Assembly: GCA_039096225.1 (NCBI GenBank)
Contig: JBBPEB010000002.1
Span: 992,001 to 1,056,000, forward strand
Length of the DNA stretch: 64,000 bases
From: Blastocystis sp. Blastoise
Taxonomy: Eukaryota > Protista > Bigyra: Opalinata
Reading direction: 5' to 3'
The position numbers were made by a program, and so were the translations under genes. Each line of letters starts with the position of its first letter. The stretch's first letter is position 1. The notes under the pieces are model-generated. The model ran no database searches. It saw only the letters and a program-made list of their open reading frames with translations, and was not told where the DNA came from. Below are positions 1 through 64,000 of this stretch, one piece after another.

Positions 1-859
1 AAAAAAGTTATTGAATACTTAAATACACTAGAGAATATATTTTATAAGCAAGAATAAATTGAGAATAGTATATAATTCATGAATATTATATAATTTATAT
101 AAAATAGTTAAATGAAGTTTTTAAAACTATTAATAACTATAATAAAATGAGAATAATAATGAAAATAGTTTTTATTTTGATGAAGAGTATAAATACAGAT
201 AAATATTTAATAATATAGAAATATAATTAAAGAAGATAGATTTGATAAATATATTAAAATAGTATCACTGTCTTTCAACTATTTTGCGATACTTGTTGTG
301 ACTATCATATAGATACACTTTAAATCAGACTTTTTATTATGGAATATAAAATATTTTTAATAGTTAAAAAATTAACAGAAGTGTCACATTTTTTATGACA
401 ATTACTGTTCAAGAAAAAAAGTGTTTCAGCGAAGTGAGTGTTTATTCTTAATATATATATCAAAACATTGAATAAAAATAAATTTTTAATAGTTATTGGC
501 AAACAAAACTTAATAGAAGATTATAAGTCATCAGTTATTTATACCATTAAAGATTATTAAAATTTAATTGTTAATAAAATATAATTATAGTTGTTATAAT
601 AATAATATGTATATAAACATATTTTTTTTTACCATACTTTATAATTATCTATTTAAAATGATTCACCTTCTATGAGCAACTAGTATTTATTAATAACGAG
701 TATTCTTTATTAGTATTTGAAATACTAAAGTGATTTGCAATATAAGAATTTATATTACTATAATAATCCTATACTATTTCTATATCATCACCCATATAAT
801 CAGGATAATATAAATAACAACATATACTACTTTTTTATTATTATTATATAATCATAATT

Positions 860-2149
860 GGTTTGAGGAATACGCTGCTTGTTTCTTAAAATAGAAACTC
901 TATTGAAAATGGTTTCCAACCATTATATTATATATTGAATAATCTTCTAAAATGACAATTATATACAAACTTCATGAATTATCCCAACTTTAATCTGTAT
1001 ATCCTCCAAATATATACATATGGTTGTTATGATCTACATGTTTAATAAGAATCACTGTTACCCCTTTATTTTCATAATAGTTTTGGAATTCATCTTTAGA
1101 ATAAGTATATTCACTTGCTCTTTATATATAGAATAAAAAATATTAAATCACACCTAACTAATAATCTCCTTTTCTTTCCCTTACCAAGTCAATTTTGAAA
1201 TTGATAATCTATATTCTTATTATAAAGAATTGAATAATAAAATTGAGGTTTTATATTTAAATATAATTTTACTTCTCTTCCTTTTTCACTAAATAGTTCT
1301 ATCATTTCTCTCTCAAATAATTCTTTATCAATATCACTTATCTTATCTTCTTCTATATCTATAGTTCCATTATTCACATATTCAGTAATATATTTAATAT
1401 ATTCATATTTCTTGTTCATATATAAACTATCAGTTATATGATTATAATTAATAAATCCATTATCATAATTATTAACATAATTATTCCATAATCCATTCTT
1501 AACTAAATAGTCTTTAATAATATCATTCTTATTTCCATTTATAATTAAAGAAACTTCATCTCCTTCTTCATATTTCTTCATTTTTCGATCTCTTCTTTCT
1601 CTACAAGCAATCAATTCTAAAGGAATGATCAAACCACAAAATTCAAATAAATTCAATAATTCTAATTGTTCCTCATAAGAAAAAGAATTAAAATCTACTT
1701 TCTTTCCATTCAAATAATCTAATAAATAATAAATAAAAGCATCATTACCCCTGTAGTCAAGATATATGAATCCATCATTTGTTCTATATTCTTCTTCACG
1801 TTGATCATCAATAAAAGAGCCTTTTAAGGTATCTAAAACAGATTTCGATATTTGAAATATTGGACCTCTATTCGTAAATCTAATGAAATCAATATCATTA
1901 GCATGATTAGCATCTATATTGACATTCATATCTTCATAATTATTACTTTCATAAATACATTTTTTTCAAATTCATTTCTTTCACCTTCATTTTCAATATA
2001 GCCATCTCCAATATGTTTTATAAGTCTATTTATCGATATTCCAGAATGTATACCAAGATTGATCAGTGATCCAAATACACGAACTACGTCTTTCATCAAT
2101 TCTTCATATACACTGATATCCTCCTTCAATTACTTAAACCAATTGACAT
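860..2149 (-). pseudogene. BTB/POZ-like + TLDc domain protein, disrupted
   Basis: ORF 1189-1929 has a KCTD-type BTB-like segment (IRFTNRGPIFQISKSVLDTLKGSF...IYLDYRGND...YLLDYL). Downstream on the minus strand, ASEYTYSKDEFQNYYENKGVTVILIKHVDHNNHMYIFGGYT matches the TLDc consensus (AS...FH..CD.KG.T..LIK...IFGGYT). Frame breaks occur near 2129 and 1926, and in-frame stops at 1189 and after FGGYTD. Confidence 0.7.
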
Positions 2150-2698
2150 CAAAAATAACAACTTTTCTTTCACTACAATATAAAAATCAAATAACAAAAA
2201 ATTAAAATTTTCATTTCTTTTTTTATATTTTCTAATATAATTCAGATTTTATATTCAAATATATTTATTTGTTGGTCTCCTTATATACTCTTCATATGAA
2301 TAATTATCATAAATAATACATATATTCAATATCATCACAATTACAAAAATGATTCTCTACGAATATCATCCAATTCATGCTCTAAATCACTCAGAAAAGC
2401 TAAACAATTATAAAAAGCAAATAAAGATTTCAAAATACAACATTTATTTTCATTCTCATATACAATTGACTCTTATATCTGATAAATGATATCACTGAAC
2501 AAATTACAATCATAAACTATTATTAAAAATTAAACTGGTTCTAATTCTCTTACTCAAGAAAAACTAAATTTAAAAAAACTTAAAAAAACATAGTTTTTCA
2601 TTCTTATAGTTTCAATAAATTTATTAAACTATCAAATAATTCTATAAAAAGTATATACAATATCTATAGTAATTCATAGAATATAGGATATTGTTAAT

Positions 2699-5600
2699 AT
2701 GAGTACTCCGTCAACAATCACTTTGAGTGATTCTAACTCAAAAAGTAATATAGAGTTATATTCATAATCTAAGTACTATAGACACTATTCAGTTTATCTT
2801 TCAAGATGAAGTTAAGATTGGTATTCCAATTGACATTTTAGAATTATGTCCAGAGTCAATATTGAGTTTGACATATACTTCAGAAGACTCTTTAGATAAT
2901 GAAGATCATTCTTGCTATATTGATTACCCTTCCTATTCCATAGAAAAAGTGATTTCCTATCTCGAAGGAAAACTTTCAATTGATTGTTCTCTGTCTATTA
3001 CTGAACTGTGTAACATGTATAAAACATTTTATATTTTCTGTCTTCATGGAGCTTTCTCTCATTACTTTGAGTTATCCAATATTATACAACAAGCTCTTCA
3101 AACGTTTTTAAAGAAAAATAATTGTACAATGTATGTTCATTTATATATATATATATATTTTCATATATATTTTATAATAGTTGTAAAAAAACAATATCTT
3201 CTGATATTACTGAATATATATTAATTATTGAAGGTAAATAATCTTATCTATATATATCAATATACAATAATAATAATTAAAATTATAGGTATTATCTCAG
3301 AAGAACGAAATAAAAAATTTCTTGAATATTCCTGTTTATTCGAACTAATGAATATCACACGTGTTCATCTAAAATGTATATTTTAGCATTTCATTGATTA
3401 TATATATTATTATATAAAAATTATATATATATATATAGATCATTATTCAAATGAAATATCTTATGATACTATATATCCATCAAATATACATGAACTATTT
3501 CCACGATTATTAAGATATGATATAGAATGTATGTATTTATTTTATTTAATAAATTATTTTTATTTCAGATTATAATTGATATTAATTATTTATATTCTAT
3601 AATTAATATATATATAGTAATCTATTATCCAAGTACTAAAACAATAAAAATAAAGAATGGAGATTATTTATATGATTATTTTTCTAGATGTGATTATTCA
3701 AATAAAAGTATTTTAACATATATATATAATATATACTTATATTATTAGGGAGATATGGTGGATATATAATAGATTATATTCCAAATCGTCGTTTCCCTCC
3801 TCTTAACATCAATAAAGATCCTATTGAAGAACAAAAGAAAATAATAAAATTTCAAACAGAAATTGAAGTTGTAGCAGAACGTATAAAAAATGATCTAACC
3901 ACTTATTCAAAAAAGACAAAGAAATCTAAAGAAAACAATGTTTCGAATTCTGATTATTCATTTTCATCAATATCAGATGATAATTCTATCTCTTCTGTTG
4001 CTTCTAATCAACCTATATCTGCCAATATATCAACTAAAGAAAATAATTCGTTAAACTCGGATAAGATGATTGATTCTTTGTCTTCTTCAATTAATAACAA
4101 TTCACAGAACCATTTTTCTTCTCTTCTTAAATCTTCTGTTTCTCCTCCTTCTCCGTTTCTTCCTCCTCCTATTATTACAAATATTTCTTCTTCTTTTCTT
4201 CATCCTCATATTTCTCCTCCTTCTCCTCCTTCTCATATTTATCCTCATTCTCCTTCTTCTCCTACACTTCTTGACTTTCCTCTCTCTCCTTCTTCTTCTT
4301 TTCTTCATCCTCATATTTCTCCTCCTTCTCCTCCTCCTCACATTGACCATCATGTTTCTACTCCTTCTCTTATTTATCCTCATACCTATCCTCCTCCTCT
4401 TCCTTCAATTCTTTCTCCTCCTTCATTTTTTTCTTCTTCTATTGTTTCTCCTTTCAATGTTGCTTCTTTTTTTCCATTTATCTCTAATTATCCTTTTGTT
4501 ATTGAAAGTGATAATGATCCATATGAAGATTTTCATTTTATTTCCAGATACTATTCATCAGATATAATTGTTCAATACCCTTATTATTATTCAGATACTT
4601 ATAATAATCACATATTAAATGATAATAATTATCAAGATAATTATAACGTTATATCTACAAAAAAATCAACGTTTTATTTTCATTTCAAAGATAATAATGA
4701 TAGTATATACTTAATTTTTTTAAATACAATATATATATATAGTAATTGACTATGAACACCCTATATTAGAGTATCTATTTATTATATATATATATAATTT
4801 ATTTTTATAGAATTCCTATTATCCCTCCAGATTCTATATTTACTTATCTATTAAATATGCCAATTTGTAAGCATCTTAAAGAGATTTGTGTTTCAGATAG
4901 TATATATATAATTATTTACATATATAAATCTTATTATATTATTATAATAGAAAAGATATTTTGGGAACTTCAAATAGTAACTCCTCCATTATTAACATCT
5001 TTTCTAAATGGTCTTTTTGATCTTCATACAACTATTAATCTAACTGATTGTATATATATTTATTATATGATTTTTTATTTTATTATAAATATATATATAG
5101 TGATAGATGGAAGTTCTTATGGTCATTATAAACAATTTCTAGAAGATTATATTTCTACTCATATATTTCCAAATGTAACAACACTTCGAATTGATAGTAT
5201 ATATGTTATTATTATTAAATATATTTATATATTTATTATTATTGTTACTAGTATATAATATATATATATATTATATATTCTATTATACAGATAGAGGGAA
5301 TAAGTCATTTGATGAGAAAATGTTTAATCGATTTCTTTTATTATTTACTTCTGAACATTTCCCAAAATACATATTTATGATCTTCAACATTATTCTATAA
5401 ATAATTATGAATTTGTTACAAGTATAGATAGTATACTTCAAATACCATTAATAGAACAATTGGATACTATGTATATGACTATATCAACGGAACAAGAAGT
5501 ATCATTAGATCATTCTAAAAAGAAATCATACCTCGATTCAATATTGCAAACAATAAAGAAATTAAATAATAATACAAACTATCAACTATGTTGTATATAC

Positions 5601-7752
5601 TTATTATTATATATTTATTGTATTCTATCTATAGTTAATAATTTCATTTTCTTTAAGAATGATATACTATCAGAATTATTATTACAAAAGAATGTTATCT
5701 TTAATAAAACCTATTTTTATTGTATACTCATTTTTAAACATATATATATTTTAAATAATACCTATATATAGTAGATAATAGTACTATTGGAGCTATATAC
5801 TCAGAAGATACACATTTTTTGAAGGATTATGAGTTTAAAGAATTATATATTCACGATAAAGAAGCAGGTATATTTTTATATTCTTTCATTATATATCAAT
5901 AAACCCAGATTTATAATAATCATGAATATTTTTATTTTATATTTAATATATTTTCTCCTTTCATTTTAAACTTATATCCTTTTTTTTTTAACTTTTACGT
6001 TATAAATAGTTAGAAATGATTATGAAAAATCAAAATTAGAGTTATCGATTTTAAAGAATGGAAATAAAAACATAAATAAATATCAAGATCAACTGGAAAT
6101 ATGTATTTGTTAAGATTATTATTTTTCTTATTATATCTATAATAAAAACTATATTTAGTTATATATTCATCTGTATTCTCTCCTAATGAAGTCAATAGTT
6201 TTACTAATATTATGAATTCATTAAATACGGAACATATTGAAACGATTACTTTTTCTTGTATATATATTTATATAGTATCTATATTTTTCTTTCTGTTTAT
6301 TTTCATCTTATTTAATACTATATATGATAGTGTTTTTATTCTTATATATATATATAGTTCGAGAAAACTATCACATTTCATTACCTGACTTTGTTTCTAG
6401 TTTTAAGAAAGCTAATTATCCTCATTTAAAGAAATTAACTATTAGTATATATATATATATATATTCATTCTTTATTAATCAATAATACTTTTATATTAAC
6501 TATTTATTATTAATCATTCAAATTATAGCATATATTAGTATGTTTGCAGGCGTAACCCTTGAAGATATAAAAATAAATGCAAAGAATATGTCCTTGTTAT
6601 TATCATGCTTTTCAAATAGTCTTAAAGAATTAAATTTAGATTGTATATTCTAATTTATCTTATTCTTAATATATATATGGTAGAACCAGATTATTATTAT
6701 TTGTCTTATTTTTATTATATATATAGTAGAACCAGAAAATGATTATATGGAAACTATTTTGAAAGAAACAGTGAATTTTCCGTTATGGGAGAATATTGAA
6801 TCTCTTTCTTTTCCAACAGGTAAATTTAGTTTATGTAATATAATATAATATAATATTTATATATATATAGGACGTTATCATCGTGTCACTTGTCTTTTTG
6901 ATTTTTTTTGTAATAATTTCATAAATAATAAATTATTACAATTGGAATCATTAGTTCTTACTGGTATTTAATATTATCTTTATTTTTTATTATTATCATA
7001 AATAATAATTGCTATAATTAAATCTCTATAGGTAAAAATGATTATGAAAATGACTATATAGTATTTATTCATCAATTATTGAGTGATTTAAATATATATA
7101 ATTCTAAATCAATAATAGATGAGACTGAAAAATCTCAAAACTTTTATTGTATATATATATATATTATCTATATTCTCTTCCCTACAATAAAGTGATTATT
7201 ATCATATTTTTTATATATAATATCACTTTATATCTATATAGGTGTTGACTGTATATATCACATAAAGCATATTATATGTAATTTTGAATCGTTACAATTA
7301 AAATATCAAGAACCAATAAAATATATACATATGTCAAGAAGATTTGATCATGTTGTTGAATTTAATAAACGATATTGGAATTCTATATATAACTTGTTAC
7401 AAACACAAAATATGAATTCCTTAGAATCTTTATATATGTGTATATTATTACTTTTAATTTTTATTTATTGTTCATTAGTTTATATTTTATATATTATATA
7501 TAGATGTATATGAAGAGAATGATTTAATAAAAACTGAAGAACTTTTTAATGAAAAGAACTTTCCTAATATGAAGGAGTGTAAAATTCATGTAATAGGTAT
7601 ATTTATATATATATTTATTCAATAATAGTATATATATTAAATTTATTATAGAATCACTCTTTATGACACAATCATGTAAAGTTTTGAAGAATCGAGCTAA
7701 AGAATCGAGAATTTCATTTTTTGTTAATTCTTTTATTAAAGAAGAGATTTAA
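2699..7752 (+). CDS. Multi-exon member of an expanded BTB-like/LRR-like family, with a Pro/Ser/His-rich insert
   Basis: ATG at 2699. The exon FIFQDEVKIGIPIDILELCPESIL...YIDYPSYSIEKVISYL is paralogous to the N-termini of the genes starting at 13065 and 24802. It has recurring FPxL/FPNV LRR-like motifs, many GT-AG introns, and ends NSFIKEEI* at 7752. Exon boundaries are approximate. Confidence 0.7.
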
Positions 7753-8483
7753 AGTTAGTATATTTAATTATGATTTTATCTACATATTTTTAATATTCAT
7801 ATATATATATATATATATTTATATATTATTTATAATTGTTCCAACTACTTTTAAATCATATTTTGTTTTTTTATTTTATTTAAATTCAATGACTTTTAAC
7901 AACTTAATCTCAAGGATATTGTCATGTTAATACTTTAATATCTTTTTATTCTAACTTTATATATACGAATATAAAAATTTTTAATGTTAAATAAATATCA
8001 CAAAGTCTTGTAATACTTGTAACATAAATAGAAATATTTAAAAGTTATTATACTTAATTAATGGTAGTTTGTAAGAAATATAAACATCTATTAGTTATTC
8101 ATTTTTAATACATATATATAGCAATACGAAAAGGTCAACATAAAATAAAAAACTATTCCACTTTCTATTTGATATATAACACTATTATATGTCAATGTTA
8201 TGCAATAAACATAATTTTAAATACTATTATTTATTCATTTGTATAATCATATTTAAATATATACTATTATCACATATAATAAACATTTAAAAACTTTTAG
8301 TTTCAAATATATAAATTAAAACAAACAAAAACTAAGTGTTACAAAAACAATTATATATTAAATTAAAGTATAATAGAAATATGTATATAAATAAAAAAAT
8401 CAGTGAATATGAAATTATATATGAAATAATGATTTTAAAAAAGATAAGTATTATAAAAAAAAAGAGGAATATATACATCTGTA

Positions 8484-11400
8484 TTAAAAGTCATCATAAT
8501 TTCTATTATTAGTTAAGTCATAAAATACATGATTCTTTTTAATAAATGTAGAATCTTTCACTTTTTGTTTATATTCATTAATAGCTTCTTCTGATGCTTC
8601 TAATTCAGATGAATCTAAATAATATATATATATATATATATATATACCATATCTACATGCGAATTTCTTTAATTTCGGTATTTCACCTGATAATACTAAA
8701 TCTAATACATCAAATAATAATGTATCATTGTAAAAATCTAAATATAAAAAATATTTATATAATGTTATAATAATACTAAAAAAACTTACATATATCAAAA
8801 TATCTTAAATTTGGGATTTGTTGTTGTTTAATACATTTAATAAATGTTTTGATTTCATTTTCAGATATTGATTCATCTTTATATATATATATAGATATAT
8901 AGATAATAATCAGTAATAAAATATACCAAATTGATTACTAACAATAGTTTCTACAGATAAATTAACAGTATTTTTTATTTGTTGAATAGATTCGTTAGGA
9001 TAGAAATAGAAAATACGATAATCACCAACGGTCTCTAGGAGAAGAATTCAAATAATAATAAAAAACTATTAAATAAATATATATACCTTCCAAATGTATA
9101 CAACCCGATGATGGGAAATTATTACTATTATATAAAGATAAAGTATCTATGAAATTATTGAAACATTCACTTGATTTTACATCTATATATAATTATATGA
9201 TATAAAAATATATATTCATAAAATATATATTAATAGTAATCAGAACATTCATTATCAAGTAATCTTAACATTTTAGCATATATGATTGATTAATCAGTAT
9301 TTTATATAATCAATTTATATAAAACATGTAAATATATCAGAAGAATTATATTCATAAAGAATATTTTTGATAAATATTTAACTATATATATAAATACATA
9401 TTGAAAAACGTTTCAATTTAGCGAAGTTATTCTTAGTATATGATTCAAAAAATGTCTTAATTGGTATATCATTCATTTCTAAATAATAATTATATAGTTA
9501 TTTCTTGAAACTATTAAATATAATGAACATAATAAAAAGCATAATAATAATAACTAGTATATACCAAAACTTAATTCAATTGCATTTTGGAAACCTCCAT
9601 TTTGAATTAATTTCATTATCATGGTATCATAACCATATCCTAACAAGAATGAATCATAATTATATTATTATTTATTATGATAATAATTTATATTAATAAT
9701 AATAAAGAATGATGTTCATGGATTTAATACTGACTAAATATAATATACCTTTTAAAGTAATAAACGAAGCATTACGAACTATTTTTTTAAGGATATTTTC
9801 GAAAATAGAGAAATATTCTGGTTCAGGATTCTTTTTAAGCTCAGGTACTATAAAAATAGATAAATTTATAGATAGATATAATTCTAATATATACAATCAA
9901 TATTTAAGTATTTTATGTTATTAAACGTGTTATCGTTAATTAGAGTATCAATTCTTTTTAATTCATTTATACATATTTTACTATCAACTATATATATAAT
10001 TAAATAACATTAATAAATGTATATATAATCATACACTCAAGCCCACAGTTTGATAAATTTTGTAATATACTACTATTAAATAGATGTTTAAAAGCATCTT
10101 GAATATCAAGTAATTCTTGAGTTTCATCATCACTACTATCTTCATCACTATTATTATCATTATTATCATTTTCATCATCTTTATCATCACTATTATTATT
10201 ATTTTCATCACTATTATTATCTTTTTCATCATCACTATTATTATCATTATTATCATCATTACTGTCATCATTATCATTAATGCTTTCAACATTACTATTA
10301 TTATCATTATTATCATCATCACCACTATAATTATCATTACTGTTATCATTTTCAACACTATTACCCTCATCATCATCACCACTATAATCATCATTACTGT
10401 TATCATTTTCAACACTATTACTCTCATCATCACCACCACTATAATCATCATTATTATCACTATTATCATCATCACCACTATAATTATCATCAATATTATC
10501 ATTTTCATAATCACTACTTTCTTCATCATTATCACTCTCATCATCATTTTGATAATAATAATAATAATATTTTAAATTTCGAAAATCATAGCCAATATAA
10601 TAATCTATAAATTATATAATTCTATTATATAAATATATACTAGTAAAGAACATTTTGAAATAATCAACTTTTACATTTCTATTTTCAAATTCTTCCAATA
10701 AATCATCAAATAATGGCTCATACTTCTCCATATTACAAAGATCTATTAAAAACAAAATTTAAGAATAAGTAAATAATTATAAAAATCAAATAATAAAATA
10801 TACTACTTAGATAAAATGTATATGTAAAAAGTCCTTTTTCAAGAATTTCTTTCTTATGAGGAAATAAATCAATAACAGTAGCTATATATACATGAAAATA
10901 AATTTATAAATATAATTAATTTACAATTAATTAGAAACAAACAAACCAAGTATATATATACAGCTTGAAAAAATATGAATTGAGTGATTATAAGCTAAAT
11001 CATCTAAATAGATAGCATTCTTTTTCTTATTATACCACACCATATCTACATTTATTGTATTAATTAATGATAAAATTTGTTCAGGAATTTTTTGTTTGAA
11101 AATATTGCTACCTATGATATATATAATATATTTAACAAGAATATAATATATATACCATATTTATAAGTAATAATATGTAATTTTGGGAAGCATTCCTTCT
11201 TAATTAATGATAATGTGAAAGTTTCTATATATACATAATAAACAATATAGACAAATATTTAAATATATAGCAAATGCTATATATATACCATCATTAAGAA
11301 AAAGTTCTGTAACATTAGGAAACACATGAGTTGTCATTAAATTTAAAAATTCATCATTATTAAATAATTTATTGAATTCTGTAACTATATAAAGAGCATC

Positions 11401-12242
11401 ATTAAAAATAATAAAAAAATCTTATATACTCCAGTCTGAAGCCAGTAAGGTGAGAGAATCAAAATAACCATCTTCAAAGGCTTTCATAAAAATAATAGCA
11501 ATTTTTTTGTCGATATAAGAAATTTTATCTATATATTGAATATCAAATAATTATAAATATTTTCTTTTTTATAAATTTATTTATTTACCTGATTGAATAT
11601 CTAACTTCGAAAAATGAAAACTAGATGGAAAATGTAATAATTGAGCTAAACCAATTTCTGTATTAATTTTGGAATTATATCTATACAAATATATTTAAAA
11701 TAAAAGTGTTTAACATATATAATTATAATATAAATACGAGAATACCGAGAGTGTCATGTCATCTGTAAATATAATTTTAAGACAGATATATATATATATA
11801 TATATATATATTTAATAATAATATAAATAATATATAAATGTTAAGTATATATAAATATAAAAAAATACTACCATAATTAATAGCTACACTATCTTTAAGT
11901 GAATAATAGATATCTTGACTAATTTTAACTTGTGTATAATCATCTGAATATACAGCTGGTTCAAGAATAACTTCATAGAGTTTAGGTAATTTATTTTCAG
12001 ATTTTCTATCAGAATAAGAATCTTTTATATCCCAATCAACATTAGTATTTTCTATATCAAAAGAATTATTCTTATTATATTCATCCATCTCTGACTCAGT
12101 ATAATAATCAAATTTCTCATCATAATCGATATATTTACCATTATTTTCACAAAAAATAATATATTCATGTATATATTCATCACTATTTGGATTTAATAAT
12201 GTATCACCTTTCAAATAGTTTTTAACTATAACTATATATAAT

Positions 12243-12286
<44 letters not shown>

Positions 12287-13065
12287 ATAAATTTTTAACT
12301 GTGAAACTAAGGGGAATATTTCTTTTATGCAAGATGGATAAATATATTCTGATGGTATATTTGGTGCATATTGATCTATATATATAATCATTACTTATTG
12401 CATACTAATTATATATTTACATGTAATTTCAACATGATCAATATTCATCATTTTAAAAAGAAGAGAATAACGTAATAATTCATCTTTTCGTTGTGGTGTC
12501 GTTAAGCCTATATATATATATATATAAATTATTTGGAGGGATATTAGTATTATATCTATTATATAAATATATTCTTACCATATATTCTTATTACTTTATT
12601 TTGTGAATTAAAGAGTACAGTATGATTAGTCGATAAATCACATTTATGTAAACTATAATATTCATTTTTAGATAAATAATTATAGAATAATTCTTCAATA
12701 TGAAATAATAAATCATTTATTCTTTCGTCTCTCATATCTATTGAATACTCAACAAGCGTTTTATATATATCAGCACCATCATCTAAATCTAATGAATCAA
12801 TATCCATATTATCGTCACTAAAAAATTGAATCACTTTTTCCATGCTCAATGAAGGCATATCTACATAATAACTATCATCCTCATATTTCTCAGAGTGTTG
12901 GATAATATCGTGAAATGGTAATTGATGATATTTCTCAATAAATTCTCTTGGAATCCATAATTGTTTCTCATCTTGAAAAGTAAATAAGTCTAAACAATAG
13001 AATAACAGATTTAATCATATTTAAATACATTTCTCTTGAGTTTGCTCGGCTAAAACTTCTGACAT
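8484..13065 (-). CDS. Multi-exon paralog of the same BTB-like/LRR-like family, with an acidic D/N/S/E tract
   Basis: The spliced start reads MSEVLAEQTQEK|YLFTFQDEKQLWIPREFIEKYHQLPFHDIIQHSEKYEDDSYYVDMPSLSMEKVIQFF. It shares the motifs YIYPS.IKE.FP and THVFPNVT with the gene at 2699. The last exon ends STFIKKNHVFYDLTNNRNYDDF*. Confidence 0.72.
10120..10560 (-). repeat. Low-complexity GAT/AAT-rich coding tract (Asp/Asn/Ser/Glu) with internal duplicated blocks
   Basis: (ATC/ATT)n-rich on the + strand. The block ACCACTATAATYATCATTACTGTTATCATTTTCAACACTATTAC is repeated near 10321 and 10378. The M/I-rich and I/T-rich ORFs in the track are shadow frames. Confidence 0.8.
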
Positions 13066-14927
13066 GACTTGCTAAACTATATAAACAAGCAACAATGAGA
13101 CGATAAAATGTGTAAAAAATGATATTTTTATGAATATATAACGAATACATGCTTTAAACTTACCTTATTAAACTAAATTAATAAAATATTTTAATTATTT
13201 ATGAATAACAAAAATAAAAAAATATGAAACATAAGAGAGTTTCATTTCTATACAAAGAAATCTATTAAAAAAAACTGTTCAAATACTAGAATTCTAGTAT
13301 TGCATTTTCCCACGATTAAATGAAAGTTATATGAATCATGGTTATATAGTCAAAATAACTTGAAAAAGCTAAATAATTAAAAAAGTATATTTTTAAAAAA
13401 TATTAAATGGTTATTTCTTTGGTTTTTAGTTCATATAATGGGTTATCAGTATTGTTTTTGTTATAAACTACTTGTTGAGACAATTGTGAGAATAAGAAAA
13501 GAATTCTAAGGAGATAATTTGTGCATAATAATCTGATATGCTGAATTGTTATCATGAAAACGTGTTGAAAATGGTTTCATTGTATGTAAGAAAATGTAAA
13601 AATAATCATATAGACATAAATATTAGAAAATAAGAATATCAAGGAAAGAATTGTTGATAAATTTCACAAAATTGGAATTTGAGCATGCTACACAGATAGA
13701 CAAGATCATGAAGTCACATATTAAATAATTATAATCGAATTTAATGGTATTTAGAAATGAATATCTTCTTTATGACAGAATAAATGCTTCTTAAATCATA
13801 TCATTCATTTTATACTTTATTTTTATCTACTATAAAATTAATAAAGAGTCAATTAATGAAATAAATGATATTTATTTGATAATTTTGTAATAACTTACTA
13901 TATATATATATATATATAATATTTAATAGCCATTTATATATTATTTACCCTGTATAATCTTATACTCTTTTAAAAAACTCAAATATATATAAAAATAAAC
14001 AAAAACATAATAATTTAGTCAACTACTCATTATATCTTCAAGTCATATAAAAAATAGGTAAATAGAATTCTTAGAAATAGTATATTTTTATACACAAAAT
14101 TATTATTATTAGATATGAGAAAACATAGCAAAAAAATATATCGTTATAAGGAAAACACTTAGAAATTATCATCCTATTCATAATTAATAATGAACGACTA
14201 AGAAATATGTTAGCAGCTATATATAAATCGCAATAATATTATTTTAAAATGTTAGATAAATAATTCTTTTTTGTTGAAAAATGAATTATATCTATGATAT
14301 TACTTATATAATAATCAAAATATATTATTATAATAAGATATATTTGTCTTTTCGATATATATTATTATTAGAAAAACTATATATATTTATTATTATTAAA
14401 GTATCAGTTTATTATATAGAAGTATTAAAATATATAAAATAAATAGTTTTCTTTATTATTTATGATTACAATGTTAAAAATTATGGATATATCAGAATTA
14501 TTATTCTTTGGCATTACTAAACCATTTCATACACAATTCTTTTACCAATATATTCATAAAAATACTGAATACAACTAAATTTAACATGATCACTTATTTA
14601 ATTTCTGAAAGTAAAACGAAATCAACATATTCATGTTTTACAAATCATCCCTAGTATTTTTTGTATCTTATTAAGAGTTGAAACTGAATTCAAGTAGAAA
14701 TTGCCATCAATTTATGATATTACAAAGCATAAGAAAATGAGAATCCTAAAAGCATTTCACTCCCTCCACACACTCAATAAGCTTTTACACTAAGATAGCA
14801 GTTATTCATATAAAAAACTAAGACCAAAAATTTATAGTTTTTTACAGTTTTCTTTTAAATAACTAAATTTTTTTAATTTTCTTTTGTTATACAACTGTTT
14901 AAAGTTTGCTTATTTGTGCTGTAGAGA

Positions 14928-17900
14928 ATGGAGAACGAAGACTTTGTCTATTTGAACCAGTATATGAATAGTTTTATGAATTTTAAATCAATTGTGTAGT
15001 CCATCTGTTCTTCATTTGTTACCGGAACAGCAACAATTATTTATCAAGAATGAATCTAAGGATATTGGTATTAAAATAATCGATCAATTTGTTGATATTC
15101 TTCATTCTAAAAAACGTAATGGTGATGAATTTGATAATATTGCGAATCTGTTGGTATATATATTTTATATTTATTAAATCTAATTTTTTACTTCTTTACT
15201 AAACATCTTTTATTCAACGTTTTTCTTTTTTAGAAGGAATTTTTGAAAAATGAACTCTACGAGAGAGATATAAACGCTTTTTCTAAATTAGTGAACGCTC
15301 TTGTTGAAGTGATCTTCTCATCTAAGTTCTCGTATGAATATCCTTTTTAATCTTATTTAATATATATTTATAGAAATCAAATGATAAGTGTATCTTTTGA
15401 TATCTTAGACTCATTACAAGTTTATTATGGTCCAGAACTTGATGTATATATATATTAATATTATATATATATATATCTTATACCTATCGCTATTCTTTTT
15501 GTAGATTCATTTGAATCTAAAAGAAATATTGAATTTTTATATACATATAAATAATTATGATATAAATAATAGTACTGTTTCTTATGGTAAAGAACAATAT
15601 TTGAATGTGAATCGAATGCAACATGTATATATATATATATATATGTATATATAATGTTTATTATTATTATAGTTTACTCGTTACATTAAAAATGAAACAT
15701 TTGATGCCATTGTTCCTGAAATAATCACGATTATTGAAGACTCTACAACAGAGAATAAACTATTCCCCGCGATTCTTTTTATTGCTAGTTTTTTGCCAGA
15801 TCATTATTGGCATCTAAAATTATTTGAATTGTATATATGTATAGGTTGTATAATAATAAAATTGAGATTTTATTTTATTAATAGTATTATTTAATAAATT
15901 ATTATTATATATAGGATTTTAAATAAATTTTATAATCATCAATATATATTTATTCGATGTGTATATATGGAAGTACTATCTGACATAATAGATACATATA
16001 TAACTAAAGATCCTTATATATCTCCTCTCTCTTCTCTTCCTAAAGAGACACTTCAAGAGAGTTTTCCTATGTATATGTATATAGAGGATATATATTCATG
16101 CTTACAAGAAGTATTATTTGAAGATTCACAAAAATATCCTAATAATATTTGGAATATAAATGAGGAAGACAAATCAATCGAGCTTTATAGTGTATATAAA
16201 TAATATATATATATATACATATAGGGTTATATTTCTTCTATATGTGAATTAATCTATATACAATCACCTGATGACCCTTATTATGGATATAATCGTTTTA
16301 TTGTATATATATATATAGAAACTATATTATACATAGCAAATAACATATATATATATAGGAATTTATAAATTTCATGATTCCTATGTCATTAAAAAAAGGA
16401 GATGAAAAGAATATTCAATTAATATACATATTATTTACTCTATATAATTATCTTGTTCAACAGGAAATATTAAATACTGAGAATTTTATTAACAATCATT
16501 TATCTAAAGAACAACATAATGTAATTGTTCATCTATTCATAGACATTTGGATGACTGTATATATATATATATTTAATATTATTTATAAGACAAAAAATAA
16601 TAAAAATATCTATAGTTAAATAATTATTAATTTATAGATGTTTTATAATCAGCCTGAATTACCTGATTTAGCTTATACTTCTATTTCAGGTTTAACTTCT
16701 CTCGATCCTCTATATATGTAATCAATTCTTTTCTATTTATAATACTGTGATGAATCAAGAAAAGAAAGATGATAAAATAGTATTTATTTATATATATATT
16801 CTTATGGTTTTCTATAACAAGTATATATAACATTAATATTATATATATTTAGATTATTGGATTACTTACTCTTTTCGGTGATATTTGTAGTTATCTATTC
16901 CCTGTTATATCTTTAAGAACACAGCTTTATCCATTTACTTTATCTTTAATAAATTATATAGATATTAATAATCTTGAAATTTCAGCTTCTGCATTAACTA
17001 TTATATATAATATTTTTACTCTGTGTCCTGAACTACCTGGTATATATTTAGATTTATAATAGTTATAAAAATATATATATAGACAGAACTTGTATATTTG
17101 TATCTCTTGATGAACGAAAAGAATGGATTATGTCTGTATATATAATATATCACAGTATTCTATTATAAATATATATATATAGTGTGTCAAACAGATTTGT
17201 CGTTTTTACCTTCGAGGAATGACCTCTAATATATTAAAATTATCTATATTATTTCAACGTCTAATTACGTTTTTAACAAAAACAGACATTAATATTATTT
17301 CTAAGTCTATTTTTGAGTATATATTATATATATATATTACTAAGCAATTAATTTATATATTTTTTGATTTATTCTATAATCCATTTTTTATTCCATAAAT
17401 ATAAAAAATATTATTTATATAGTGATATTGACACGATTTCTGAGATAAAAACAGTTGATGATTTTAAAGTATCTGAAGTATTCTTCAAATACATATATTC
17501 TGTCTATCCTGAAGTTTATAGTCATTATATTAAAGAGAAGATAGAAGCAGTAGATATTCTTTTTAAAGATATAAATCCATTAGTTATTTCTTCAAATCAA
17601 ATTCATAAACTTATTAAGAAATATACTAATAATATTAATACGTTGTTTACAGCAGTATTCTTCTTTCATCAGTATATATTTATTATTTAATATGTATTAT
17701 TTAATATGTATATTATTTAATATGTATATTATATATACTATATATATATATTATTCTATATATAGAATAGATCTTCCAGATTCTCTAATAGATTCTCTTC
17801 TTCATATATTTCTATGTATATTATCAAGTGGTTATGAGGATTATACTTTTTATATCTTTACATATATTGATAAATTTATATATAAATTAATACCAGAAAT

Positions 17901-20900
17901 TCAATTAAATAACTATAATTATGAATATCCCAAGGAAATGACATTATATTCAACTACTGATGATAAAGAGAAAGAAGAAGCTATTCATAAAGCAGCTACA
18001 TATACTTTTAATCCTACTAATCATAATGTATATATATATAATCATGATTATATTAACTTTAATAATAATTATTATTACATTTTCCTCTATTCATATATAT
18101 ATAGTTTACTTATGATTCTATTTCAGAGTCTACGATTTATACAATAAAGAGAATGATTCAATTATTTTATGTGGATATATATACATCCATTCTTTCAGAT
18201 ATTAATAATAATTGTACATAAATATATTAATATTATTATAATTCATTTATTTATATTTTATATATGTAGCTACAAATATAATGGATTGGAAACAAAAAAC
18301 GAATATCATGTCATCAGTATATATATATAAATAAATTTTCTTCTTTTTCTTTGTATATGTTTCTATTATATATATATATATAGATAAGTTTCATTCTCCC
18401 AATAATATTCCCTGTGAATAGTATTTATAATAAATATATATCTAAAGAAATCAATCAACTCCGAGATATCTTTTTTAATGAAAAACATGTATATATATTA
18501 TATATATATGCATTGCTTTATATAGATTATATATATTTAATTTATTTCTTTGAATAATCATTCTTATATAAATTCTATATATAGCCAATTGAAGTATGTT
18601 CTATTATAATAGATTATATTCAAGGAAAAACAATTAATGCAAAAATGACTGAATCTATTGGTTTTATTCTGTATATATAGTTCATAAAGCATTATATACT
18701 TATTATATATAATTTATTATGATTTATTCTTTATTAAACATCACATATATATAGTAAGCCCTATTTACAAGAGAATAAATTTGAAGTTACTATGCAGTCA
18801 ACAACTAAATATACGAATCTTGAACAAATGAAGAATATATATCTAGCGTATCATAAACATCGAAAAGAAACAGCTGTTTTTGGAGGAAAATATGAATATA
18901 TAGTTTATATATACAATAAAATTATTGATATTGAATCATTTATGAATGCTCTTAATAGAAATTGTAGTATAAATGAAAAGTATGTTTATTTATCGTCCTT
19001 CAATTATTTACGATTATTTTTATTATTCTATTATTCAAAATAATAGTATAATTTTAATTTATATAGAATCACTCAATATAATATTCCATCTTTAATGAAT
19101 AATATACTTCATCTTCCTTTAACAACAGAATTAGGATCACCAATACCTACTTTAGAAACTATAAATATATTAATTAGTCTTTGCTATAAATCAGGGTGTG
19201 CTCCTTTTTATGTATATATATATTATTAGTTTTATTATAATTATTATTTCTAATTATTACATATTCAATATATATTCATTATTATTTTCAGTATCATTAA
19301 TATAACTAATTACTATTAATAACTATTAACAATATAGATTATTCAAAATATGTTTTGTAATGTTTTGAAAGAAATTAACTCTTATTCGCTTTTAAAGAAT
19401 TATATGTATATATTTATTTATGTTTTTTTGTACTTATTATTTATATATATAGTCAAAATATGTCATCTATAAATTTAACAACTTTATATACTGTTACTCC
19501 TGCTCTTCTTCAATTTATGGCGAATCCATTTGAGAATATAAAGAAACATAGTATATTCAGCTTTATTACCGGTGATAAAGAAAAAATAAATGAATCTGTT
19601 CAACAAACACAACAATATATTATCAATAATATGTATATAGAATATATATATATTTAATATATATTTATTAATACTATTTCCAAATATTTAAATAATAATA
19701 TTATTATATAGATTATTCCTTTTCTTATTATTATTATATATAGTGAAGTATTGTTTTCTTCTTCAACAGTAAATGATTCAAATATAATTGAGTTTTATAA
19801 TTATATGTCTTCTCTTTGGGAGAAAGTACCTACATTGACACAAAAACTATTTGTATATTAATATATACTCATTATTTTTAAATTGATATTACTCACTAAA
19901 ACATAATATAACTCTATTATTTGTTTGTCATATTCTATTCATATATATATAATAGTATATACATCTCTTCGGGTATTTATTAAATGTGTCTTCTGTTTCT
20001 ATTCCTGATTCCCTTATAAATCCTCTTTGTTCTCTCCTTTTCTCTCTTATGAATAAAAAACATCAAGTAGCATCATCTCTCTCAATTATTCTTCTTCTTG
20101 TTATTCATAGTAAAAGAAATAACTTTTGCATCACTTATATAGAATTCTTAGAACAAAATCAATGTATTCAATTGTTTTTTAATGTATGTTATATATGATT
20201 AAGATACATATATATGAATATAAATATATTTTTATTATTATATGTATTTCGTTATTATTATATTTTGTTGAATATATATAGTCTTTATATCAATCCTTTA
20301 CTTTGGATGATTCTTCTTTAACACCAGATTTAATCTCTTTATCTGGAATTAAAATATTACCTGAATGTACAGTACTACATCCTTTCTATATGATGGATGA
20401 AAACATTATGCCTAGAATGCCTCAAATGAACTATATTGCTCTCCTTTTTGTATATATATATTATTAATTATTATTTTGCTTAAATGCATGTAAATAGTAT
20501 TTTCAATTATTTATATTAAAAATATGCTTATTTTATAAGTTACTTTTTTCTTTCACTATATAATATATACTATTATATTTCATACCACACAAATTTTATT
20601 ATTATCTTTGAAATACAATTACTCTTTATATATATAGGATGCTATGAAAACTCATAATGATTTATTACTACCTTATATAATCAATGAGATTTGTGAGAAA
20701 ATGATTTTATGTGGTATATAAAAATAGATATATATTTATAATTATATTATTTCATAGATGATAATCACACAAAAATTTATTTTTATATTTATGTATTATA
20801 TTATTCTTGTATAACTTCCATAATGTCTCTTTCTTCTTCTTCTCCTTTCTATGAAAACACACAAGAAATATCTTTATCTTTAAATGTTTCATCTGAAATC

Positions 20901-22848
20901 AATTGTGAAGCTTTTATAACGATATTCACATTCTTAGCGAATATTGATGAAATAGTTTGCTATATAAAGTATATATATATATAAATAATATTTTTATATT
21001 TGTCTTTTTTTTAATATGTATTTTTATATTTATTTATTGTTGATTCAATAAGAATATATTAATCATTATAATCTATATATAGATATATTTTAGATAAGAT
21101 AATAAAAATAACGAATCCTATTTCTATTACTGTTTTAATATGTACAATTAATTATATAGTACGATGTTATTCATGGAAATTAAAAGAGATACAAAAGAAT
21201 TCAATTCTTTCAATAGAAGGACATACTCATGAAGTTCAATCACTTTCAGATATTCAAATAAAACTCAATGAAATTTATACACTTTTCTTTAATACTCTTG
21301 ATACTATCGATATTTTTATATTTCCAGTATATATATTGTTATTTGAATAGCATTATGTTTCTTTTTTATCTAATCTATTATCTATTGATATATATTGAAT
21401 AGTCAAAAGAATAATTCTATATATATATATATAGCCATTAGTAAGAGTTGTAACAGAATGTTGTCTTCATATATATATAAATACAAAAGGAAATAAAAAA
21501 TGTATATTCATTTATATTAATATTTATATATATATATTTATATAGTTGAAGAAAGAATTAACCAATATATGGAAAAGAGTTTTAATGTATTTAGAGATAA
21601 TATAAAAAGTATATATATATAATTAACTATATTATATCCTATTGTTCATATTATATATATATAGATCCTCCTGAAAATAAGTATATACCTGTGTTTCTTA
21701 TATATATTCTATATATATATAGACCTATATGTATTGCTGAATTTTCAAATGCTCTAATAGACTTCTATATACATGATGATGAAAGAATAAGACAATGGTA
21801 TTTTGAAATGTTCAAAATTTGTGTTGAAACTAGTGTATATATATATATAGCCATATTATTTTAATTATATATTGTTATAGTTTTCTAAAAGAAATGACGT
21901 TTTTGAGAATATTCAAGAAACTCAAGAATTTAAATATATTAATAAAAATGTTAAACAATATTTCGATTTTATACTAGTATATAATATAAATTTAATTCTA
22001 TAAATATAATTAATATAATATATATATAGTCTAATATAACAAATTCTGAAATAGATGAGAATTCTTGTTCTTTACTTTTAGCTTCAATAACTCATTTTAG
22101 TATTGGTAATTTTACTAGAGAAACAACACAAACTAAATTATTCTATTTAGATAAACTTGAAATACTATTCTTTTCTCCATTTGAAAATGTATATATCTAG
22201 TTATAATCATATTCTATTTGTTCATTTTTTTTTATTTAATACTTATTTTCATTATATATATATAGATTCGTATCCAAGCAAAAAGTTGTTTTAACTTTTT
22301 ATATAGTTTTATGTCTAATGAGAATTTAACTACTTTAGTTAAACATTTTTCAGATATATATAATGGAAATAATCTTACTAATGAACAAGTATATATATAT
22401 TTTTAAAGATATATATTCAATCTAATAATCATATTATATAGAAATTAATGAAAACAGAAGTTCTAAAAGAAGGAGCAGTATATATACTATTACTATATAA
22501 ATTGTCTATTATTTTATATATATATATAGATCTATGGATTATGTTCTATTCTTGAAAATGAATATATATGTCGACCCTGTGCTATTGATGCTATTAAAGT
22601 TATACTTAATCATATGCCACTTTCAGAGTATATATATATAAATTATTTTATTTCTCCTAAATATCTATAAATAATAGTATCTATTATTCATTAATCTTTA
22701 TAGACAGTGTCAAAAGATTGTGGATATTTCCTTCCAAGAATTATTAAAACAATCGATTAATTATTATATTCCTCTGAAAACTTATTTTACTGATGAAGAA
22801 TGGGAGATTATATCGTCTTCAAATAATAAACTCAATTATTTCTCTTAA
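14928..22848 (+). CDS. PSME4: Probable proteasome activator PA200/Blm10 (large HEAT-repeat-like protein, many exons)
   Basis: About 8 kb of short helical exons. The C-terminal exons LFFSPFENIRIQAKSCFNFL, KEGA|IYGLCSIL and LKTYFTDEEWEIISSSNNKLNYFS* parallel PA200 as I recall it ([52 protein letters not shown]). The N-terminal VLHLLPEQQQLFIKNES resembles YNKLLPYAERLDAES. The assignment rests on remembered motifs, not a database search. Confidence 0.6.
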
Positions 22849-24801
22849 AGTTATATATATATATTATTCACTATTATACTAATAAACCTTCTTATATATA
22901 TATATTTATATTATTCTAATAATAATAAATATTTTATTTAACTTCCTTTTCATCATTTTAAATATTAACACTATATCTATATATTTTTATAAATACTTAT
23001 TTTTTTTCATATTTTTTATTATTATTACGAGAATTGTATTTTTTTAAAATAGTTTTCTGTTCTTTTTACACAACAATATAAACATTCTAAATTTCTATTA
23101 TATACTAATCCATATACCTATTATCTAATGAAAAAATATATTTATATAATATGAGATATTTTCAGTCCTTTTCCATGCTTTTGTGGCAATTATCATGACA
23201 AAAGCTGACTGGAACTGTCAACTTGACTTCAATTGACTTCGTCAAAAAAAAATAAACTGTCAACAATTAACATTTTGGTTACAATTGCACATGGTAATTC
23301 TGTTCAGTGATATGGGAAGGGGTTGAATATTATTAGCTAATGATTTTAATGTTATTTGAAGATAACTTGAAAATTTATTTTGATAAATATTTTAATATTA
23401 TTTAATATATATAAATAGACTATAATAAGAAATATATATTTATTAATAATATGCCATAAATAATACATTTAGATATTTTTAAAAATAACTATCCTTCAAT
23501 TCTTCAATCTCAAAATATATTTTAATGTTTATAAATAACATATATATAGTATATTATATGAAAAGAAATTTAATAAAAATAGTATATAAAAAAATATTTT
23601 GAACATTTTTTTAATGATAGATAGTATATGATTCATTCGTTTTATTTCAAACTATTGTTATCAATTAAATAAATTAATCCTATAAAATGTATATTTAATT
23701 AAATATCTTGATATAGATTTTTTACAATTCCAATACTCAATAAAGGAATACATTTTACATATAATAATAATCAAACTAAGAAAAACAAAGTTCTTAAATA
23801 ATTCATGTATCTTAATTTATATCTTGAAAAATAGATAAAATCATTTATTTATATACTTTATTAGATACATAATACATAATATAAGAAATAAATATACTAT
23901 TTTATTGTTATACAGAATAACTATTTAATAAGAGAATTAAAATAAAGTAATATGTTTTTTATATATATATTGACGGAATGAATGATTCTGAATATTATAA
24001 ATTATATATACAAATATTTTAGTAGATACTTCTGTGTCATGAATAAATAAAATAAAAACTCAAATATAGATAAGTATATACTTTTAAGAATGTTTCTATA
24101 ATATATAAAATAACCTAGAATATATAAACATAAGTTTAGAAGAGAAATGAAAGCTATTTCAATAATGTTTCACAGATTCAAACCATGATTATTATAAATA
24201 TCATTGGATTGACATATAAAAGAAATTCGTTTGACTTCAAGATCTAAATAAATAGAATAGAATAAGAGGAAGCCTTAACTATTGTGATGAACGTCATATC
24301 TGTTTGTGAATTATAAACATTTCATTCTATATTCGAATGAATTGATTTTAGAAAAATCTAAATATAACTATTCAATAAGAAAACAAAATCGATATTCATA
24401 ATATAATGGAATGTTCAAGACAATAGGAAAGATTCTCCTTTGATGACTCACTTGAATTGACATAAACTTCTTCCATTATTGTATACAATATAAATAACAT
24501 CTTAATCATTATAAACGACATCTAAAATGGACTTTATAGATTAACTAATTTTGCTGACTTTTTCTGAAAATGAACGACATTAAAATCTTGGAAAAAAATT
24601 AATTTATAGTGAACTTTTGTGATTTATTTATATTTATTTGTTCAGAACTTTCAAGTTTAAATAGAGAATGGATTTATGACTTCTTTGAGATTAATATATA
24701 CTAAATTAAGTCTTTGATACACGATACATCATAAATTCAAGTATGTCATTGCTTACAATATCATTTATATCAATAATGTGTAGTTTTATAGTATTAATAA
24801 C

Positions 24802-26331
24802 ATGTCAAATAACGTATTTCCATTAATTAAAGATAAATGTATTTTAAAAGTTATTAAATCAACATTTTGATCGTATTTAGATTTGTTTAAATTTCAAGAT
24901 GAGACACAAATATGGGTTTCTAAGGAGTTTATTGAGAAAAATCATCAATTTCCCTTTCATAATATAATTATACATTCTAATAAATATAAAGATGGCAGTT
25001 ATTATATAGATATGCTTCCTTTTCATATAGAAAAAGTGATTCATTTTTTAATGAAGGATAACTTGGATATTTCTTCATTAAACTTTAAAGATAGTTTTGA
25101 TATATATAGAACACTTCTTGAATATTCAGTTATGCTTGATAATCAAATACAAAATGATTTTTTATTTCACTTAAAGGAATTATTTCTAAATTATTTAAAA
25201 GAAAATAATTACAGTGTTTGTGAATATGGAAATGAAGAAGATCAAGCATATATTTCCATGAAATTACTAGATTCAACTTGGAAAATTCTATATATTGATG
25301 GTATTGTTATAATTATGTTTATTATTATTGTTATATAGTTATGAATGTTATTTTATACAAAAACTAAGATGAATTACAAGTTTATTTAAAGAAGATACAT
25401 TTAATTATATATATTCTCTCTATATTGTTGTATGTATATATATTTAATATACATTTAATAAATATTTATTATATATTTAATATATATTTATTCTAATTTT
25501 TTATAATATATTTATTCTAATTTTTTATTATATATTTATATAGTATATGAAAGAAAGAAAATCAATAAATCAGAATATTCACTTTTATTTCAAAGTCTTC
25601 TGAAAAATGACAGAAAATAAAAATAAAAATAAAAATGAAAAATATGATGAAAAACATTATAACTATAAAGAATCTCTTCCATTCTTTTACACCTTCAATT
25701 TTTATAAGGATAAAAATAATTATTTTGTTTCTATTGTGGATCTATATAAAAGTATATAAACTATATTTATAATAATATATAAAAGTCTATATTTACTATT
25801 ATAGGTAATATTATAATTGATTTTAACTATTGTAATTATCGTATCTCTTTTGATGAATATAAATATGAAACTAATTTATCTGTAGAAACTATTGATATTG
25901 GTGAAAGTAATTTATATATATATATTATTTATATTATATATATAGATTATATGACATCAGATTATGAACTATTAACATTATTAAATTGTATTAAAGAAAA
26001 TCGATTACCTAATTTAATACAATTAAAAATATGTATATTTATATATTTATTATTATAGTAATTATTCTATACTCTATATAGGCTTTCAAAGTGAACAATT
26101 TATTCAGCAAGTTATAGACTGTATTATAGATGAAAAAGTACCTAAATTAAAACAATTTACATTCTTTTTCTGTATATAAATATAATTATTTATATCTTTC
26201 TATATTAAATAGTTGATGTTTCGAAATCATTAATAGAATCATACAAACAACAATTAGTGGAATCTTCATTTATTCAAAAGAATCATCTTGATTTTAATTT
26301 TATTGATAATGGAGTTTTTCAGTTTTGTTAA
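24802..26331 (+). pseudogene. Internally deleted paralog of the BTB-like/LRR-like family
   Basis: The N-terminal exon (FKFQDETQIWVSKEFIEKNHQFPFHNII...) closely matches the gene at 13065, and the C-terminal exons (LPNLIQLK, VPKLKQF, SSFIQKNH) match 8484-8800. About 3 kb of the middle is missing, and there is a frameshift or stop near 25600-25620. Confidence 0.65.
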
Positions 26332-27246
26332 CTTTACATATATATATTTAATTTAATTTTTAATTTATATATTTTTTCTTTATTTAGTTTTATTAAAAAT
26401 TTGTAATACTTATAAAAAATGTATTCAATAAATAGTTATTAATTTATTATTCTTCTTGTTTTATTCTGTTTTATTTTTAAATATAAAGTATAATAAAAAT
26501 AATAGGATTTATACCAAATATTTCTTTTTTGGATTACTATGAATGTTGTAATAATAAACAAGTATAAACAAATAGATCACTATTCTTATAGATATAGGTT
26601 ACTAAATATATTTTATAAATGTTTTTTGTTCTAAAATTATTAAAGAAAAAAAAATCAATAAATAATTTCATCTTAGATTCTTGTTATATCTATGCTTCGT
26701 TCAATAAAGTTCTAAAAGCAATTGATGAACATCATCAGCTAATTTATAATATGAGCATACTAAATACACATATCAATCACTCTTTTATCTATTTCTTATA
26801 ATTTATATATTATAAAAGTCTTCAATATATACCTTATATCAGCTAAATTGACCTAATGTAAAAAACACATTGATCAATAATTTTGTTTTGTTATAATGAG
26901 ATATTATTGGGAAATTGTCTCCTTTATAAAGCAGATGTTTTTCCGTCACAATATTTTTTGTTACTAGGATATATTACTAGAAAAATAATTTTAAAAACGA
27001 ATTTTCTTCAAAAAAAGGAAAATAATCAGGAAAAAACAGAAAAAAAACAGGATCTACTAGGTTTCAATTTTATTTTGTGGCTATAATATAATATCTTGCT
27101 TTTTCCTTCTTTAGAATAAACGAATATATTACTTGGAATGAAATTTAGTATATAAAAAGATTGATTTCTACACATAAATAATTTTTTCTAGTCAATTAAT
27201 CATTGCTTGCATATTTTATTTGTAAGAATTAACTAGGTCATAGAAA

Positions 27247-27300
27247 ATGTCTGAAGTTACTATTGAGATGCAGAATGGTGAAATAACAAGAGTTATCAAT
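27247..27300 (+). CDS. 5' fragment (18 codons, MSEVTIEMQNGEITRVIN) of the host gene interrupted by the transposon
   Basis: ATG at 27247. The last codon AAT (27298-27300) is the left target-site copy and joins in frame to GTA GAA AAT GGA ATG... at 60229. Confidence 0.85.
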
Positions 27301-27316
27301 CACTGGTAGGCATTTT
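27301..27316 (+). repeat. Left terminal inverted repeat of the outer element
   Basis: CACTGGTAGGCATTTT, preceded by the target-site copy AAT. Confidence 0.92.
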
Positions 27317-27415
27317 CACGGATATCAAAAAAACGACAAATTCGAAAAAGTAAGCAAAAAAATTTAAGACTTTTTCAGCCAGTTACACTTATAGATGCAA
27401 TATTATTATAATAAG

Positions 27416-27585
27416 ATAATTGGATAATTTCAAGCTTTTATCCACTACAATTGCATTAATTGTCCAATAGTTTTGATTGAAAAAATCTAGAAATTTCTTG
27501 TTAGTATCTTTATATATTATAATTGGATCATTTAAAAAATTTAACCACTAGAATTGCAATAATTGACCAATAATTTTGCTTGAAA
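27416..27585 (+). repeat. Subterminal degenerate direct repeat (103-bp spacing) containing CACTA
   Basis: CCACTACAATTGCATTAATTGTCCAATAGTTTTGATTGAAA (27442-27482) and CCACTAGAATTGCAATAATTGACCAATAATTTTGCTTGAAA (27545-27585) match at 36/41. Each is preceded by ATAATTGGAT. Confidence 0.75.
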
Positions 27586-27903
27586 CAACAAGATATTTAA
27601 TCATTATAATAGACTTTTAAACATTTTATATTTCGATTATAATAATAGAAATGTATTTATATTGTTTTTTTAATATTTTTTAAAAGTGTAAACAAAGCAA
27701 TTAGTTTAAATATGTATAAAAATAATTAATTAATATTATAACAAAAAAAAAATCAAATATAAAAAGAATAAATATTTGTTTTTATTATTTGTTTTGCAAT
27801 ATTATAATACCAATGACCTATAGAGTATAAATAATAGATAAAAATAATTATATAAATAAATACATAAGAATTAAAGAAAAATATTAATCTATATTTCGAC
27901 AGC

Positions 27904-28700
27904 CACTGTTATTCTGGTTTCATTTTTTTAAAGTATATGATTGGCTAGTTTCAGTTCAGAATTTGTTCAGCCACTAAAAACAGAGTAGTTTTAGAGACTT
28001 AGGTAAAAATCGTGAATTTTGACAAAATTTTGATACTTTTTTTCAGTTGACTTTTTATTAGACTATAAAATTCATGTTTAGCATATGTTATCAAAGAATT
28101 GACAATATTTTCTTGTTTTACAAGGTCACATAATATCCAAAACGTTTTTATTTTGTTTTAAGTCGCAATTACGACAAATAATGGGGTCAATATTTTAAAA
28201 CCTTTTGTTGCCCTGTTTAAAGTTTAGACCTTCTTAGAGTCACAAGTATGCGTAAAAAGGAATAAAAAGACCTCTATGGGTCAAAACCAAAATTCAGCCA
28301 AAAAGTCAAAAATTTATATTTTTTTTACACTGAAAAATTTAACCGAGCCTATTTGTATCATGGGCAGTTAGACCAGAGTTTTGAATTTTTAAAATATCTA
28401 CGGGAATATTTTTCTTGTTCAAAACTGAGTCTATTTATATTTTAATATATATCAGAGGACACAAGTGTTTTAGAAACGTTTTTTCTTTAGATTTTATTAT
28501 CACTAACATTTCCTCATCAAAAAAACTTATCAGAGGTTATAAAAAAACTAGTTTTTCACAGAATCAAAGAAAGTCCTTCTATTTGTTGTATTTTGAAATG
28601 ATTCTGTAATAAACAGGTATTTTAAGTTAGAAACAGTAGTTTTAAAACGTTTAAAAAAACAGATCAGAGAGTCAAAGAAAATGAGTAGTTTGTTTATAAG
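27904..28700 (+). repeat. Subterminal block of the inner element, an inverted homolog of about 59450-60225
   Basis: The core 28161-28470 aligns without gaps to the reverse complement of 59670-59979, with about 23 mismatches in 310 nt by manual count. Confidence 0.95.
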
Positions 28701-28884
28701 TTATGATTAGTGGGATTCAAGAGTATTTAATAATAGTGTAGTATGTGACTTGTCACAGGTTATAATACTATTAAAATATCTAAAAAAAACAAAAAAACAA
28801 TAAAACTGAATTTCTATGTAATTTTTCTTTTTTTGACTAATAAATTTGAATTTAAACGTGAATTCGCATTTATTTTTTATTTGA

Positions 28885-30010
28885 CGTCTGTATTTGGAAT
28901 TAGAGCTTATTAAAAGGTTTATGTATGTTTCTATGATAAGGACATGCTATTTCAGTATTTAATTATAAAATATTTTATATATTTTTTCGTAATTCTTTAA
29001 GATTTTGCATTCTGGATTCCCTCTTTCTACCTGGTAGTCTTTGTATTCTTTTTTAAGATGGTTTGTGATGTACACATGTTGACTTATTTCTTATGAGGTA
29101 TTTTTTTAGATTCATTTTTAATTCATTTAGGTTTTTGGTTACTCTTGTCTACCTTCTTTCAAACAACAACTCAAGCACTGTTGAAGGTATATAAATATAT
29201 TATATATATTTTTATTTTTTTGCATTAGTACTTTTCAATTTTTCTCTTTTCGTATATAAATATTATTTTTATTATTGTTTATTCTTATTCATTTTATGCT
29301 TCTTATTTTATATATTATTTAGAGTATTAATTTTTTTGTCTCAATTTATGAATCCAGTTGATCGTTATATTCTTTTAAAGAAAAATATAGGTTTATATAT
29401 TATTATTATTATTTATAACAATAATTATTATTATCTCTAGCCATTAAATGAATGTATAAAAAATGTATAAGAATCAGTGAATCATAATTATATAAGAAGA
29501 GGTTAGAAGAAGCTATGAAAAAGATTGAAGTGAACATACAACATAATGATTTAAAGAGTAAAGAAAGGGAATTAACTCAACAATTGAATTGTAATTATCC
29601 TACGATTATTTAACTATATAATAGTTATAATGTTCTTTCTATTATTATATCTGATACTGTATATTATTATTCTATTATATATTTACTATATTATATTGAA
29701 TTCTGTATTCTATTTTATGTAATGATTTTGTTTTATTATTCTATATTATCAACTTATAAGTAGCCATTTATTATTGACTCATATTTGTTTTCTTTATAAT
29801 AATAATAAAAGAATAAGAATGACTATATATATATAGGCACCTTTTTATTATTGGTACCTTATGTTTGTGCTATTATGAACATTATTACTGCAAATAATCA
29901 TGAATATGCTAAGAAGCAATGTGTTCTTGAAAGAAAAATTGTAAAAGAATCATTAGTGAATGAAACATTATTTATTTGTATAAAAGTTCATCATCCTCTT
30001 AAATATGTAT
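28885..30010 (+). pseudogene. Element leader exons followed by decayed captured coding fragments (inner cargo slot)
   Basis: 28890-29190 is homologous to the reverse complement of 58985-59250 (GGAATTAGAGC...GTTTATGTATGTTT...CAGTATTTA...CATTCTGGA.TCCCTCTT). Broken exons follow, such as EEAMKKIEVNIQQHNDLKSKERELTQQLN and VPYVCAIMNIITANNHEYAKKQCVLERKIVK. Confidence 0.55.
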
Positions 30011-32795
30011 ATATATATATATATAATTATTATTATTATAGAGAAGAATTTGATTATTTATATTTTTATTTTATTTTATTCTTATTATTATGTTATATAT
30101 ATATATATTTTTTTTATTTATTTATTTATTATTTTATATAAAGATAGAGAACAGATAATTCTTTATAATGTCAAAATTTCTATTTTAGAGATTAAAAAAA
30201 GGTATATAAATATTTATTACCTAATTATTCATATAATAGTTTGTTTGATAATTATTTAATGTTGAAAATTTTAGCATTTATATACTATGAGATATATTTT
30301 ATAGTATTTCTTCTTGTACTTCTTGATTAGAAAATATCATATAAAACTAGAATTACTAATCAGAATATATATTTTTGTATGTTTATGTCACTACATTTTA
30401 TGTAGACTATTTGAAAGCTAAATTAATTTCTTTGAAGCTTCTAATTGTAATATAATTCTTTTCAACGAACTTATTGGATAAATATATATTACATATTAAG
30501 ATTTGAATTAATGTATTACCATGTTCATTGTTATATATATTTTGGTTACTTTTATTCCTGTATTACTACTACCTCTTTTTCCATTAGACAAATCTATATT
30601 TGGAATTAATTTATCTTCTTCTGACATTTTTTTTGTCTCCTATATTCTATTCATATATCTATCTTCATATTCTTATATTCTTTTTAAATAAATAAAAGAA
30701 TTGAATTACTATAAAATTCAATTATACTCTTCCTTTGTTTAGAATTATCAATATATATTTTGAATTTTTTTCTTCATCTACTCATAATCCTTTAATTTTT
30801 ATATACTCATTTAAGTGCTTCTATAAATATATATACTGATTCTATTTAGTAAGAGTAGCCTTTCTACATTGATAACTCAATTCTACCTTCTAAACTATTT
30901 ACTTGTTACTATACATTTATCTTTCTGAAAAAATAAATATTATTTCTAAGAATTTAAAATCAGCATTTATGTCTCTTATTCTTTTTCTATTTATACGTTA
31001 GAAAACACATATTTTCATTTCAGTCTTTATATAAATATTTATTCATAATTAATATTTGATTTACAGAATTAGTCTATTATAATGTAAATATATTTTTGCT
31101 ACTATTTTTATTTTCTTAAATATCTCAATAATATTCAAGATGTCTATCCTAGATTCAAAATATATCCATTTTATTGTTATAATACTTCTTATGCTATTAG
31201 TCTTTCCGTTATTATAATGAATCCTACTGAACATTATCATAAAGATCTACATATACTTATTTATATTTTATATATAATGAAATAGATATTATCGAACTTA
31301 TTAATAATTCTATTATACTAATTTTTATGTAAAAAAAATACTAGGCTCATATTATTCATTTATTAATAGGAGTGCTTTAAAGCTACTTATCTTCCAAATA
31401 TTGAGTTATATAATAATAATATTGCTATTAATGATATTTATTCAAAAATTACTTTTGCTCTATTCCTGTATTTAGAATTAAATGTTATGAACTAAAATTT
31501 CATTATAATACTCTTACTATTCCTATTATATTAATTATGAAATAGAAATGATAATAGCTATAATGCAAATATTATATATATATACTATCTTTATTCCTCC
31601 TGTGACTACTACTCATATTCCTGATACTATTATACTTTTATCAAATTATGTTACATACAAATAATGGCTCAAAACTGAGTATTTTCTTGTTTTAATAGTA
31701 CTACTGATATTCATACTCCTTCTATATTATAGAATGTTACAATTACTCATATTAATGTATACTTATTATGTCTATGTTCATATTTTTTTAATGATATTGG
31801 TCATGATCACTCCAGGATATTATAAACATTTCATATTATTATTATTTTCCATTATTATTACTTTATGTCATTATTATAACCATATAAGTATCCTAGTTTT
31901 TATTCTACTGTTGTGGTGAATCTTGATTACATGAATCTTCATATTTCTATTATCTAACTATTGTTTATCCCCTGAGAGTATTGAATCAACTAATAACGAT
32001 TCACAAAAAAATAATGATATCAAAATTCTATTAATTTTATTAATTATCATATTATTATGTTCATCAATATAATTTCTTCCTTACCTAAACTTTTTATTAT
32101 TTATATTTCCCTTACATCTGAGTCAATGTAACATATATTCGAATTACAAATGTTACTACAAAATGGAGTATTCCATATTATTTAAAAGTTAATATATATA
32201 TAGATTATTAAAAACACATCCTTATATTTTTAATTAATGTAACCTAACAAAATTATACATATTTCTTCTTATTCATGTAATTATACATTTTCTACCAATA
32301 ATACTACTAGTAATAATGATAGTGATCCTCATTTTATTCATATTATTACTACATGTTTCCATTAATTACTATAATTATACTGTTTATAGTTTTCTTAATA
32401 TTCTTACTATCATGTAATTATTTATACTTTAATTTGTACATCACCATATATTGATTTCATTGATTAATGAAATTATCATATAATTTTAATACTATATGTA
32501 AATAATGATTCTATTTTTATAAATTCGAGAAACACTTATATTATATTACATATGTATCACCTAATAATTATATTAATAATTATATTATGTTGTATTAAAA
32601 TGATAAATCTCATGCTATTAATATATTGTTAAGCAACTTAATTCCATTTTACTACAATTTATTCTCATTCGATTACTTTTATTTCCAAATGCTAATTATT
32701 ATCTTCTTAAGTAATTCCTTTTTCTGCTTAAAACTCCTTATAATAAGTCTCTTTTATTATCTTCTTCTATTCTTATTGTTAAATAAGACTTTGAT

Positions 32796-32831
<36 letters not shown>

Positions 32832-34920
32832 CTCTTGTTGATCATGATATTATTAAGTTTTATTGATTACTTTTTTTTCGGAAAGTAGTTAACTTATAAG
32901 AAATATTCTATTTTGAATTTGATAAATGTAAGAATTTTTAATAAGAATTATTTAATTATTTTTAATTGAATATAAAATTGAAAACTAAATATGTTCAAGG
33001 AGAATATAAAGCATTCTTCGGCACAATCATTTATAAAAGAAGACAATTCCTTTATGTTTGAAGTTTTATATAATCTCTTTCATGGAATCATTATTAAAAA
33101 GTTTCTTTGTTTTCTAATTAGTTTTCATATCTTTAAATATCTATATATATATATATTTATAATGATTCTATTAATTACTATATGTGAGGATTATTTCATA
33201 CATTTAACTATGATTATAATTTATTTCTTTTTGAATATATAAATCAAAAATGGCATATGTTCTATTTCTTTCTATTTTTATTCTTAATTTCAAATGAATT
33301 ATATTATAAGAAAACAGTCATTAATCTTATCAATAAAATTAATCATTTTTTTATATATAGAAAATGTTAAACTATATCATTATCTGATTGAAATGAATAG
33401 ATAATAATAATAATAATAATTGTTGTTAAAGATACTGTTTAAAACGATATGATTCTCACACATTGAATATGGAAATTAGAAATTATATTTTGTAATAACA
33501 AATAGTATATAGAAGATATCATTTTCAACTTACTTAATATTTTTCATTTTGAACACATTACTTTATTTTAATTATAATAAAATTGTTTCATAATTCGAAA
33601 TATATATCATATATTATTAGTATTTATCAGAATATATTATGTAATCTCTTCTCGAATTCTATTATATAAAGATCTATTTTTGATACTGTTATCAATTTAG
33701 CGAAGTGAAAATAATTATTTAACCTATCATACTATTTCTTAGTATTATTTATCATAACTGGTATTACTAGGTGCACTTTATTCTGAATATAAATTAATTT
33801 ATTTGAAAGAAAATACTTTGCATTATTGAAACACTTCTTGATTATTTATAACTAATATATTTCTTTTCTTTTATTTGACCTTGAATTTAAATCTCAATCT
33901 TCTATTTATAATTGAATTATCAAGTTTCTAATTATGTAGTTAGTAATCAGAAATGGATATTCTTTCTATTTAGTTCTTCTTCTTTTTAGTGGTTTTATAT
34001 AACATTAATTTTTGTTTTAATTATTTAAATTTCTTTTTAGTATTCAATAAAGAATCAGAATTCTTATGTCATATTATTAAATTGACTAATGATACTTATA
34101 CTTAATACAGATATTTCGTATTATTATTTGGTTTATCATATCATCAGCCATTAATGTTCTACTTCATAGGAAATTTCTTTATTATTTAATACTATTCTGA
34201 TTTATTTTTCTTTTGTAAAGAATAACGTTAATTATTTATGATTAAAATTAATAGAATTTAATTATACTATACTTCCTATTATACTACTGTGACTCTTTAT
34301 TTTTACAGTTATGATTACTTATAAAAACAATTTGATCATTAATTATACATTCTCCATATTTATTATGTTCTGTTATGATCTTATTTATAGATAAAAAAAA
34401 GAAATGTATATCTTTTTCCTATTATTAGTTATATATATTATGCTTTTATTTTAATTCAATTTTTCGTTGAAATCTTATTCGAATCAATATGAATTATTTC
34501 TTTTAAGCCTTAAAGATAAAGATTTTTTGCAAATATCTTTAAATAAAAATATCTATAGTATATATTATTAAAATGAGAAATATCAATGTTTATCTATACA
34601 TAAATCTTCATTGATTCATATTACTATGATTATTGCATGTTATTGAATAGTTTGATATTATTACTATCAAACTAATTAGAATAGTTGAATTAAATAAAAT
34701 GGATACCAATTATCTAATTAAAAATAATATATTATGAAGAATATTGTATTTTAAAGTGTCTTAAAATGTCATTTATATATAACTTTAACTTCATACATAT
34801 TTTAAAATATAATTAAAAGATTATTATGAATATTATCTCCTAATGATAAACCATGATCTTTGTATCAAATCTTTTAGGATGTTATTTATATAAACAATAT
34901 GGAAATATATGAAAGATGAT

Positions 34921-35058
34921 AATATATATAAAAAATAAATAAGATAAATAAAAATATATGTATACCGTTATATCTTAATATACTAAATAATATATATAAA
35001 AAATAAATAAGATAAATAAATATATATGTATACCATTGTATCTTAATATATTAAATAC
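34921..35058. repeat. Tandem duplication of about 68 bp just 3' of the inner transposase
   Basis: Two near-identical copies of AATATATATAAAAAATAAATAAGATAAATAAA.ATATATGTATACC.TT.TATCTTAATATA.TAAAT. Confidence 0.8.
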
Positions 35059-35172
35059 TAATGAAAGAAGATAAGAATTAATAAGAATTAAATGAAATCC
35101 ATCATTTTTAATATAAATTAATAAATAAAATTAAATAAATAAAATAATAATTATATATAGGAAAATGTATTT

Positions 35173-38100
35173 TTAAGACCATAAAGATTTTAAGTATCGT
35201 GTAGTAAAAACAGTATTAGTTTGAATATCGCTTGAATTGTATGCTCTTCTATTTGAATTTTTAGAATGTATATCTTCCTATAATAATTTAATATAGAAAA
35301 ATATATATAATTATTATATACTTGATTATATTCTTCATCCTCATCTTCACCCTTCTTTTTTATATGTATATCTGAAATAATAATATTATCAGGAATAATC
35401 TTATTGATTATTAAGAATGGAGATCCATATTTAGATTCTATTGGAACAGAATCATTTGAATTATTTATTATATAATATAATCTGCTAACTGATGGTTGTG
35501 AAACAGGGTATTCATGTTTTCTTATAAATACTATATCATTTATTTGAATATAATATAATGACTTTATTAGATGAATTGTATTCACATTTGATATATCTGT
35601 TACATTATATGCAATATAGGAGTTATCTATTGACTCTATTCCTTCGTCTTCCTCTGTACTTGTAAACACTAATGATTCATTGATAAGAATTTCGGAATAA
35701 TAAAAAATGGATAATAATTTCAAGTTTTCTTTTAGTTTATTATAAGATGAATTATGATCTAGTAAATCTATATTATTTGTGAGCAAATCCATATTAATAT
35801 CTTTAAATAATAGTTGATTTATGGTAGTATCATTAAGTAAAATCAATTCTTTTATAAGATAATATATTTCTTGTTCATTAAGATCTTTCTCCTCTGACTC
35901 TCTTAAACCCTTTACAGAATGAATAAAGTTATTCTCAGCATATCTAATTGTTTTAAATTGTTTATGGGATTGATATTCATTATCATGAATGATATTAGTT
36001 TCAACATTATTCTCTAAATCAGCTAACATAGGTGAAGAAATATTTCCATTATTTATATTAGAAAAATCATTAATAAAACAAGCTTCTTCTTGTATAAGTT
36101 TTTTTATACTTGATTCATTAAAACATCTTCTTCCAAATGTTATCCGTTTTATTTTGGAGTAAAAACGTTCTGATTCATATGTACAGCCATATGAATATGA
36201 CCCTACTGATTGTATAGAATCTGCTAAATGAAGAAGTAGATGTATTTGTGAATTGATAATCTCTCGAGGCAATAAAACTTCACATAAGAAATTAAAAAGA
36301 TAACATTGTTTTCGTAGTATTTCTATATTGTTATTAAACATAAATAATTTATCATATTCAACTTCTCTAATTATTGTAGCTAAAGGATCGATAAGGAGAA
36401 TAATTGAAGAATCTTCTATATTGAAATCATGAGTAATAAGAGGTAATATAACTGAAAAGAAGAATATTCTTGTATGCGAAGAAACACATGATATTTTCTT
36501 TTTATTCATGATTAATCTAAACTCATATTCATATTTGTTATATAAAGTATTAAGATTGATTATTCTTGTATTCAAAATATTCATGTTTTCTTTAGACAAA
36601 CAATATTTATTAACTACTTCAACTCCTTCAGTATTACTATCTTTTGAAACTAGTGAAGAGTAATGCTCAGAGTTAAAACCAAATAATAAGGATAGAAATA
36701 GAGTTACAATATTATTAAACAGGTGCATTGTATCAATGCTGAAACTAGCTGAAATATCAAATAAGGGAATACTTTCAAATGGGCAACATTTCTTTTTGAC
36801 ACCCATATATGATTCGTTCTCTTCACATAGACTTCTTTGAGTTCTTATAGTATCCATTGTCCTTTGATTATATTGCTTCATTTCAAACGCATCATTATAT
36901 ATATATTCCAGTGGTATTGATTTAATTATTCTTGGTAGAAGACAAGATGTATCTTCTATATAATATGTATATATAGTAACATTTACTATTATATAAAAAT
37001 GTATAAAAATGAAAAAAAAATAGATATAAATATAGAAGAAACTAATACTAGAAATATATATAAAAATGTTTTTAGTATGGATCATGAATATTAATGAAAT
37101 ATGAATATAAATAATTATAATATCAATAATGGTATACTATACTAACTATTTACAATATAGAGGCGATATAAAAAAAAATTATATGAATAGTAATAACTAT
37201 AAGATATTGAACTACATATGATATTAATACAGATACTAAGGATAATAGTAGTACTAATAACAATATCAGTATAAAGAAGAATAAAGAATGATATATATAC
37301 TATTATGGATAATCAATGGAATATTGAAATAATGATAAAAATAATATAATATAAACATAATAATATATGTTTATAAAAAGTATACTAATATAATTAGAAT
37401 ATATATATATATATATATACCTGGATTCTTGATAATTATTGGAAATCTTATTTCATTAATTTGATTATTATCATTACTTTTGTCAATAAGATTAGATACA
37501 CTTCCAAATGAGCATTTAATTCCTTCATGAAAATGTTCGTCTGTTCTTCCTATTTCTAATTCGCAACATCTACATGGGAAAATAGAAGATGGTCCACTGA
37601 AACAACCGATTGCCGTCATAGCGGCATAGTCTCCATATACATTTAATAATATGCCAACAACCTTTCTTTTTTGTATAGTGTTGTTTATCATTATATCCAT
37701 TTCTATCCCCTTTGAAAGTTGTTTAAACTCTTCAACTATTATTGACATTATAGGCCAACTATGATACTCTGAAGTAATTGCATAAGTCCAAAAAGATCTC
37801 TTATCATAATTTCTTTTAATATTATAGTTTAATAGCTTTATTAATAGAGGAAAGGAGGATCTATTATAATCTGAAGAAGAATGCGAAAATACTGATATCC
37901 CATCACAAGTAAAACTAAAGGCTAAGAGAATATCGCCATTTTCTAGTAATCTTTCAATATACTTCTTATATGTAATACTTCTTAAAAAAAGAGGAATATC
38001 ATCTGGAATACTATTTTGATCTGAATTAATTATTGATAATATATCTTCTTTTTTATAAAAAGAAATATCTTGGATCATTGTTTTTGATTTTAGCATTTGT

Positions 38101-38619
38101 CTTATCCTTGGTATTATAGGTACAATTGTTATTCTTCTACCTAAATAAACAATAATGCATATCTTATATATTAAAAATATAATATTATTGTCATACTTGA
38201 TTTCACCTCACAAATACTATTTGAACAAGTCCTTTTTTCTATCTCTATTGATTCTTTACCTTTATTATATCCAAGAATAGTATTACAACAATCTGATACA
38301 TATATGTTAAGAGTAGAAACTTTATTAGGTACTAATCTTATTAATTTTTGTACTACCTGTTGACCATAAAGAGGAATATCAAATTTATTTATTGATGGAT
38401 TTATTATTTCAATTATATCATTTACAAATTTATATATATTCTTAATTTTTTCCATACTAATTCTTAATGAAATCCAAAATTCAAATATAATCTTCTCTAT
38501 CTTCTCATTTACTCCATTAGAACCATGATTCTCATTTGATATCTATATATATGTATCTATATATATGTATCTATATATATATATCTATATATATATATAT
38601 GTATCTATATATATATATC

Positions 38620-38690
<71 letters not shown>

Positions 38691-38920
38691 TATAATAAAA
38701 ATACGTTATCTTTCAAAATCATATTAATGATTTTTGAGATTAAAGGATCATTTCCAGTTATATTAGATCCTTCATTTGAAACTATAGGTTCTATTACATC
38801 ATCGTGTGATATGTCCACTGAATTATCATTGACTTCTATATTTCTTTCTTCATGATGTTTTGTTTCTTTATTTTTTCTTTTATTCGGGAAGCCATTATTT
38901 GAATATAATCGGTGTGTCAT
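35173..38920 (-). CDS. CACTA/EnSpm-type DDE transposase (inner element), spliced
   Basis: Motifs [41 protein letters not shown]...FSG...[16 protein letters not shown] and [11 protein letters not shown]...[13 protein letters not shown] match the TnpD/Transposase_21 architecture. There is an N-terminal Cys cluster. The start [11 protein letters not shown] and spliced end [15 protein letters not shown] are homologous to the second copy. Confidence 0.88.
38536..38690. repeat. (TA)n microsatellite in an intron of the inner transposase
   Basis: An imperfect TA run of about 150 bp; it produces the YIYIYI shadow ORFs. Confidence 0.9.
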
Positions 38921-40315
38921 TCTATATATATCTTGTAAAATACAGATTGGAATAGGTGTATTTATTCTTAATAATATTATTGAAAGTGAATAGAAATAAT
39001 TAATATGATATATGATTTTGTACATAATCAATTTTACAACAGAAAAATTATTTTATTAGATACCTTTGTAATTTCAAATAGCACCTGGAAATACAATAAA
39101 TTCTTCACTTTATGTTGTTATTTCAATATAATATGAAATTACTTCAAGTTTTAAATGAAAACATCAGATTCATGGAAAATGTATATATTCTTGTAAAAAA
39201 ATATGGATAACCATGAATAGAAAAATAATTGAAGATTCTTTCTATTTTGTAAATACTATTTAATATTATGGTTTGCTATTTAAAAATAGAGATCACATCT
39301 ATTTATGTATAATATATTTGAAATATGTTGCAATTGGAGACAAAATTGGAGTGCCCAGTTGAATTCAATTTTATTAAAATTATGTGAATGCCAATCTTAA
39401 TAAAGTCAACTGTATTATTGTCAATTATTACTTTTATTAACATGTTAATTAATACATATTTAGGTATTTCATATAGTTATGCATTTTTGATAGAAATATT
39501 TTAATATTTTGAATGATTTAAATAGAATTACTTTATTGCTTTTAATAGGAAGAATAAGTACAAATGATTATGATTTGTTTATTTACTTAATCGATTATTA
39601 ATAATTGCTAAAGTGAAGATATTATTTCTTTGTTTATCTATATAAACTATATGAGATATTAAAGTACTCTTTTCTATATAAGTAGTTTCTTCTATAAGAA
39701 TAGTCCTGACCTATTTTCTATATAATCGGCACTCTTCTTTTCTTTATATATTCTCCTATCATTTCATTTATTCGAAATACTTTTAGAAATAGATAGAAAC
39801 TTCTAATTAATGGTTTTAGATTATATTAACTAGTCTTATTTATATTTAGCAGATACAATAATTATTCTAAGAGTGTATATATATATACATATATAATGAA
39901 TATATTATATAAATTATTTATTATATATATAGATTAACAATACTTGATGCAAACTTTATATTATATTTTAAATATTCTTTTGTTTTACTAAATTGATCAA
40001 TATATTTACATTATAATCTTCTTAAATATATATATATATAATATAAGATATTCTAGTTCATTCTGGTTTTTGTTTTTAGTTGATTGTTAGCTAAAGAAAA
40101 ACAGATTTCTTAAAAATTGTATCAATCACTAAATTTGATATATAAATACGTTTTCTTAACATAACTAACTGATAACATTTTTATGATTAAAATTATTGTA
40201 TTTGATTTTTTTATTTATATGTAAACACAAAGAAATATTTTTTACTTTTTATAGAATTTACAGAGAATAAATAAAAGAAAACCATAAAATCATATATTTT
40301 TTATTTCATTTAAAA

Positions 40316-41224
40316 ATGCCTAGAAAGTATTATAAATATTATTTTGTTATAATAAATAGAAAAATTGAGGTTGAATTGTTATCTACAGATGAAATCATTA
40401 GAATAAAAAAATTCAAAGTAGAATTTCTGAATCAATTTCGTGAATTCTATTTGTCACTTCTTAATACAACACAAAGTAGTATATATATATATTTTTCATA
40501 ATTAATAATAATTATAGAACAATATAAGAAACTGGACTATGATATGGAAATTTTTTTTCGACGAGAGGCTCTAAAAAAAGGTATTAAAGTAACATCAATT
40601 ATGTCATCAACAAAGGTCGTAAAAGTAATTATAATAATTTATACCATTATGATACACTTTTAATATTATAGTCACGTTTAAGGTTTATTCCATACGTTTT
40701 AAATAATGAAGAATTAATACAAGCAAGAATTATCTTTAAGAAAGAAAATGACTGTTTAGTAGTCGATGAAGAAAGTCAATTGTTCATATTAATTTTTCAA
40801 ATAATTAAAGAATATCTATCAGTATTTAGTGAAACCAGTAAATTAAATGATTATACAATTAAAAGAATAATAAAAAAGGCATTTTATGATAAGAAAAATA
40901 ATGGTAATTTTGTTTCATTTTTTGGATTTTTCATAGAAGATAAAGATCATCAAATAATAGAAGATATATCAAAGATTAAAGAATCATTCATGGTAAATAT
41001 TATATATATATCTATTTTATTATCTATATATATATATATTATTAATATAAATACATATATATTATATGATTCCCCGTGAAATTTACTTATATTTATAGAT
41101 TTCTAATTGGATAAGGAATGACGAAGCCTTTAATAATAAGTCATATAAGTATAAAACCAACCACGTCATAATATCTCAACTGACGAGCTGTTATGACAGA
41201 GTCAAAAATAATATCCGTCACTAA
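40316..41224 (+). CDS. Transposon accessory protein (inner element), spliced, unknown function
   Basis: The exons join to give ...KKFKVEFLNQFREFYLSLL|..YDMEIFFRREALKKGIKV..|RLRFIPYVLNNEELIQARIIFKKE...IIKKAFYDKKNNGNFVSFFGF..|..SCYDRVKNNIRH*. It is collinear with the gene at 42522-43710 and divergent from the transposase. Confidence 0.78.
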
Positions 41225-42338
41225 TTGTAAGTAATATGATTTGACAATAAAGGTTGTATTTAAAGACATACCTTTTTATTTATTCTAGAATATATTTTAT
41301 TTATTCTTATTTTTTTTATATTTATTTTATGTTTATTCAGTATGAATTAATAACGTTATATATCTTTAGTAATTCTTGATCTTATATAGGACGATGACTG
41401 ATGTAGCCGTTCTTGTGTCACATATTTATCTCTGTATGTATGTTTTTAATTCCTTGTTTTTGATTATTTTATTTTATAGTTAAGACTCTATCATGGTTGA
41501 TGTGATTATTATTTTTGCTAAACATTATTATAATTGTAAATATATTTCTTATATTCTTTTTTATAATATAATTAATTACTATCATATATAGGTTATTCGT
41601 TTGTACTATTTTATTAAAAATTATACTTACGCTTGTATATATTTATATATTTGTAATCTAATTTTCTTTTCTTTTATAGTTAATACTTAATTATGATTTA
41701 GACTTAAATATATCTGTTCCAACCAACTATATTGGTAAATATTTGTATGTATATAATTAAAATTAATACTATTTTCACTAATTTATATATTATTTTATAG
41801 GATTGAGAAAGGATTAAATTACAAAATGTATTTTATAATTTAAATATTATTTTTATAATTAATTGCTATTTATTTTATAATTAATTATTATTTATTTATA
41901 GGCATAAAACTGTACTTCATGATCTATATGATTAATTATAAACAAATATCTTCATTAAATATATATTTACGATATTTTTATTATTTAAATTGTTATCATT
42001 ATCTATTCTATTAATATTAAGAGTTTTGTTTTCTATTATATACAGAAGTTATAAATATGTTTAAAAACACTGATAATTATTAAAAAGATAATTACTTTTA
42101 TTGAAACACTAAAATTATTTTCGAATAAATAGAATGCTCTATATAAGAAATTTTGGACATTTTATTGGCTCCCATTATGAATATTCTTAATTTTATTGGA
42201 TTATTATTTTGCTTACTTCAATAGAATGTTAGAAGTTTGCTTTATTTCCCAAGGGGATGACTATGATAATATCTTAAATAATCTGAAAAATAATTAGTTG
42301 GAATTTCTCATGTATCGCTTTTTTCCTCCCGTGAAAAA

Positions 42339-42350
42339 AGACTAATAGTG
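42339..42350 (-). repeat. Terminal inverted repeat of the inner element
   Basis: AGACTAATAGTG followed by AGT. The preceding TCGCTTTTTTCCTCCCGTGAAAA resembles the reverse complement of the outer left end, TCGTTTTTTTGATATCCGTGAAAA. Confidence 0.75.
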
Positions 42351-42521
42351 AGTACAAATTGCAATTTTTGATTTATCTATAAAAATAAAAAATAGAATAT
42401 TATATAAAAATAAAACATACAATTCATTGTTCTTTATTATAATTAATTATATTTGATCTATATAAATATATAATGATAATGTTAATATATATATATATAT
42501 ACTATTATTGACAATGATTTA

Positions 42522-43710
42522 TTAAGCATTCCTATATATAATTAGTAATAGTATATAAAGACAATAATATATAGAAATAATATAAAGATTGGAAACAATA
42601 TAAAATAATATACCAGAAAAAATGGCAACAATAGATAGCAACCAAGGTTTATTACATCCTATATATAAAACATATATATAAATACAATGATAACTATACT
42701 TTATAATGAAGAAAGAGAATAAAAAATGTATTATATCCAAAAAATAAAATATTACCAATAAAACTGGAAGTAAAAAATATTCTAAAAAATAAGAAACAAT
42801 AATATATAATAAACCAATAAAATAAATATACTGATGACGCTGATAGTGTTCTATGACTCTGTCATAGCTGATTTGAAGATTATCAATAATTTTCTTATTA
42901 TTCATAAATGAATGACTGGTAGTAGTAAAAAGAGAAGAATCTCTTTTCCATTCAGAATTCTAAAAGAATTATATATATTGACAGTATAAATAGTTAAAAT
43001 ATATACTAAAGGTTCATCTATAAGACTTGCTTTTTCAGTTATTTTGTATCCATCTTTATCAACAACAACAAAACCAAAAGAACTAGCGAAGTTACCTTTT
43101 TGTCTTTTATCATAGAACGCTTTTTTTATACATCGTATGATGTCATAGTCATTTATTGACTTAACTCTCTTATGGAGAGACATGTAGTCTTTTATGACTA
43201 AAAGAATAAGATTATATAATGAATTATTTTCGTCAACGCACACATGATCTTTCTCTTTTTTTAAAATATATTTTGCTTTTATTAATTCTGAATCTTTTAA
43301 GATATATGGAATTAGTCGTAAACACTTCTATAAAGATTATTTAATTAAAAGAATATAAAATGAGACATTAATTAGAGAACAGGTTATACTTTTATTTGTT
43401 TTGTTGTATCTTTTATGGCTATTACTTTGATATGTCTCAAAAGAGCTTCTTTTCTCAGAAAAGTCTCTATATCGTATGTAAGATATTTACATTCTTTTTT
43501 TCCTAAAATGATTATAAACATCATATAGAATATACCGGATGTGTCAGGAGAGATGAGAGATCTATAAAATTCATGAAAAGATCCCAACATTTCAATTTTG
43601 AATTGTTTTAGTTTTTTCATTTCCTTTTCAGTCAACTTAGACCTATAATTAGGGAGATAAAGATCATAAAAATGAATAAAAAATGCTTTTTGGTCATGTT
43701 TTGTTAACAT
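42522..43710 (-). CDS. Transposon accessory protein (outer element), spliced, unknown function
   Basis: KQFKIEMLGSFHEFYRSLI|..YDIETFLRKEALLRHIKV..|CLRLIPYILKDSELIKAKYILKKE...CIKKAFYDKRQKGNFASSFGF..|..ISYDRVIEHYQRH, with the same intron positions as 40316-41224. Both ends are approximate. Confidence 0.78.
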
Positions 43711-44416
43711 ATTAAAACGAAAGAATTTTTATAAGAATTTCATATTATGGTTTATTATTGTTTTTAAAAGTCTCAAAAAAAAAGTGAAATTATTTATTAT
43801 ATTAAACAATATAAGGTCTCGTCATATTATGTTTTTAAAACAATGTTCTATCTTTTTATGTAGTTAGTTGTTGCATGATCTGTAAAATAATTTATAATTG
43901 CAATTTGTTTGCTAATACTTCATAAATAAACAATAAATATAATGGTTAAATCGTTTATTATCACAATATAAAAAGATATAGAAAAGAAAATTAAACAAAA
44001 TTTGTTTAGAATGATATTTTATTTTTTAAACAATAGCATTCTAAAAGCTGAAATAAATAAAGAATTTTGATATATATTAGATATCACACTTCGAATCAAA
44101 AAGTATATATAGTAGAAATTATTAAATTAAGAAGGACTAAAAATTTATTGAATTAATTATATTTAAAAGCATTTGAAACAAATTTTCTTTTGGTGTATAT
44201 AATATTTTACTTTCATTAGACGTATGTATAATATAATGAGTAATTCGATCATATATTTTTATAATATTGATACAATTAACAATTTGATCTACACTCAACA
44301 AACCTATTATGCTAAATAAAACATAAATAAAATGAAATTTGAGATAATTAATTCAAATTATTAATATAAAAATCTAAATTTTTCTCAACATTATTTTTCT
44401 TTATTCTATTTCTAAA

Positions 44417-47400
44417 ATGGGTACACGACTTTTTGATATTCCTGGTTTTCAACCAAAAAGGAATCGTAATGATTCTACTACTTATATACATATGTATACA
44501 TAGGTATCTCAATTGATGATGAACTTCCTACTATGACAAATGATTATGAGGATACATTACAATATTGTGAAGACTCATTTCAAGGTGATAACACTAGTTC
44601 TCAAGAAGAAGTATCAATAATGGATTCACTTTTAGATAATGTAGTGAATTGCGTATATATATATTATTTAAATATGTTTTATAATGGATATAATCATTAA
44701 TCCTATTTATAATAATGCATATATATTATTGTAGAATAAAATATTCAAAGAAGACGAAAATAAAACATCAACACTTGATGATTTTATATATATTTGTTGG
44801 TGTGAACTTAGGATAAGTAAAGAACACATAAAACAACTTTACGAGTTAGCAAATAATATAATCAAATTAGTAGCACCACAACATGAATTGCTATATATTC
44901 CGAAGAGTGGCCAAGACATAGTTCGAAAGTATTGTTCTTCCAATAATGAGATACCAATTCACAAAAATCTATATATTTGCAGAAACTGTACTAAGTTACT
45001 AGGATTTAATGGAGGAAGAAATCTATTAGAGCAGGAAAAGATACAATGTAGTAATGAAGAATGTGGACCAAATACAGGTATATATATATACATATAGTCA
45101 TTATATATATACTATCTTTATATATGTTTTTTGTATATTAATATTAGTATATAATACCATTATAGTATTCTTATTATAATTTTTTGATATATTGTTCGAT
45201 ATACAATTCAATTATCATTAGATATATCATTATTATATATATTATTTCAATAATTATTATTGTTAGTATATTATAGTAATATTATTTGAAACATTCTTTC
45301 TATTATTCTTAATCTAATATTTCAATATATTGTTTGCTATATAGGATTAACGTATTTCTTTATATTTATATAATATTCCAATTCATTATTTTATTATATT
45401 ATTCAATTTATTATTTTTAATATATTTATCCTTAATCCATATTATTTTTAGTATATATATATTATTATTGAATATATAAATTTGATATACTTCTTCATAT
45501 ATACTATTTTATTAGAATAGAATATAATTCTTATTATAGACAATAATATACACTATTTTTAAATATTAATAATTTGAATATTAGTATATGTAGAGTCTAT
45601 ATCATTCATTCTTATTATATTATATATATCTCAATTTCATTCTCAATATTTCCATTATTATTATTATTGTTTATACATAATATACATTATATTCAATATA
45701 ACTATTCAAATATATAGGAATTAAAACATCAATTATTCCTCTTATACCACGAATTCGTAAATTCCTATCTTCTAAGAAGTTTATAAATGAAATATCATAC
45801 TATTCTAAAGAACAAATAATTCAATATCTTTCTATGCCTGTAGAATCTTTGCCAAGCAAGTTACCAGCCTATATGTCAGGTAAGAATTATCGACAGTATA
45901 TGAGTAAGGTCATAAATAATGGGGATATATTTTTGACATTTGATATGACATGTGATGGAATAAGTGTTTTTACAAATCCATTATCACAGATTAATCAATC
46001 TTCTTTTCCTATTCTTCTCAAGTTATTGAATTATAATTATAATAGAATATCAGATAATCGTTCTTTCTGGGTTTATTCAGTAACAAAGGAATCATATTCT
46101 AATACCATTCTAACTTTATTAATAAAAGAATTTTCTATACTATCATCTGGAATAGAAATGGATATATATATAGATAATAGGATTATAAAGAAAAAAGTGG
46201 TTGGAGTATTACTAAATGTTTTTGGTGATTGTGCAGCAGTTTCTACTATTGGTGGTTTCTCTGGATCTTCATCTTCATTCCCATGCAGATATTGTGAGCT
46301 TAATTGGAATCGAAGTACATCAGAATTCCACCAAGGAATAAAATGTACATATCAAAGTATTGAAAATTATATTACTGTTGATACTAATAATAAAAGTATT
46401 AAGAGAATCTTGTATCCTTCATGTTCTCTAAATTCTTCTCAAGATAATAATGCATATAATACTAATCAACCCAATGACAGTAATAATAGTAGTATCCAAA
46501 TTCTTACAAAATCAATTCCTTCTAGTTATATATATAATGATGCTTTGACTAAAATATCTTATTTACAAAGAACAAATTCTTCTATATTGCTTAATAGATA
46601 CAGTAATGGAGAGAGTGGATCTACTAATGGAATAAAACAAGTTCCTAGTGTTTTTGAATCATTAACCTATTTCGATTCAGCTACAAGTTTTATTCTTGAC
46701 CCTATGCATTTGTTTAATAATGTTTGTACTCTTCTTTTATGTCTTCTGTTTCATTATAATGCAAAAGATAATTACTCAAAGATATCAAAAGAAGGAATAG
46801 ATCCTAGTGAATCATTAATTGAAAAACTATGTTTTGATAAAGAAAATATGTCTATTATTACTACTAGAGTATCTGCAGTAAATACATTATATAATAACCA
46901 TGAATATGAGTTTAGATATATCATGAATGAAAAGAAGTTCTGGAGGATGTCTTCACATTCCAGAATATTCTTTACCTCCTGTATCTTACCTCTTATTACT
47001 GCAGATTTCTATTACACAGATTCTCCTCTTGTTATACTAATAGATCCATTAGCAACAATCATTCGTCAGATATATTGTTTTAAAGGTAATTCTTCTCCTC
47101 AGAATCTGGAGGTATTTAAAAATCAATGTAATATAATATGTTTCCTTTTCGAGTTATTACTCCCAAAGGAGTTGATAAATACTCAGATTCATTATCTGAA
47201 GCATCTTCCAGAGACTATTATTAACGCTGGATCAATTATATATGCTTCCACATACGAATCAGAACGATTTTACTCTTATCTAAAAAGAATAACTTTTGGA
47301 AGAAAGCAATATAATGAATCCTGTATGAGATGCATTATTGAAAGAGAAATAGCAGATATACATATTAATAATAAAAATATTGATAGTAGTAATTCTAATC

Positions 47401-48261
47401 TAAGTTTAGAAGGAAATAAAGAAACATATGATGAAGTTGGGATTGAATTAAATGAGGATGAATCATTTCAGAATGAGTTAACTGAATGTTTCAAAGAAGT
47501 TCATACAAACAATGAACGTATTAAACTCATAAAAGGTATTAGAGGAATTGATTCTATTGATTTATCTCAATCAGATATAAAAGAAATAATAAAGCTTCTT
47601 CTGTTATCAAATGACAATCATATTAAAGAAGTATTATGGAAAGATATAAATTCTAGTAAAATAGCAAATATAAATAGTAGTATTAATGATCCTGATATAT
47701 ATCGAGTATTAGTTAATAATCTAAAAAATGTAGTAATAGCATTCTATTCTGAGATAATGATAAATGATTCTATAATATTTAATTCTTCTGATATAGATGA
47801 AGGAATAGAAACAATTGATAATTCTTATATAATGTATTTAACAAATGATAATGAGAAGAAAGATATAGTACACCTAATTAAGGCATTATATTATATCCAA
47901 ATAGGATCATCTATTCTGATAAAGAAACATGAATATCCTGAGTGTCATATTTCTTCAACAGGTTTGTATTATATTGTAGAAGATTCAAATAGAATTATAC
48001 CAAAGGACAATGAGTATTCATCTTTTATACCAGTAACATGTATTGAACCAGATAATCTTATTATTGTAGACGTTCATGATGATATTCATAAGAATATTGA
48101 TGATTCATATGAAGAAAAACAAGTATATTCATTTAATCTGTTTTTGTATCAGTTTATAATTATATATATAGGCCAAGAAGGTAAAACAGAAGAATAAAAA
48201 TGTAGTTAGTTCTGAAATCGTTGTTACAAATACAGTGTTTATGACACGCCATATTACCTAG
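44417..48261 (+). CDS. CACTA/EnSpm-type DDE transposase (outer element), spliced, apparently intact
   Basis: Start MGTRLFDIPGF; Zn-finger-like ICRNC...QCSNEEC. The 787-aa ORF contains [16 protein letters not shown]...FPCRYC, LDPMHLFNN and IHYLKHLPETI...[13 protein letters not shown]. The spliced end is TNTVFMTRHIT* at 48261. Confidence 0.9.
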
Positions 48262-49079
48262 ATATATCAATTTTATAAATAAATATAATCTTCTATATAT
48301 GAATATTATTAATTTTGTTTTTAATTTTATATTATATTGTGTTTGAATAATATATATTATTTTGATATTAATAAGTATATAAACATTAACGTTTTGTTAA
48401 AAGATATTTAATACAAAACTTAAAGTATGTAGATAACATCTTTTATTATATTAGATGATTGTATCATAGATCTATTTCTATTAATTACTTCATTTTAAAC
48501 ATAATATAAACATTAAGAAATATTTCTTAATTTATAAGAAATCTAAATAATATGAAGTATTCCATTACCAGAAAAAAATAAGATATCCGACAAAGATATA
48601 CAAAATATGAAATGTATATAGAATGTGTTCCGGAAGTAGAAAGAAAGGAAAAAGTTAGTAGAGTATATTTAATGACATATAAAGCTAGTAATACATTTGA
48701 GAATAATAATTTAAAATTAGGTATATTGAATAAAATAGTTATCATAATAAAGCTATATTGAGTACTAAATATATGCTAGTAAAGTTAAATTAAAGATAGA
48801 TATGTATCAATATTTTCTGTTTAAGGATATACCGAAATGTTTACTACAGGATAATAATCTATATTATAATCATGAAGATAAGAAGAATGATAACGAAGAG
48901 GATATTATGTGTCATCAATAAAATAATCATAAATAGCGGTTTTCTTGGAAATGATTTCACATTGAGAATGATATATTTAAAGATCTCTCAATGGTTCTCA
49001 TTATAATTTCGTTTATCATATGTATATTGACGATTATTATGATATTATTCAATATATCGTGTATTATTAGATTTATATT

Positions 49080-49700
49080 GTTATATAGAATCAGAAGAAG
49101 GTCTTATTCTTGTATCTTGTTGTGGTGAGTAATAGCCACTGTGATGGATGTATTCTTGTTGATAATGTATTCTATGCATAGGAGAAGGAATAGAAGCTCT
49201 ATAATTTATTTTTGTAAGTTTTACTGAAGGAGGAGGAATAGAAGGAGTTTTAGATTAACTTGAAGAAGTCATAGGAGTAAAAGTAATTAATAGTATAGAA
49301 AGAAGATGATTATTATCTTCTCTCAAATTTGATTTCAATGAGGATTGAAGACAATAATTTTTTTCTTTTCGATTCATTTTTAGTTTGTAGATATAGTTTT
49401 AGAATAATAATAAGTATCTATTTGTATTTCAGTATTAAGAGCTGTATAAATAATATTATAATAGGAGAATTATTTGAAGTATATCCAAAGATATCTGAAC
49501 ATCAATTTTTTTTGATTCTTTTTGTTTTTATATGTTTCTTTTTCATTTATGTTAAAACTTTTTATGAATAGAAGATTAACATTATTCGTTGCAATATTTA
49601 GATCTGTAGTAATTGCATGATTACTAGTATTATTATTATTATCATTGTTATCATAGTTAATTTTACACCAGCATCACTGAATACATTTGGAAGAAAATTA
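49080..49700 (-). pseudogene. Decayed coding-like fragments inside the outer element
   Basis: The minus strand reads SKTPSIPPPSVKLTKINYRASIPSPMHRIHYQQEYIHHSGYYSPQQDTRIRPSSDSI between stops. No complete gene is visible. Confidence 0.35.
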
Positions 49701-49934
49701 AATAAAGTTTTCCTAATAGCTATATCTATACTAATATATACATCTGTTCTTTATCACAAATATTTATAGAAGTATCATTAATATATATAGTATATTATCA
49801 GATTATTTAGAAGATTTATTATTATAAGAAATATCTTATTAATTAGTGATTTCAGCGGATTTATCTGTGTCATAATACTAGTTTATGTTTTTTAGATTTA
49901 TGTTATTTATCATTTTTATCTTCTTTTACTACGG

Positions 49935-52900
49935 TTATAATACTCTCATTGATATTAAATATAGATGGACTATCCCATAAGCATATATAGTATTAGATAT
50001 AAGATATATCAGTAGTAATAGTGATAGTAGTAACATAAGTAGTAGCAGTGTAGAGATAAATTCATTCGTCTTATTCATCACTTGAGTTTCTTCTATACTT
50101 ATATTTGTTGACTCTTTATTAATTTCATTATTATTAGTATAAATAGTATAAATAGTATTTTCTTCCACTTTTACTTCTTCCTCCTTTTTATCAGAAGCTT
50201 CTATTTCGTTATTATTATTATTATCATTTTCATCTTTATTATCATTTATATTATCTTTATCATTTATATTATCTTTATCATCTTCTTTTTCTTTTATATC
50301 CATTTTTTCTTCTTGACTAACATTATCTTTTTCTGATAAATTATTATTATCTATATTTATATTATTATTATTATAAAAAGAAAATGATAAAAAAGGTGTA
50401 GATAAATCATTATAAGAAAATTGTTTTGTACATATAGATGGATCTGGCAACATAGTTATATTAGGATTTGTTAATGATTCTATTAATTTATGTTTTAAAT
50501 CTTCTAAATCATTTTGATTACCAATATGTTGTTTTTGAAGATAATGTAAATGAACTAATGGTGTAGATATTAATAATAAATGAAATTTTGAAAATGGTTC
50601 TTTTGGATCAAAATAAATAGGAAATATATTATAAATAGCCCAAAGAAAAGAAGAAGCAGATATAGTATCACTATACAAAGAAATAAGATCATAATTATAA
50701 TAATCTGAAAGAGAAGTAATTAAATCAGAATCAACTAGAGGATAAGGAGTATTAATATAAGATTTTACATCAATATGAGGTAAATTATTACATATTTCTG
50801 GTATATTCATTATAGTAGAAGGAGAAGGTCCTGAAGTAAAATGAATTGAACTATATGCTAATTTAGATGCTATATAACGTTGAGCTCGAAAATACAATTG
50901 TTGAGCTAAATATTTATTTTTAAACGTAGATATTCTTTCTTGTATTTTTTCATCAATTATAGATTGAGGTACAGATAATGAAGTTATATATAATAGTATA
51001 GAATTTGCCTATAGAATAATATATTATTATTATATTTATTATATTTATTATATTTATTATATTTATTATATTTATTATTTAAAATAATAATAAAATATAA
51101 TTATCAATAGAATAATATTATAAAATAATTATTTAAAACAATAAATAATAATATTAATATTATATATATATATACCTTTAAAATAATTTGAGCCATTTCA
51201 TAAACACGACTATTTAATAAATTTTTAATAAATTCATCTTTTGATTTAAAATTATTTTCTTTTTCTAATACCATACTTCTATATCCTTGTATACTTTTAA
51301 TACATGTTCTTAATGTACTATCCATATCTTTTGTATCATTATCAGGTATAGTAAATGACACAGGTTGTTGATATATATAAGGTGATAATGGATAAGGTGA
51401 AGTAGTAGGTGATGTATATAGAGTAGTAGATATAGGTTGAGATATAGTTGGTGAATTATGATTTGCTAATATAGAAAGATATGGAGAATTTATTGGTTGA
51501 TCAAATAGATTTGTGGATATCATTGAAGTTTTTGAATTTAATGATATTCCATTCATAGTATTATTAGTATTACTATTAGTATCATTCATATTATTATTAG
51601 TATTAACATTACTATTATCAATATTAGTATTATTATTATTAGCATCAGTATTATAATTACTATTATTACTAATATCAGTATTACTAATAATAGTATTCAT
51701 TGGATAAGAAGAAGAAAGAGATGGTGTTGATAGAATAGATGTATTAGAATAAATATTATTTGTATTCATATTATTGTTATTTCTATTTATTATAGAATTT
51801 TGTATATAATTTGATGACACATTTATATTATTCATTGTATTCATATTGATATCTATAGTATTATTAGTATTAATCATATTAGTATTAATATTATTACTAT
51901 TATTATTATGTAAACAATTTTTACATATATAATTTTTATTATCAAAATTCTAATTTAAACATATCTTCAGAAGATAATTCAGTACATGATTTATGAACCC
52001 ATCTTTCACATTTTTCACATAAATACATATTTTGATCATTTTCATTCCATTCTTTATTACATATAGGACATATTTTAAATAATGGCTCATTTAAAGCACA
52101 ATTAGTACAATAATTACGTTTAATTGAATAAGAAAACGGTAGATTTTGTTGATGACATTGATTACAATGATAACATGTATAACAATACCATGTATCTTTA
52201 GGTAATTGTAATAATGGTGGATTTAAACATTTCATATGATATGTTTTCTTACAATAATCACAACTAATAATATCTTGATCTTCTAATAATATATTATTAT
52301 TATTAGTATTATTAGCATTATTAGTATTATTTATAGAATGATTAGAAGGTGAAGATAAAGGTGTTGAAGAAGAAGATTGTAATGATGATGATTTATAATG
52401 ATTTGATATTGATTTATTCATTTCTGAAGGATATATATGTATATTATTATTATTCACATTATTATTATTATTATTCACATTATGATTATTATCATTCATA
52501 TCTTCAATATTATGATTATTATTAATATTAGGTATAGTATTATTACTTTGTGTATGAATATTTAATCCACAATGTTCACAAATACAACAATATTTACATC
52601 TCCAAGTTGTTCTTAATAAATCATTAATAACAATACGGGGTACTAAACAATTAGCATGATAACATTCACCACAATCAATACAAAATAACATTTTATCTAT
52701 ATCACCTGTACTACCACATATTATACACATATCTCTACATAATATACTTTTATATTTATCTTGTATACTTACTTTAGTTATATCTAATGGTTCTATATAA
52801 GGTAATAATGTTTTAGGTGCTAATTTTCCTATTTCATCTTTTACTTTTTCTAATTGATGTTGACGTTCACTAGCTATATGTGAATTTGTTTGTGCAGTTA

Positions 52901-54716
52901 AAGATGCTGATGGACCATTTATTTGTTCTAAACGTTTATTTTGGATATTTATTATTTCTTTTTCATATATACCAGAAGTAATATTATGACATAATTGTAT
53001 AAATATTTGTTTTCCTTCTTTATAAAAATCATCAGTTGCATTCCAAATATTATCTTCAGGATTATTATATTTATAACTATTTAAACATATTAATTCAAAA
53101 TCATTATAAAATAATTGTATAGATGCATATTCTTTTTGTTTTATCTTTTCATTCATTATATCTAAACACATAGCATTTGATTTTGATATTACTTTATAAT
53201 AATCAGGTGCAAAATTCTCTTCAACTTGTTTTGTAAATAAATGTTTTATATCAATTCTTAATAATTCTTTATGTAAATCTATCATTTTCTTTCTTCTACA
53301 ACGACTACATAAATAATTATCATAAAAACTCTTTGAAGTTGTTATACTATTTTCTTTTTTACTATTACCAGTTCTTATAGATAAAGTATCATTTCCATCT
53401 TTATCTTCTATTTCTCTTTCTCCTTCTATTTCTCCTTCTATTATAGTATCTTCTTCTTCTTGCTGATGATGATGTCTATTTTCACGTTCTTTATTCATAT
53501 ATCTTCTTACACATTTACTTTCACATGATTCATGTATATACATACCACATTCTTGGCATAATAACATATCTTTTGTATTTATATATGTTTTACGACATAT
53601 ACTACAATAATGATTCGTATTATATAATAATAAACATTTATCACAACATATTATTTGCTTTTCATTTATTACTATATAATTCCATATATTATGTTTTGTT
53701 ATATATAAATTACATCCATTACAAACTCTACAACAAAAACAATAATATTTATGTTTTTCTTCATTATAATTATGTTTTGAATCAGGATCACATTCTAAAT
53801 GTATATATAAATTACATTTTGAACATTGTAATAATGGATTTGTTAATGTTGATATATTTGATAAACAACATATACAATAAGTAGAATCTTGAGGTAATAT
53901 TTTTATTAATTCTTGTGAATGATATTGAGTTAATGGAGAAGATGATGTTAATTAACTATATATATATAGTATATTGATAAATAATATAAAAAATTTAAAT
54001 CATATATATATAATGAGAACTAATTATATGAATAATAAAATAGTTTTAAAAAATAAATAAATATAAATTATAATCAAATAATAAAGAAAAATATTATTAA
54101 AAATATATATAATAAACTTAATATAATAAATAAATATCATAATATATATACTTATAAATAGTTTTCCATCGAATAACATCTCTATCATTTAATAAATACC
54201 AACCACTTTTTATTTCTTCTTTATAAAACTTGACATAATGTTTACCTGTATTTGCATTAAAGCACGTGAGATAACCTTTTTCCCAATCTCCAAATGGATA
54301 TTTATTTATATAAATATATATATAAATAGATGTATATAACCATTCTTTATTACTTCTGATTAATTTTTCAGATATACTACTAAATGGTTCTTGACTTTTC
54401 TGAATAATTTTAGGTACTAATTCTAATTCTTCATTTATATGTTCTGTATTTTCTACAGATAATGTATAATAAACAGATAAATGTTCACGTTTTGAAGTAA
54501 ATATAGTAACATTATTTATAGGAATTTGACATAATTTATTATCAATTAAATCATATATCTGTATAATATTCTGTTTATCAATATTTGTCATACTTTCATC
54601 TTTATTATATGTTCTTATTATTTGACCAATATGCCATATTTCTTTATAAGGAGTATTATTAGGAATATTCTCTATATTAGTAGTAGTAGTAGTAGTTGTT
54701 GTAATAATCATATCAC

Positions 54717-54750
<34 letters not shown>

Positions 54751-57700
54751 ATTATTATTAATATTATTATTATCAGCAATAACATTACTATTATTATTAT
54801 TATTAATAACATTATTATTATCAACAATAACATTACTATTATTATCAATAATATCATTATTATTATTAATATTACTATTATTACTATTTGAAACACTACA
54901 AACATTAGATTCCATGGAAACATGAGTAGTTGATAGAGAAGGCGATATAATCGCGGGAATAATGCTTTCTTGAGTAGATGTAGTGATTGAATCTTTGGTA
55001 TTAAATATATCTATATCTTTATTATTATCATAATCATTATTCTTATTCATATCATTATCATTCATATTAGAATTACAATGAATTTCATTATTTTTATTAA
55101 TTTCATCATATATACCAGAATCATGAATCGAGTCATCAAGTATTTTGTCATGAATATCAATATTTTCATTATTATTATCATTATTTCCTTTTTTATTTTC
55201 ATTATTATTATTTAAAATGCCTTCAATTGTTTTAAACCATACAATTCCACCATAAACATTACATTCTCTTCTTTCTAAACACATCCAATAACCTTCACCA
55301 TCTTCAAATAATACATAATATAATAATAAATCTTGTAAATAATATAATATACGTCCTCTTAATGATGTTTCTTGTATTGTATCATATATATTCATAGAAC
55401 AACCTATTAAATCTTTTCCTAATAATAATATTTCTCCATCTTGTACTAAACTATGTTGAATCATATCTTGAGTATATATATAAGAATATATAGAAGAATC
55501 TGATAATATTGATGATGTATATATAGTATTTGTATTTATAGGCATAGTTATAGTATCGGAAATTATATTTATATTATTATTAGTAGTAGAATTATTATTA
55601 TTATTATTTATATCTGATACTTTTGTATTATTAATAGATTCCATAGAAATAGCAGTAGGAGTTGAAATAGATCGAATAGAATCTGTAGAAACAGATATAT
55701 CTTTATTTATTGATAAATTTATATTATTATTATTATTAGTTGTATTATTATTATTAGAAACAGAAGGAATAGATGTATTTATATTCATATTACTATTATT
55801 ATTATTATTAGTTGTATTATTCGTGGCAATTGTTGAATTCGGACTATATATACTTCCTTTTCTTGATATAAATACATTAGTCTCTTTTTGATTCTCCAAC
55901 GATATAGAAATATTCAAATCATTTTTAAGATCTTTTGTATCTAATTCGTGTTTATCTGGGGTACGACAAGGAGATAACGTGATTAAGGGGGATTTTGGAG
56001 CACAAACACGTGATATATATGTAGGCAATACAGGCTTAATAGACACTTGTGTAGAAGTAGTAGTAGTAGTAGTATTATTATTATTATTTGATATTATATC
56101 TATTGATGAAAGATTATTATTATCAGATAAATCTTTATTATTATTAGAAAAATCTTTATTATTATCAGATAAATCTTTATTATTATTATCAGATAAATCT
56201 TTATTATTATCAGATAAATCTTTATTGTTATTATTAGTTTCTACAGGAAGAGTATGTTTTTCAGAATTAGAATCCAATTCAGTTTGTTTCTCAATTTTAT
56301 TATTATCATTATTAATATTATCATTATTATTATTAGAATTAGATGTCTCTTCATGAATATCAATATCTACAGAATCTATACCATTCACTAAATTATGATT
56401 ATTAGATAAATCTTTATTATTATGATTATCTATGGACATTGAATGTATTAATTCTGATAAATTAGGTGATCTATTATTATTATTATTATTCTCTATATCA
56501 TCATGTATATAAATAGAGTTTTTATTATATTTCTTAAGAATATATCGACAAACAGGACATAACCATGTTTTCATATTAGTAGCTGTTACACATCCCTCAC
56601 CATTCTTCCAATGATATAAAGATACTAAAGGTGATTGAGAAGACATAATATAATGATTTATACATCCATAATGATAAGTCATAGTACAACGAGTACAAGT
56701 AATAATAAGATGATCTTGATCTATAGAAGGAGATGAAGAAGGAGAAGAAAAAGAATTCGACAAAGATTCTTTTGAATTCTTTATAGAATTCTTTATAGAA
56801 TTCTTCATTGAATTCTTCATTGAATTCTTTACAGAATTCTTTACTGAATTCTTTACTGAATTCTTTACTGAATTCTTTACTGAGTTTTGATCTTCTTCAT
56901 CTGTTGTAATATTCATATCTATATCTATATCTATATCTATATCTGTTTCTTCTTCATGATTATGATTTGATTTATATAATTCTTTTTCATTTTGATCTTT
57001 ATATTTATATTCTTTTAAACATAATGCACATTCTTCTATATATGTATTATTTAATATACATGTTCTTGGAGGTGGATTAATATAAGGTAATTGTTTTCGT
57101 TCTTCTTTTTCTATATCCATTTCAGATTCATGATCATTCTTTGTATCATTTAATATACCTGATTTATCAATAAATTTATCATTAGGAATATGTTTAGAAG
57201 CATTAGTATTATTATTATTATTATTACTAGTAGTAGTAGTAGATTTATCATTAGCATGATTATTTGATGAATTATTTCCACGGGAATTTGTTGATACTGT
57301 ATCTGTTGGTGAGTTTTGATTATTATTATTTGAATTATTATTATTATTATTCTTATTATTACCATTAGTATTATTATTATTAGTTTCATTTGATAAATCC
57401 ATAGAATGATATTCTTCAAATAATCGTGAATTTTTATGAGTAGATCCTTCTAAATCTAATAATGTTTTACCATCTATAGAAGATAATGGTTTATTAATAT
57501 GAATAGAATTATTCTTTATAGAATTATTTATAGTAGAACTCTTTATACTATCTTCTTTAGATTTACTTACAGAAGAATAATCACTTTTAATACTTGATTT
57601 TCTCTTTAAAGATTCTTTAGAAATACTATTCCTTCTGTGTTTCACATAATCATCAGAACTATCATCATCATTATTACGACGTTTATTCTTTTTTAATTTC

Positions 57701-58600
57701 ATATTTATACCTTTACGTTTATATTTATCTAAATCATTTCCATCTATATTATAAGTAGGATCATAATTATGACGTGAAATAGAATGATAATTTTCTTTTT
57801 TATCATTTTTATCATTATCAATTTCAAATGTTTCATCATTTTCATTTTCACTTTGATTATCACTATCATCATAATGATAGAATGAACCTCTTCCTCTTCC
57901 TCTTCCTCTACCTCTTCCTCTTCCATGTGATCGTAATTTACCACGACCACGGCCACGGCCACGAATAATAGGATTTGATACTCTATCGGTATCTGTTATT
58001 ATACTTGTAGTATCATCATCATTATCATTATCTTCTTTTTCTTCTTCTTCTTCTCTTTCTTTTATTTCTTCTTCTTCTTCATCATCATCTTCTTCTTTTC
58101 TTTCTTCTTTTGTGTCTTTTTCTTTATGTTTTTCTTCTTTTTGTTCTTTTTGCTTTTTTTCTTCTTGTATACTATCTTCTTTTCTTTCTTTTTCCTCTTC
58201 TTGTATAGTATTTATATTTGAATAATCAATACTATGATTTCTATTATTCATATAACTCATATCATTTATACTATCTTTAGAAGAATCACGAATAGTATTA
58301 CCTTTAACAGAAGAATTATTCTTATTATTTGATATATCTTTTGAATTATTTATATTTTTATCTTGAGATGAAGAAGATGAAGAATTAGAAATATTTGATT
58401 CTTTACGATGTTTATTTGAATGTATATTATTATTATTTATAGAAATAGAATTATCTTTAAGAGAGAGATTCGATTCATCTGTTTCTTTATTATTTTTATC
58501 TTTATTCATATTACTTATATTTGATCTATTTATATCAATCTTATTTATCTTCTTAGAGTTTATATGTTGATTATTTAGTCTAGAACTATCTCTTTTAGAT
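49935..58600 (-). CDS. Captured trithorax/KMT2C(MLL3)-like chromatin reader: multiple PHD fingers, bromodomain and Tudor/PWWP-like segments; no SET domain; one frameshift
   Basis: The PHD trio CIICGSTG...CIDCGECYHANC...WRCKYCCICEHC, CDYCKKTYHMKCLNPPL..LPKDTWYC and CPICNKEW...CEKCERWVHKSC resembles KMT2C PHD4-6. A bromodomain is present (LFTKQVEENFAPDYYKVI...MCL..MNEKI...Y...FYNDFELICLNSYKYN). Further PHD fingers lie at 53300-53890 and 56540-57040. Approximate exons: 58600-54160, 53955-51177 and 51008-49935. Confidence 0.85.
56110..56230 (-). repeat. Coding tandem repeat (N)NNKDLSD, about 5 copies
   Basis: Repeats of ATCAGATAAATCTTTATTATT on the + strand. Confidence 0.85.
56765..56885 (-). 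repeat. Coding 12-bp tandem repeat KNS[V/M/I], about 9 copies, inside a split PHD finger
   Basis: GAATTCTTTACT, GAATTCTTCATT and GAATTCTTTATA units; peptide NSVKNSVKNSVKNSVKNSVKNSMKNSMKNSIKNSIK. Confidence 0.9.
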
Positions 58601-58693
58601 CTATATATAAAATATTTTTAGAAAATAAAAAAATTATTAATAATTATAGGGTAATTTATTAATTTTTTTAAGAATACCCGTAATAAATAATCA

Positions 58694-58745
<52 letters not shown>

Positions 58746-58776
58746 TAATATATAATAATAATAATATTAATAATAA
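58694..58776. repeat. (TAA)n microsatellite in the intron joining the leader exons to the cargo
   Basis: An imperfect AAT run. Confidence 0.85.
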
Positions 58777-58791
58777 TTTCTATCTATATAC

Positions 58792-59260
58792 CGTTTAATC
58801 TTTAACAGGACTTAACTAACAATTTGATGTATGAATAGACAACAAAACCTATCATTCTATATAATATAAATTATAATTAATATAAATTGTATACAATTTA
58901 AAATAAGCCAATATTAAAAACATATTTATATTTAGTAATTGAAAAAAAAAGTAATGAATAGAAAAACAAATAATACATTTATATACTTTTTATAGCATGG
59001 CAAGTTGTTTCTTGAAAGCGTTGGAATAAGAACAAGGAAATAATCTTGTTAAACAAAAGTAGCAGCAACTCTATTGATTAAATTTTTAAGGTTGACCAAG
59101 GAGACAGTCTGATACGAAGAGGGACTCCAGAATGGAAAACCTAAAAGAATTATGAAAATAAATATAAAATATTTAATAAATAAATACTGACACAATACAT
59201 TCTTGTCTTCTAAACATACATAAACACTGTGAGAGGCTCTAATTCCTCTTAGAGACAATA
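58792..59260 (-). other. Element-derived spliced leader exons (non-coding or degenerate) upstream of the cargo
   Basis: GT-AG-bounded segments homologous to 28885-29390. The last exon (58848-58792) has stops in all three frames. Confidence 0.5.
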
Positions 59261-59449
59261 AAATAAAAATAATTATAAATTCACTAATAAATTCAAATGT
59301 TCAAGTGAAATACAAAATTTTTCATGAAAATACCTTTCTTTAATTTTTTTAATTTTTTATGACTCGCTATCATATTTATAAGTTATGACACGTTTCACAC
59401 TACACCATCTATACAATACTACTGCATCCCACACTTTTAACCTTTAAAA

Positions 59450-60225
59450 AATAACTCATTTTTGTTGACTCTCTGATCTGTTGACTAACTCGTCCAAAAA
59501 CTATTAATTATAACTTAAAACGTCCATTCGTTGATGAATTAACTCTAAAAATGACTTAAAAAAGACTTTTAGTTGATTCTGAAAAAAAACTCTTTATTTA
59601 TAAGCTTTGACATACTATTTGTATGCGGAACTTAATGTCATGATAGAATAAAATGAAAAACCTTTTTTAAAACACTTGTGTCCTCTGATATTCAATAAAA
59701 TATAAATAGACTCAGTTTTGAACGAGAAAAATATTCCCGTAAATATTTTAAAAATTGAAAACTCTGGTCTGATTGCCCATGGAACAAATAGGCTCGGCTC
59801 AATTTTTCACTGTAAAAAAAATATAAATTTTTGACTTTTTGGCTGAATTTTGGTTTTGACCCATAGAGGTCTTTTTATTCACTTTTACACATACTTGTGA
59901 CTTTCAGAGGGTCTAAACTTTAAACAGAGCAACAAGAGGTTTTAAAATATTGACCCCATTATTTGTCGGAATTACGACTTAAAACAAAAGAAAAGCGTTT
60001 TTGATATTGTGCGACCCTCTGTAAACAAAAATTAATGTCAATTCTTTGTTAAAATATGTCAAATAGGGTCTTTGAGTCTAAATCAAAAGTCGACTTAAAA
60101 TTTTTATGAAAATTTTATTTTTTTTGCCTAAGTCTTTTTTTTATTCAAATTTTATTGGCTGAATAAGTTTTGAACGAAAATTAGCCAATCAAAAACCTTC
60201 AAAAACTCAAAAGTGCCTACCAGTG
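59450..60225 (-). repeat. Right subterminal block and right terminal inverted repeat (60210-60225) of the outer element
   Basis: An inverted homolog of 27904-28700. It ends AAAGTGCCTACCAGTG and is followed by the target-site copy AAT. Confidence 0.95.
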
Positions 60226-60752
60226 AATGTAGAAAATGGAATGCGTGAAGTGATCATTCCTTATTCCATTAGATATGAAGATTCATTTAAATTGAATAAG
60301 CATAAACTTGGAAAAGGTAGTATTATTGATTTTGCAAATGAGATTGCTAAAATGAAGCCTCTATTGATGTTTGCTTGTTCTCAATTTGATCCAAATTTTA
60401 AATTACACTTTTTAAAACGAAAGAATGAAAAGAAAAGTGATACAGTCTTTAAAGTATATATATTTCAATCTCGCTATTTTATTATAATATATTTATTATT
60501 TTGTTTATTATATTATATATTATTATATTTATTATTTTGTTTATTATTATAGTTATTATTATTATATTAATTATTGTTTTATTAATAGACTAAAGATAAA
60601 GAAATAGAAAAAAGAATAAAGCACGTATGTAAAACTAATGGACCAACAAAAAAAGGCATCGAAGACACGTGTACTTATGTAAAGACGAATTTTAAAGCCC
60701 TAAGTAAAGGTATTAAACAAAGAGCAGAATCATTCTTTTTAAAAGACAAGTA

Positions 60753-60835
<83 letters not shown>

Positions 60836-62258
60836 ATTAACTTATTATTTATATATAGTGACAAACTCTTTACTGAGAATGAAGTTCGTATTTGGTTGTT
60901 CTTATATGCATGTAATGTACCTATTCAATATTTTGGTCGAGTATATATATATATCTATTTTACAACATATTTATACATTATTCTATTATTTCTATTATAT
61001 TTATAGCTCCTTGGAAAAAGCCAATACTTCTCAAGTAATTACAAAATACCGATTTTCTTAAAATATGTATGTATATAATATTATTATTTCATGTTATAAA
61101 AATACTATTTTCAAGAAACATCTATACTATATATTTCTTTACTTATATTTTTATCTATTTTAATATAATATTTTACTTATATAGCCAGAAATCCTAAAGA
61201 AAAAAATGGAAAGAAAGAATATGGAAATAAGAACGAAAGAAATGAAATGCCTGTTTCCTATTGTCGAATTAGATGAAGATGCATTATCGAATATCGTTTT
61301 TGATACAAAGAATTATTACAAAGATGTTTTTGAGTTCTATATGGATATATATAGTGAAATCTATTCTCATACTGATATACGTAAATTTATTCCTGGTGGC
61401 TTTATTAGATATACTTTTGATAATAAATGCTGTTTGTTTCAAAAAGTCTCGTCTTCATTGGATACTCAACCTTCTCAACAAGTTGGAAATAGAACAGAAT
61501 TAGTAACTCTGTCAAGTATACCAATTCAAAATGAAATAGCATTGTATTCTTATAGTAATGATAATAATACTGGTATTGAACAAAGTATTCGTAGAGGTTT
61601 TACGCATAACGAAAATGAGCCAACTTTAATTGACATGCAAAATTCGTTGATCCCAGAGAGAAGCTACGCTGTAAATAATGGAGCAAGTGATACTCGAAAT
61701 TATCAACAAGAATCTATCCCTTGTAATAGTAATCAACAAAATGCTTCTGTTATGTGTTATAATAATTCTTTTAACGTTGAATATCAACAAACTTTTAATG
61801 ATCAACAAGCAGATGCTAATGGTTTTTATTATTTAGCTACAACAGATGAAGGTACAGCTCCATGTTTAATCTCTCCAATGATTAATTTATCAATGAACCC
61901 AGATAATGTTAGTCATTGTCAATATTCTTTATCTAATTCTAATCATTCTCCTGTAATAAATGATTATAGTAATATGCAAACTTTTAACAATAATCTTCCT
62001 TCTAGTAATATGCCTCCTTCTATGAATATGCTTCCTTCTAATAATCTTCCTTCTATGAATATGCCTTCTTCTAATAATATGTCTCCTTCTTCTATTCTAA
62101 TCCCAATTACTGACCCCTATTCTGTATATAATATGACTTTTTCTAATAATACTTTTCCTTCTCCTTCTGCTGATGATTCTACTCGAAATCTTGATCCTCT
62201 ATTTATATATCCTTCTGAAAATGAATCGAACGATTCTCTTCCTAACTATTACGCGTAA
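60226..62258 (+). CDS. 3' remainder of the transposon-interrupted host gene; unknown protein with a basic N-terminal region and a Ser/Asn/Pro/Met-rich tail
   Basis: The exons splice in frame: NVENGMREVIIPYSIRY...DTVFK|TKDKEIEKRIKHVC...FFLKD|NDKLFTENEVRIWLFLYAC...FGR|LLGKSQY...FLKY|PEILKKKMERKNMEIRTKE...PNYYA*. Confidence 0.8.
60750..60832. repeat. (ATT)n intronic microsatellite
   Basis: About 80 bp of ATT repeat. Confidence 0.9.
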
Positions 62259-63774
62259 ATAATAATTAAATAATTTTTACTTCATTTTAATGTTTAAAAA
62301 AAAAATAATATGCAAAAAATAGGAAAAAGAAATGTAAAATAAAAATAATAGAAAACCTATCTATAAAAAAGTTAAATATTTTTAATGTGCTAATTATTTG
62401 GGTAGTTTTTATAAATCTTTATATTTTTTTTAATCATTTTCTACATGATATTTATAATATATCTGTCTTTTATTACTATTTATATAATATGTTTTTTATG
62501 TTTAAATATATATTTTTTCAATATTTTCTTAAAATAGCTTGTTGGGTGGCTATCTTAGTAATCGCATAATATAACTAATTAATTCTTATAAATTGCAGTA
62601 TTTCTATTATCTCTTTAATTAATATATATTATGTTTCCTTTTAAATGTATCTTTATATAATTATTATTATACTTTAAGTTTTATTATGTCTTTTTTTTAT
62701 AACTTTAAAACATTAGCTATAGTTATTCTTATAGCTGATTTCTAAATATAAAACTATGTAATATTTATATCTTATATTAATTTTATATTATATACATATA
62801 CTTCTATTAAATTAGCAATTCTTGAAATCATTATTATTAATAAATAATTCTTTTTTTTAATTTATATAAAAAGTATTCATTATTTCTTAATAAATGATCT
62901 GTCATTTTATTATTTCCATAAGCACACTTATTTTATTATTTTAATGATATCAAGATGTTTCTGATATTTTTTAAATAACTTATTCGTTTATTCTAATATA
63001 TTCTAAAAACATATAGTTCTTATTTATATATTGATACTTATATAAATTTATTACATTAACCGAATATTCCTTTTTTATATATTATGTATATATGTGAAAG
63101 ATAATGCTTTAGTTTTGTTTATATATAACCAACTGATGATCAGTAATATAGTTGATATATAAGTATGTATCTATTACAAAAATAGTAAAATATATATCAA
63201 ATTCTTCTCTCACTTTTTGTGAATATTCCTATACAATATGAAACTTATTATTAACACTTGTGACCTTTTATAGCATATGATTGAAAAAATGAACTATTTT
63301 CCAGTAAATTTCCATAAAATCAAAGTGCCTAATAGTGAATACTTCACTATTTTTCCATATTTCTTTCATAATTTATGAATAAAAACATATTATTGGTATT
63401 ATTTATATAACATAGGTAACAAGTATAAATAGGAATTAAAGAAATATGATTTTCTTTATATCATGTTAGATAAATTCTTTATTGCGTAACCTGCTCATAT
63501 GGTCAAAAATACTGAGTTTATTTGTTTTAGATATTCTTTTTGTATACATAAATAATTAAAAACTCAAACAAAAAAATAAAACGATAAATAAAAAATCTGA
63601 AATAATGCAAAAAACTGGAAAAAATCCCCCAATTATGTTCTTTAAAAGAAAAAATCAAATAAAAATATTATAGTTTTTATATATTCGTTTTCTTTTATTA
63701 TTTAAGTTAATACGCTTTTTTATCATAATTTATTTATTTCAAATAACATTTTCTTATTTTAAATAATTAACAGA

Positions 63775-63972
63775 ATGTCCACTATTATAGAAGATACACT
63801 AGAAACTGCTGGAACTATTGTTAGTGTAGGTGCTAGGGCTACGGTCGCTGTTGCTGCTGAAGTTGTTGATGTAGCTGGTAAGGTTGTTGGTGGAACTGCT
63901 AAAGCTGTTGGAAAGACACTCTGCGCTGCTGGTGAGGTAATTTGTGATGCAACACAAAATAGACTTTGTTGA
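63775..63972 (+). CDS. Small Ala/Val/Gly/Thr-rich protein (65 aa)
   Basis: Much higher GC content than its flanks, GCT/GTT/GGT codon bias, an ATG start and tandem TGA TAA stops. Confidence 0.65.
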   Translation: MSTIIEDTLETAGTIVSVGARATVAVAAEVVDVAGKVVGGTAKAVGKTLCAAGEVICDATQNRLC

Positions 63973-64000
63973 TAAACTAATTCTTTTAAATGCTTATTTT

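What the first reader, a model, noticed from the sequence alone, without database searches (positions are those of the whole stretch)
27298..60228. A 33-kb cargo-carrying CACTA-type transposon with exact ends
Seen in the sequence: AAT|CACTGGTAGGCATTTT at the left end and AAAGTGCCTACCAGTG|AAT at the right end, 32,925 bp apart. They enclose two transposases, two accessory genes and a large chromatin gene. Established: CACT(A/G) termini, short terminal inverted repeats, a 3-bp target-site duplication and a TnpD-type DDE transposase define CACTA/EnSpm elements, and gene-fragment capture is known mainly from smaller non-autonomous Pack-CACTAs in plants. Inferred: this is an autonomous giant element that moved as one unit with kilobases of host cargo in a protist. 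I know of no described family like it, but I cannot search to confirm that.
Basis: partly seen in the sequence, partly recalled or inferred. Interest (0 to 1): 0.95.

Follow-up and report, generated by a model that had tools for sequence, protein, structure and literature searches.

The report
Two nested giant CACTA transposons
The 33-kb stretch is not one giant transposon but two large, recently active CACTA/EnSpm-type DNA transposons of a tortoise-gut Blastocystis, one inserted inside the other; the outer one always carries a PHD/bromodomain gene, and large EnSpm elements with extra genes are already known.

Summary
The ends are real. AAT|CACTGGTAGGCATTTT lies at 27298-27316 and AAAGTGCCTACCAGTG|AAT at 60210-60228, a 15/16 inverted repeat with an AAT duplication, and the flanks join into one open reading frame. 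The window is Blastocystis sp. 'Blastoise' (GCA_039096225.1, contig JBBPEB010000002.1).

The 32.9 kb is a nest of two elements:
- **Outer element:** 18.5 kb, 27301-27903 plus 42351-60225.
- **Inner element:** 14.4 kb, 27904-42350, a related element in opposite orientation. It has its own ends (CACTGTTATTCTGG / CACTATTAGTC), its own transposase and a near-perfect 3-bp duplication (AGC/AGT).

Sister copies of the outer element (L001: no substitutions in 16.5 kb; L002: 95-98%) lack the inner element and show its empty site. The inner element has its own second copy (L004, 99.8-99.9%).

Related elements of 11-16 kb end at the same CACT termini with different flanks. Duplications are perfect in 3 of 6 pairs (AAT, TTG, ATA). 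One splits an 811+808-codon reading frame exactly in frame.

A profile-profile comparison places the transposases in the Tnp2/Transposase_21 + DUF4218 (CACTA TnpD) family (99.7%, E 1.4e-25).

The PHD/bromodomain gene is in all three outer copies and looks constrained. No host parent was found.

Verdict: a new member of a known kind, giant EnSpm with accessory genes.

The parts
27247..27300 (+). Left half of the interrupted host reading frame. The ATG is at 27247 and the last codon, AAT (27298-27300), is the left copy of the target-site duplication.
   Evidence: 19 open codons end exactly at 27300, in the same frame as the right flank.
27301..27316 (+). Outer element, terminal inverted repeat at the transposase-proximal (L) end: CACTGGTAGGCATTTT.
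   Evidence: The same terminus is found in L001, L002, L005 and L010, each with a different flank.
27301..27903 (+). Outer element, first 603 bp of the L subterminal region. The nested insertion cuts it off from the rest.
   Evidence: 100% identical to L001 4617-5218, where it runs straight on into the sequence matching window 42351 onward.
27904..42350 (-). Inner nested CACTA/EnSpm element, 14,447 bp, in opposite orientation to the outer element. Its ends are CACTGTTATTCTGG (27904, R-type) and CACTATTAGTCTTTTTTCACGG (42350, reverse strand, L-type). The flanking triplets are AGC (27901-27903) and AGT (42351-42353).
   Evidence: it is absent from L001 and L002, whose empty site reads ..GACAGTACAAA.. 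in L001; a second copy in L004 (99.8-99.9%) starts exactly at the 42350 terminus with a different flank; the end types are homologous to those of the outer element.
28120..28442 (+). Conserved non-coding block in the R-type end module of the inner element.
35173..38920 (-). Transposase A of the inner element (P0006, 972 aa, with introns). The long reading frames are 35190-37085 and 37371-38096. Motifs CDGISVF, PCRCC, MHLFNN and ESERF are present.
40690..41010 (+). Inner element's homologue of the small gene that lies between the L end and the transposase.
   Evidence: tblastx gives 46% identity over 107 aa to window 42989-43309 on the minus strand.
42351..44416 (+). Outer element, remainder of the L region. 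It holds a small annotated gene (42522-43183, minus strand, 104 aa, no known domain).
44417..48262 (+). Transposase B of the outer element (P0001 model, 1011 aa; main exon 45717-48125). The DDE candidates are D260 (45954-45956), D351 (46227-46229) and E696 (47262-47264).
49935..58509 (-). Large chromatin-reader-like gene of the outer element. The annotated models have 1836 to 2378 aa, and a short upstream exon may lie around 58600-58900. The bromodomain and PHD fingers are at 51942-53567, with a further PHD-like finger at about 56550-56720. The first ~373 aa (58509-57391) form an acidic, RG-repeat 'leader' shared with other elements.
58510..60225 (-). Outer element R-end module. The conserved non-coding block is at 59698-60020.
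   Evidence: 96% identical to the L005 R end, 94% to L002, and 77-81% to the inner element's R-type end.
60210..60225 (-). Outer element R terminal inverted repeat, reading CACTGGTAGGCACTTT on the minus strand.
60226..60552 (+). Right copy of the AAT duplication (60226-60228), followed by the right half of the interrupted host reading frame.
   Evidence: 107 open codons from 60229, in frame with the left half.

Best explanation
Window 27301-60225 holds two autonomous-looking CACTA/EnSpm (CMC superfamily) DNA transposons of Blastocystis sp. 'Blastoise', one nested in the other.

The outer element is 18.5 kb without the nest. Its layout is: L repeat, small gene, transposase B, a PHD/bromodomain gene on the other strand, a 1.7-kb R module, R repeat. 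It inserted at an AAT, 18 codons into a host reading frame, and duplicated those 3 bp.

The inner element is 14.4 kb. It has the same layout but lacks the big gene, carries transposase A and has different terminal sequences. It sits at an AGT, 603 bp inside the outer element's L end, in opposite orientation.

Shown here: the ends, the duplications, the empty sites, the sister copies and the transposase family.

Inferred:
- Each DDE transposase binds its own CACT termini, cuts the element out and reinserts it across a 3-bp staggered cut.
- Copy number rises through repair or replication timing.
- The outer element could now carry the inner one along as a passenger.
- The PHD/bromodomain protein is an element-maintained accessory factor that reads histone marks, for target choice or to counter silencing.
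For: **Ends and frame:**

**Nesting:**
- L001 (another contig) matches window 27300-27902 at 100% and then jumps to 42351-44036 and 44033-58260. There are no substitutions, only three 1-base indels, in 16.5 kb.
- L002, a third copy at 95-98%, also runs straight across the site.
- The inner element has CACT ends, triplets AGC/AGT around a single AGT in the empty sites, and a second copy in L004 that starts exactly at its terminus.

**Mobility of the family:**
- Homology stops exactly at CACT in 10 aligned ends with unrelated flanks.
- Complete pairs have these triplets: window AAT/AAT, L005 TTG/TTG, L010 ATA/ATA, L009 TTT/ATT, inner AGC/AGT, L002 AAT/ATA.
- By my calculation from base composition, a perfect triplet has about 0.04 probability by chance, so 3 or more perfect out of 6 has about 1e-3.
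- The L005 element splits an 811-codon and an 808-codon open frame that join in phase once the element and one TTG are removed.
- The left flank of L001 has a paralogous empty site at window 15131|15132.

**Transposase:**
- Direct Pfam hits to DUF4218 are below threshold but consistent across paralogues.
- A profile search finds distant relatives that carry Transposase_21 and DUF4218, one of them named 'transposase family Tnp2' from Rhizoctonia solani.
- hhalign of the two alignments gives 99.7% probability, E 1.4e-25, over 510 columns. Blocks IPLIPR, (S/T)xDG, GDxxAI, PCRxC, DxMHLFxN, IHxLxHL and ER(F/Y) align.
- The main transposase exon has no stop codon in seven loci. dN/dS is 0.13-0.37.

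**Big gene:** it lies inside the repeats in all three outer copies. Window versus L002 shows 17.75 synonymous against 12.25 non-synonymous differences over the four exons compared, giving per-exon dN/dS of 0.07-0.22 where defined.
Against: - Three of six duplications are imperfect: L002 AAT/ATA, L009 TTT/ATT, inner AGC/AGT.
- The right end of the L001 copy lies about 2 kb beyond the DNA I could fetch, so its duplication is unseen.
- No Pfam transposase model passes its threshold directly on these proteins. Family membership rests on profile-profile and transitive homology.
- No clear array of subterminal repeats was found.
- The order of events is not resolved: nesting may have come before or after arrival at this site.
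- The dN/dS values rest on few substitutions.
- The function of the PHD/bromodomain protein is inference only.
- I could not inspect reads, so assembly contiguity is taken from the published long-read assembly.
Confidence: 0.9

Rival explanations
1. The whole 33 kb moved to this site as one unit, because the nesting happened in a progenitor copy and the composite then transposed using the outer ends.
For: The outer ends have a perfect AAT duplication and intact repeats. Nothing in the data dates the nesting relative to the arrival here. The outer copy and L001 have no substitutions between them, so all the events are very recent.
Against: No second composite copy was seen. Both other outer copies lack the inner element and show a clean empty site. 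Even if this view is true, the 33 kb is still two elements, not a single family.
Confidence: 0.12
2. This is a composite or macro-transposition. Two separate elements bracket ordinary host DNA, including the chromatin gene, and mobilised it between them.
For: The long inverted repeat 28077-28694 / 59446-60063 (81%) looks at first like two inverted copies at the ends.
Against: That repeat is the R-type module of the inner element facing the R module of the outer one. The outer element has one L-type and one R-type end, like a single element. The interior, with transposase B and the big gene, is collinear in three copies at unrelated loci.
Confidence: 0.02
3. The similarity between loci comes from segmental duplication or an assembly artefact, not from transposition.
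For: The near-identity of L001 and the window could in principle be an assembly duplication.
Against: The copies lie on different contigs and have different flanks that begin exactly at CACT. Each carries its own private nested insertion. Target-site duplications and in-frame empty sites are present.
Confidence: 0.02

Closest known systems
Giant EnSpm/CACTA elements with accessory genes (Chondrus crispus, 16-20 kb with 4-5 reading frames; Ectocarpus, over 10 kb and up to 15.2 kb, often with nested insertions), as cited in PMC6431247 and PMC12477816
   Same: The superfamily is the same, the size range is 11-18.5 kb, there are extra reading frames besides the transposase, and nested insertions occur. 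One of these hosts, Ectocarpus, is also a stramenopile.
   Different: The host is an anaerobic gut protist with about 21-23% GC. The accessory gene here is a multi-PHD plus bromodomain protein. I did not compare sequences with those families because no reference sequences were on hand.
Plant En/Spm (CACTA) elements encoding TnpD and TnpA
   Same: Both have CACT(A/G) termini, short terminal inverted repeats, a 3-bp duplication and a TnpD-type transposase with Transposase_21 and DUF4218 blocks.
   Different: No TnpA homologue and no clear array of subterminal repeats were found. The transposase is very divergent, with direct Pfam hits below threshold. The second gene lies on the opposite strand and is a chromatin-reader-like protein.
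Fungal CMC elements with CACTG ends (Cryptococcus CNIRT6/CNEST, PMC12810828) and fungal Tnp2 transposases (Rhizoctonia solani EUC57887.1)
   Same: They share the CACTG terminal motif, a Tnp2-family transposase and recent mobility into genes.
   Different: Only remote protein similarity was seen (E about 1e-4 in the profile search). The element sizes and gene contents differ.
Pack-CACTA (gene-fragment-carrying non-autonomous CACTA elements of plants)
   Same: In both, extra coding sequence lies between CACTA ends.
   Different: The elements here encode their own transposase. The extra gene is long, intact, conserved between copies and has no identified host parent.

Membership tests
CACTA/EnSpm (CMC superfamily) | Termini begin with 5'-CACT(A/G) | tested here: met
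   All ends begin CACTG or CACTA: outer, inner, L002, L004, L005, L007, L009, L010.
CACTA/EnSpm (CMC superfamily) | Short terminal inverted repeats (about 10-30 bp) | tested here: met
   The outer element has 15 of 16 matches. The same T/C asymmetry is seen in L002, L005 and L010. The inner element has 10 of 14.
CACTA/EnSpm (CMC superfamily) | 3-bp target-site duplication | tested here: met
   Three of six pairs are perfect (AAT, TTG, ATA), two have one mismatch and one is poor. The empty sites show a single copy of the triplet.
CACTA/EnSpm (CMC superfamily) | TnpD-type DDE transposase (Pfam Transposase_21 / Tnp2, with DUF4218) | tested here: met
   hhalign of the family alignment A2 against A4 (proteins with Transposase_21 and DUF4218) gives 99.7% probability and E 1.4e-25. 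Direct Pfam finds only DUF4218, below threshold at 19-22 bits against a cut-off of 27.
CACTA/EnSpm (CMC superfamily) | Subterminal arrays of short repeats (TnpA-binding type) | tested here: inconclusive
   No 10-mer recurs more than twice in the end regions. The L end has one imperfect repeat of about 45 bp. The R end instead has a conserved block of about 320 bp.
CACTA/EnSpm (CMC superfamily) | Placement inside CACTA rather than Mirage or Chapaev in a transposase phylogeny | not tested
   No reference transposase sequences were available through the tools.
Pack-CACTA | Non-autonomous, with no transposase gene | tested here: not met
   Both elements encode uninterrupted transposase reading frames.
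Pack-CACTA | Carries fragments of identifiable host genes | tested here: inconclusive
   No host parent of the PHD/bromodomain gene was found, but those searches were limited by length window and word sharing. The L007 relative fuses the shared leader to 2,238 unrelated residues.
Giant EnSpm with accessory genes | Longer than 10 kb, with several reading frames besides the transposase, between EnSpm ends | tested here: met
   Six elements measure 11.0 to 18.5 kb. The outer element holds the transposase, a small gene and the large gene.
KDZ (Kyakuja/Dileera/Zisupton) giant transposons | KDZ transposase core, long terminal inverted repeats, 4-8 bp duplications (features as listed in PMC12810828) | tested here: not met
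   The transposase aligns to Tnp2/Transposase_21 proteins, the repeats are 16 bp and the duplication is 3 bp.

The most novel reading that the evidence does not exclude
The R-end module together with the first ~373 residues of the big gene may act as a portable expression 'leader' that different element lineages share and fuse to different coding cargo. In the outer family the cargo is PHD/bromodomain, in L005 there is almost none, and in L007 it is an unrelated 2,238-residue sequence. On this reading the PHD/bromodomain protein is a transposon-encoded histone-mark reader that steers integration or blunts silencing. Such an accessory function has, to my knowledge, not been described for CACTA elements.
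Probability: 0.15. Interest if true: 0.6.

Novelty: new member of a known kind. Interest (0 to 1): 0.35.

Why it matters
The genome paper for these tortoise Blastocystis isolates reports only bulk transposable-element percentages (PMC10690189). This work defines a concrete, very recently active family of DNA transposons in that genome.
- Exact ends and target-site duplications are now known.
- At least two insertions break coding exons.
- Several elements are nested in one another.

The family is useful for annotation, because gene models here run into element ends or are split by them. It may also serve for strain typing or as a genetic tool in Blastocystis.

The constant PHD/bromodomain gene offers a testable case of a transposon carrying its own chromatin reader. 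It does not change what is known about how CACTA elements work or how large they can be.

Tried and rejected
- **Alternative genetic code or ciliate-style eliminated sequence:** rejected. The long reading frames use the standard code, and the organism is Blastocystis.
- **Rfam scan of 27000-60500:** no family matched.
- **Conserved R-end block as a gene or structured RNA:** no codon periodicity, no shared reading frame and no covariation.
- **Subterminal repeat search:** nothing convincing.
- **Pfam on the small genes, flanking reading frames, the L007 big reading frame and the unassigned parts of the big gene:** no significant hits beyond the PHD fingers and bromodomain.
- **AlphaFold2 on residues 990-1463 of the big reading frame (window:54121-55542:-), single sequence:** mean pLDDT 31.8, unusable, so no fold search was run.
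- **Look-up of the 350-aa right-flank reading frame (61206-62255) to see the host gene annotation:** not on record.
- **Metagenome scans for the R terminus and for the conserved block:** 0 hits each.
- **Right end of the L001 copy and left end of the L004 copy:** Reaching them needs the exact spliced products of multi-exon genes, and I did not hand a joined spliced model to any tool. Exons were searched separately by reference.
- **L012 (P0021 locus):** only an R-type terminus was found (CACTATGAGG, 18570) and no partner.
- **Third terminus-like site at 63322-63337:** no homology beyond about 18 bp.
Full report
**Observation**

The stated ends are in the sequence.
- AAT (27298-27300) is followed by CACTGGTAGGCATTTT (27301-27316).
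- AAAGTGCCTACCAGTG (60210-60225) is followed by AAT (60226-60228).
- The two ends match at 15 of 16 positions, and the first 12 bases are exact.

The exact 12-mer occurs nowhere else in the window. Allowing up to 2 mismatches gives 3 hits against 0.42 expected from shuffles. In DNA of about 20% GC I expect about 1e-4 exact hits by chance.

The flanks also fit an insertion. The left flank is open from an ATG at 27247 through the AAT. The right flank continues in the same frame for 107 codons. So something was inserted 18 codons into a reading frame.

**Source**

The 787-aa reading frame at 45834-48197 is identical to a protein of Blastocystis sp. 'Blastoise', GCA_039096225.1. Locus L003 shows that the window is contig JBBPEB010000002.1. 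The genome paper (PMC10690189) describes these tortoise isolates as long-read assemblies with 21-23% GC and reports only bulk transposable-element percentages. The sequence uses the standard genetic code.

**The 33 kb is two elements**

*Sister copies of the outer element lack the inner segment.*
- Locus L001, on another contig, matches window 27300-27902 at 100%. It then continues directly with 42351-44036 and 44033-58260. There are no substitutions and only three 1-base indels in 16.5 kb.
- At the junction L001 reads ..TTTCGACAG|TACAAATTG... The window reads ..TTTCGACAGC|CACTGTTATT.....CTAATAGTG|AGTACAAATTG...
- A third copy, L002 (95-98% identical), also runs straight across this site.

*The inner segment is an element in its own right.*
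- Segment 27904-42350 (14,447 bp) has CACT ends and sits at a single AGT. The flanking copies read AGC and AGT.
- It has its own second copy elsewhere. L004 is 99.8-99.9% identical and begins exactly at the 42350 terminus with an unrelated flank.

*The long inverted repeat is explained.* An alignment of ten ends shows two end types.
- The L type, next to the transposase, has ...TTTTCACGG..AAAAAACGACA.
- The R type has ...GATTGGCT..TTCAGCCA and is followed by a 1.5-kb module.

Each element has one end of each type. The inner element lies inverted inside the L region of the outer one. That accounts for the 618-bp, 81% inverted repeat seen. It is the inner R module facing the outer R module.

**The elements are mobile units with 3-bp duplications**

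In all ten aligned ends, homology starts exactly at CACT and the flanks are unrelated. Complete pairs are listed below.

| Element | Size | Flanking triplets |
|---|---|---|
| Window outer | 18.5 kb without the nest | AAT/AAT |
| L005 6849-20993 | 14.1 kb | TTG/TTG |
| L010 4510-18377 | 13.9 kb | ATA/ATA |
| L009 7764-18731 | 11.0 kb | TTT/ATT |
| Window inner | 14.4 kb | AGC/AGT |
| L002 9147-25280 | 16.1 kb | AAT/ATA |

With A and T near 0.4 each, a perfect triplet match has about 0.04 probability by chance. Three or more perfect out of six then has about 1e-3 (my calculation).

Two further observations support insertion at defined sites.
- The L005 element separates an 811-codon and an 808-codon open frame of a gene with He_PIG domain hits. 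The two frames join in phase when the element and one TTG are removed.
- The left flank of L001 has a paralogous empty site in the window at 15131|15132.

**Transposases**

*Family assignment.*
- Direct Pfam scans give only DUF4218 below threshold, at the same place in several paralogues.
- A profile built from seven paralogues (A2) finds 61 proteins among 1.84 billion cluster representatives. The close ones I looked up are all from this same genome.
- The distant ones carry Transposase_21 (Tnp2) and DUF4218. One is annotated 'transposase family Tnp2' from Rhizoctonia solani.
- hhalign of A2 against an alignment of those distant proteins (A4) gives 99.7% probability and E 1.4e-25 over 510 columns. 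The characteristic blocks line up.

*Catalytic residues and integrity.*
- The likely catalytic residues in P0001 are D260, D351 and E696, at window 45954, 46227 and 47262.
- Transposase A (35173-38920, minus strand; P0006) is about 45% identical to transposase B.
- The main transposase exon has no stop codon in seven loci.

**The large gene**

Pfam finds a bromodomain and several PHD fingers, and a weaker PHD-like finger further upstream. The gene lies inside the repeats in all three outer copies.

Window versus L002 shows 17.75 synonymous and 12.25 non-synonymous differences over the four exons compared. Per-exon dN/dS is 0.07-0.22 where defined. The numbers are small, but they fit constraint.

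Two searches found no host paralogue. The nearest outside proteins are Phytophthora MLL-like methyltransferases at about 25% identity over the PHD/bromodomain region. Those searches were limited by length window and by low-complexity words. 'Host cargo' is therefore unproven. On present evidence this is an element gene of unknown origin.

The first ~373 residues of the gene and the R module are 94-98% identical in several elements whose transposases are only 49-56% identical. In L005 the gene stops at 513 aa. In L007 the same leader runs in frame into 2,238 unrelated residues. This points to exchange of modules between lineages, or to capture behind a common leader.

**Other features**

A non-coding block of about 320 bp lies 200-530 bp inside every R-type end. 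It is 85-95% conserved even where the transposases are only 36% identical. It shows no coding signal, no covariation and no Rfam hit. No clear array of subterminal repeats was found.

**Mechanism**

Shown here: the ends, the duplications, the empty sites, the near-identical copies and the transposase family.

Inferred from what is known of CACTA/EnSpm elements:
- The DDE transposase binds the termini, excises the element and integrates it across a 3-bp staggered cut.
- The two elements, with different terminal sequences and transposases about 45% identical, are probably moved by their own enzymes.
- If the outer element moves again, it would carry the inner one along.

Whether the nesting came before or after arrival at this site cannot be told from these data.

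**Comparison with known elements**

Large EnSpm elements with extra reading frames are already described.
- Chondrus crispus has EnSpm families of 16-20 kb with 4-5 reading frames (cited in PMC6431247).
- The stramenopile Ectocarpus has giant EnSpm elements, often with nested insertions (PMC12477816).
- CACTG-ended CMC elements are mobile in Cryptococcus (PMC12810828).

This is therefore a new, well-defined and recently active family of a known kind. Its distinctive feature is the PHD/bromodomain gene.

**Limits**
- I could not inspect reads or scan the whole genome for termini.
- I could not reach the right end of L001 or the left end of L004.
- I could not search other isolates for the empty host site.
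- I did not hand a joined spliced gene model to any tool. Exons were searched separately by reference. Reading-frame continuity across the insertion sites was checked by arithmetic on the coordinates only.
- No contig looked human, and nothing here touches a toxin or a virus.

Noticed in passing
L004 3565-7611 and 13902-18357: The sister copy of the inner element carries two private insertions of about 4.0 and 4.5 kb from one further repeat family, about 90% alike. Both start ...AATTTAGTTCATGTAGCGTAC and end in a GC-rich hairpin followed by ...GAAACGCTTG. One is flanked by an 11-bp duplication, TATATATTTAT. A partial copy lies at L006 7500-8164. The element type was not determined.
   Followed up: partly
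L001 6904-9616: The L001 copy of the outer element has a private 2.7-kb insertion absent from the window at 44033-44036. It has no long reading frame, has internal repeats and has a GC-rich start (GGTCACGCCGCAGGTCCGGGGCC). Copies at 88-96% identity occur in L006, L007, L009 and L011, so it is a common non-autonomous repeat.
   Followed up: partly
window 12070-15131 and 24830-25227: Another repeat family or gene family lies here. It is 94% identical to L001 2172-4616 and 77% to L002 26465-26874. Those loci have annotated genes of about 840-850 aa with no Pfam hit. CACTA elements lie in or near it in three loci.
   Followed up: partly
window 63322-63337 (minus strand): A terminus-like sequence, CACTATTAGGCACTTT, is flanked by AAT. 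It matches the element's left terminal repeat (CACTGGTAGGCATTTT) at 13 of 16 positions and the right end (CACTGGTAGGCACTTT) at 14 of 16. There is no further homology and no partner. It may be chance or an old remnant.
   Followed up: partly
L007 15165-22742 (minus strand): This is a 2,525-aa open frame. Its first 287 residues are 96% identical to the leader of the window's big gene. The rest is unrelated, has no Pfam hit and contains a motif that looks like an AAA ATPase (GYWLILD...HPSFRILF). A second element end (CACTGTTATTCTGG, at 9160) abuts the same locus near a contig end.
   Followed up: partly
L005 2754-6892 and 20931-23424: The annotated gene models on either side of the L005 element run 43 and 62 bp into the element ends. 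These are two halves of one gene with He_PIG domain hits that the insertion has split. Gene annotation around these elements should be treated with care.
   Followed up: yes
L006 1-5776; L012 16992-18092: Other mobile-element genes lie next to CACTA transposase paralogues. One is a Helitron-type Rep/Pif1 helicase gene (1862 aa). The other is a Phage_integrase-type tyrosine recombinase gene (366 aa), possibly Crypton-like.
   Followed up: no

Follow-up and report, generated by a model that had tools for sequence, protein, structure and literature searches.

A CACTA/CMC-type transposon probably inserted into an already duplicated relative in the genome of Blastocystis sp. 'Blastoise'

The window analysed here, a stretch of 64,000 nucleotides, belongs to the assembly GCA_039096225.1 of Blastocystis sp. 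'Blastoise' from the tortoise gut and contains two related elements, one within the other. The outer element extends from its short end at 27301 to its long end at 60225, with its transposase on the plus strand, and measures 32,925 bp now, or 18,475 bp once the insert is subtracted. Its ends, CACTGGTAGGCATTTT at 27301 and CACTGGTAGGCACTTT at 60225 on the minus strand, share 12 identical terminal bases and match at 15 of 16 positions overall; CACTGGTAGGCA is the terminal sequence at both ends, and termini starting with CACT(A/G) were also found in three related copies, referred to as L003, L005 and L007. The outer target-site duplication is perfect, with AAT at 27298-27300 and at 60226-60228. 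A host reading frame on the plus strand is interrupted at this point, ending as MSEVTIEMQNGEITRVIN (27247-27300) and resuming in phase as VENGMREVIIPYS... (60229-60462). No Pfam match was obtained for the exons of the host gene (60229-62258); for the host, accessory and cargo genes, exons were searched separately and unspliced. Insertions into coding exons were observed, and some insertions of the family sit within reading frames.

The inner element covers the 14,447 bp from its long end, 27904, to its short end, 42350, and sits 603 bp inside the short arm of the outer element, which is non-coding and shows the motif AATTGCAWT on both sides of the insert. Its transposase lies on the minus strand, and the inner element is therefore inverted relative to the outer one. 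The two inner terminal repeats, CACTGTTATTCT (27904-27915, plus strand) and CACTATTAGTCT (42339-42350, minus strand), each occur once in the window and match at 10 of 12 positions, as stated by the original prediction, which had also correctly given the flanks as AGC (27901-27903) and AGT (42351-42353). These flanks differ by one T-to-C change, which affects the base adjoining the terminus. The empty site in L007 carries AGT once, so that AGC/AGT around the insert represents a 3-bp target-site duplication.

Both ends have counterparts elsewhere. The claimed correspondence between the CACTG at 27904 and the right end of the outer element could be reproduced: CACTG followed by 30 nt and GATTGGCTA is present at exactly two sites of the window, 27904 on the plus strand and 60225 on the minus strand, against 0.08 sites expected from shuffles. 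The alignment of the two long ends (27894-29025 against 60235-59117) is ungapped over its first approximately 96 columns and reaches 76 % identity over 1.1 kb. In L003 and L005, the long-end homology begins exactly at CACTG and the flanks are unrelated. For the end at 42350, which had been described as resembling the outer left end, homology was confirmed with the outer terminus at 27301 and also with the L003 short end; the similarity starts at CACT and the flanks are unrelated. The segment 27904-42350 is confirmed as a discrete, autonomous-looking transposon with CACTG/CACTA ends and a TNP2-type (CACTA/CMC) transposase. Two further sequence features were considered and rejected. A 10-nt likeness just outside both CACTG long ends is absent from the flanks of L003 and L005 and was attributed to chance. 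Reading the element as an intron, with GT and AG located within the terminal repeat, leaves 10 extra bases and shifts the frame.

The gene order expected from the original prediction was found in both elements in mirrored form, namely short end, small divergent accessory gene, transposase, convergent region and long end. The outer transposase gene (44417-48261, plus strand; P0001, 1011 aa) is intact. The inner one (35173-38920, minus strand; P0006, 972 aa) has at least five exons and encodes the same protein in both known inner copies. The two proteins are 46 % identical. Neither PF02992 nor any other Pfam family threshold was reached by the transposases; DUF4218 was the only Pfam match, with 19-22 bits against a cut-off of 27, in all six paralogues. 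Since word searches with a single sequence or a profile retrieved proteins of the own genome only, an exhaustive profile search was used, which retrieved proteins bearing Pfam Transposase_21 (PF02992) and DUF4218. Comparison with an alignment of these proteins (nine members, all nine carrying PF02992) by hhalign gave a probability of 99.7 % and an E-value of 5.6e-27 over 456 columns, which include the motifs DG, GD, PCRxC, DxMHLFxN and ER. Because no Pfam threshold is reached, the family placement is one of remote homology, by which the transposases can be classed as putative DDE enzymes of the TNP2/Transposase_21 family.

The accessory gene is transcribed divergently from the transposase in both elements. 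In the inner element it lies at 40271-41076 on the plus strand, with the equivalent of exon 1 split into two reading-frame pieces. The outer version (42522-43728, minus strand) consists of about three reading-frame pieces and has an annotated product of 104 aa. Amino acid identity between the inner gene and the outer accessory ORFs is 42-53 %, and the gene is conserved in the inner element as well as in the relatives L003, L004 and L006. It had no Pfam match, and an exon-level AlphaFold model based on five sequences (pLDDT 68.6, pTM 0.61) had no fold match in the PDB, the best E-value being 2.

In the outer element, the convergent region holds a large gene or cargo with four ORFs of 1463, 541, 257 and 320 aa (49935-58509, minus strand), of which the 541-aa ORF contains a bromodomain and PHD fingers. 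The relatives lack a stretch of about 8.6 kb, located between transposase and long end, to which the bromodomain-PHD frame belongs. The cargo is present in both outer copies and is annotated in L007 as one gene of 2378 aa. The N-terminal part of the large cargo ORF is common to L003 and L005 and may be a gene of the family rather than cargo. No paralogue of the cargo was found in the host: a word search with the bromodomain-PHD ORF in a length window of 298-947 aa, by which the annotated 2378-aa product would be missed, gave one distant protein of 325 aa. The cargo gene is of the chromatin-reader type.

A conserved non-coding part of the elements lies in the long-end arm. The conserved module at 27904-29025 of the inner element includes a core of approximately 330 nt (28118-28460), and the corresponding outer module (59117-60225, minus strand) contains the core at 59680-60022 and the terminal repeat CACTGGTAGGCACTTT. 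Located about 215 nt from the terminus, the core retains 85-99 % identity in elements whose transposase identity is only 35-56 %. It has stop codons in all six frames in all five copies, and the module gave no Rfam match at E <= 1. Covariation is almost absent from a consensus fold of the core, in which both partners changed in 4 of 92 pairs and the covariation term is positive, and single-sequence folds are no better than those of shuffles (z = -0.67 and -0.52 for the two strands). Due to these stops, the scant covariation and the shuffle-like folds, the core is non-coding and not demonstrably a structured RNA. Apart from three or four AATTGCAWT sites, scanning the arms for k-mers revealed no repeated subterminal motif. 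The suggestion that the long-end arm holds a functional module that is retained, or passed between elements, irrespective of the transposase is tentative and rather doubtful. Such a module could be a cis-acting platform or the template of a regulatory RNA needed by several diverged transposases, and its upkeep would then involve selection or frequent recombination between elements. The arms are mosaic and common to different elements; in the outer element and L003, long-end arms of 3.4 kb agree at 94 %, against only 56 % identity of the transposases.

Copies of both elements at other loci allow the two insertions to be dated relative to each other. The outer element recurs as L007 on a different contig and at a different locus; this is the copy without insert that had been proposed as a check of the nesting, and its evidence is decisive. 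Window position 27902 is joined there directly to 42351 via a single AGT: the site reads ...CGAC-AGT-ACAAATT..., corresponding to AGC[inner]AGT in the window. The part of the outer short arm before the insert (27301-27903, plus strand), which begins with CACTGGTAGGCATTTT, is 100 % identical to positions 4617-5218 of L007. No mismatches were found over 603 + 1683 + 14,230 bp (16.5 kb), and the copies differ only by two indels of one base each, of which one lies in a T run. The comparison covers the L007 locus up to 2,213,457 of contig JBBPEB010000014.1, about 2 kb short of the predicted right end, ...TGCCTACCAGTG followed by ATT.

On a third contig, the inner element occurs a second time as L002, the free copy that had likewise been sought. 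It is 99.8-99.9 % identical to the inner element of the window, is not surrounded by the outer element, and its homology stops exactly at 42350, where a different flank begins. Over 12,724 bp, the two inner copies are separated by eight substitutions and four indels; their short ends agree base for base. L002 carries two repeat insertions of about 4 kb, by which its left end is placed 1.7 kb beyond the 10-kb flank; the comparison thus covers the right end of this copy (contig JBBPEB010000004.1, from 1,063,105). One gene model of 2477 aa is annotated in its left-end region. L003 is a 14.1-kb relative with an outer-type terminal repeat, a TTG/TTG duplication and an in-frame host ORF, and its short arm matches 27301-27866 plus 42375-44367 in collinear order. 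Each of the copies has unique flanks. Taken together with the empty site in L007 and the lone copy L002, this collinear arm bears out the central claim that a related 14.4-kb element is nested in inverted orientation inside the larger one.

The reading preferred here, with a probability of roughly 0.88, is that a CACTA/CMC-type relative probably inserted into an AGT target of the outer element after the latter had been duplicated to two loci. Based on the few differences from L002 and the identical transposases, the inner element is young. The insert-free sister, which differs by no substitutions and has a clean site, suggests that the outer element had undergone its last detectable duplication before nesting took place. 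The original prediction had assumed the reverse order, in which the inner element entered the outer one first and the 33-kb composite then transposed to the present locus with its relative as cargo. This order is improbable, although the perfect outer ends and duplication, compared with one mismatch in the inner duplication, point in its direction, as do the intact outer transposase gene and the very recent duplication of the outer element. An insert-free sister alone would also be compatible with one more move of the composite. However, the premise that the inner ends are more decayed than the outer ones fails: the short end is identical in L002 and the 12-mer of the long end recurs in L005, so that the imperfect inner repeat is a family trait and not decay. 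The inner copies differ by just eight substitutions in 12.7 kb, and the sole other outer copy has a clean, never-occupied AGT, which places nesting after the split of the outer copies and makes a later composite jump unnecessary. Such a jump would be an additional event, to be fitted into a time in which 16.5 kb acquired no substitution. Moreover, the exact inner transposase is on record on two contigs only, those of the window and of L002, and no second composite was seen among the recorded transposase sequences. The original interpretation is therefore partly supported, in its structure and not in its chronology.

Nesting could be older than the outer duplication if L007 had once held the inner element, which was later excised. 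Cut-and-paste elements do excise, and the outer copies are without substitutions between them, but the site carries a single AGT with no footprint, while CACTA elements, when excised, usually leave behind the duplication and some small changes. As an extra event is also needed, this scenario is considered very improbable. Even less credit can be given to an arrangement without nesting, in which two elements lie tail to tail (27904-42350 and approximately 42354-60225) and 27301-27903 has no relation to them, being a fragment or a solo end. The transposase genes can be read as convergent or divergent neighbours, and 42350/42354 as a common boundary. This reading is refuted by L007, in which 27301-27902 is contiguous with 42351 onward at 100 % identity. 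Furthermore, a CACT terminus is absent at 42354, the short arm of L003 runs collinear across the junction, and the ends at 27301 and 60225 share 15 of 16 bases and the AAT duplication. A mis-join of long reads that set one repeat inside another has an equally negligible probability. A repeat-rich genome of 20 % G+C with near-identical copies is error-prone for assemblers, and the outer copies differ only by the two single-base indels mentioned above. Nevertheless, both junctions lie exactly at termini, with a 3-bp duplication of a sequence that is single in the empty site, which a mis-join would not produce, and every copy has unique flanks.

The outer element had itself entered the host reading frame with duplication of AAT. 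On parsimony, the most likely order of events starts with the duplication of the outer element to two loci. The inner element would subsequently have jumped in opposite orientation into one of the outer copies, duplicating the 3-bp target AGT. From what applies to the CACTA/TNP2 family, the DDE transposase would bind the CACT-ended terminal and subterminal sequences, excise the element and integrate it at a 3-bp staggered cut, and movement of these elements is presumed to be of the cut-and-paste type. As judged from the near-identical copies and the clean empty site, the family appears to be still active.

Among the eukaryotes of the human gut, Blastocystis is the commonest, and its mobile DNA is little known. 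Nesting itself is ordinary, textbook behaviour and changes no concept. The family is now defined by its ends, target duplication, transposase, accessory gene, cargo and a pair of empty and filled sites, which opens a concrete way to study genome plasticity in the tortoise lineage of Blastocystis, a large and AT-rich one. In addition, a native transposase with its ends is a candidate for genetic tools in Blastocystis, where few exist. A literature search on this transposon family found nothing, and the genome paper of the Blastoise isolate gives only bulk repeat percentages (PMC10690189). The family is undescribed but of a known transposon type.

This type is that of the En/Spm (CACTA) elements of plants within the CMC (CACTA-Mirage-Chapaev) superfamily. 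Shared features are termini beginning with CACT(G/A), a 3-bp target duplication (2-3 bp in the superfamily), a large multi-exon DDE transposase homologous to TNP2/Transposase_21 plus DUF4218, two long and unequal subterminal arms, and element sizes reaching tens of kb. In contrast to En/Spm of plants, the host is a stramenopile gut protist, and the transposases are too divergent for Pfam thresholds. The second protein of En/Spm (TnpA-like) comes from the same transcription unit as the transposase and binds short repeated subterminal motifs. Here, no such TnpA-like protein from the transposase unit, with subterminal repeats, was found: the second gene, which is small and transcribed divergently, shows no detectable resemblance to TnpA or any known family or fold, and instead of short subterminal repeat arrays, one arm has the almost invariant, unique 330-nt core. 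Large plant CACTA elements carry captured fragments of host genes, and the outer cargo has likewise been copied with its element to a second locus. Unlike in plants, capture from the host is not supported, as the word search found no host paralogue. Nested transposons are known, for example from the layered elements of maize intergenic DNA. As in maize, a younger element with its own target duplication lies inside an older one, and a copy with the empty site is available here. Unlike in maize, both layers belong to one family and, being essentially undiverged from their sister copies, appear to be currently mobile.

One CACTA-type transposon (inner element, window 27904-42350, 14,447 bp) lies inserted in a relative (outer element, 27301-60225, 18,475 bp without the insert), and this nesting, which the original prediction had proposed from the window alone, is real and cleanly demonstrated by a second outer copy that lacks the insert. 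Another contig, JBBPEB010000014.1 (locus L007), also encodes the outer transposase, in its annotated 1011-aa form. There, 4616-5218 is 100% identical to window 27300-27902, 5217-6899 is 100% identical to window 42351-44033, and 9617-23846 matches window 44033-58260 with 0 mismatches and two single-base indels, one in a transposase intron and one in a T run. At the join, L007 reads TTTCGAC-AGT-ACAAATTGC, and the window reads TTTCGAC-AGC, then 27904 to 42350, then AGT-ACAAATTGC. The two loci are thus an empty and a filled site, and the insert is exactly 27904-42350. The target AGT was duplicated, and the base beside the long end is now C where it was T. In L007 the outer element has a left flank (...GATGAATT, followed by CACTGG) with no relation to that of the window, and therefore the two outer copies occupy different loci. 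This flank is instead paralogous (87%) to window 11822-15131, in which an uninterrupted version of the site lies inside an open frame. The short arm of a further family member (L003) is likewise collinear with 27301-27866 and then 42375-44367 (HSPs of 105 and 405 bits, others at most 85), and of the five plus-strand sites of the rare motif AATTGCAWT in the 64 kb, those at 27449, 27552, 42357 and 43896 lie on either side of the insert. The two single-base indels, at window 58154 and 45296, are the only differences between the outer copies in the aligned sequence and may reflect errors in long-read assembly; that at 58154 falls in a 1463-aa ORF and alters the gene model.

The ends agree with this structure. 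The motif CACTG-N30-GATTGGCTA occurs in the window only at 27904 (plus strand) and 60225 (minus strand), against 0.08 matches expected, and a self-comparison of the window aligned 27894-29025 with 60235-59117 in inverted orientation (76% identity) and the two transposase regions at 65-74%. The inner long end at 27904 (plus strand) reads CACTGTTATTCT and the short end at 42350 (minus strand) CACTATTAGTCT; these terminal repeats match at 10/12 positions, each is found once in the window, and they are flanked by AGC on the left and AGT on the right. The end at 42350 can be aligned, from CACT on, to the outer short end (27301, CACTGGTAGGCATTTT) and to the short end of a relative. The shared motif, the imperfect repeats with their flanks and the likeness of 42350 to the outer left end had all been predicted; they are present and not due to chance. 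The outer long end at 60225 (minus strand) is CACTGGTAGGCACTTT, and AAT stands at either flank of the outer element. A further sequence, CACTATTAGGCACTTT at 63322-63337 (minus strand), has two mismatches to the outer terminal repeat and no obvious arm homology behind it; it may be a solo or degraded end.

A free copy of the inner element was also found, as anticipated. Database records place the exact 972-aa inner transposase on two contigs, and the second locus (L002, JBBPEB010000004.1) matches window 29641-42350 at 99.8-99.9% identity, with 8 substitutions and 4 indels over 12,724 bp. Its homology ends exactly at 42350, where it is flanked by TTA. L002 carries two extra insertions of a non-coding repeat of ~4-4.5 kb (3565-7611 and 13902-18357; window equivalents 41309/41310 and ~35020), and its left end is pushed beyond the flank read. 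The left boundary of the inner element is fixed by the empty site in L007 and is supported by the family members at L003 and L005, whose long-end homology starts at CACTG with unrelated flanks. The two repeat copies are 90% alike, begin with CAAGCGTTTCACGACTGGCTACGCC and were inserted after the split from the window's inner copy; a fragment of this repeat is present at L004 7529-8164, near another transposase paralogue.

The order of events originally proposed, in which decayed inner ends meant that nesting came first and the composite then jumped again, is not supported. Its premise fails. L002 has an identical inner short end, the inner long-end 12-mer is found again in L005, and L003 repeats the T/C difference seen between the outer ends; the mismatches are thus a native trait of the family. 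The inner element is also young. Since L007 lacks the insert at a clean site and has not a single substitution, nesting came after the two outer copies had separated. At the rate of the inner pair (8 per 12.7 kb), ~10 substitutions would be expected between the outer copies over the 16.5 kb compared, but 0 were seen (Poisson P ~3e-5). The two inner lineages thus split before the outer pair arose, which fits a cut-and-paste inner lineage that has recently moved once more.

Most simply, the outer element would have been duplicated and the inner element would then have inserted into one of the copies. A later jump of the composite of both elements needs an extra event and is unlikely. So does a loss of the inner element from L007, which would have had to leave no footprint at the clean AGT site, and this reading is more improbable still. 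Duplication followed by insertion into one copy is therefore preferred.

Five loci around paralogous transposases (L003-L007) yielded a common plan, which confirms the gene order predicted to be mirrored between the inner and outer elements: a short end, a small accessory gene divergent from the multi-exon transposase, a variable region with a convergent large gene, and a conserved long-end module. Exons of the host, accessory and cargo genes were searched singly. The accessory gene has 26-59% aa identity across the inner and outer elements, L003, L004 and L006, and its exons gave no known domain or fold match. The L003 element is complete (6849-20993, 14.1 kb); it shares its 12-base terminal repeat with the outer element and has a TTG/TTG target duplication, and without the element and one TTG the long host reading frame, encoding a He_PIG protein, is back in phase. 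This interrupted gene is annotated as two genes. All outer-type insertions with readable flanks (3/3) hit open reading frames (window 27247-27300 and 60229-60462; L003 6848/20994; L007 4616, with its paralogous site at window 15131), and the frame is kept across the site wherever both flanks are seen. At L005 8621-9160 (minus strand), near a contig end, an inner-type long end 89% identical to 27904-28442 adjoins a third family member (transposase 10001-13051, without N-terminal exons), which may be a second case of one member inside another. L004 1-5776 holds a Helitron-like gene (Helitron_like_N and PIF1, 1862 aa) beside another CACTA-type member.

The convergent region of the outer element (49935-58509, minus strand) contains ORFs of 1463, 541, 257 and 320 aa, of which the 541-aa ORF encodes a bromodomain and PHD fingers. 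In L007 it is annotated as one 2378-aa gene, and because it was copied there with the outer element, it is truly internal to the mobile unit. None of the relatives compared has a counterpart of the stretch at 48.2-56.8 kb, and a word search gave no host paralogue of the cargo. A 513-aa gene of L003 shares the first ~500 aa of the 1463-aa ORF (85% aa), and 198 residues match a 3119-aa gene of L005 at 98% aa; since its start is shared in this way, the region may be part family gene and part acquisition. Convergent regions vary: L003 has the 513-aa gene only, L006 (13760-21242) a UCH-type ubiquitin hydrolase and a 1191-aa gene, and the inner element 6 kb with no long ORF.

A non-coding core of ~330 nt lies in the long-end module, ~215 nt inside the long end (inner 28118-28460, outer 59680-60022, L003 20448-20790, L005 8610-8960, L006 23120-23462). 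It is 85-99% identical among the five elements, their transposases 35-56%. The core has stops in all frames and gave no Rfam match, covariation or fold signal. Moreover, the outer long arm (56847-60225) matches L003 17610-20993 at 94% identity over 3.4 kb, which take in the first part of the large convergent ORF, whereas the transposases of these elements are 56% and their short ends ~60-75% identical. The arms are therefore mosaic, which suggests recombination or conversion between elements. Other repeats were seen nearby. In L007, a 2.7-kb repeat (6900-9616, window equivalent 44033) is inserted upstream of the transposase, 384 bp from its start; the repeat begins with G+C-rich sequence (CTAGGGTCACGCCGCAGGTCCGGGG) and has internal tandem structure and relatives at L004 19464-22157 and, beside the transposase, L005 9254-10175. 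Upstream of the elements, inverted and dispersed paralogous segments of 66-87% identity (12673-13037 and 24830-25197; 8521-8964 and 25872-26296; 11822-15131 and L007 1352-4616; 742-2242 and L006 3827-5341) are apparently host gene families, one being the target of the sister outer copy.

The inner and outer transposases are 46% identical, and the Blastoise genome has at least 20 paralogues in their family; the transposase ORF at window 45834-48197 matches a Blastocystis sp. 'Blastoise' protein at NCBI at 100%, and window 25173-48920 is the same sequence as a 23.7-kb locus of assembly GCA_039096225.1 (contig JBBPEB010000002.1). Pfam gave only a sub-threshold DUF4218 match, alike in relative position in every paralogue. 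Since word searches gave no match beyond this genome, an exhaustive profile search was run, which reached, besides the Blastocystis paralogues, proteins with above-threshold Transposase_21 (TNP2) and DUF4218. A profile-profile comparison with nine Transposase_21 proteins gave 99.7% probability (E = 5.6e-27, 456 columns), aligning the motifs IPLIPR, (T/S)xDG, GDxxA, PCRxC, DxMHLFxN, IHxxxHL and ER. Taken together, CACT termini, 3-bp duplications and transposase homology identify both elements as CACTA/CMC-type transposons. G+C is ~20% across the entire window; in an assembly paper in which the name 'Blastoise' appears, tortoise isolates have large genomes of 21-23% G+C, and repeats are given as bulk percentages only (PMC10690189). 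A literature search found no description of such transposons in Blastocystis. The family is new for this genus and apparently active.

What the first reader, a model, noticed from the sequence alone, without database searches (positions are those of the whole stretch)
49935..58600. The transposon carries a SET-less trithorax/KMT2C-like PHD-bromodomain reader
Seen: about 8.6 kb of largely open coding sequence with at least 6 PHD-type fingers, a bromodomain keeping the YN motif, Tudor/PWWP-like segments and an RG repeat, all inside the terminal repeats. No FYR or SET motifs are visible. Established: PHD and bromo modules read histone methylation and acetylation, and some transposons encode anti-silencing factors (for example the Mutator-family VANC proteins and Spm TnpA). 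Inferred: this is either a very large, recent passive capture or a retained reader that affects silencing or target choice.
Basis: partly seen in the sequence, partly recalled or inferred. Interest (0 to 1): 0.85.

Follow-up and report, generated by a model that had tools for sequence, protein, structure and literature searches.

The report
Transposon carrying a truncated trithorax-like reader
In a tortoise-gut Blastocystis genome, a recently active CACTA-type DNA transposon carries the front four-fifths of a trithorax/KMT2-type chromatin gene (PHD fingers and a bromodomain, no methyltransferase part) in all four copies examined, although the copy in this window is broken in two places.

Summary
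Window 49935-58509 (minus strand) is a three-exon gene with Pfam-significant PHD fingers and a bromodomain. There is no ePHD, FYR or SET domain anywhere in the window.

The genome is Blastocystis sp. 'Blastoise' (GCA_039096225.1). The gene lies inside a CACTA/EnSpm-like transposon at 27301-60225, with 12-bp termini CACTGGTAGGCA and an AAT target duplication. A second, related element is nested at 27904-42350.

Three further copies sit at other loci of the same genome. All carry the gene, and their interiors differ by 1% or less.

The cargo is collinear (41-60% identity) with residues 311-1810 of its nearest relative, a full-length KMT2-type gene that continues into ePHD, FYRN and SET.

Changes between copies are depleted in amino-acid replacements (omega about 0.25). 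Yet every sampled copy has a lesion: here an in-frame TAA and a +1 base; in two others a 2.5-kb deletion.

I read it as an accessory chromatin reader retained by the element and now decaying in individual copies. Passive capture remains a serious rival. The host parental gene was not found.

The parts
27298..27300 (.). Left copy of the 3-bp target-site duplication (AAT)
   Evidence...atcAAT|CACTGG... and ...CCAGTG|AATgta...
27301..27316 (+). Left terminal inverted repeat of the outer element (CACTGGTAGGCA, 12/12, then 15/16)
   Evidence: The same end is seen in L001 at 4617, L004 at 7336, L002 at 25280 and L009 at 6849.
27317..27903 (+). Left subterminal region with two 75-nt direct repeats (27411-27485 and 27514-27588)
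   Evidence: It is contiguous with 42351 onward in copies that lack the nested element.
27904..42350 (-). Nested second CACTA-like element (termini CACTGTTATTC...TAATAGTG). It has its own transposase gene at 38920-35176 (P0006 type, 46-51% identical to the outer one). It carries no PHD cargo.
   Evidence: The empty site cgaCAGtac is seen in L001 and L004.
42522..43710 (-). Small ORFs of the outer element (annotated 104-aa product). A counterpart lies in the nested element at 40780-41079. No family match.
44417..48197 (+). TnpD-like transposase gene of the outer element. Exons are 44417-44467, 44506-44664, 44735-45079 and 45717-48125, plus a short last exon not mapped. It corresponds to the 1011-aa protein P0001.
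   Evidence: Invariant D, D, C(2)C, DxMH, H(3)H and E in ten paralogues. Weak DUF4218 match in 6 of 6.
49935..58509 (-). KMT2/trithorax-derived cargo gene. Exon 1 is 58509-54152, exon 2 is 53955-51176, and exon 3 is 51008-49938 plus the stop codon. The inferred ancestral frame has 2736 codons.
57888..57963 (-). RG repeats in the low-complexity N-terminal region
56524..57030 (-). Split PHD-type finger 1 (CALC ... low-complexity insert ... C-x2-C-x4-H-x2-C ... CPVC), conserved with P0189
   Evidence: E=0.005; 51% identity over 68 residues
54160..55470 (-). Two conserved beta-rich blocks (55470-55231 and 54672-54160) separated by an Asn-rich insert. They are collinear with the region at the PWWP of stramenopile KMT2 proteins. 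The fold is not established.
53952..53954 (-). In-frame TAA, second codon of exon 2. It is present in the window and L001, and is TTA in L002 and L004.
51916..53876 (-). PHD-PHD-bromodomain-PHD-PHD-PHD cassette. PHD fingers lie at 53876-53732, 52727-52589, 52283-52173 (the C-terminal half of the fifth finger) and 52070-51916. The bromodomain is at about 53270-53037.
   Evidence: KMT2D PHD4-6, E=1.7e-21; TAF1 bromodomain 2, E=2.8e-13
51943..51943 (-). Extra G that shifts the frame inside the last PHD finger. It is present in the window and L001 and absent from L002 and L004.
50451..51020 (-). C-terminal conserved block (41% identical to P0189 residues 1620-1810), with no family match. Homology to KMT2 ends here.
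58510..60213 (-). Right subterminal 'arm'. It is shared at 73-81% with the nested element (27918-29434), at 96% with the P0002-type element L009, and at about 80% with L011.
60214..60225 (-). Right terminal inverted repeat (TGCCTACCAGTG, the reverse complement of CACTGGTAGGCA)
60226..60228 (.). Right copy of the target-site duplication (AAT)

Best explanation
SHOWN. Window 27301-60225 is a CACTA/EnSpm-like cut-and-paste DNA transposon of Blastocystis sp. 'Blastoise'. Without a second, related element nested in its left end it measures 18.5 kb.

The element encodes a roughly 1000-aa TnpD-type DDE transposase and a small ORF. Convergent with the transposase, it also encodes an 8.6-kb three-exon gene. 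That gene is the 5' four-fifths of a KMT2/trithorax-type gene: a low-complexity RG-rich/acidic N-terminus, a split PHD finger, two conserved beta-rich blocks, a PHD-PHD-bromodomain-PHD-PHD-PHD cassette and one more conserved block. It is cut off before the ePHD, FYRN/FYRC and SET domains. The introns show that it was taken up as DNA. The family moved very recently: four copies differ by 1% or less in their interiors.

INFERRED. The element kept the cargo as an accessory protein. Without a SET domain it cannot methylate histones. It can still dock on the marks its PHD fingers and bromodomain recognise, namely methylated or unmodified histone tails and acetyl-lysine, which are typical of open, transcribed chromatin.

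Two modes of action are most likely. The first is tethering the transposition machinery to such chromatin, that is, target choice. The second is occupying or holding open the element's own chromatin against silencing. I slightly prefer target choice.

Individual copies, including this one, have since picked up disabling mutations and would depend on protein supplied in trans.
For: Evidence that this is a transposon:
- CAC...GTG termini with a 12-bp perfect inverted repeat.
- Perfect 3-bp duplications AAT/AAT here and TTG/TTG in L009.
- The same ends at four other loci with unrelated flanks.
- An exact empty site for the nested element in two copies.
- A transposase family of at least 7 subfamilies with 2-4 members each in this genome.
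- Invariant D...D...C(2)C...H(3)H...E in ten paralogues. This is the CMC signature described in PMC12730594.

Evidence for the origin of the cargo:
- Collinear tblastn matches to P0189 residues 311-1810 at 41-60% identity.
- The P0189 locus continues into ePHD, FYRN and SET and has no transposase within 10 kb.
- A clade with P0189 at 100/99 support, inside a stramenopile KMT2 group.

Evidence for retention:
- The cargo is present in all four R-type copies.
- Each lesion is confined to one of the two copy lineages (window with L001, or L002 with L004), so the common ancestor had an open 2736-codon frame.
- Amino-acid replacements are depleted relative to a spectrum-matched neutral expectation. 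The PHD-bromo part has 8 observed against 14.2 expected (P=4e-4). The downstream part has 8 against 13.0 (P=2e-3).
- The zinc ligands and the bromodomain YN motif are intact.

Weak support for target choice: the window copy splits an ORF 18 codons after its ATG, the L004 copy abuts an ORF, and L009 sits between two gene models with the same domains.
Against: - All four sampled copies are damaged. The window and L001 have a TAA at 53954-53952 and an extra base at 51943. L002 and L004 have a frame-changing deletion of about 2.5 kb that removes PHD1 and the first conserved block. L002 also has an N-terminal stop.
- A derivative element (L009) keeps only the first ~555 codons of the gene. It still has perfect ends and a duplication, and it belongs to a multi-copy subfamily.
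- The density of variable sites is the same in coding and non-coding parts, about 0.9%. Strong constraint would predict a lower density in the coding parts.
- The replacement test rests on only 35 changes.
- There are no expression data.
- The parental host gene of this genome was not found, so the age of the capture is unknown.
- The assembly is nanopore-based and was polished with short reads. In near-identical repeats, such polishing can create or move small variants.
Confidence: 0.5

Rival explanations
1. Passive capture. The element picked up a large piece of the host KMT2 gene, as plant Pack-CACTA and Pack-MULE elements pick up gene fragments. The piece does nothing for the element. It looks well preserved only because the capture and the burst of copies are recent, and it is now decaying neutrally.
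For: - Every copy seen has at least one disabling lesion.
- The L009 derivative lost nearly all of the cargo and still has intact ends.
- Coding and non-coding parts vary equally, about 0.9%.
- Another subfamily (L011) carries unrelated UCH/USP-like ORFs in the same position, which suggests a general habit of picking up host DNA.
Against: - Replacements are depleted to about half of the spectrum-matched expectation in two separate parts of the gene (P=4e-4 and 2e-3).
- Open frames of 1453, 669 and, in L002 and L004, 964 codons persist in a genome with 20% G+C, where stop codons are common by chance.
- The splice sites of both introns are kept.
- The fragment runs from the N-terminal region to a point between conserved domains rather than being a random internal piece.
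Confidence: 0.35
2. The truncated protein acts on the host rather than for the element. It would be a SET-less competitor of the cell's own KMT2 complex (dominant negative), or a copy on its way to domestication as a host chromatin factor.
For: - It keeps the chromatin-docking modules of the family and lacks the catalytic and FYR parts.
- The same signs of constraint apply as above.
Against: - All copies lie inside mobile, very young elements at different loci. None is at a fixed locus without element ends.
- All copies are damaged.
- No orthologue without an element was found.
Confidence: 0.1
3. This is not a transposon cargo at all. It is an ordinary host gene in a segmentally duplicated or mis-assembled region that happens to be flanked by repeats.
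For: The assembly comes from xenic cultures and long reads. Some proteins of this genome occur on two contigs.
Against: - The duplicated block ends to the base at CACTGG...CCAGTG termini in every copy, and the flanks are unrelated.
- 3-bp duplications are present.
- The copies differ in structure: nested element, 2.7-kb insertion, 2.5-kb deletion.
- A conserved DDE transposase gene sits beside the cargo.
Confidence: 0.03

Closest known systems
EnSpm/CACTA superfamily of DNA transposons (CMC group)
   Same: [quoted passage not shown] There is also a second small ORF. The criteria are as stated in PMC12730594.
   Different: No match to Pfam Transposase_21, and only a sub-threshold DUF4218 match. 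The host is a gut stramenopile. I found no description of this family in Blastocystis. The cargo is 8.6 kb.
DNA transposons of fungi that encode a TET/JBP dioxygenase (Kojima 2025, PMC12730594; earlier Iyer et al. 2014, cited from memory)
   Same: Cut-and-paste elements, EnSpm among them, carry a separate gene for an epigenetic factor of host origin. That gene is kept across copies and is thought to help the element escape silencing.
   Different: There the cargo is an enzyme acting on DNA methylation. Here it is a histone-mark reader that has lost its enzyme domain. The lineage and the parental gene family are also different.
VANC anti-silencing proteins of Arabidopsis VANDAL (Mutator) elements, and TnpA of En/Spm
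   Same: An accessory, non-transposase protein encoded by a DNA transposon that changes the element's own chromatin state.
   Different: Those proteins bind element DNA sequence-specifically and are not derived from a histone-reader gene. No DNA-binding module was recognised here.
Gene-fragment capture by plant CACTA and Mutator elements (Pack-CACTA, Pack-MULE; from memory)
   Same: Host gene DNA, introns included, lies inside the element between the terminal regions and is amplified with it.
   Different: Captured pieces are usually short, chimeric and non-coding. Here about 2700 codons of one gene are kept in order with working splice sites and signs of constraint.
KMT2/trithorax histone H3K4 methyltransferases (KMT2A-D; stramenopile homologues P0172, P0174, P0189)
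   Same: The order of modules is the same: N-terminal PWWP-region-like blocks, PHD fingers, bromodomain, triple PHD. The best solved match is KMT2D PHD4-6. The cargo falls in a tree clade with a SET-bearing relative.
   Different: It lacks ePHD, FYRN, FYRC and SET, so it cannot be a methyltransferase.
Chromoviruses (Ty3/gypsy elements with a chromodomain on the integrase; from memory)
   Same: A mobile element uses a histone-mark reader, there to choose insertion sites.
   Different: Here it is a separate, very large protein of a DNA transposon, and targeting is only a hypothesis.

Membership tests
EnSpm/CACTA (CMC) DNA transposons | Termini 5'-CAC...GTG-3' forming terminal inverted repeats | tested here: met
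   CACTGGTAGGCA at 27301 and its reverse complement ending at 60225. The same termini are found in L001, L002, L004 and L009.
EnSpm/CACTA (CMC) DNA transposons | 3-bp target-site duplication | tested here: met
   AAT/AAT in the window and TTG/TTG in L009. L002 shows AAT/ATA, and the nested element shows CAG/(G)AG, which is imperfect.
EnSpm/CACTA (CMC) DNA transposons | [quoted passage not shown] | tested here: met
   In ten paralogues at 35-57% identity, D260, D351, C370-x2-C373, H672-x3-H676 and E696 (P0001 numbering) are invariant. Assigning these residues to the catalytic triad is by motif order, not by structure.
EnSpm/CACTA (CMC) DNA transposons | Significant sequence match to known CACTA transposase models (Pfam Transposase_21 or DUF4218) | tested here: inconclusive
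   Only DUF4218, at E=1e-4 to 8e-2 and below the curated cut-off. It falls on the same region in 6 of 6 proteins.
EnSpm/CACTA (CMC) DNA transposons | Mobility: several copies at unrelated loci, and empty sites | tested here: met
   Four cargo-bearing copies plus one derivative. An empty site for the nested element is seen in L001 and L004. No empty site was available for the outer element.
KMT2/trithorax histone methyltransferases | SET (and post-SET) catalytic domain | tested here: not met
   No SET in any piece or anywhere in the window by tblastn with SET-bearing relatives.
KMT2/trithorax histone methyltransferases | FYRN/FYRC and ePHD modules | tested here: not met
   Absent from the window. 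Of these, ePHD and FYRN are present in the nearest relative's locus L005, and all three are present in oomycete homologues.
KMT2/trithorax histone methyltransferases | Homology and collinearity of the N-terminal reader part (PHD-bromodomain-PHD cassette) | tested here: met
   Six collinear matches to P0189. Clade with P0189 at 100/99 support. Solved match to KMT2D PHD4-6 at E=1.7e-21.
Bromodomain | Significant profile match and the conserved Asn of the acetyl-lysine pocket | tested here: met
   PF00439, E=9.5e-14, profile positions 6-81 of 84. The motif NSYKYN is present. Binding itself was not tested.
PHD finger | C4HC3 zinc-ligand pattern with a significant profile match | tested here: met
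   PF00628, E=1.5e-21, three stretches. Three fingers fit a strict pattern and three more fit it with inserts. The last finger is interrupted by the extra base in this copy.
Tudor / PWWP readers | Recognisable Tudor or PWWP fold or profile match | tested here: inconclusive
   No Pfam match at E up to 5 and no match to solved structures. The AlphaFold model had pLDDT 30. hhalign to the region at the PWWP start of stramenopile KMT2 proteins gave E=8e-4 at 24% probability.

The most novel reading that the evidence does not exclude
It uses that protein to find or keep active chromatin. This would be the first DNA transposon shown to carry a histone-mark reader taken from a chromatin writer. The same cargo position in sister subfamilies holds other host-derived genes (a deubiquitinase-like one in L011), so the family would be a natural shuttle for chromatin and ubiquitin-pathway genes.
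Probability: 0.3. Interest if true: 0.85.

Novelty: new variant of a known kind. Interest (0 to 1): 0.62.

Why it matters
Transposons that carry epigenetic factors are rare. The known cases are TET/JBP enzymes in fungal elements and VANC in Arabidopsis. They show how mobile DNA fights or exploits host chromatin control.

A young, multi-copy element with a 2700-codon histone-reader gene would add a new class of such cargo: a reader rather than an enzyme. It occurs in a little-studied gut protist lineage, for which the genome paper reports only overall repeat content.

It makes two questions testable. Does a SET-less KMT2 fragment steer insertion to active genes? Or does it protect the element from silencing?

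It also matters for annotation. These genes are currently filed as 'hypothetical protein' host genes (2378 aa and 1836 aa), and the 1836-aa model skips part of the last PHD finger through an invented intron.

Tried and rejected
- Fold of the two conserved N-terminal blocks. Pfam at E up to 5, sequence search of solved structures, BLASTP against PWWP-bearing homologues, an AlphaFold model from a two-row alignment (pLDDT 30) and hhalign all failed. None gave a usable assignment, so I did not run a fold search on the poor model.\n- Parental host gene in the same genome. Two word-index searches and the representative search returned no SET-bearing Blastocystis 'Blastoise' protein. Name look-ups for 20 of the hits also found none. 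AT-rich candidates P0026 and P0152 turned out to be a JGI metagenome fragment (P0026) and an unrelated bromodomain protein (P0152). This is not proof of absence, because the 2378-aa models of this very gene are also missing from those results.\n- Metagenome scan for close relatives of the PHD-bromo piece: nothing.\n- Identity of the organism behind the nearest relative (L005, 43% G+C). A test for the 30-bp introns typical of human Blastocystis subtypes was negative or uninformative.\n- The idea that the N-terminal ~555 codons are an element-native gene onto which KMT2 was fused. I rejected it because homology to P0189 starts upstream of the L009 breakpoint.\n- My first reading that the window's transposase gene is frameshifted at 45295. 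I rejected it because that difference lies in an intron and all mapped exons match P0001.\n- The long inverted repeat as the element's terminal repeats. I rejected it.\n- Pfam on the small ORFs and on the flanking ORFs: nothing.

Full report
**What the window is.** The window has about 20% G+C. Its transposase-like ORF matches proteins of Blastocystis sp. 'Blastoise', assembly GCA_039096225.1. Locus L003, from contig JBBPEB010000002.1, is 100% identical to window 35834-58261. The genome paper for tortoise isolates reports 21-23% G+C, longer introns, nanopore assembly with short-read polishing, and only overall repeat content. Nothing here is human. The unrelated loci L006-L008, fetched by one look-up, were not used further.

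**The observation.** On the minus strand there are four long stop-to-stop frames: 58617-54121, 53951-51945, 51949-51107 and 51008-49938. Pfam finds PHD (E=1.5e-21, three stretches) and Bromodomain (E=9.5e-14) in the second frame. It finds a sub-threshold split PHD in the first. A pattern scan gives three strict and three insert-bearing C4HC3 fingers, RG runs at 57963-57888 and the bromodomain YN motif. Two KMT2 proteins with ePHD, FYR and SET domains hit only the PHD-bromo part of the 64 kb. The exception is the 'Tudor/PWWP-like' blocks, which are conserved but could not be assigned to a fold.

**Gene structure.** The annotated product of a sister copy (P0011) and the sequence itself define the structure:
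- Exon 1 is 58509-54152.
- Intron 1 is 54151-53956, with GT..AG boundaries.
- Exon 2 is 53955-51176.
- Intron 2 is 51175-51009.
- Exon 3 is 51008-49938.

Read this way the ancestral frame has 2736 codons. I searched the pieces separately, by reference. I did not hand a joined spliced model to any search or folding tool. The joined frame was used only inside scripts, for coordinates and substitution counts.

- The long inverted repeat (27918-29434 against 60230-58700, 73-81% identical) turned out to be the homologous right arms of two different elements lying in opposite orientation.
- The real ends of the element that holds the gene are CACTGGTAGGCA at 27301 and its reverse complement ending at 60225. 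They are flanked by AAT on both sides.
- A second element is nested at 27904-42350. It has its own transposase gene, only 46-51% identical at the protein level.
- Copies L001 and L004 lack the nested element and show the uninterrupted site cgaCAGtac.
- Removing the outer element and one AAT joins an 18-codon ORF that starts with ATG (27247-27300) in frame to a 108-codon ORF (60226-60552). The element therefore appears to have landed in a coding exon.

**Other copies.** The same element occurs on three other contigs of the same assembly.
- L001 (contig 14) is 99.99-100% identical, has no nested element and has an extra 2718 bp at window 44032.
- L002 (contig 27) and L004 (contig 26) also lack the nested element.
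- All three have unrelated flanks and the same terminal sequence at the left end, and L002 shows the right end as well.
- All carry the PHD-bromodomain gene next to the transposase gene.
- Interior divergence is 1% or less. The left 1.9 kb of L002 is about 20% divergent and its right arm 4-7%, so the copies are mosaics.

A fifth element, L009, has a transposase only 56% identical. It has the same termini and a perfect TTG/TTG duplication. Its right 3.4 kb is 94% identical to the window (56847-60225). It keeps only the first ~555 codons of the gene. Homology to the KMT2 relative begins upstream of that breakpoint, so L009 is a deletion or recombination derivative and not a precursor.

**Transposase and superfamily.** The 1011-aa protein P0001 maps to window exons 44417-48125 without change. 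The family has at least seven subfamilies with 2-4 members each in this genome. Ten paralogues at 35-57% identity keep D260, D351, C370-x2-C373, DxMH (508-511), H672-x3-H676 and E696 invariant. [quoted passage not shown] All are met here. Pfam gives only a sub-threshold DUF4218 match, though it is consistent across all six proteins tested.

**Where the cargo comes from.**
- The best hits of the PHD-bromo piece outside the genome are stramenopile 'histone-lysine N-methyltransferases'. Their architecture is PWWP, PHD fingers, bromodomain, PHD fingers, ePHD, FYRN, FYRC and SET.
- The nearest relative is P0189, a 2235-aa ORF on a 34-kb metagenome contig (L005, 43% G+C). Six collinear matches cover P0189 residues 311-1810 at 41-60% identity.
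- L005 continues into ePHD, FYRN and SET and has no transposase within 10 kb.
- In a maximum-likelihood tree the two transposon copies group with P0189 (100/99 support). That group is sister to three other uncultured sequences (100/98), among diatom and oomycete KMT2 proteins.
- The triple PHD after the bromodomain best matches KMT2D PHD4-6 among solved structures (E=1.7e-21), and the bromodomain best matches TAF1 bromodomain 2. The ePHD of P0189 matches KMT2A/B and trithorax.

The cargo is thus the front part of a KMT2-family gene, cut between the last conserved block and the ePHD. I could not find the parental gene of this genome. The tools do not allow a DNA search of the assembly.

**Is it kept or decaying?** Both signals are present.

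Lesions:
- The window and L001 share a TAA at 53954-53952, where L002 and L004 have TTA.
- The window and L001 also share an extra G at 51943, inside the last PHD finger. It is absent from L002 and L004, where the frame runs on for 964 codons.
- L001 has one more single-base difference at 58153.
- L002 and L004 share a deletion of about 2.5 kb (57319-54764). It removes PHD1 and the first conserved block and changes the frame.
- L002 also has an early stop.

Each lesion is limited to one of the two copy lineages, so their common ancestor was intact.

Selection:
- I polarised the changes among three lineages and compared them with an expectation that keeps the observed mutation spectrum.
- Replacements are depleted. 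The PHD-bromo part has 8 observed against 14.2 expected (P=4e-4). The downstream part has 8 against 13.0 (P=2e-3). Omega is about 0.25.
- Simple Nei-Gojobori ratios for the same parts are mostly 0.07-0.24, with one noisy value of 0.72 from four differences.

Against strong constraint, variable sites are as dense in coding as in non-coding parts (about 0.9%). The counts are small, and polishing errors in repeats cannot be excluded.

**How it most likely works.** It is shown that this is a young CACTA-like element, that its KMT2-derived cargo lacks SET, and that the cargo is present in all copies of the subfamily. The rest is inference. I infer that the protein was an accessory factor of the element that docks on histone marks of open chromatin. 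Target choice is my first guess. It receives weak support from three of five insertions touching coding sequence. Protection of the element's own chromatin is a close second, by analogy with fungal transposons carrying TET/JBP and with VANC (from memory). Passive capture followed by decay remains a serious rival at about 0.35.

**Novelty.** A full-text search for CACTA elements with PHD and bromodomain cargo found nothing relevant. A search for CACTA/EnSpm elements in Blastocystis also found nothing. The kind of system, a DNA transposon with an epigenetic accessory gene of host origin, is already known. The cargo class (a histone reader derived from a histone writer), its size and the host lineage are new.

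Noticed in passing
window 27904-42350: A second CACTA-like element is nested in the left end of the outer one. Its termini are CACTGTTATTC...TAATAGTG. It has its own transposase gene (38920-35176, minus strand, P0006 type) and about 6 kb (29434-35190) without long ORFs. It carries no PHD cargo. Its flanks are CAG and (G)AG.
   Followed up: partly
window 27247-27300 and 60226-60552: The two flanks of the outer element join in frame once the element and one AAT are removed (MSEVTIEMQNGEITRVIN | VENGMREV...). The element therefore seems to have split a coding exon 18 codons after its ATG. The ORF has no Pfam match.
   Followed up: partly
L011:13760-23461: In a P0007-type element, the space between the transposase gene and the right arm holds annotated genes of 1191 aa and 591 aa. 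Their ORFs match UCH (E=4e-6) and, weakly, DUF3517, so they look like deubiquitinase genes. This may be a different host-derived cargo in the same position. The element ends lie outside the fetched locus.
   Followed up: partly
L009:6849-20993: A 14.1-kb element has a divergent transposase (56% identity) but a right 3.4 kb that is 94% identical to the window's. It has a perfect TTG duplication. It sits between two gene models with the same He_PIG and HRM domains, as if it had split one gene. This is evidence of recombination between subfamilies.
   Followed up: partly
L002:24300-25280 and L002:9146-10600, against window 27301-27903, 42351-43650 and 59285-60225: The ends of copy L002 are 4-20% divergent from the window, while the 10-kb interior differs by less than 1%. 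The copies are mosaics.
   Followed up: no
L001:6899-9617 (at window position 44032): A 2718-bp insertion is present only in copy L001, upstream of the transposase gene. Its content was not examined.
   Followed up: no
L010:1-5776: A Helitron-like gene (Helitron_like_N plus PIF1 helicase, 1862 aa, cut by the locus end) lies next to a P0004-type transposase gene.
   Followed up: no
window 12673-13037 and 24817-25227; L002:26465-26874: Another repeat family (76-78% identical, inverted within the window) overlaps the start of an 840-aa gene model in L002. In addition, L001's left flank is 87% identical to window 11821-15131.
   Followed up: no
window 49935-57926 (annotated 2378-aa model) and L002:10001-17016 (P0011, 1836 aa): The public model P0011 skips part of the last PHD finger through an intron that the open frame of L002 does not need. 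The 2378-aa models, whose sequences I could not read, start out of frame with the 58509 ATG. They hold about 490 nt of introns beyond the two real ones, so they must bridge the stop and the frameshift. All these models are named 'hypothetical protein'.
   Followed up: partly
window 10029-10602: A long imperfect 9-12-nt periodic repeat (rich in Asp, Ser and Asn codons on the minus strand) lies inside an ORF. It is typical of the low-complexity coding sequence of this genome.
   Followed up: no
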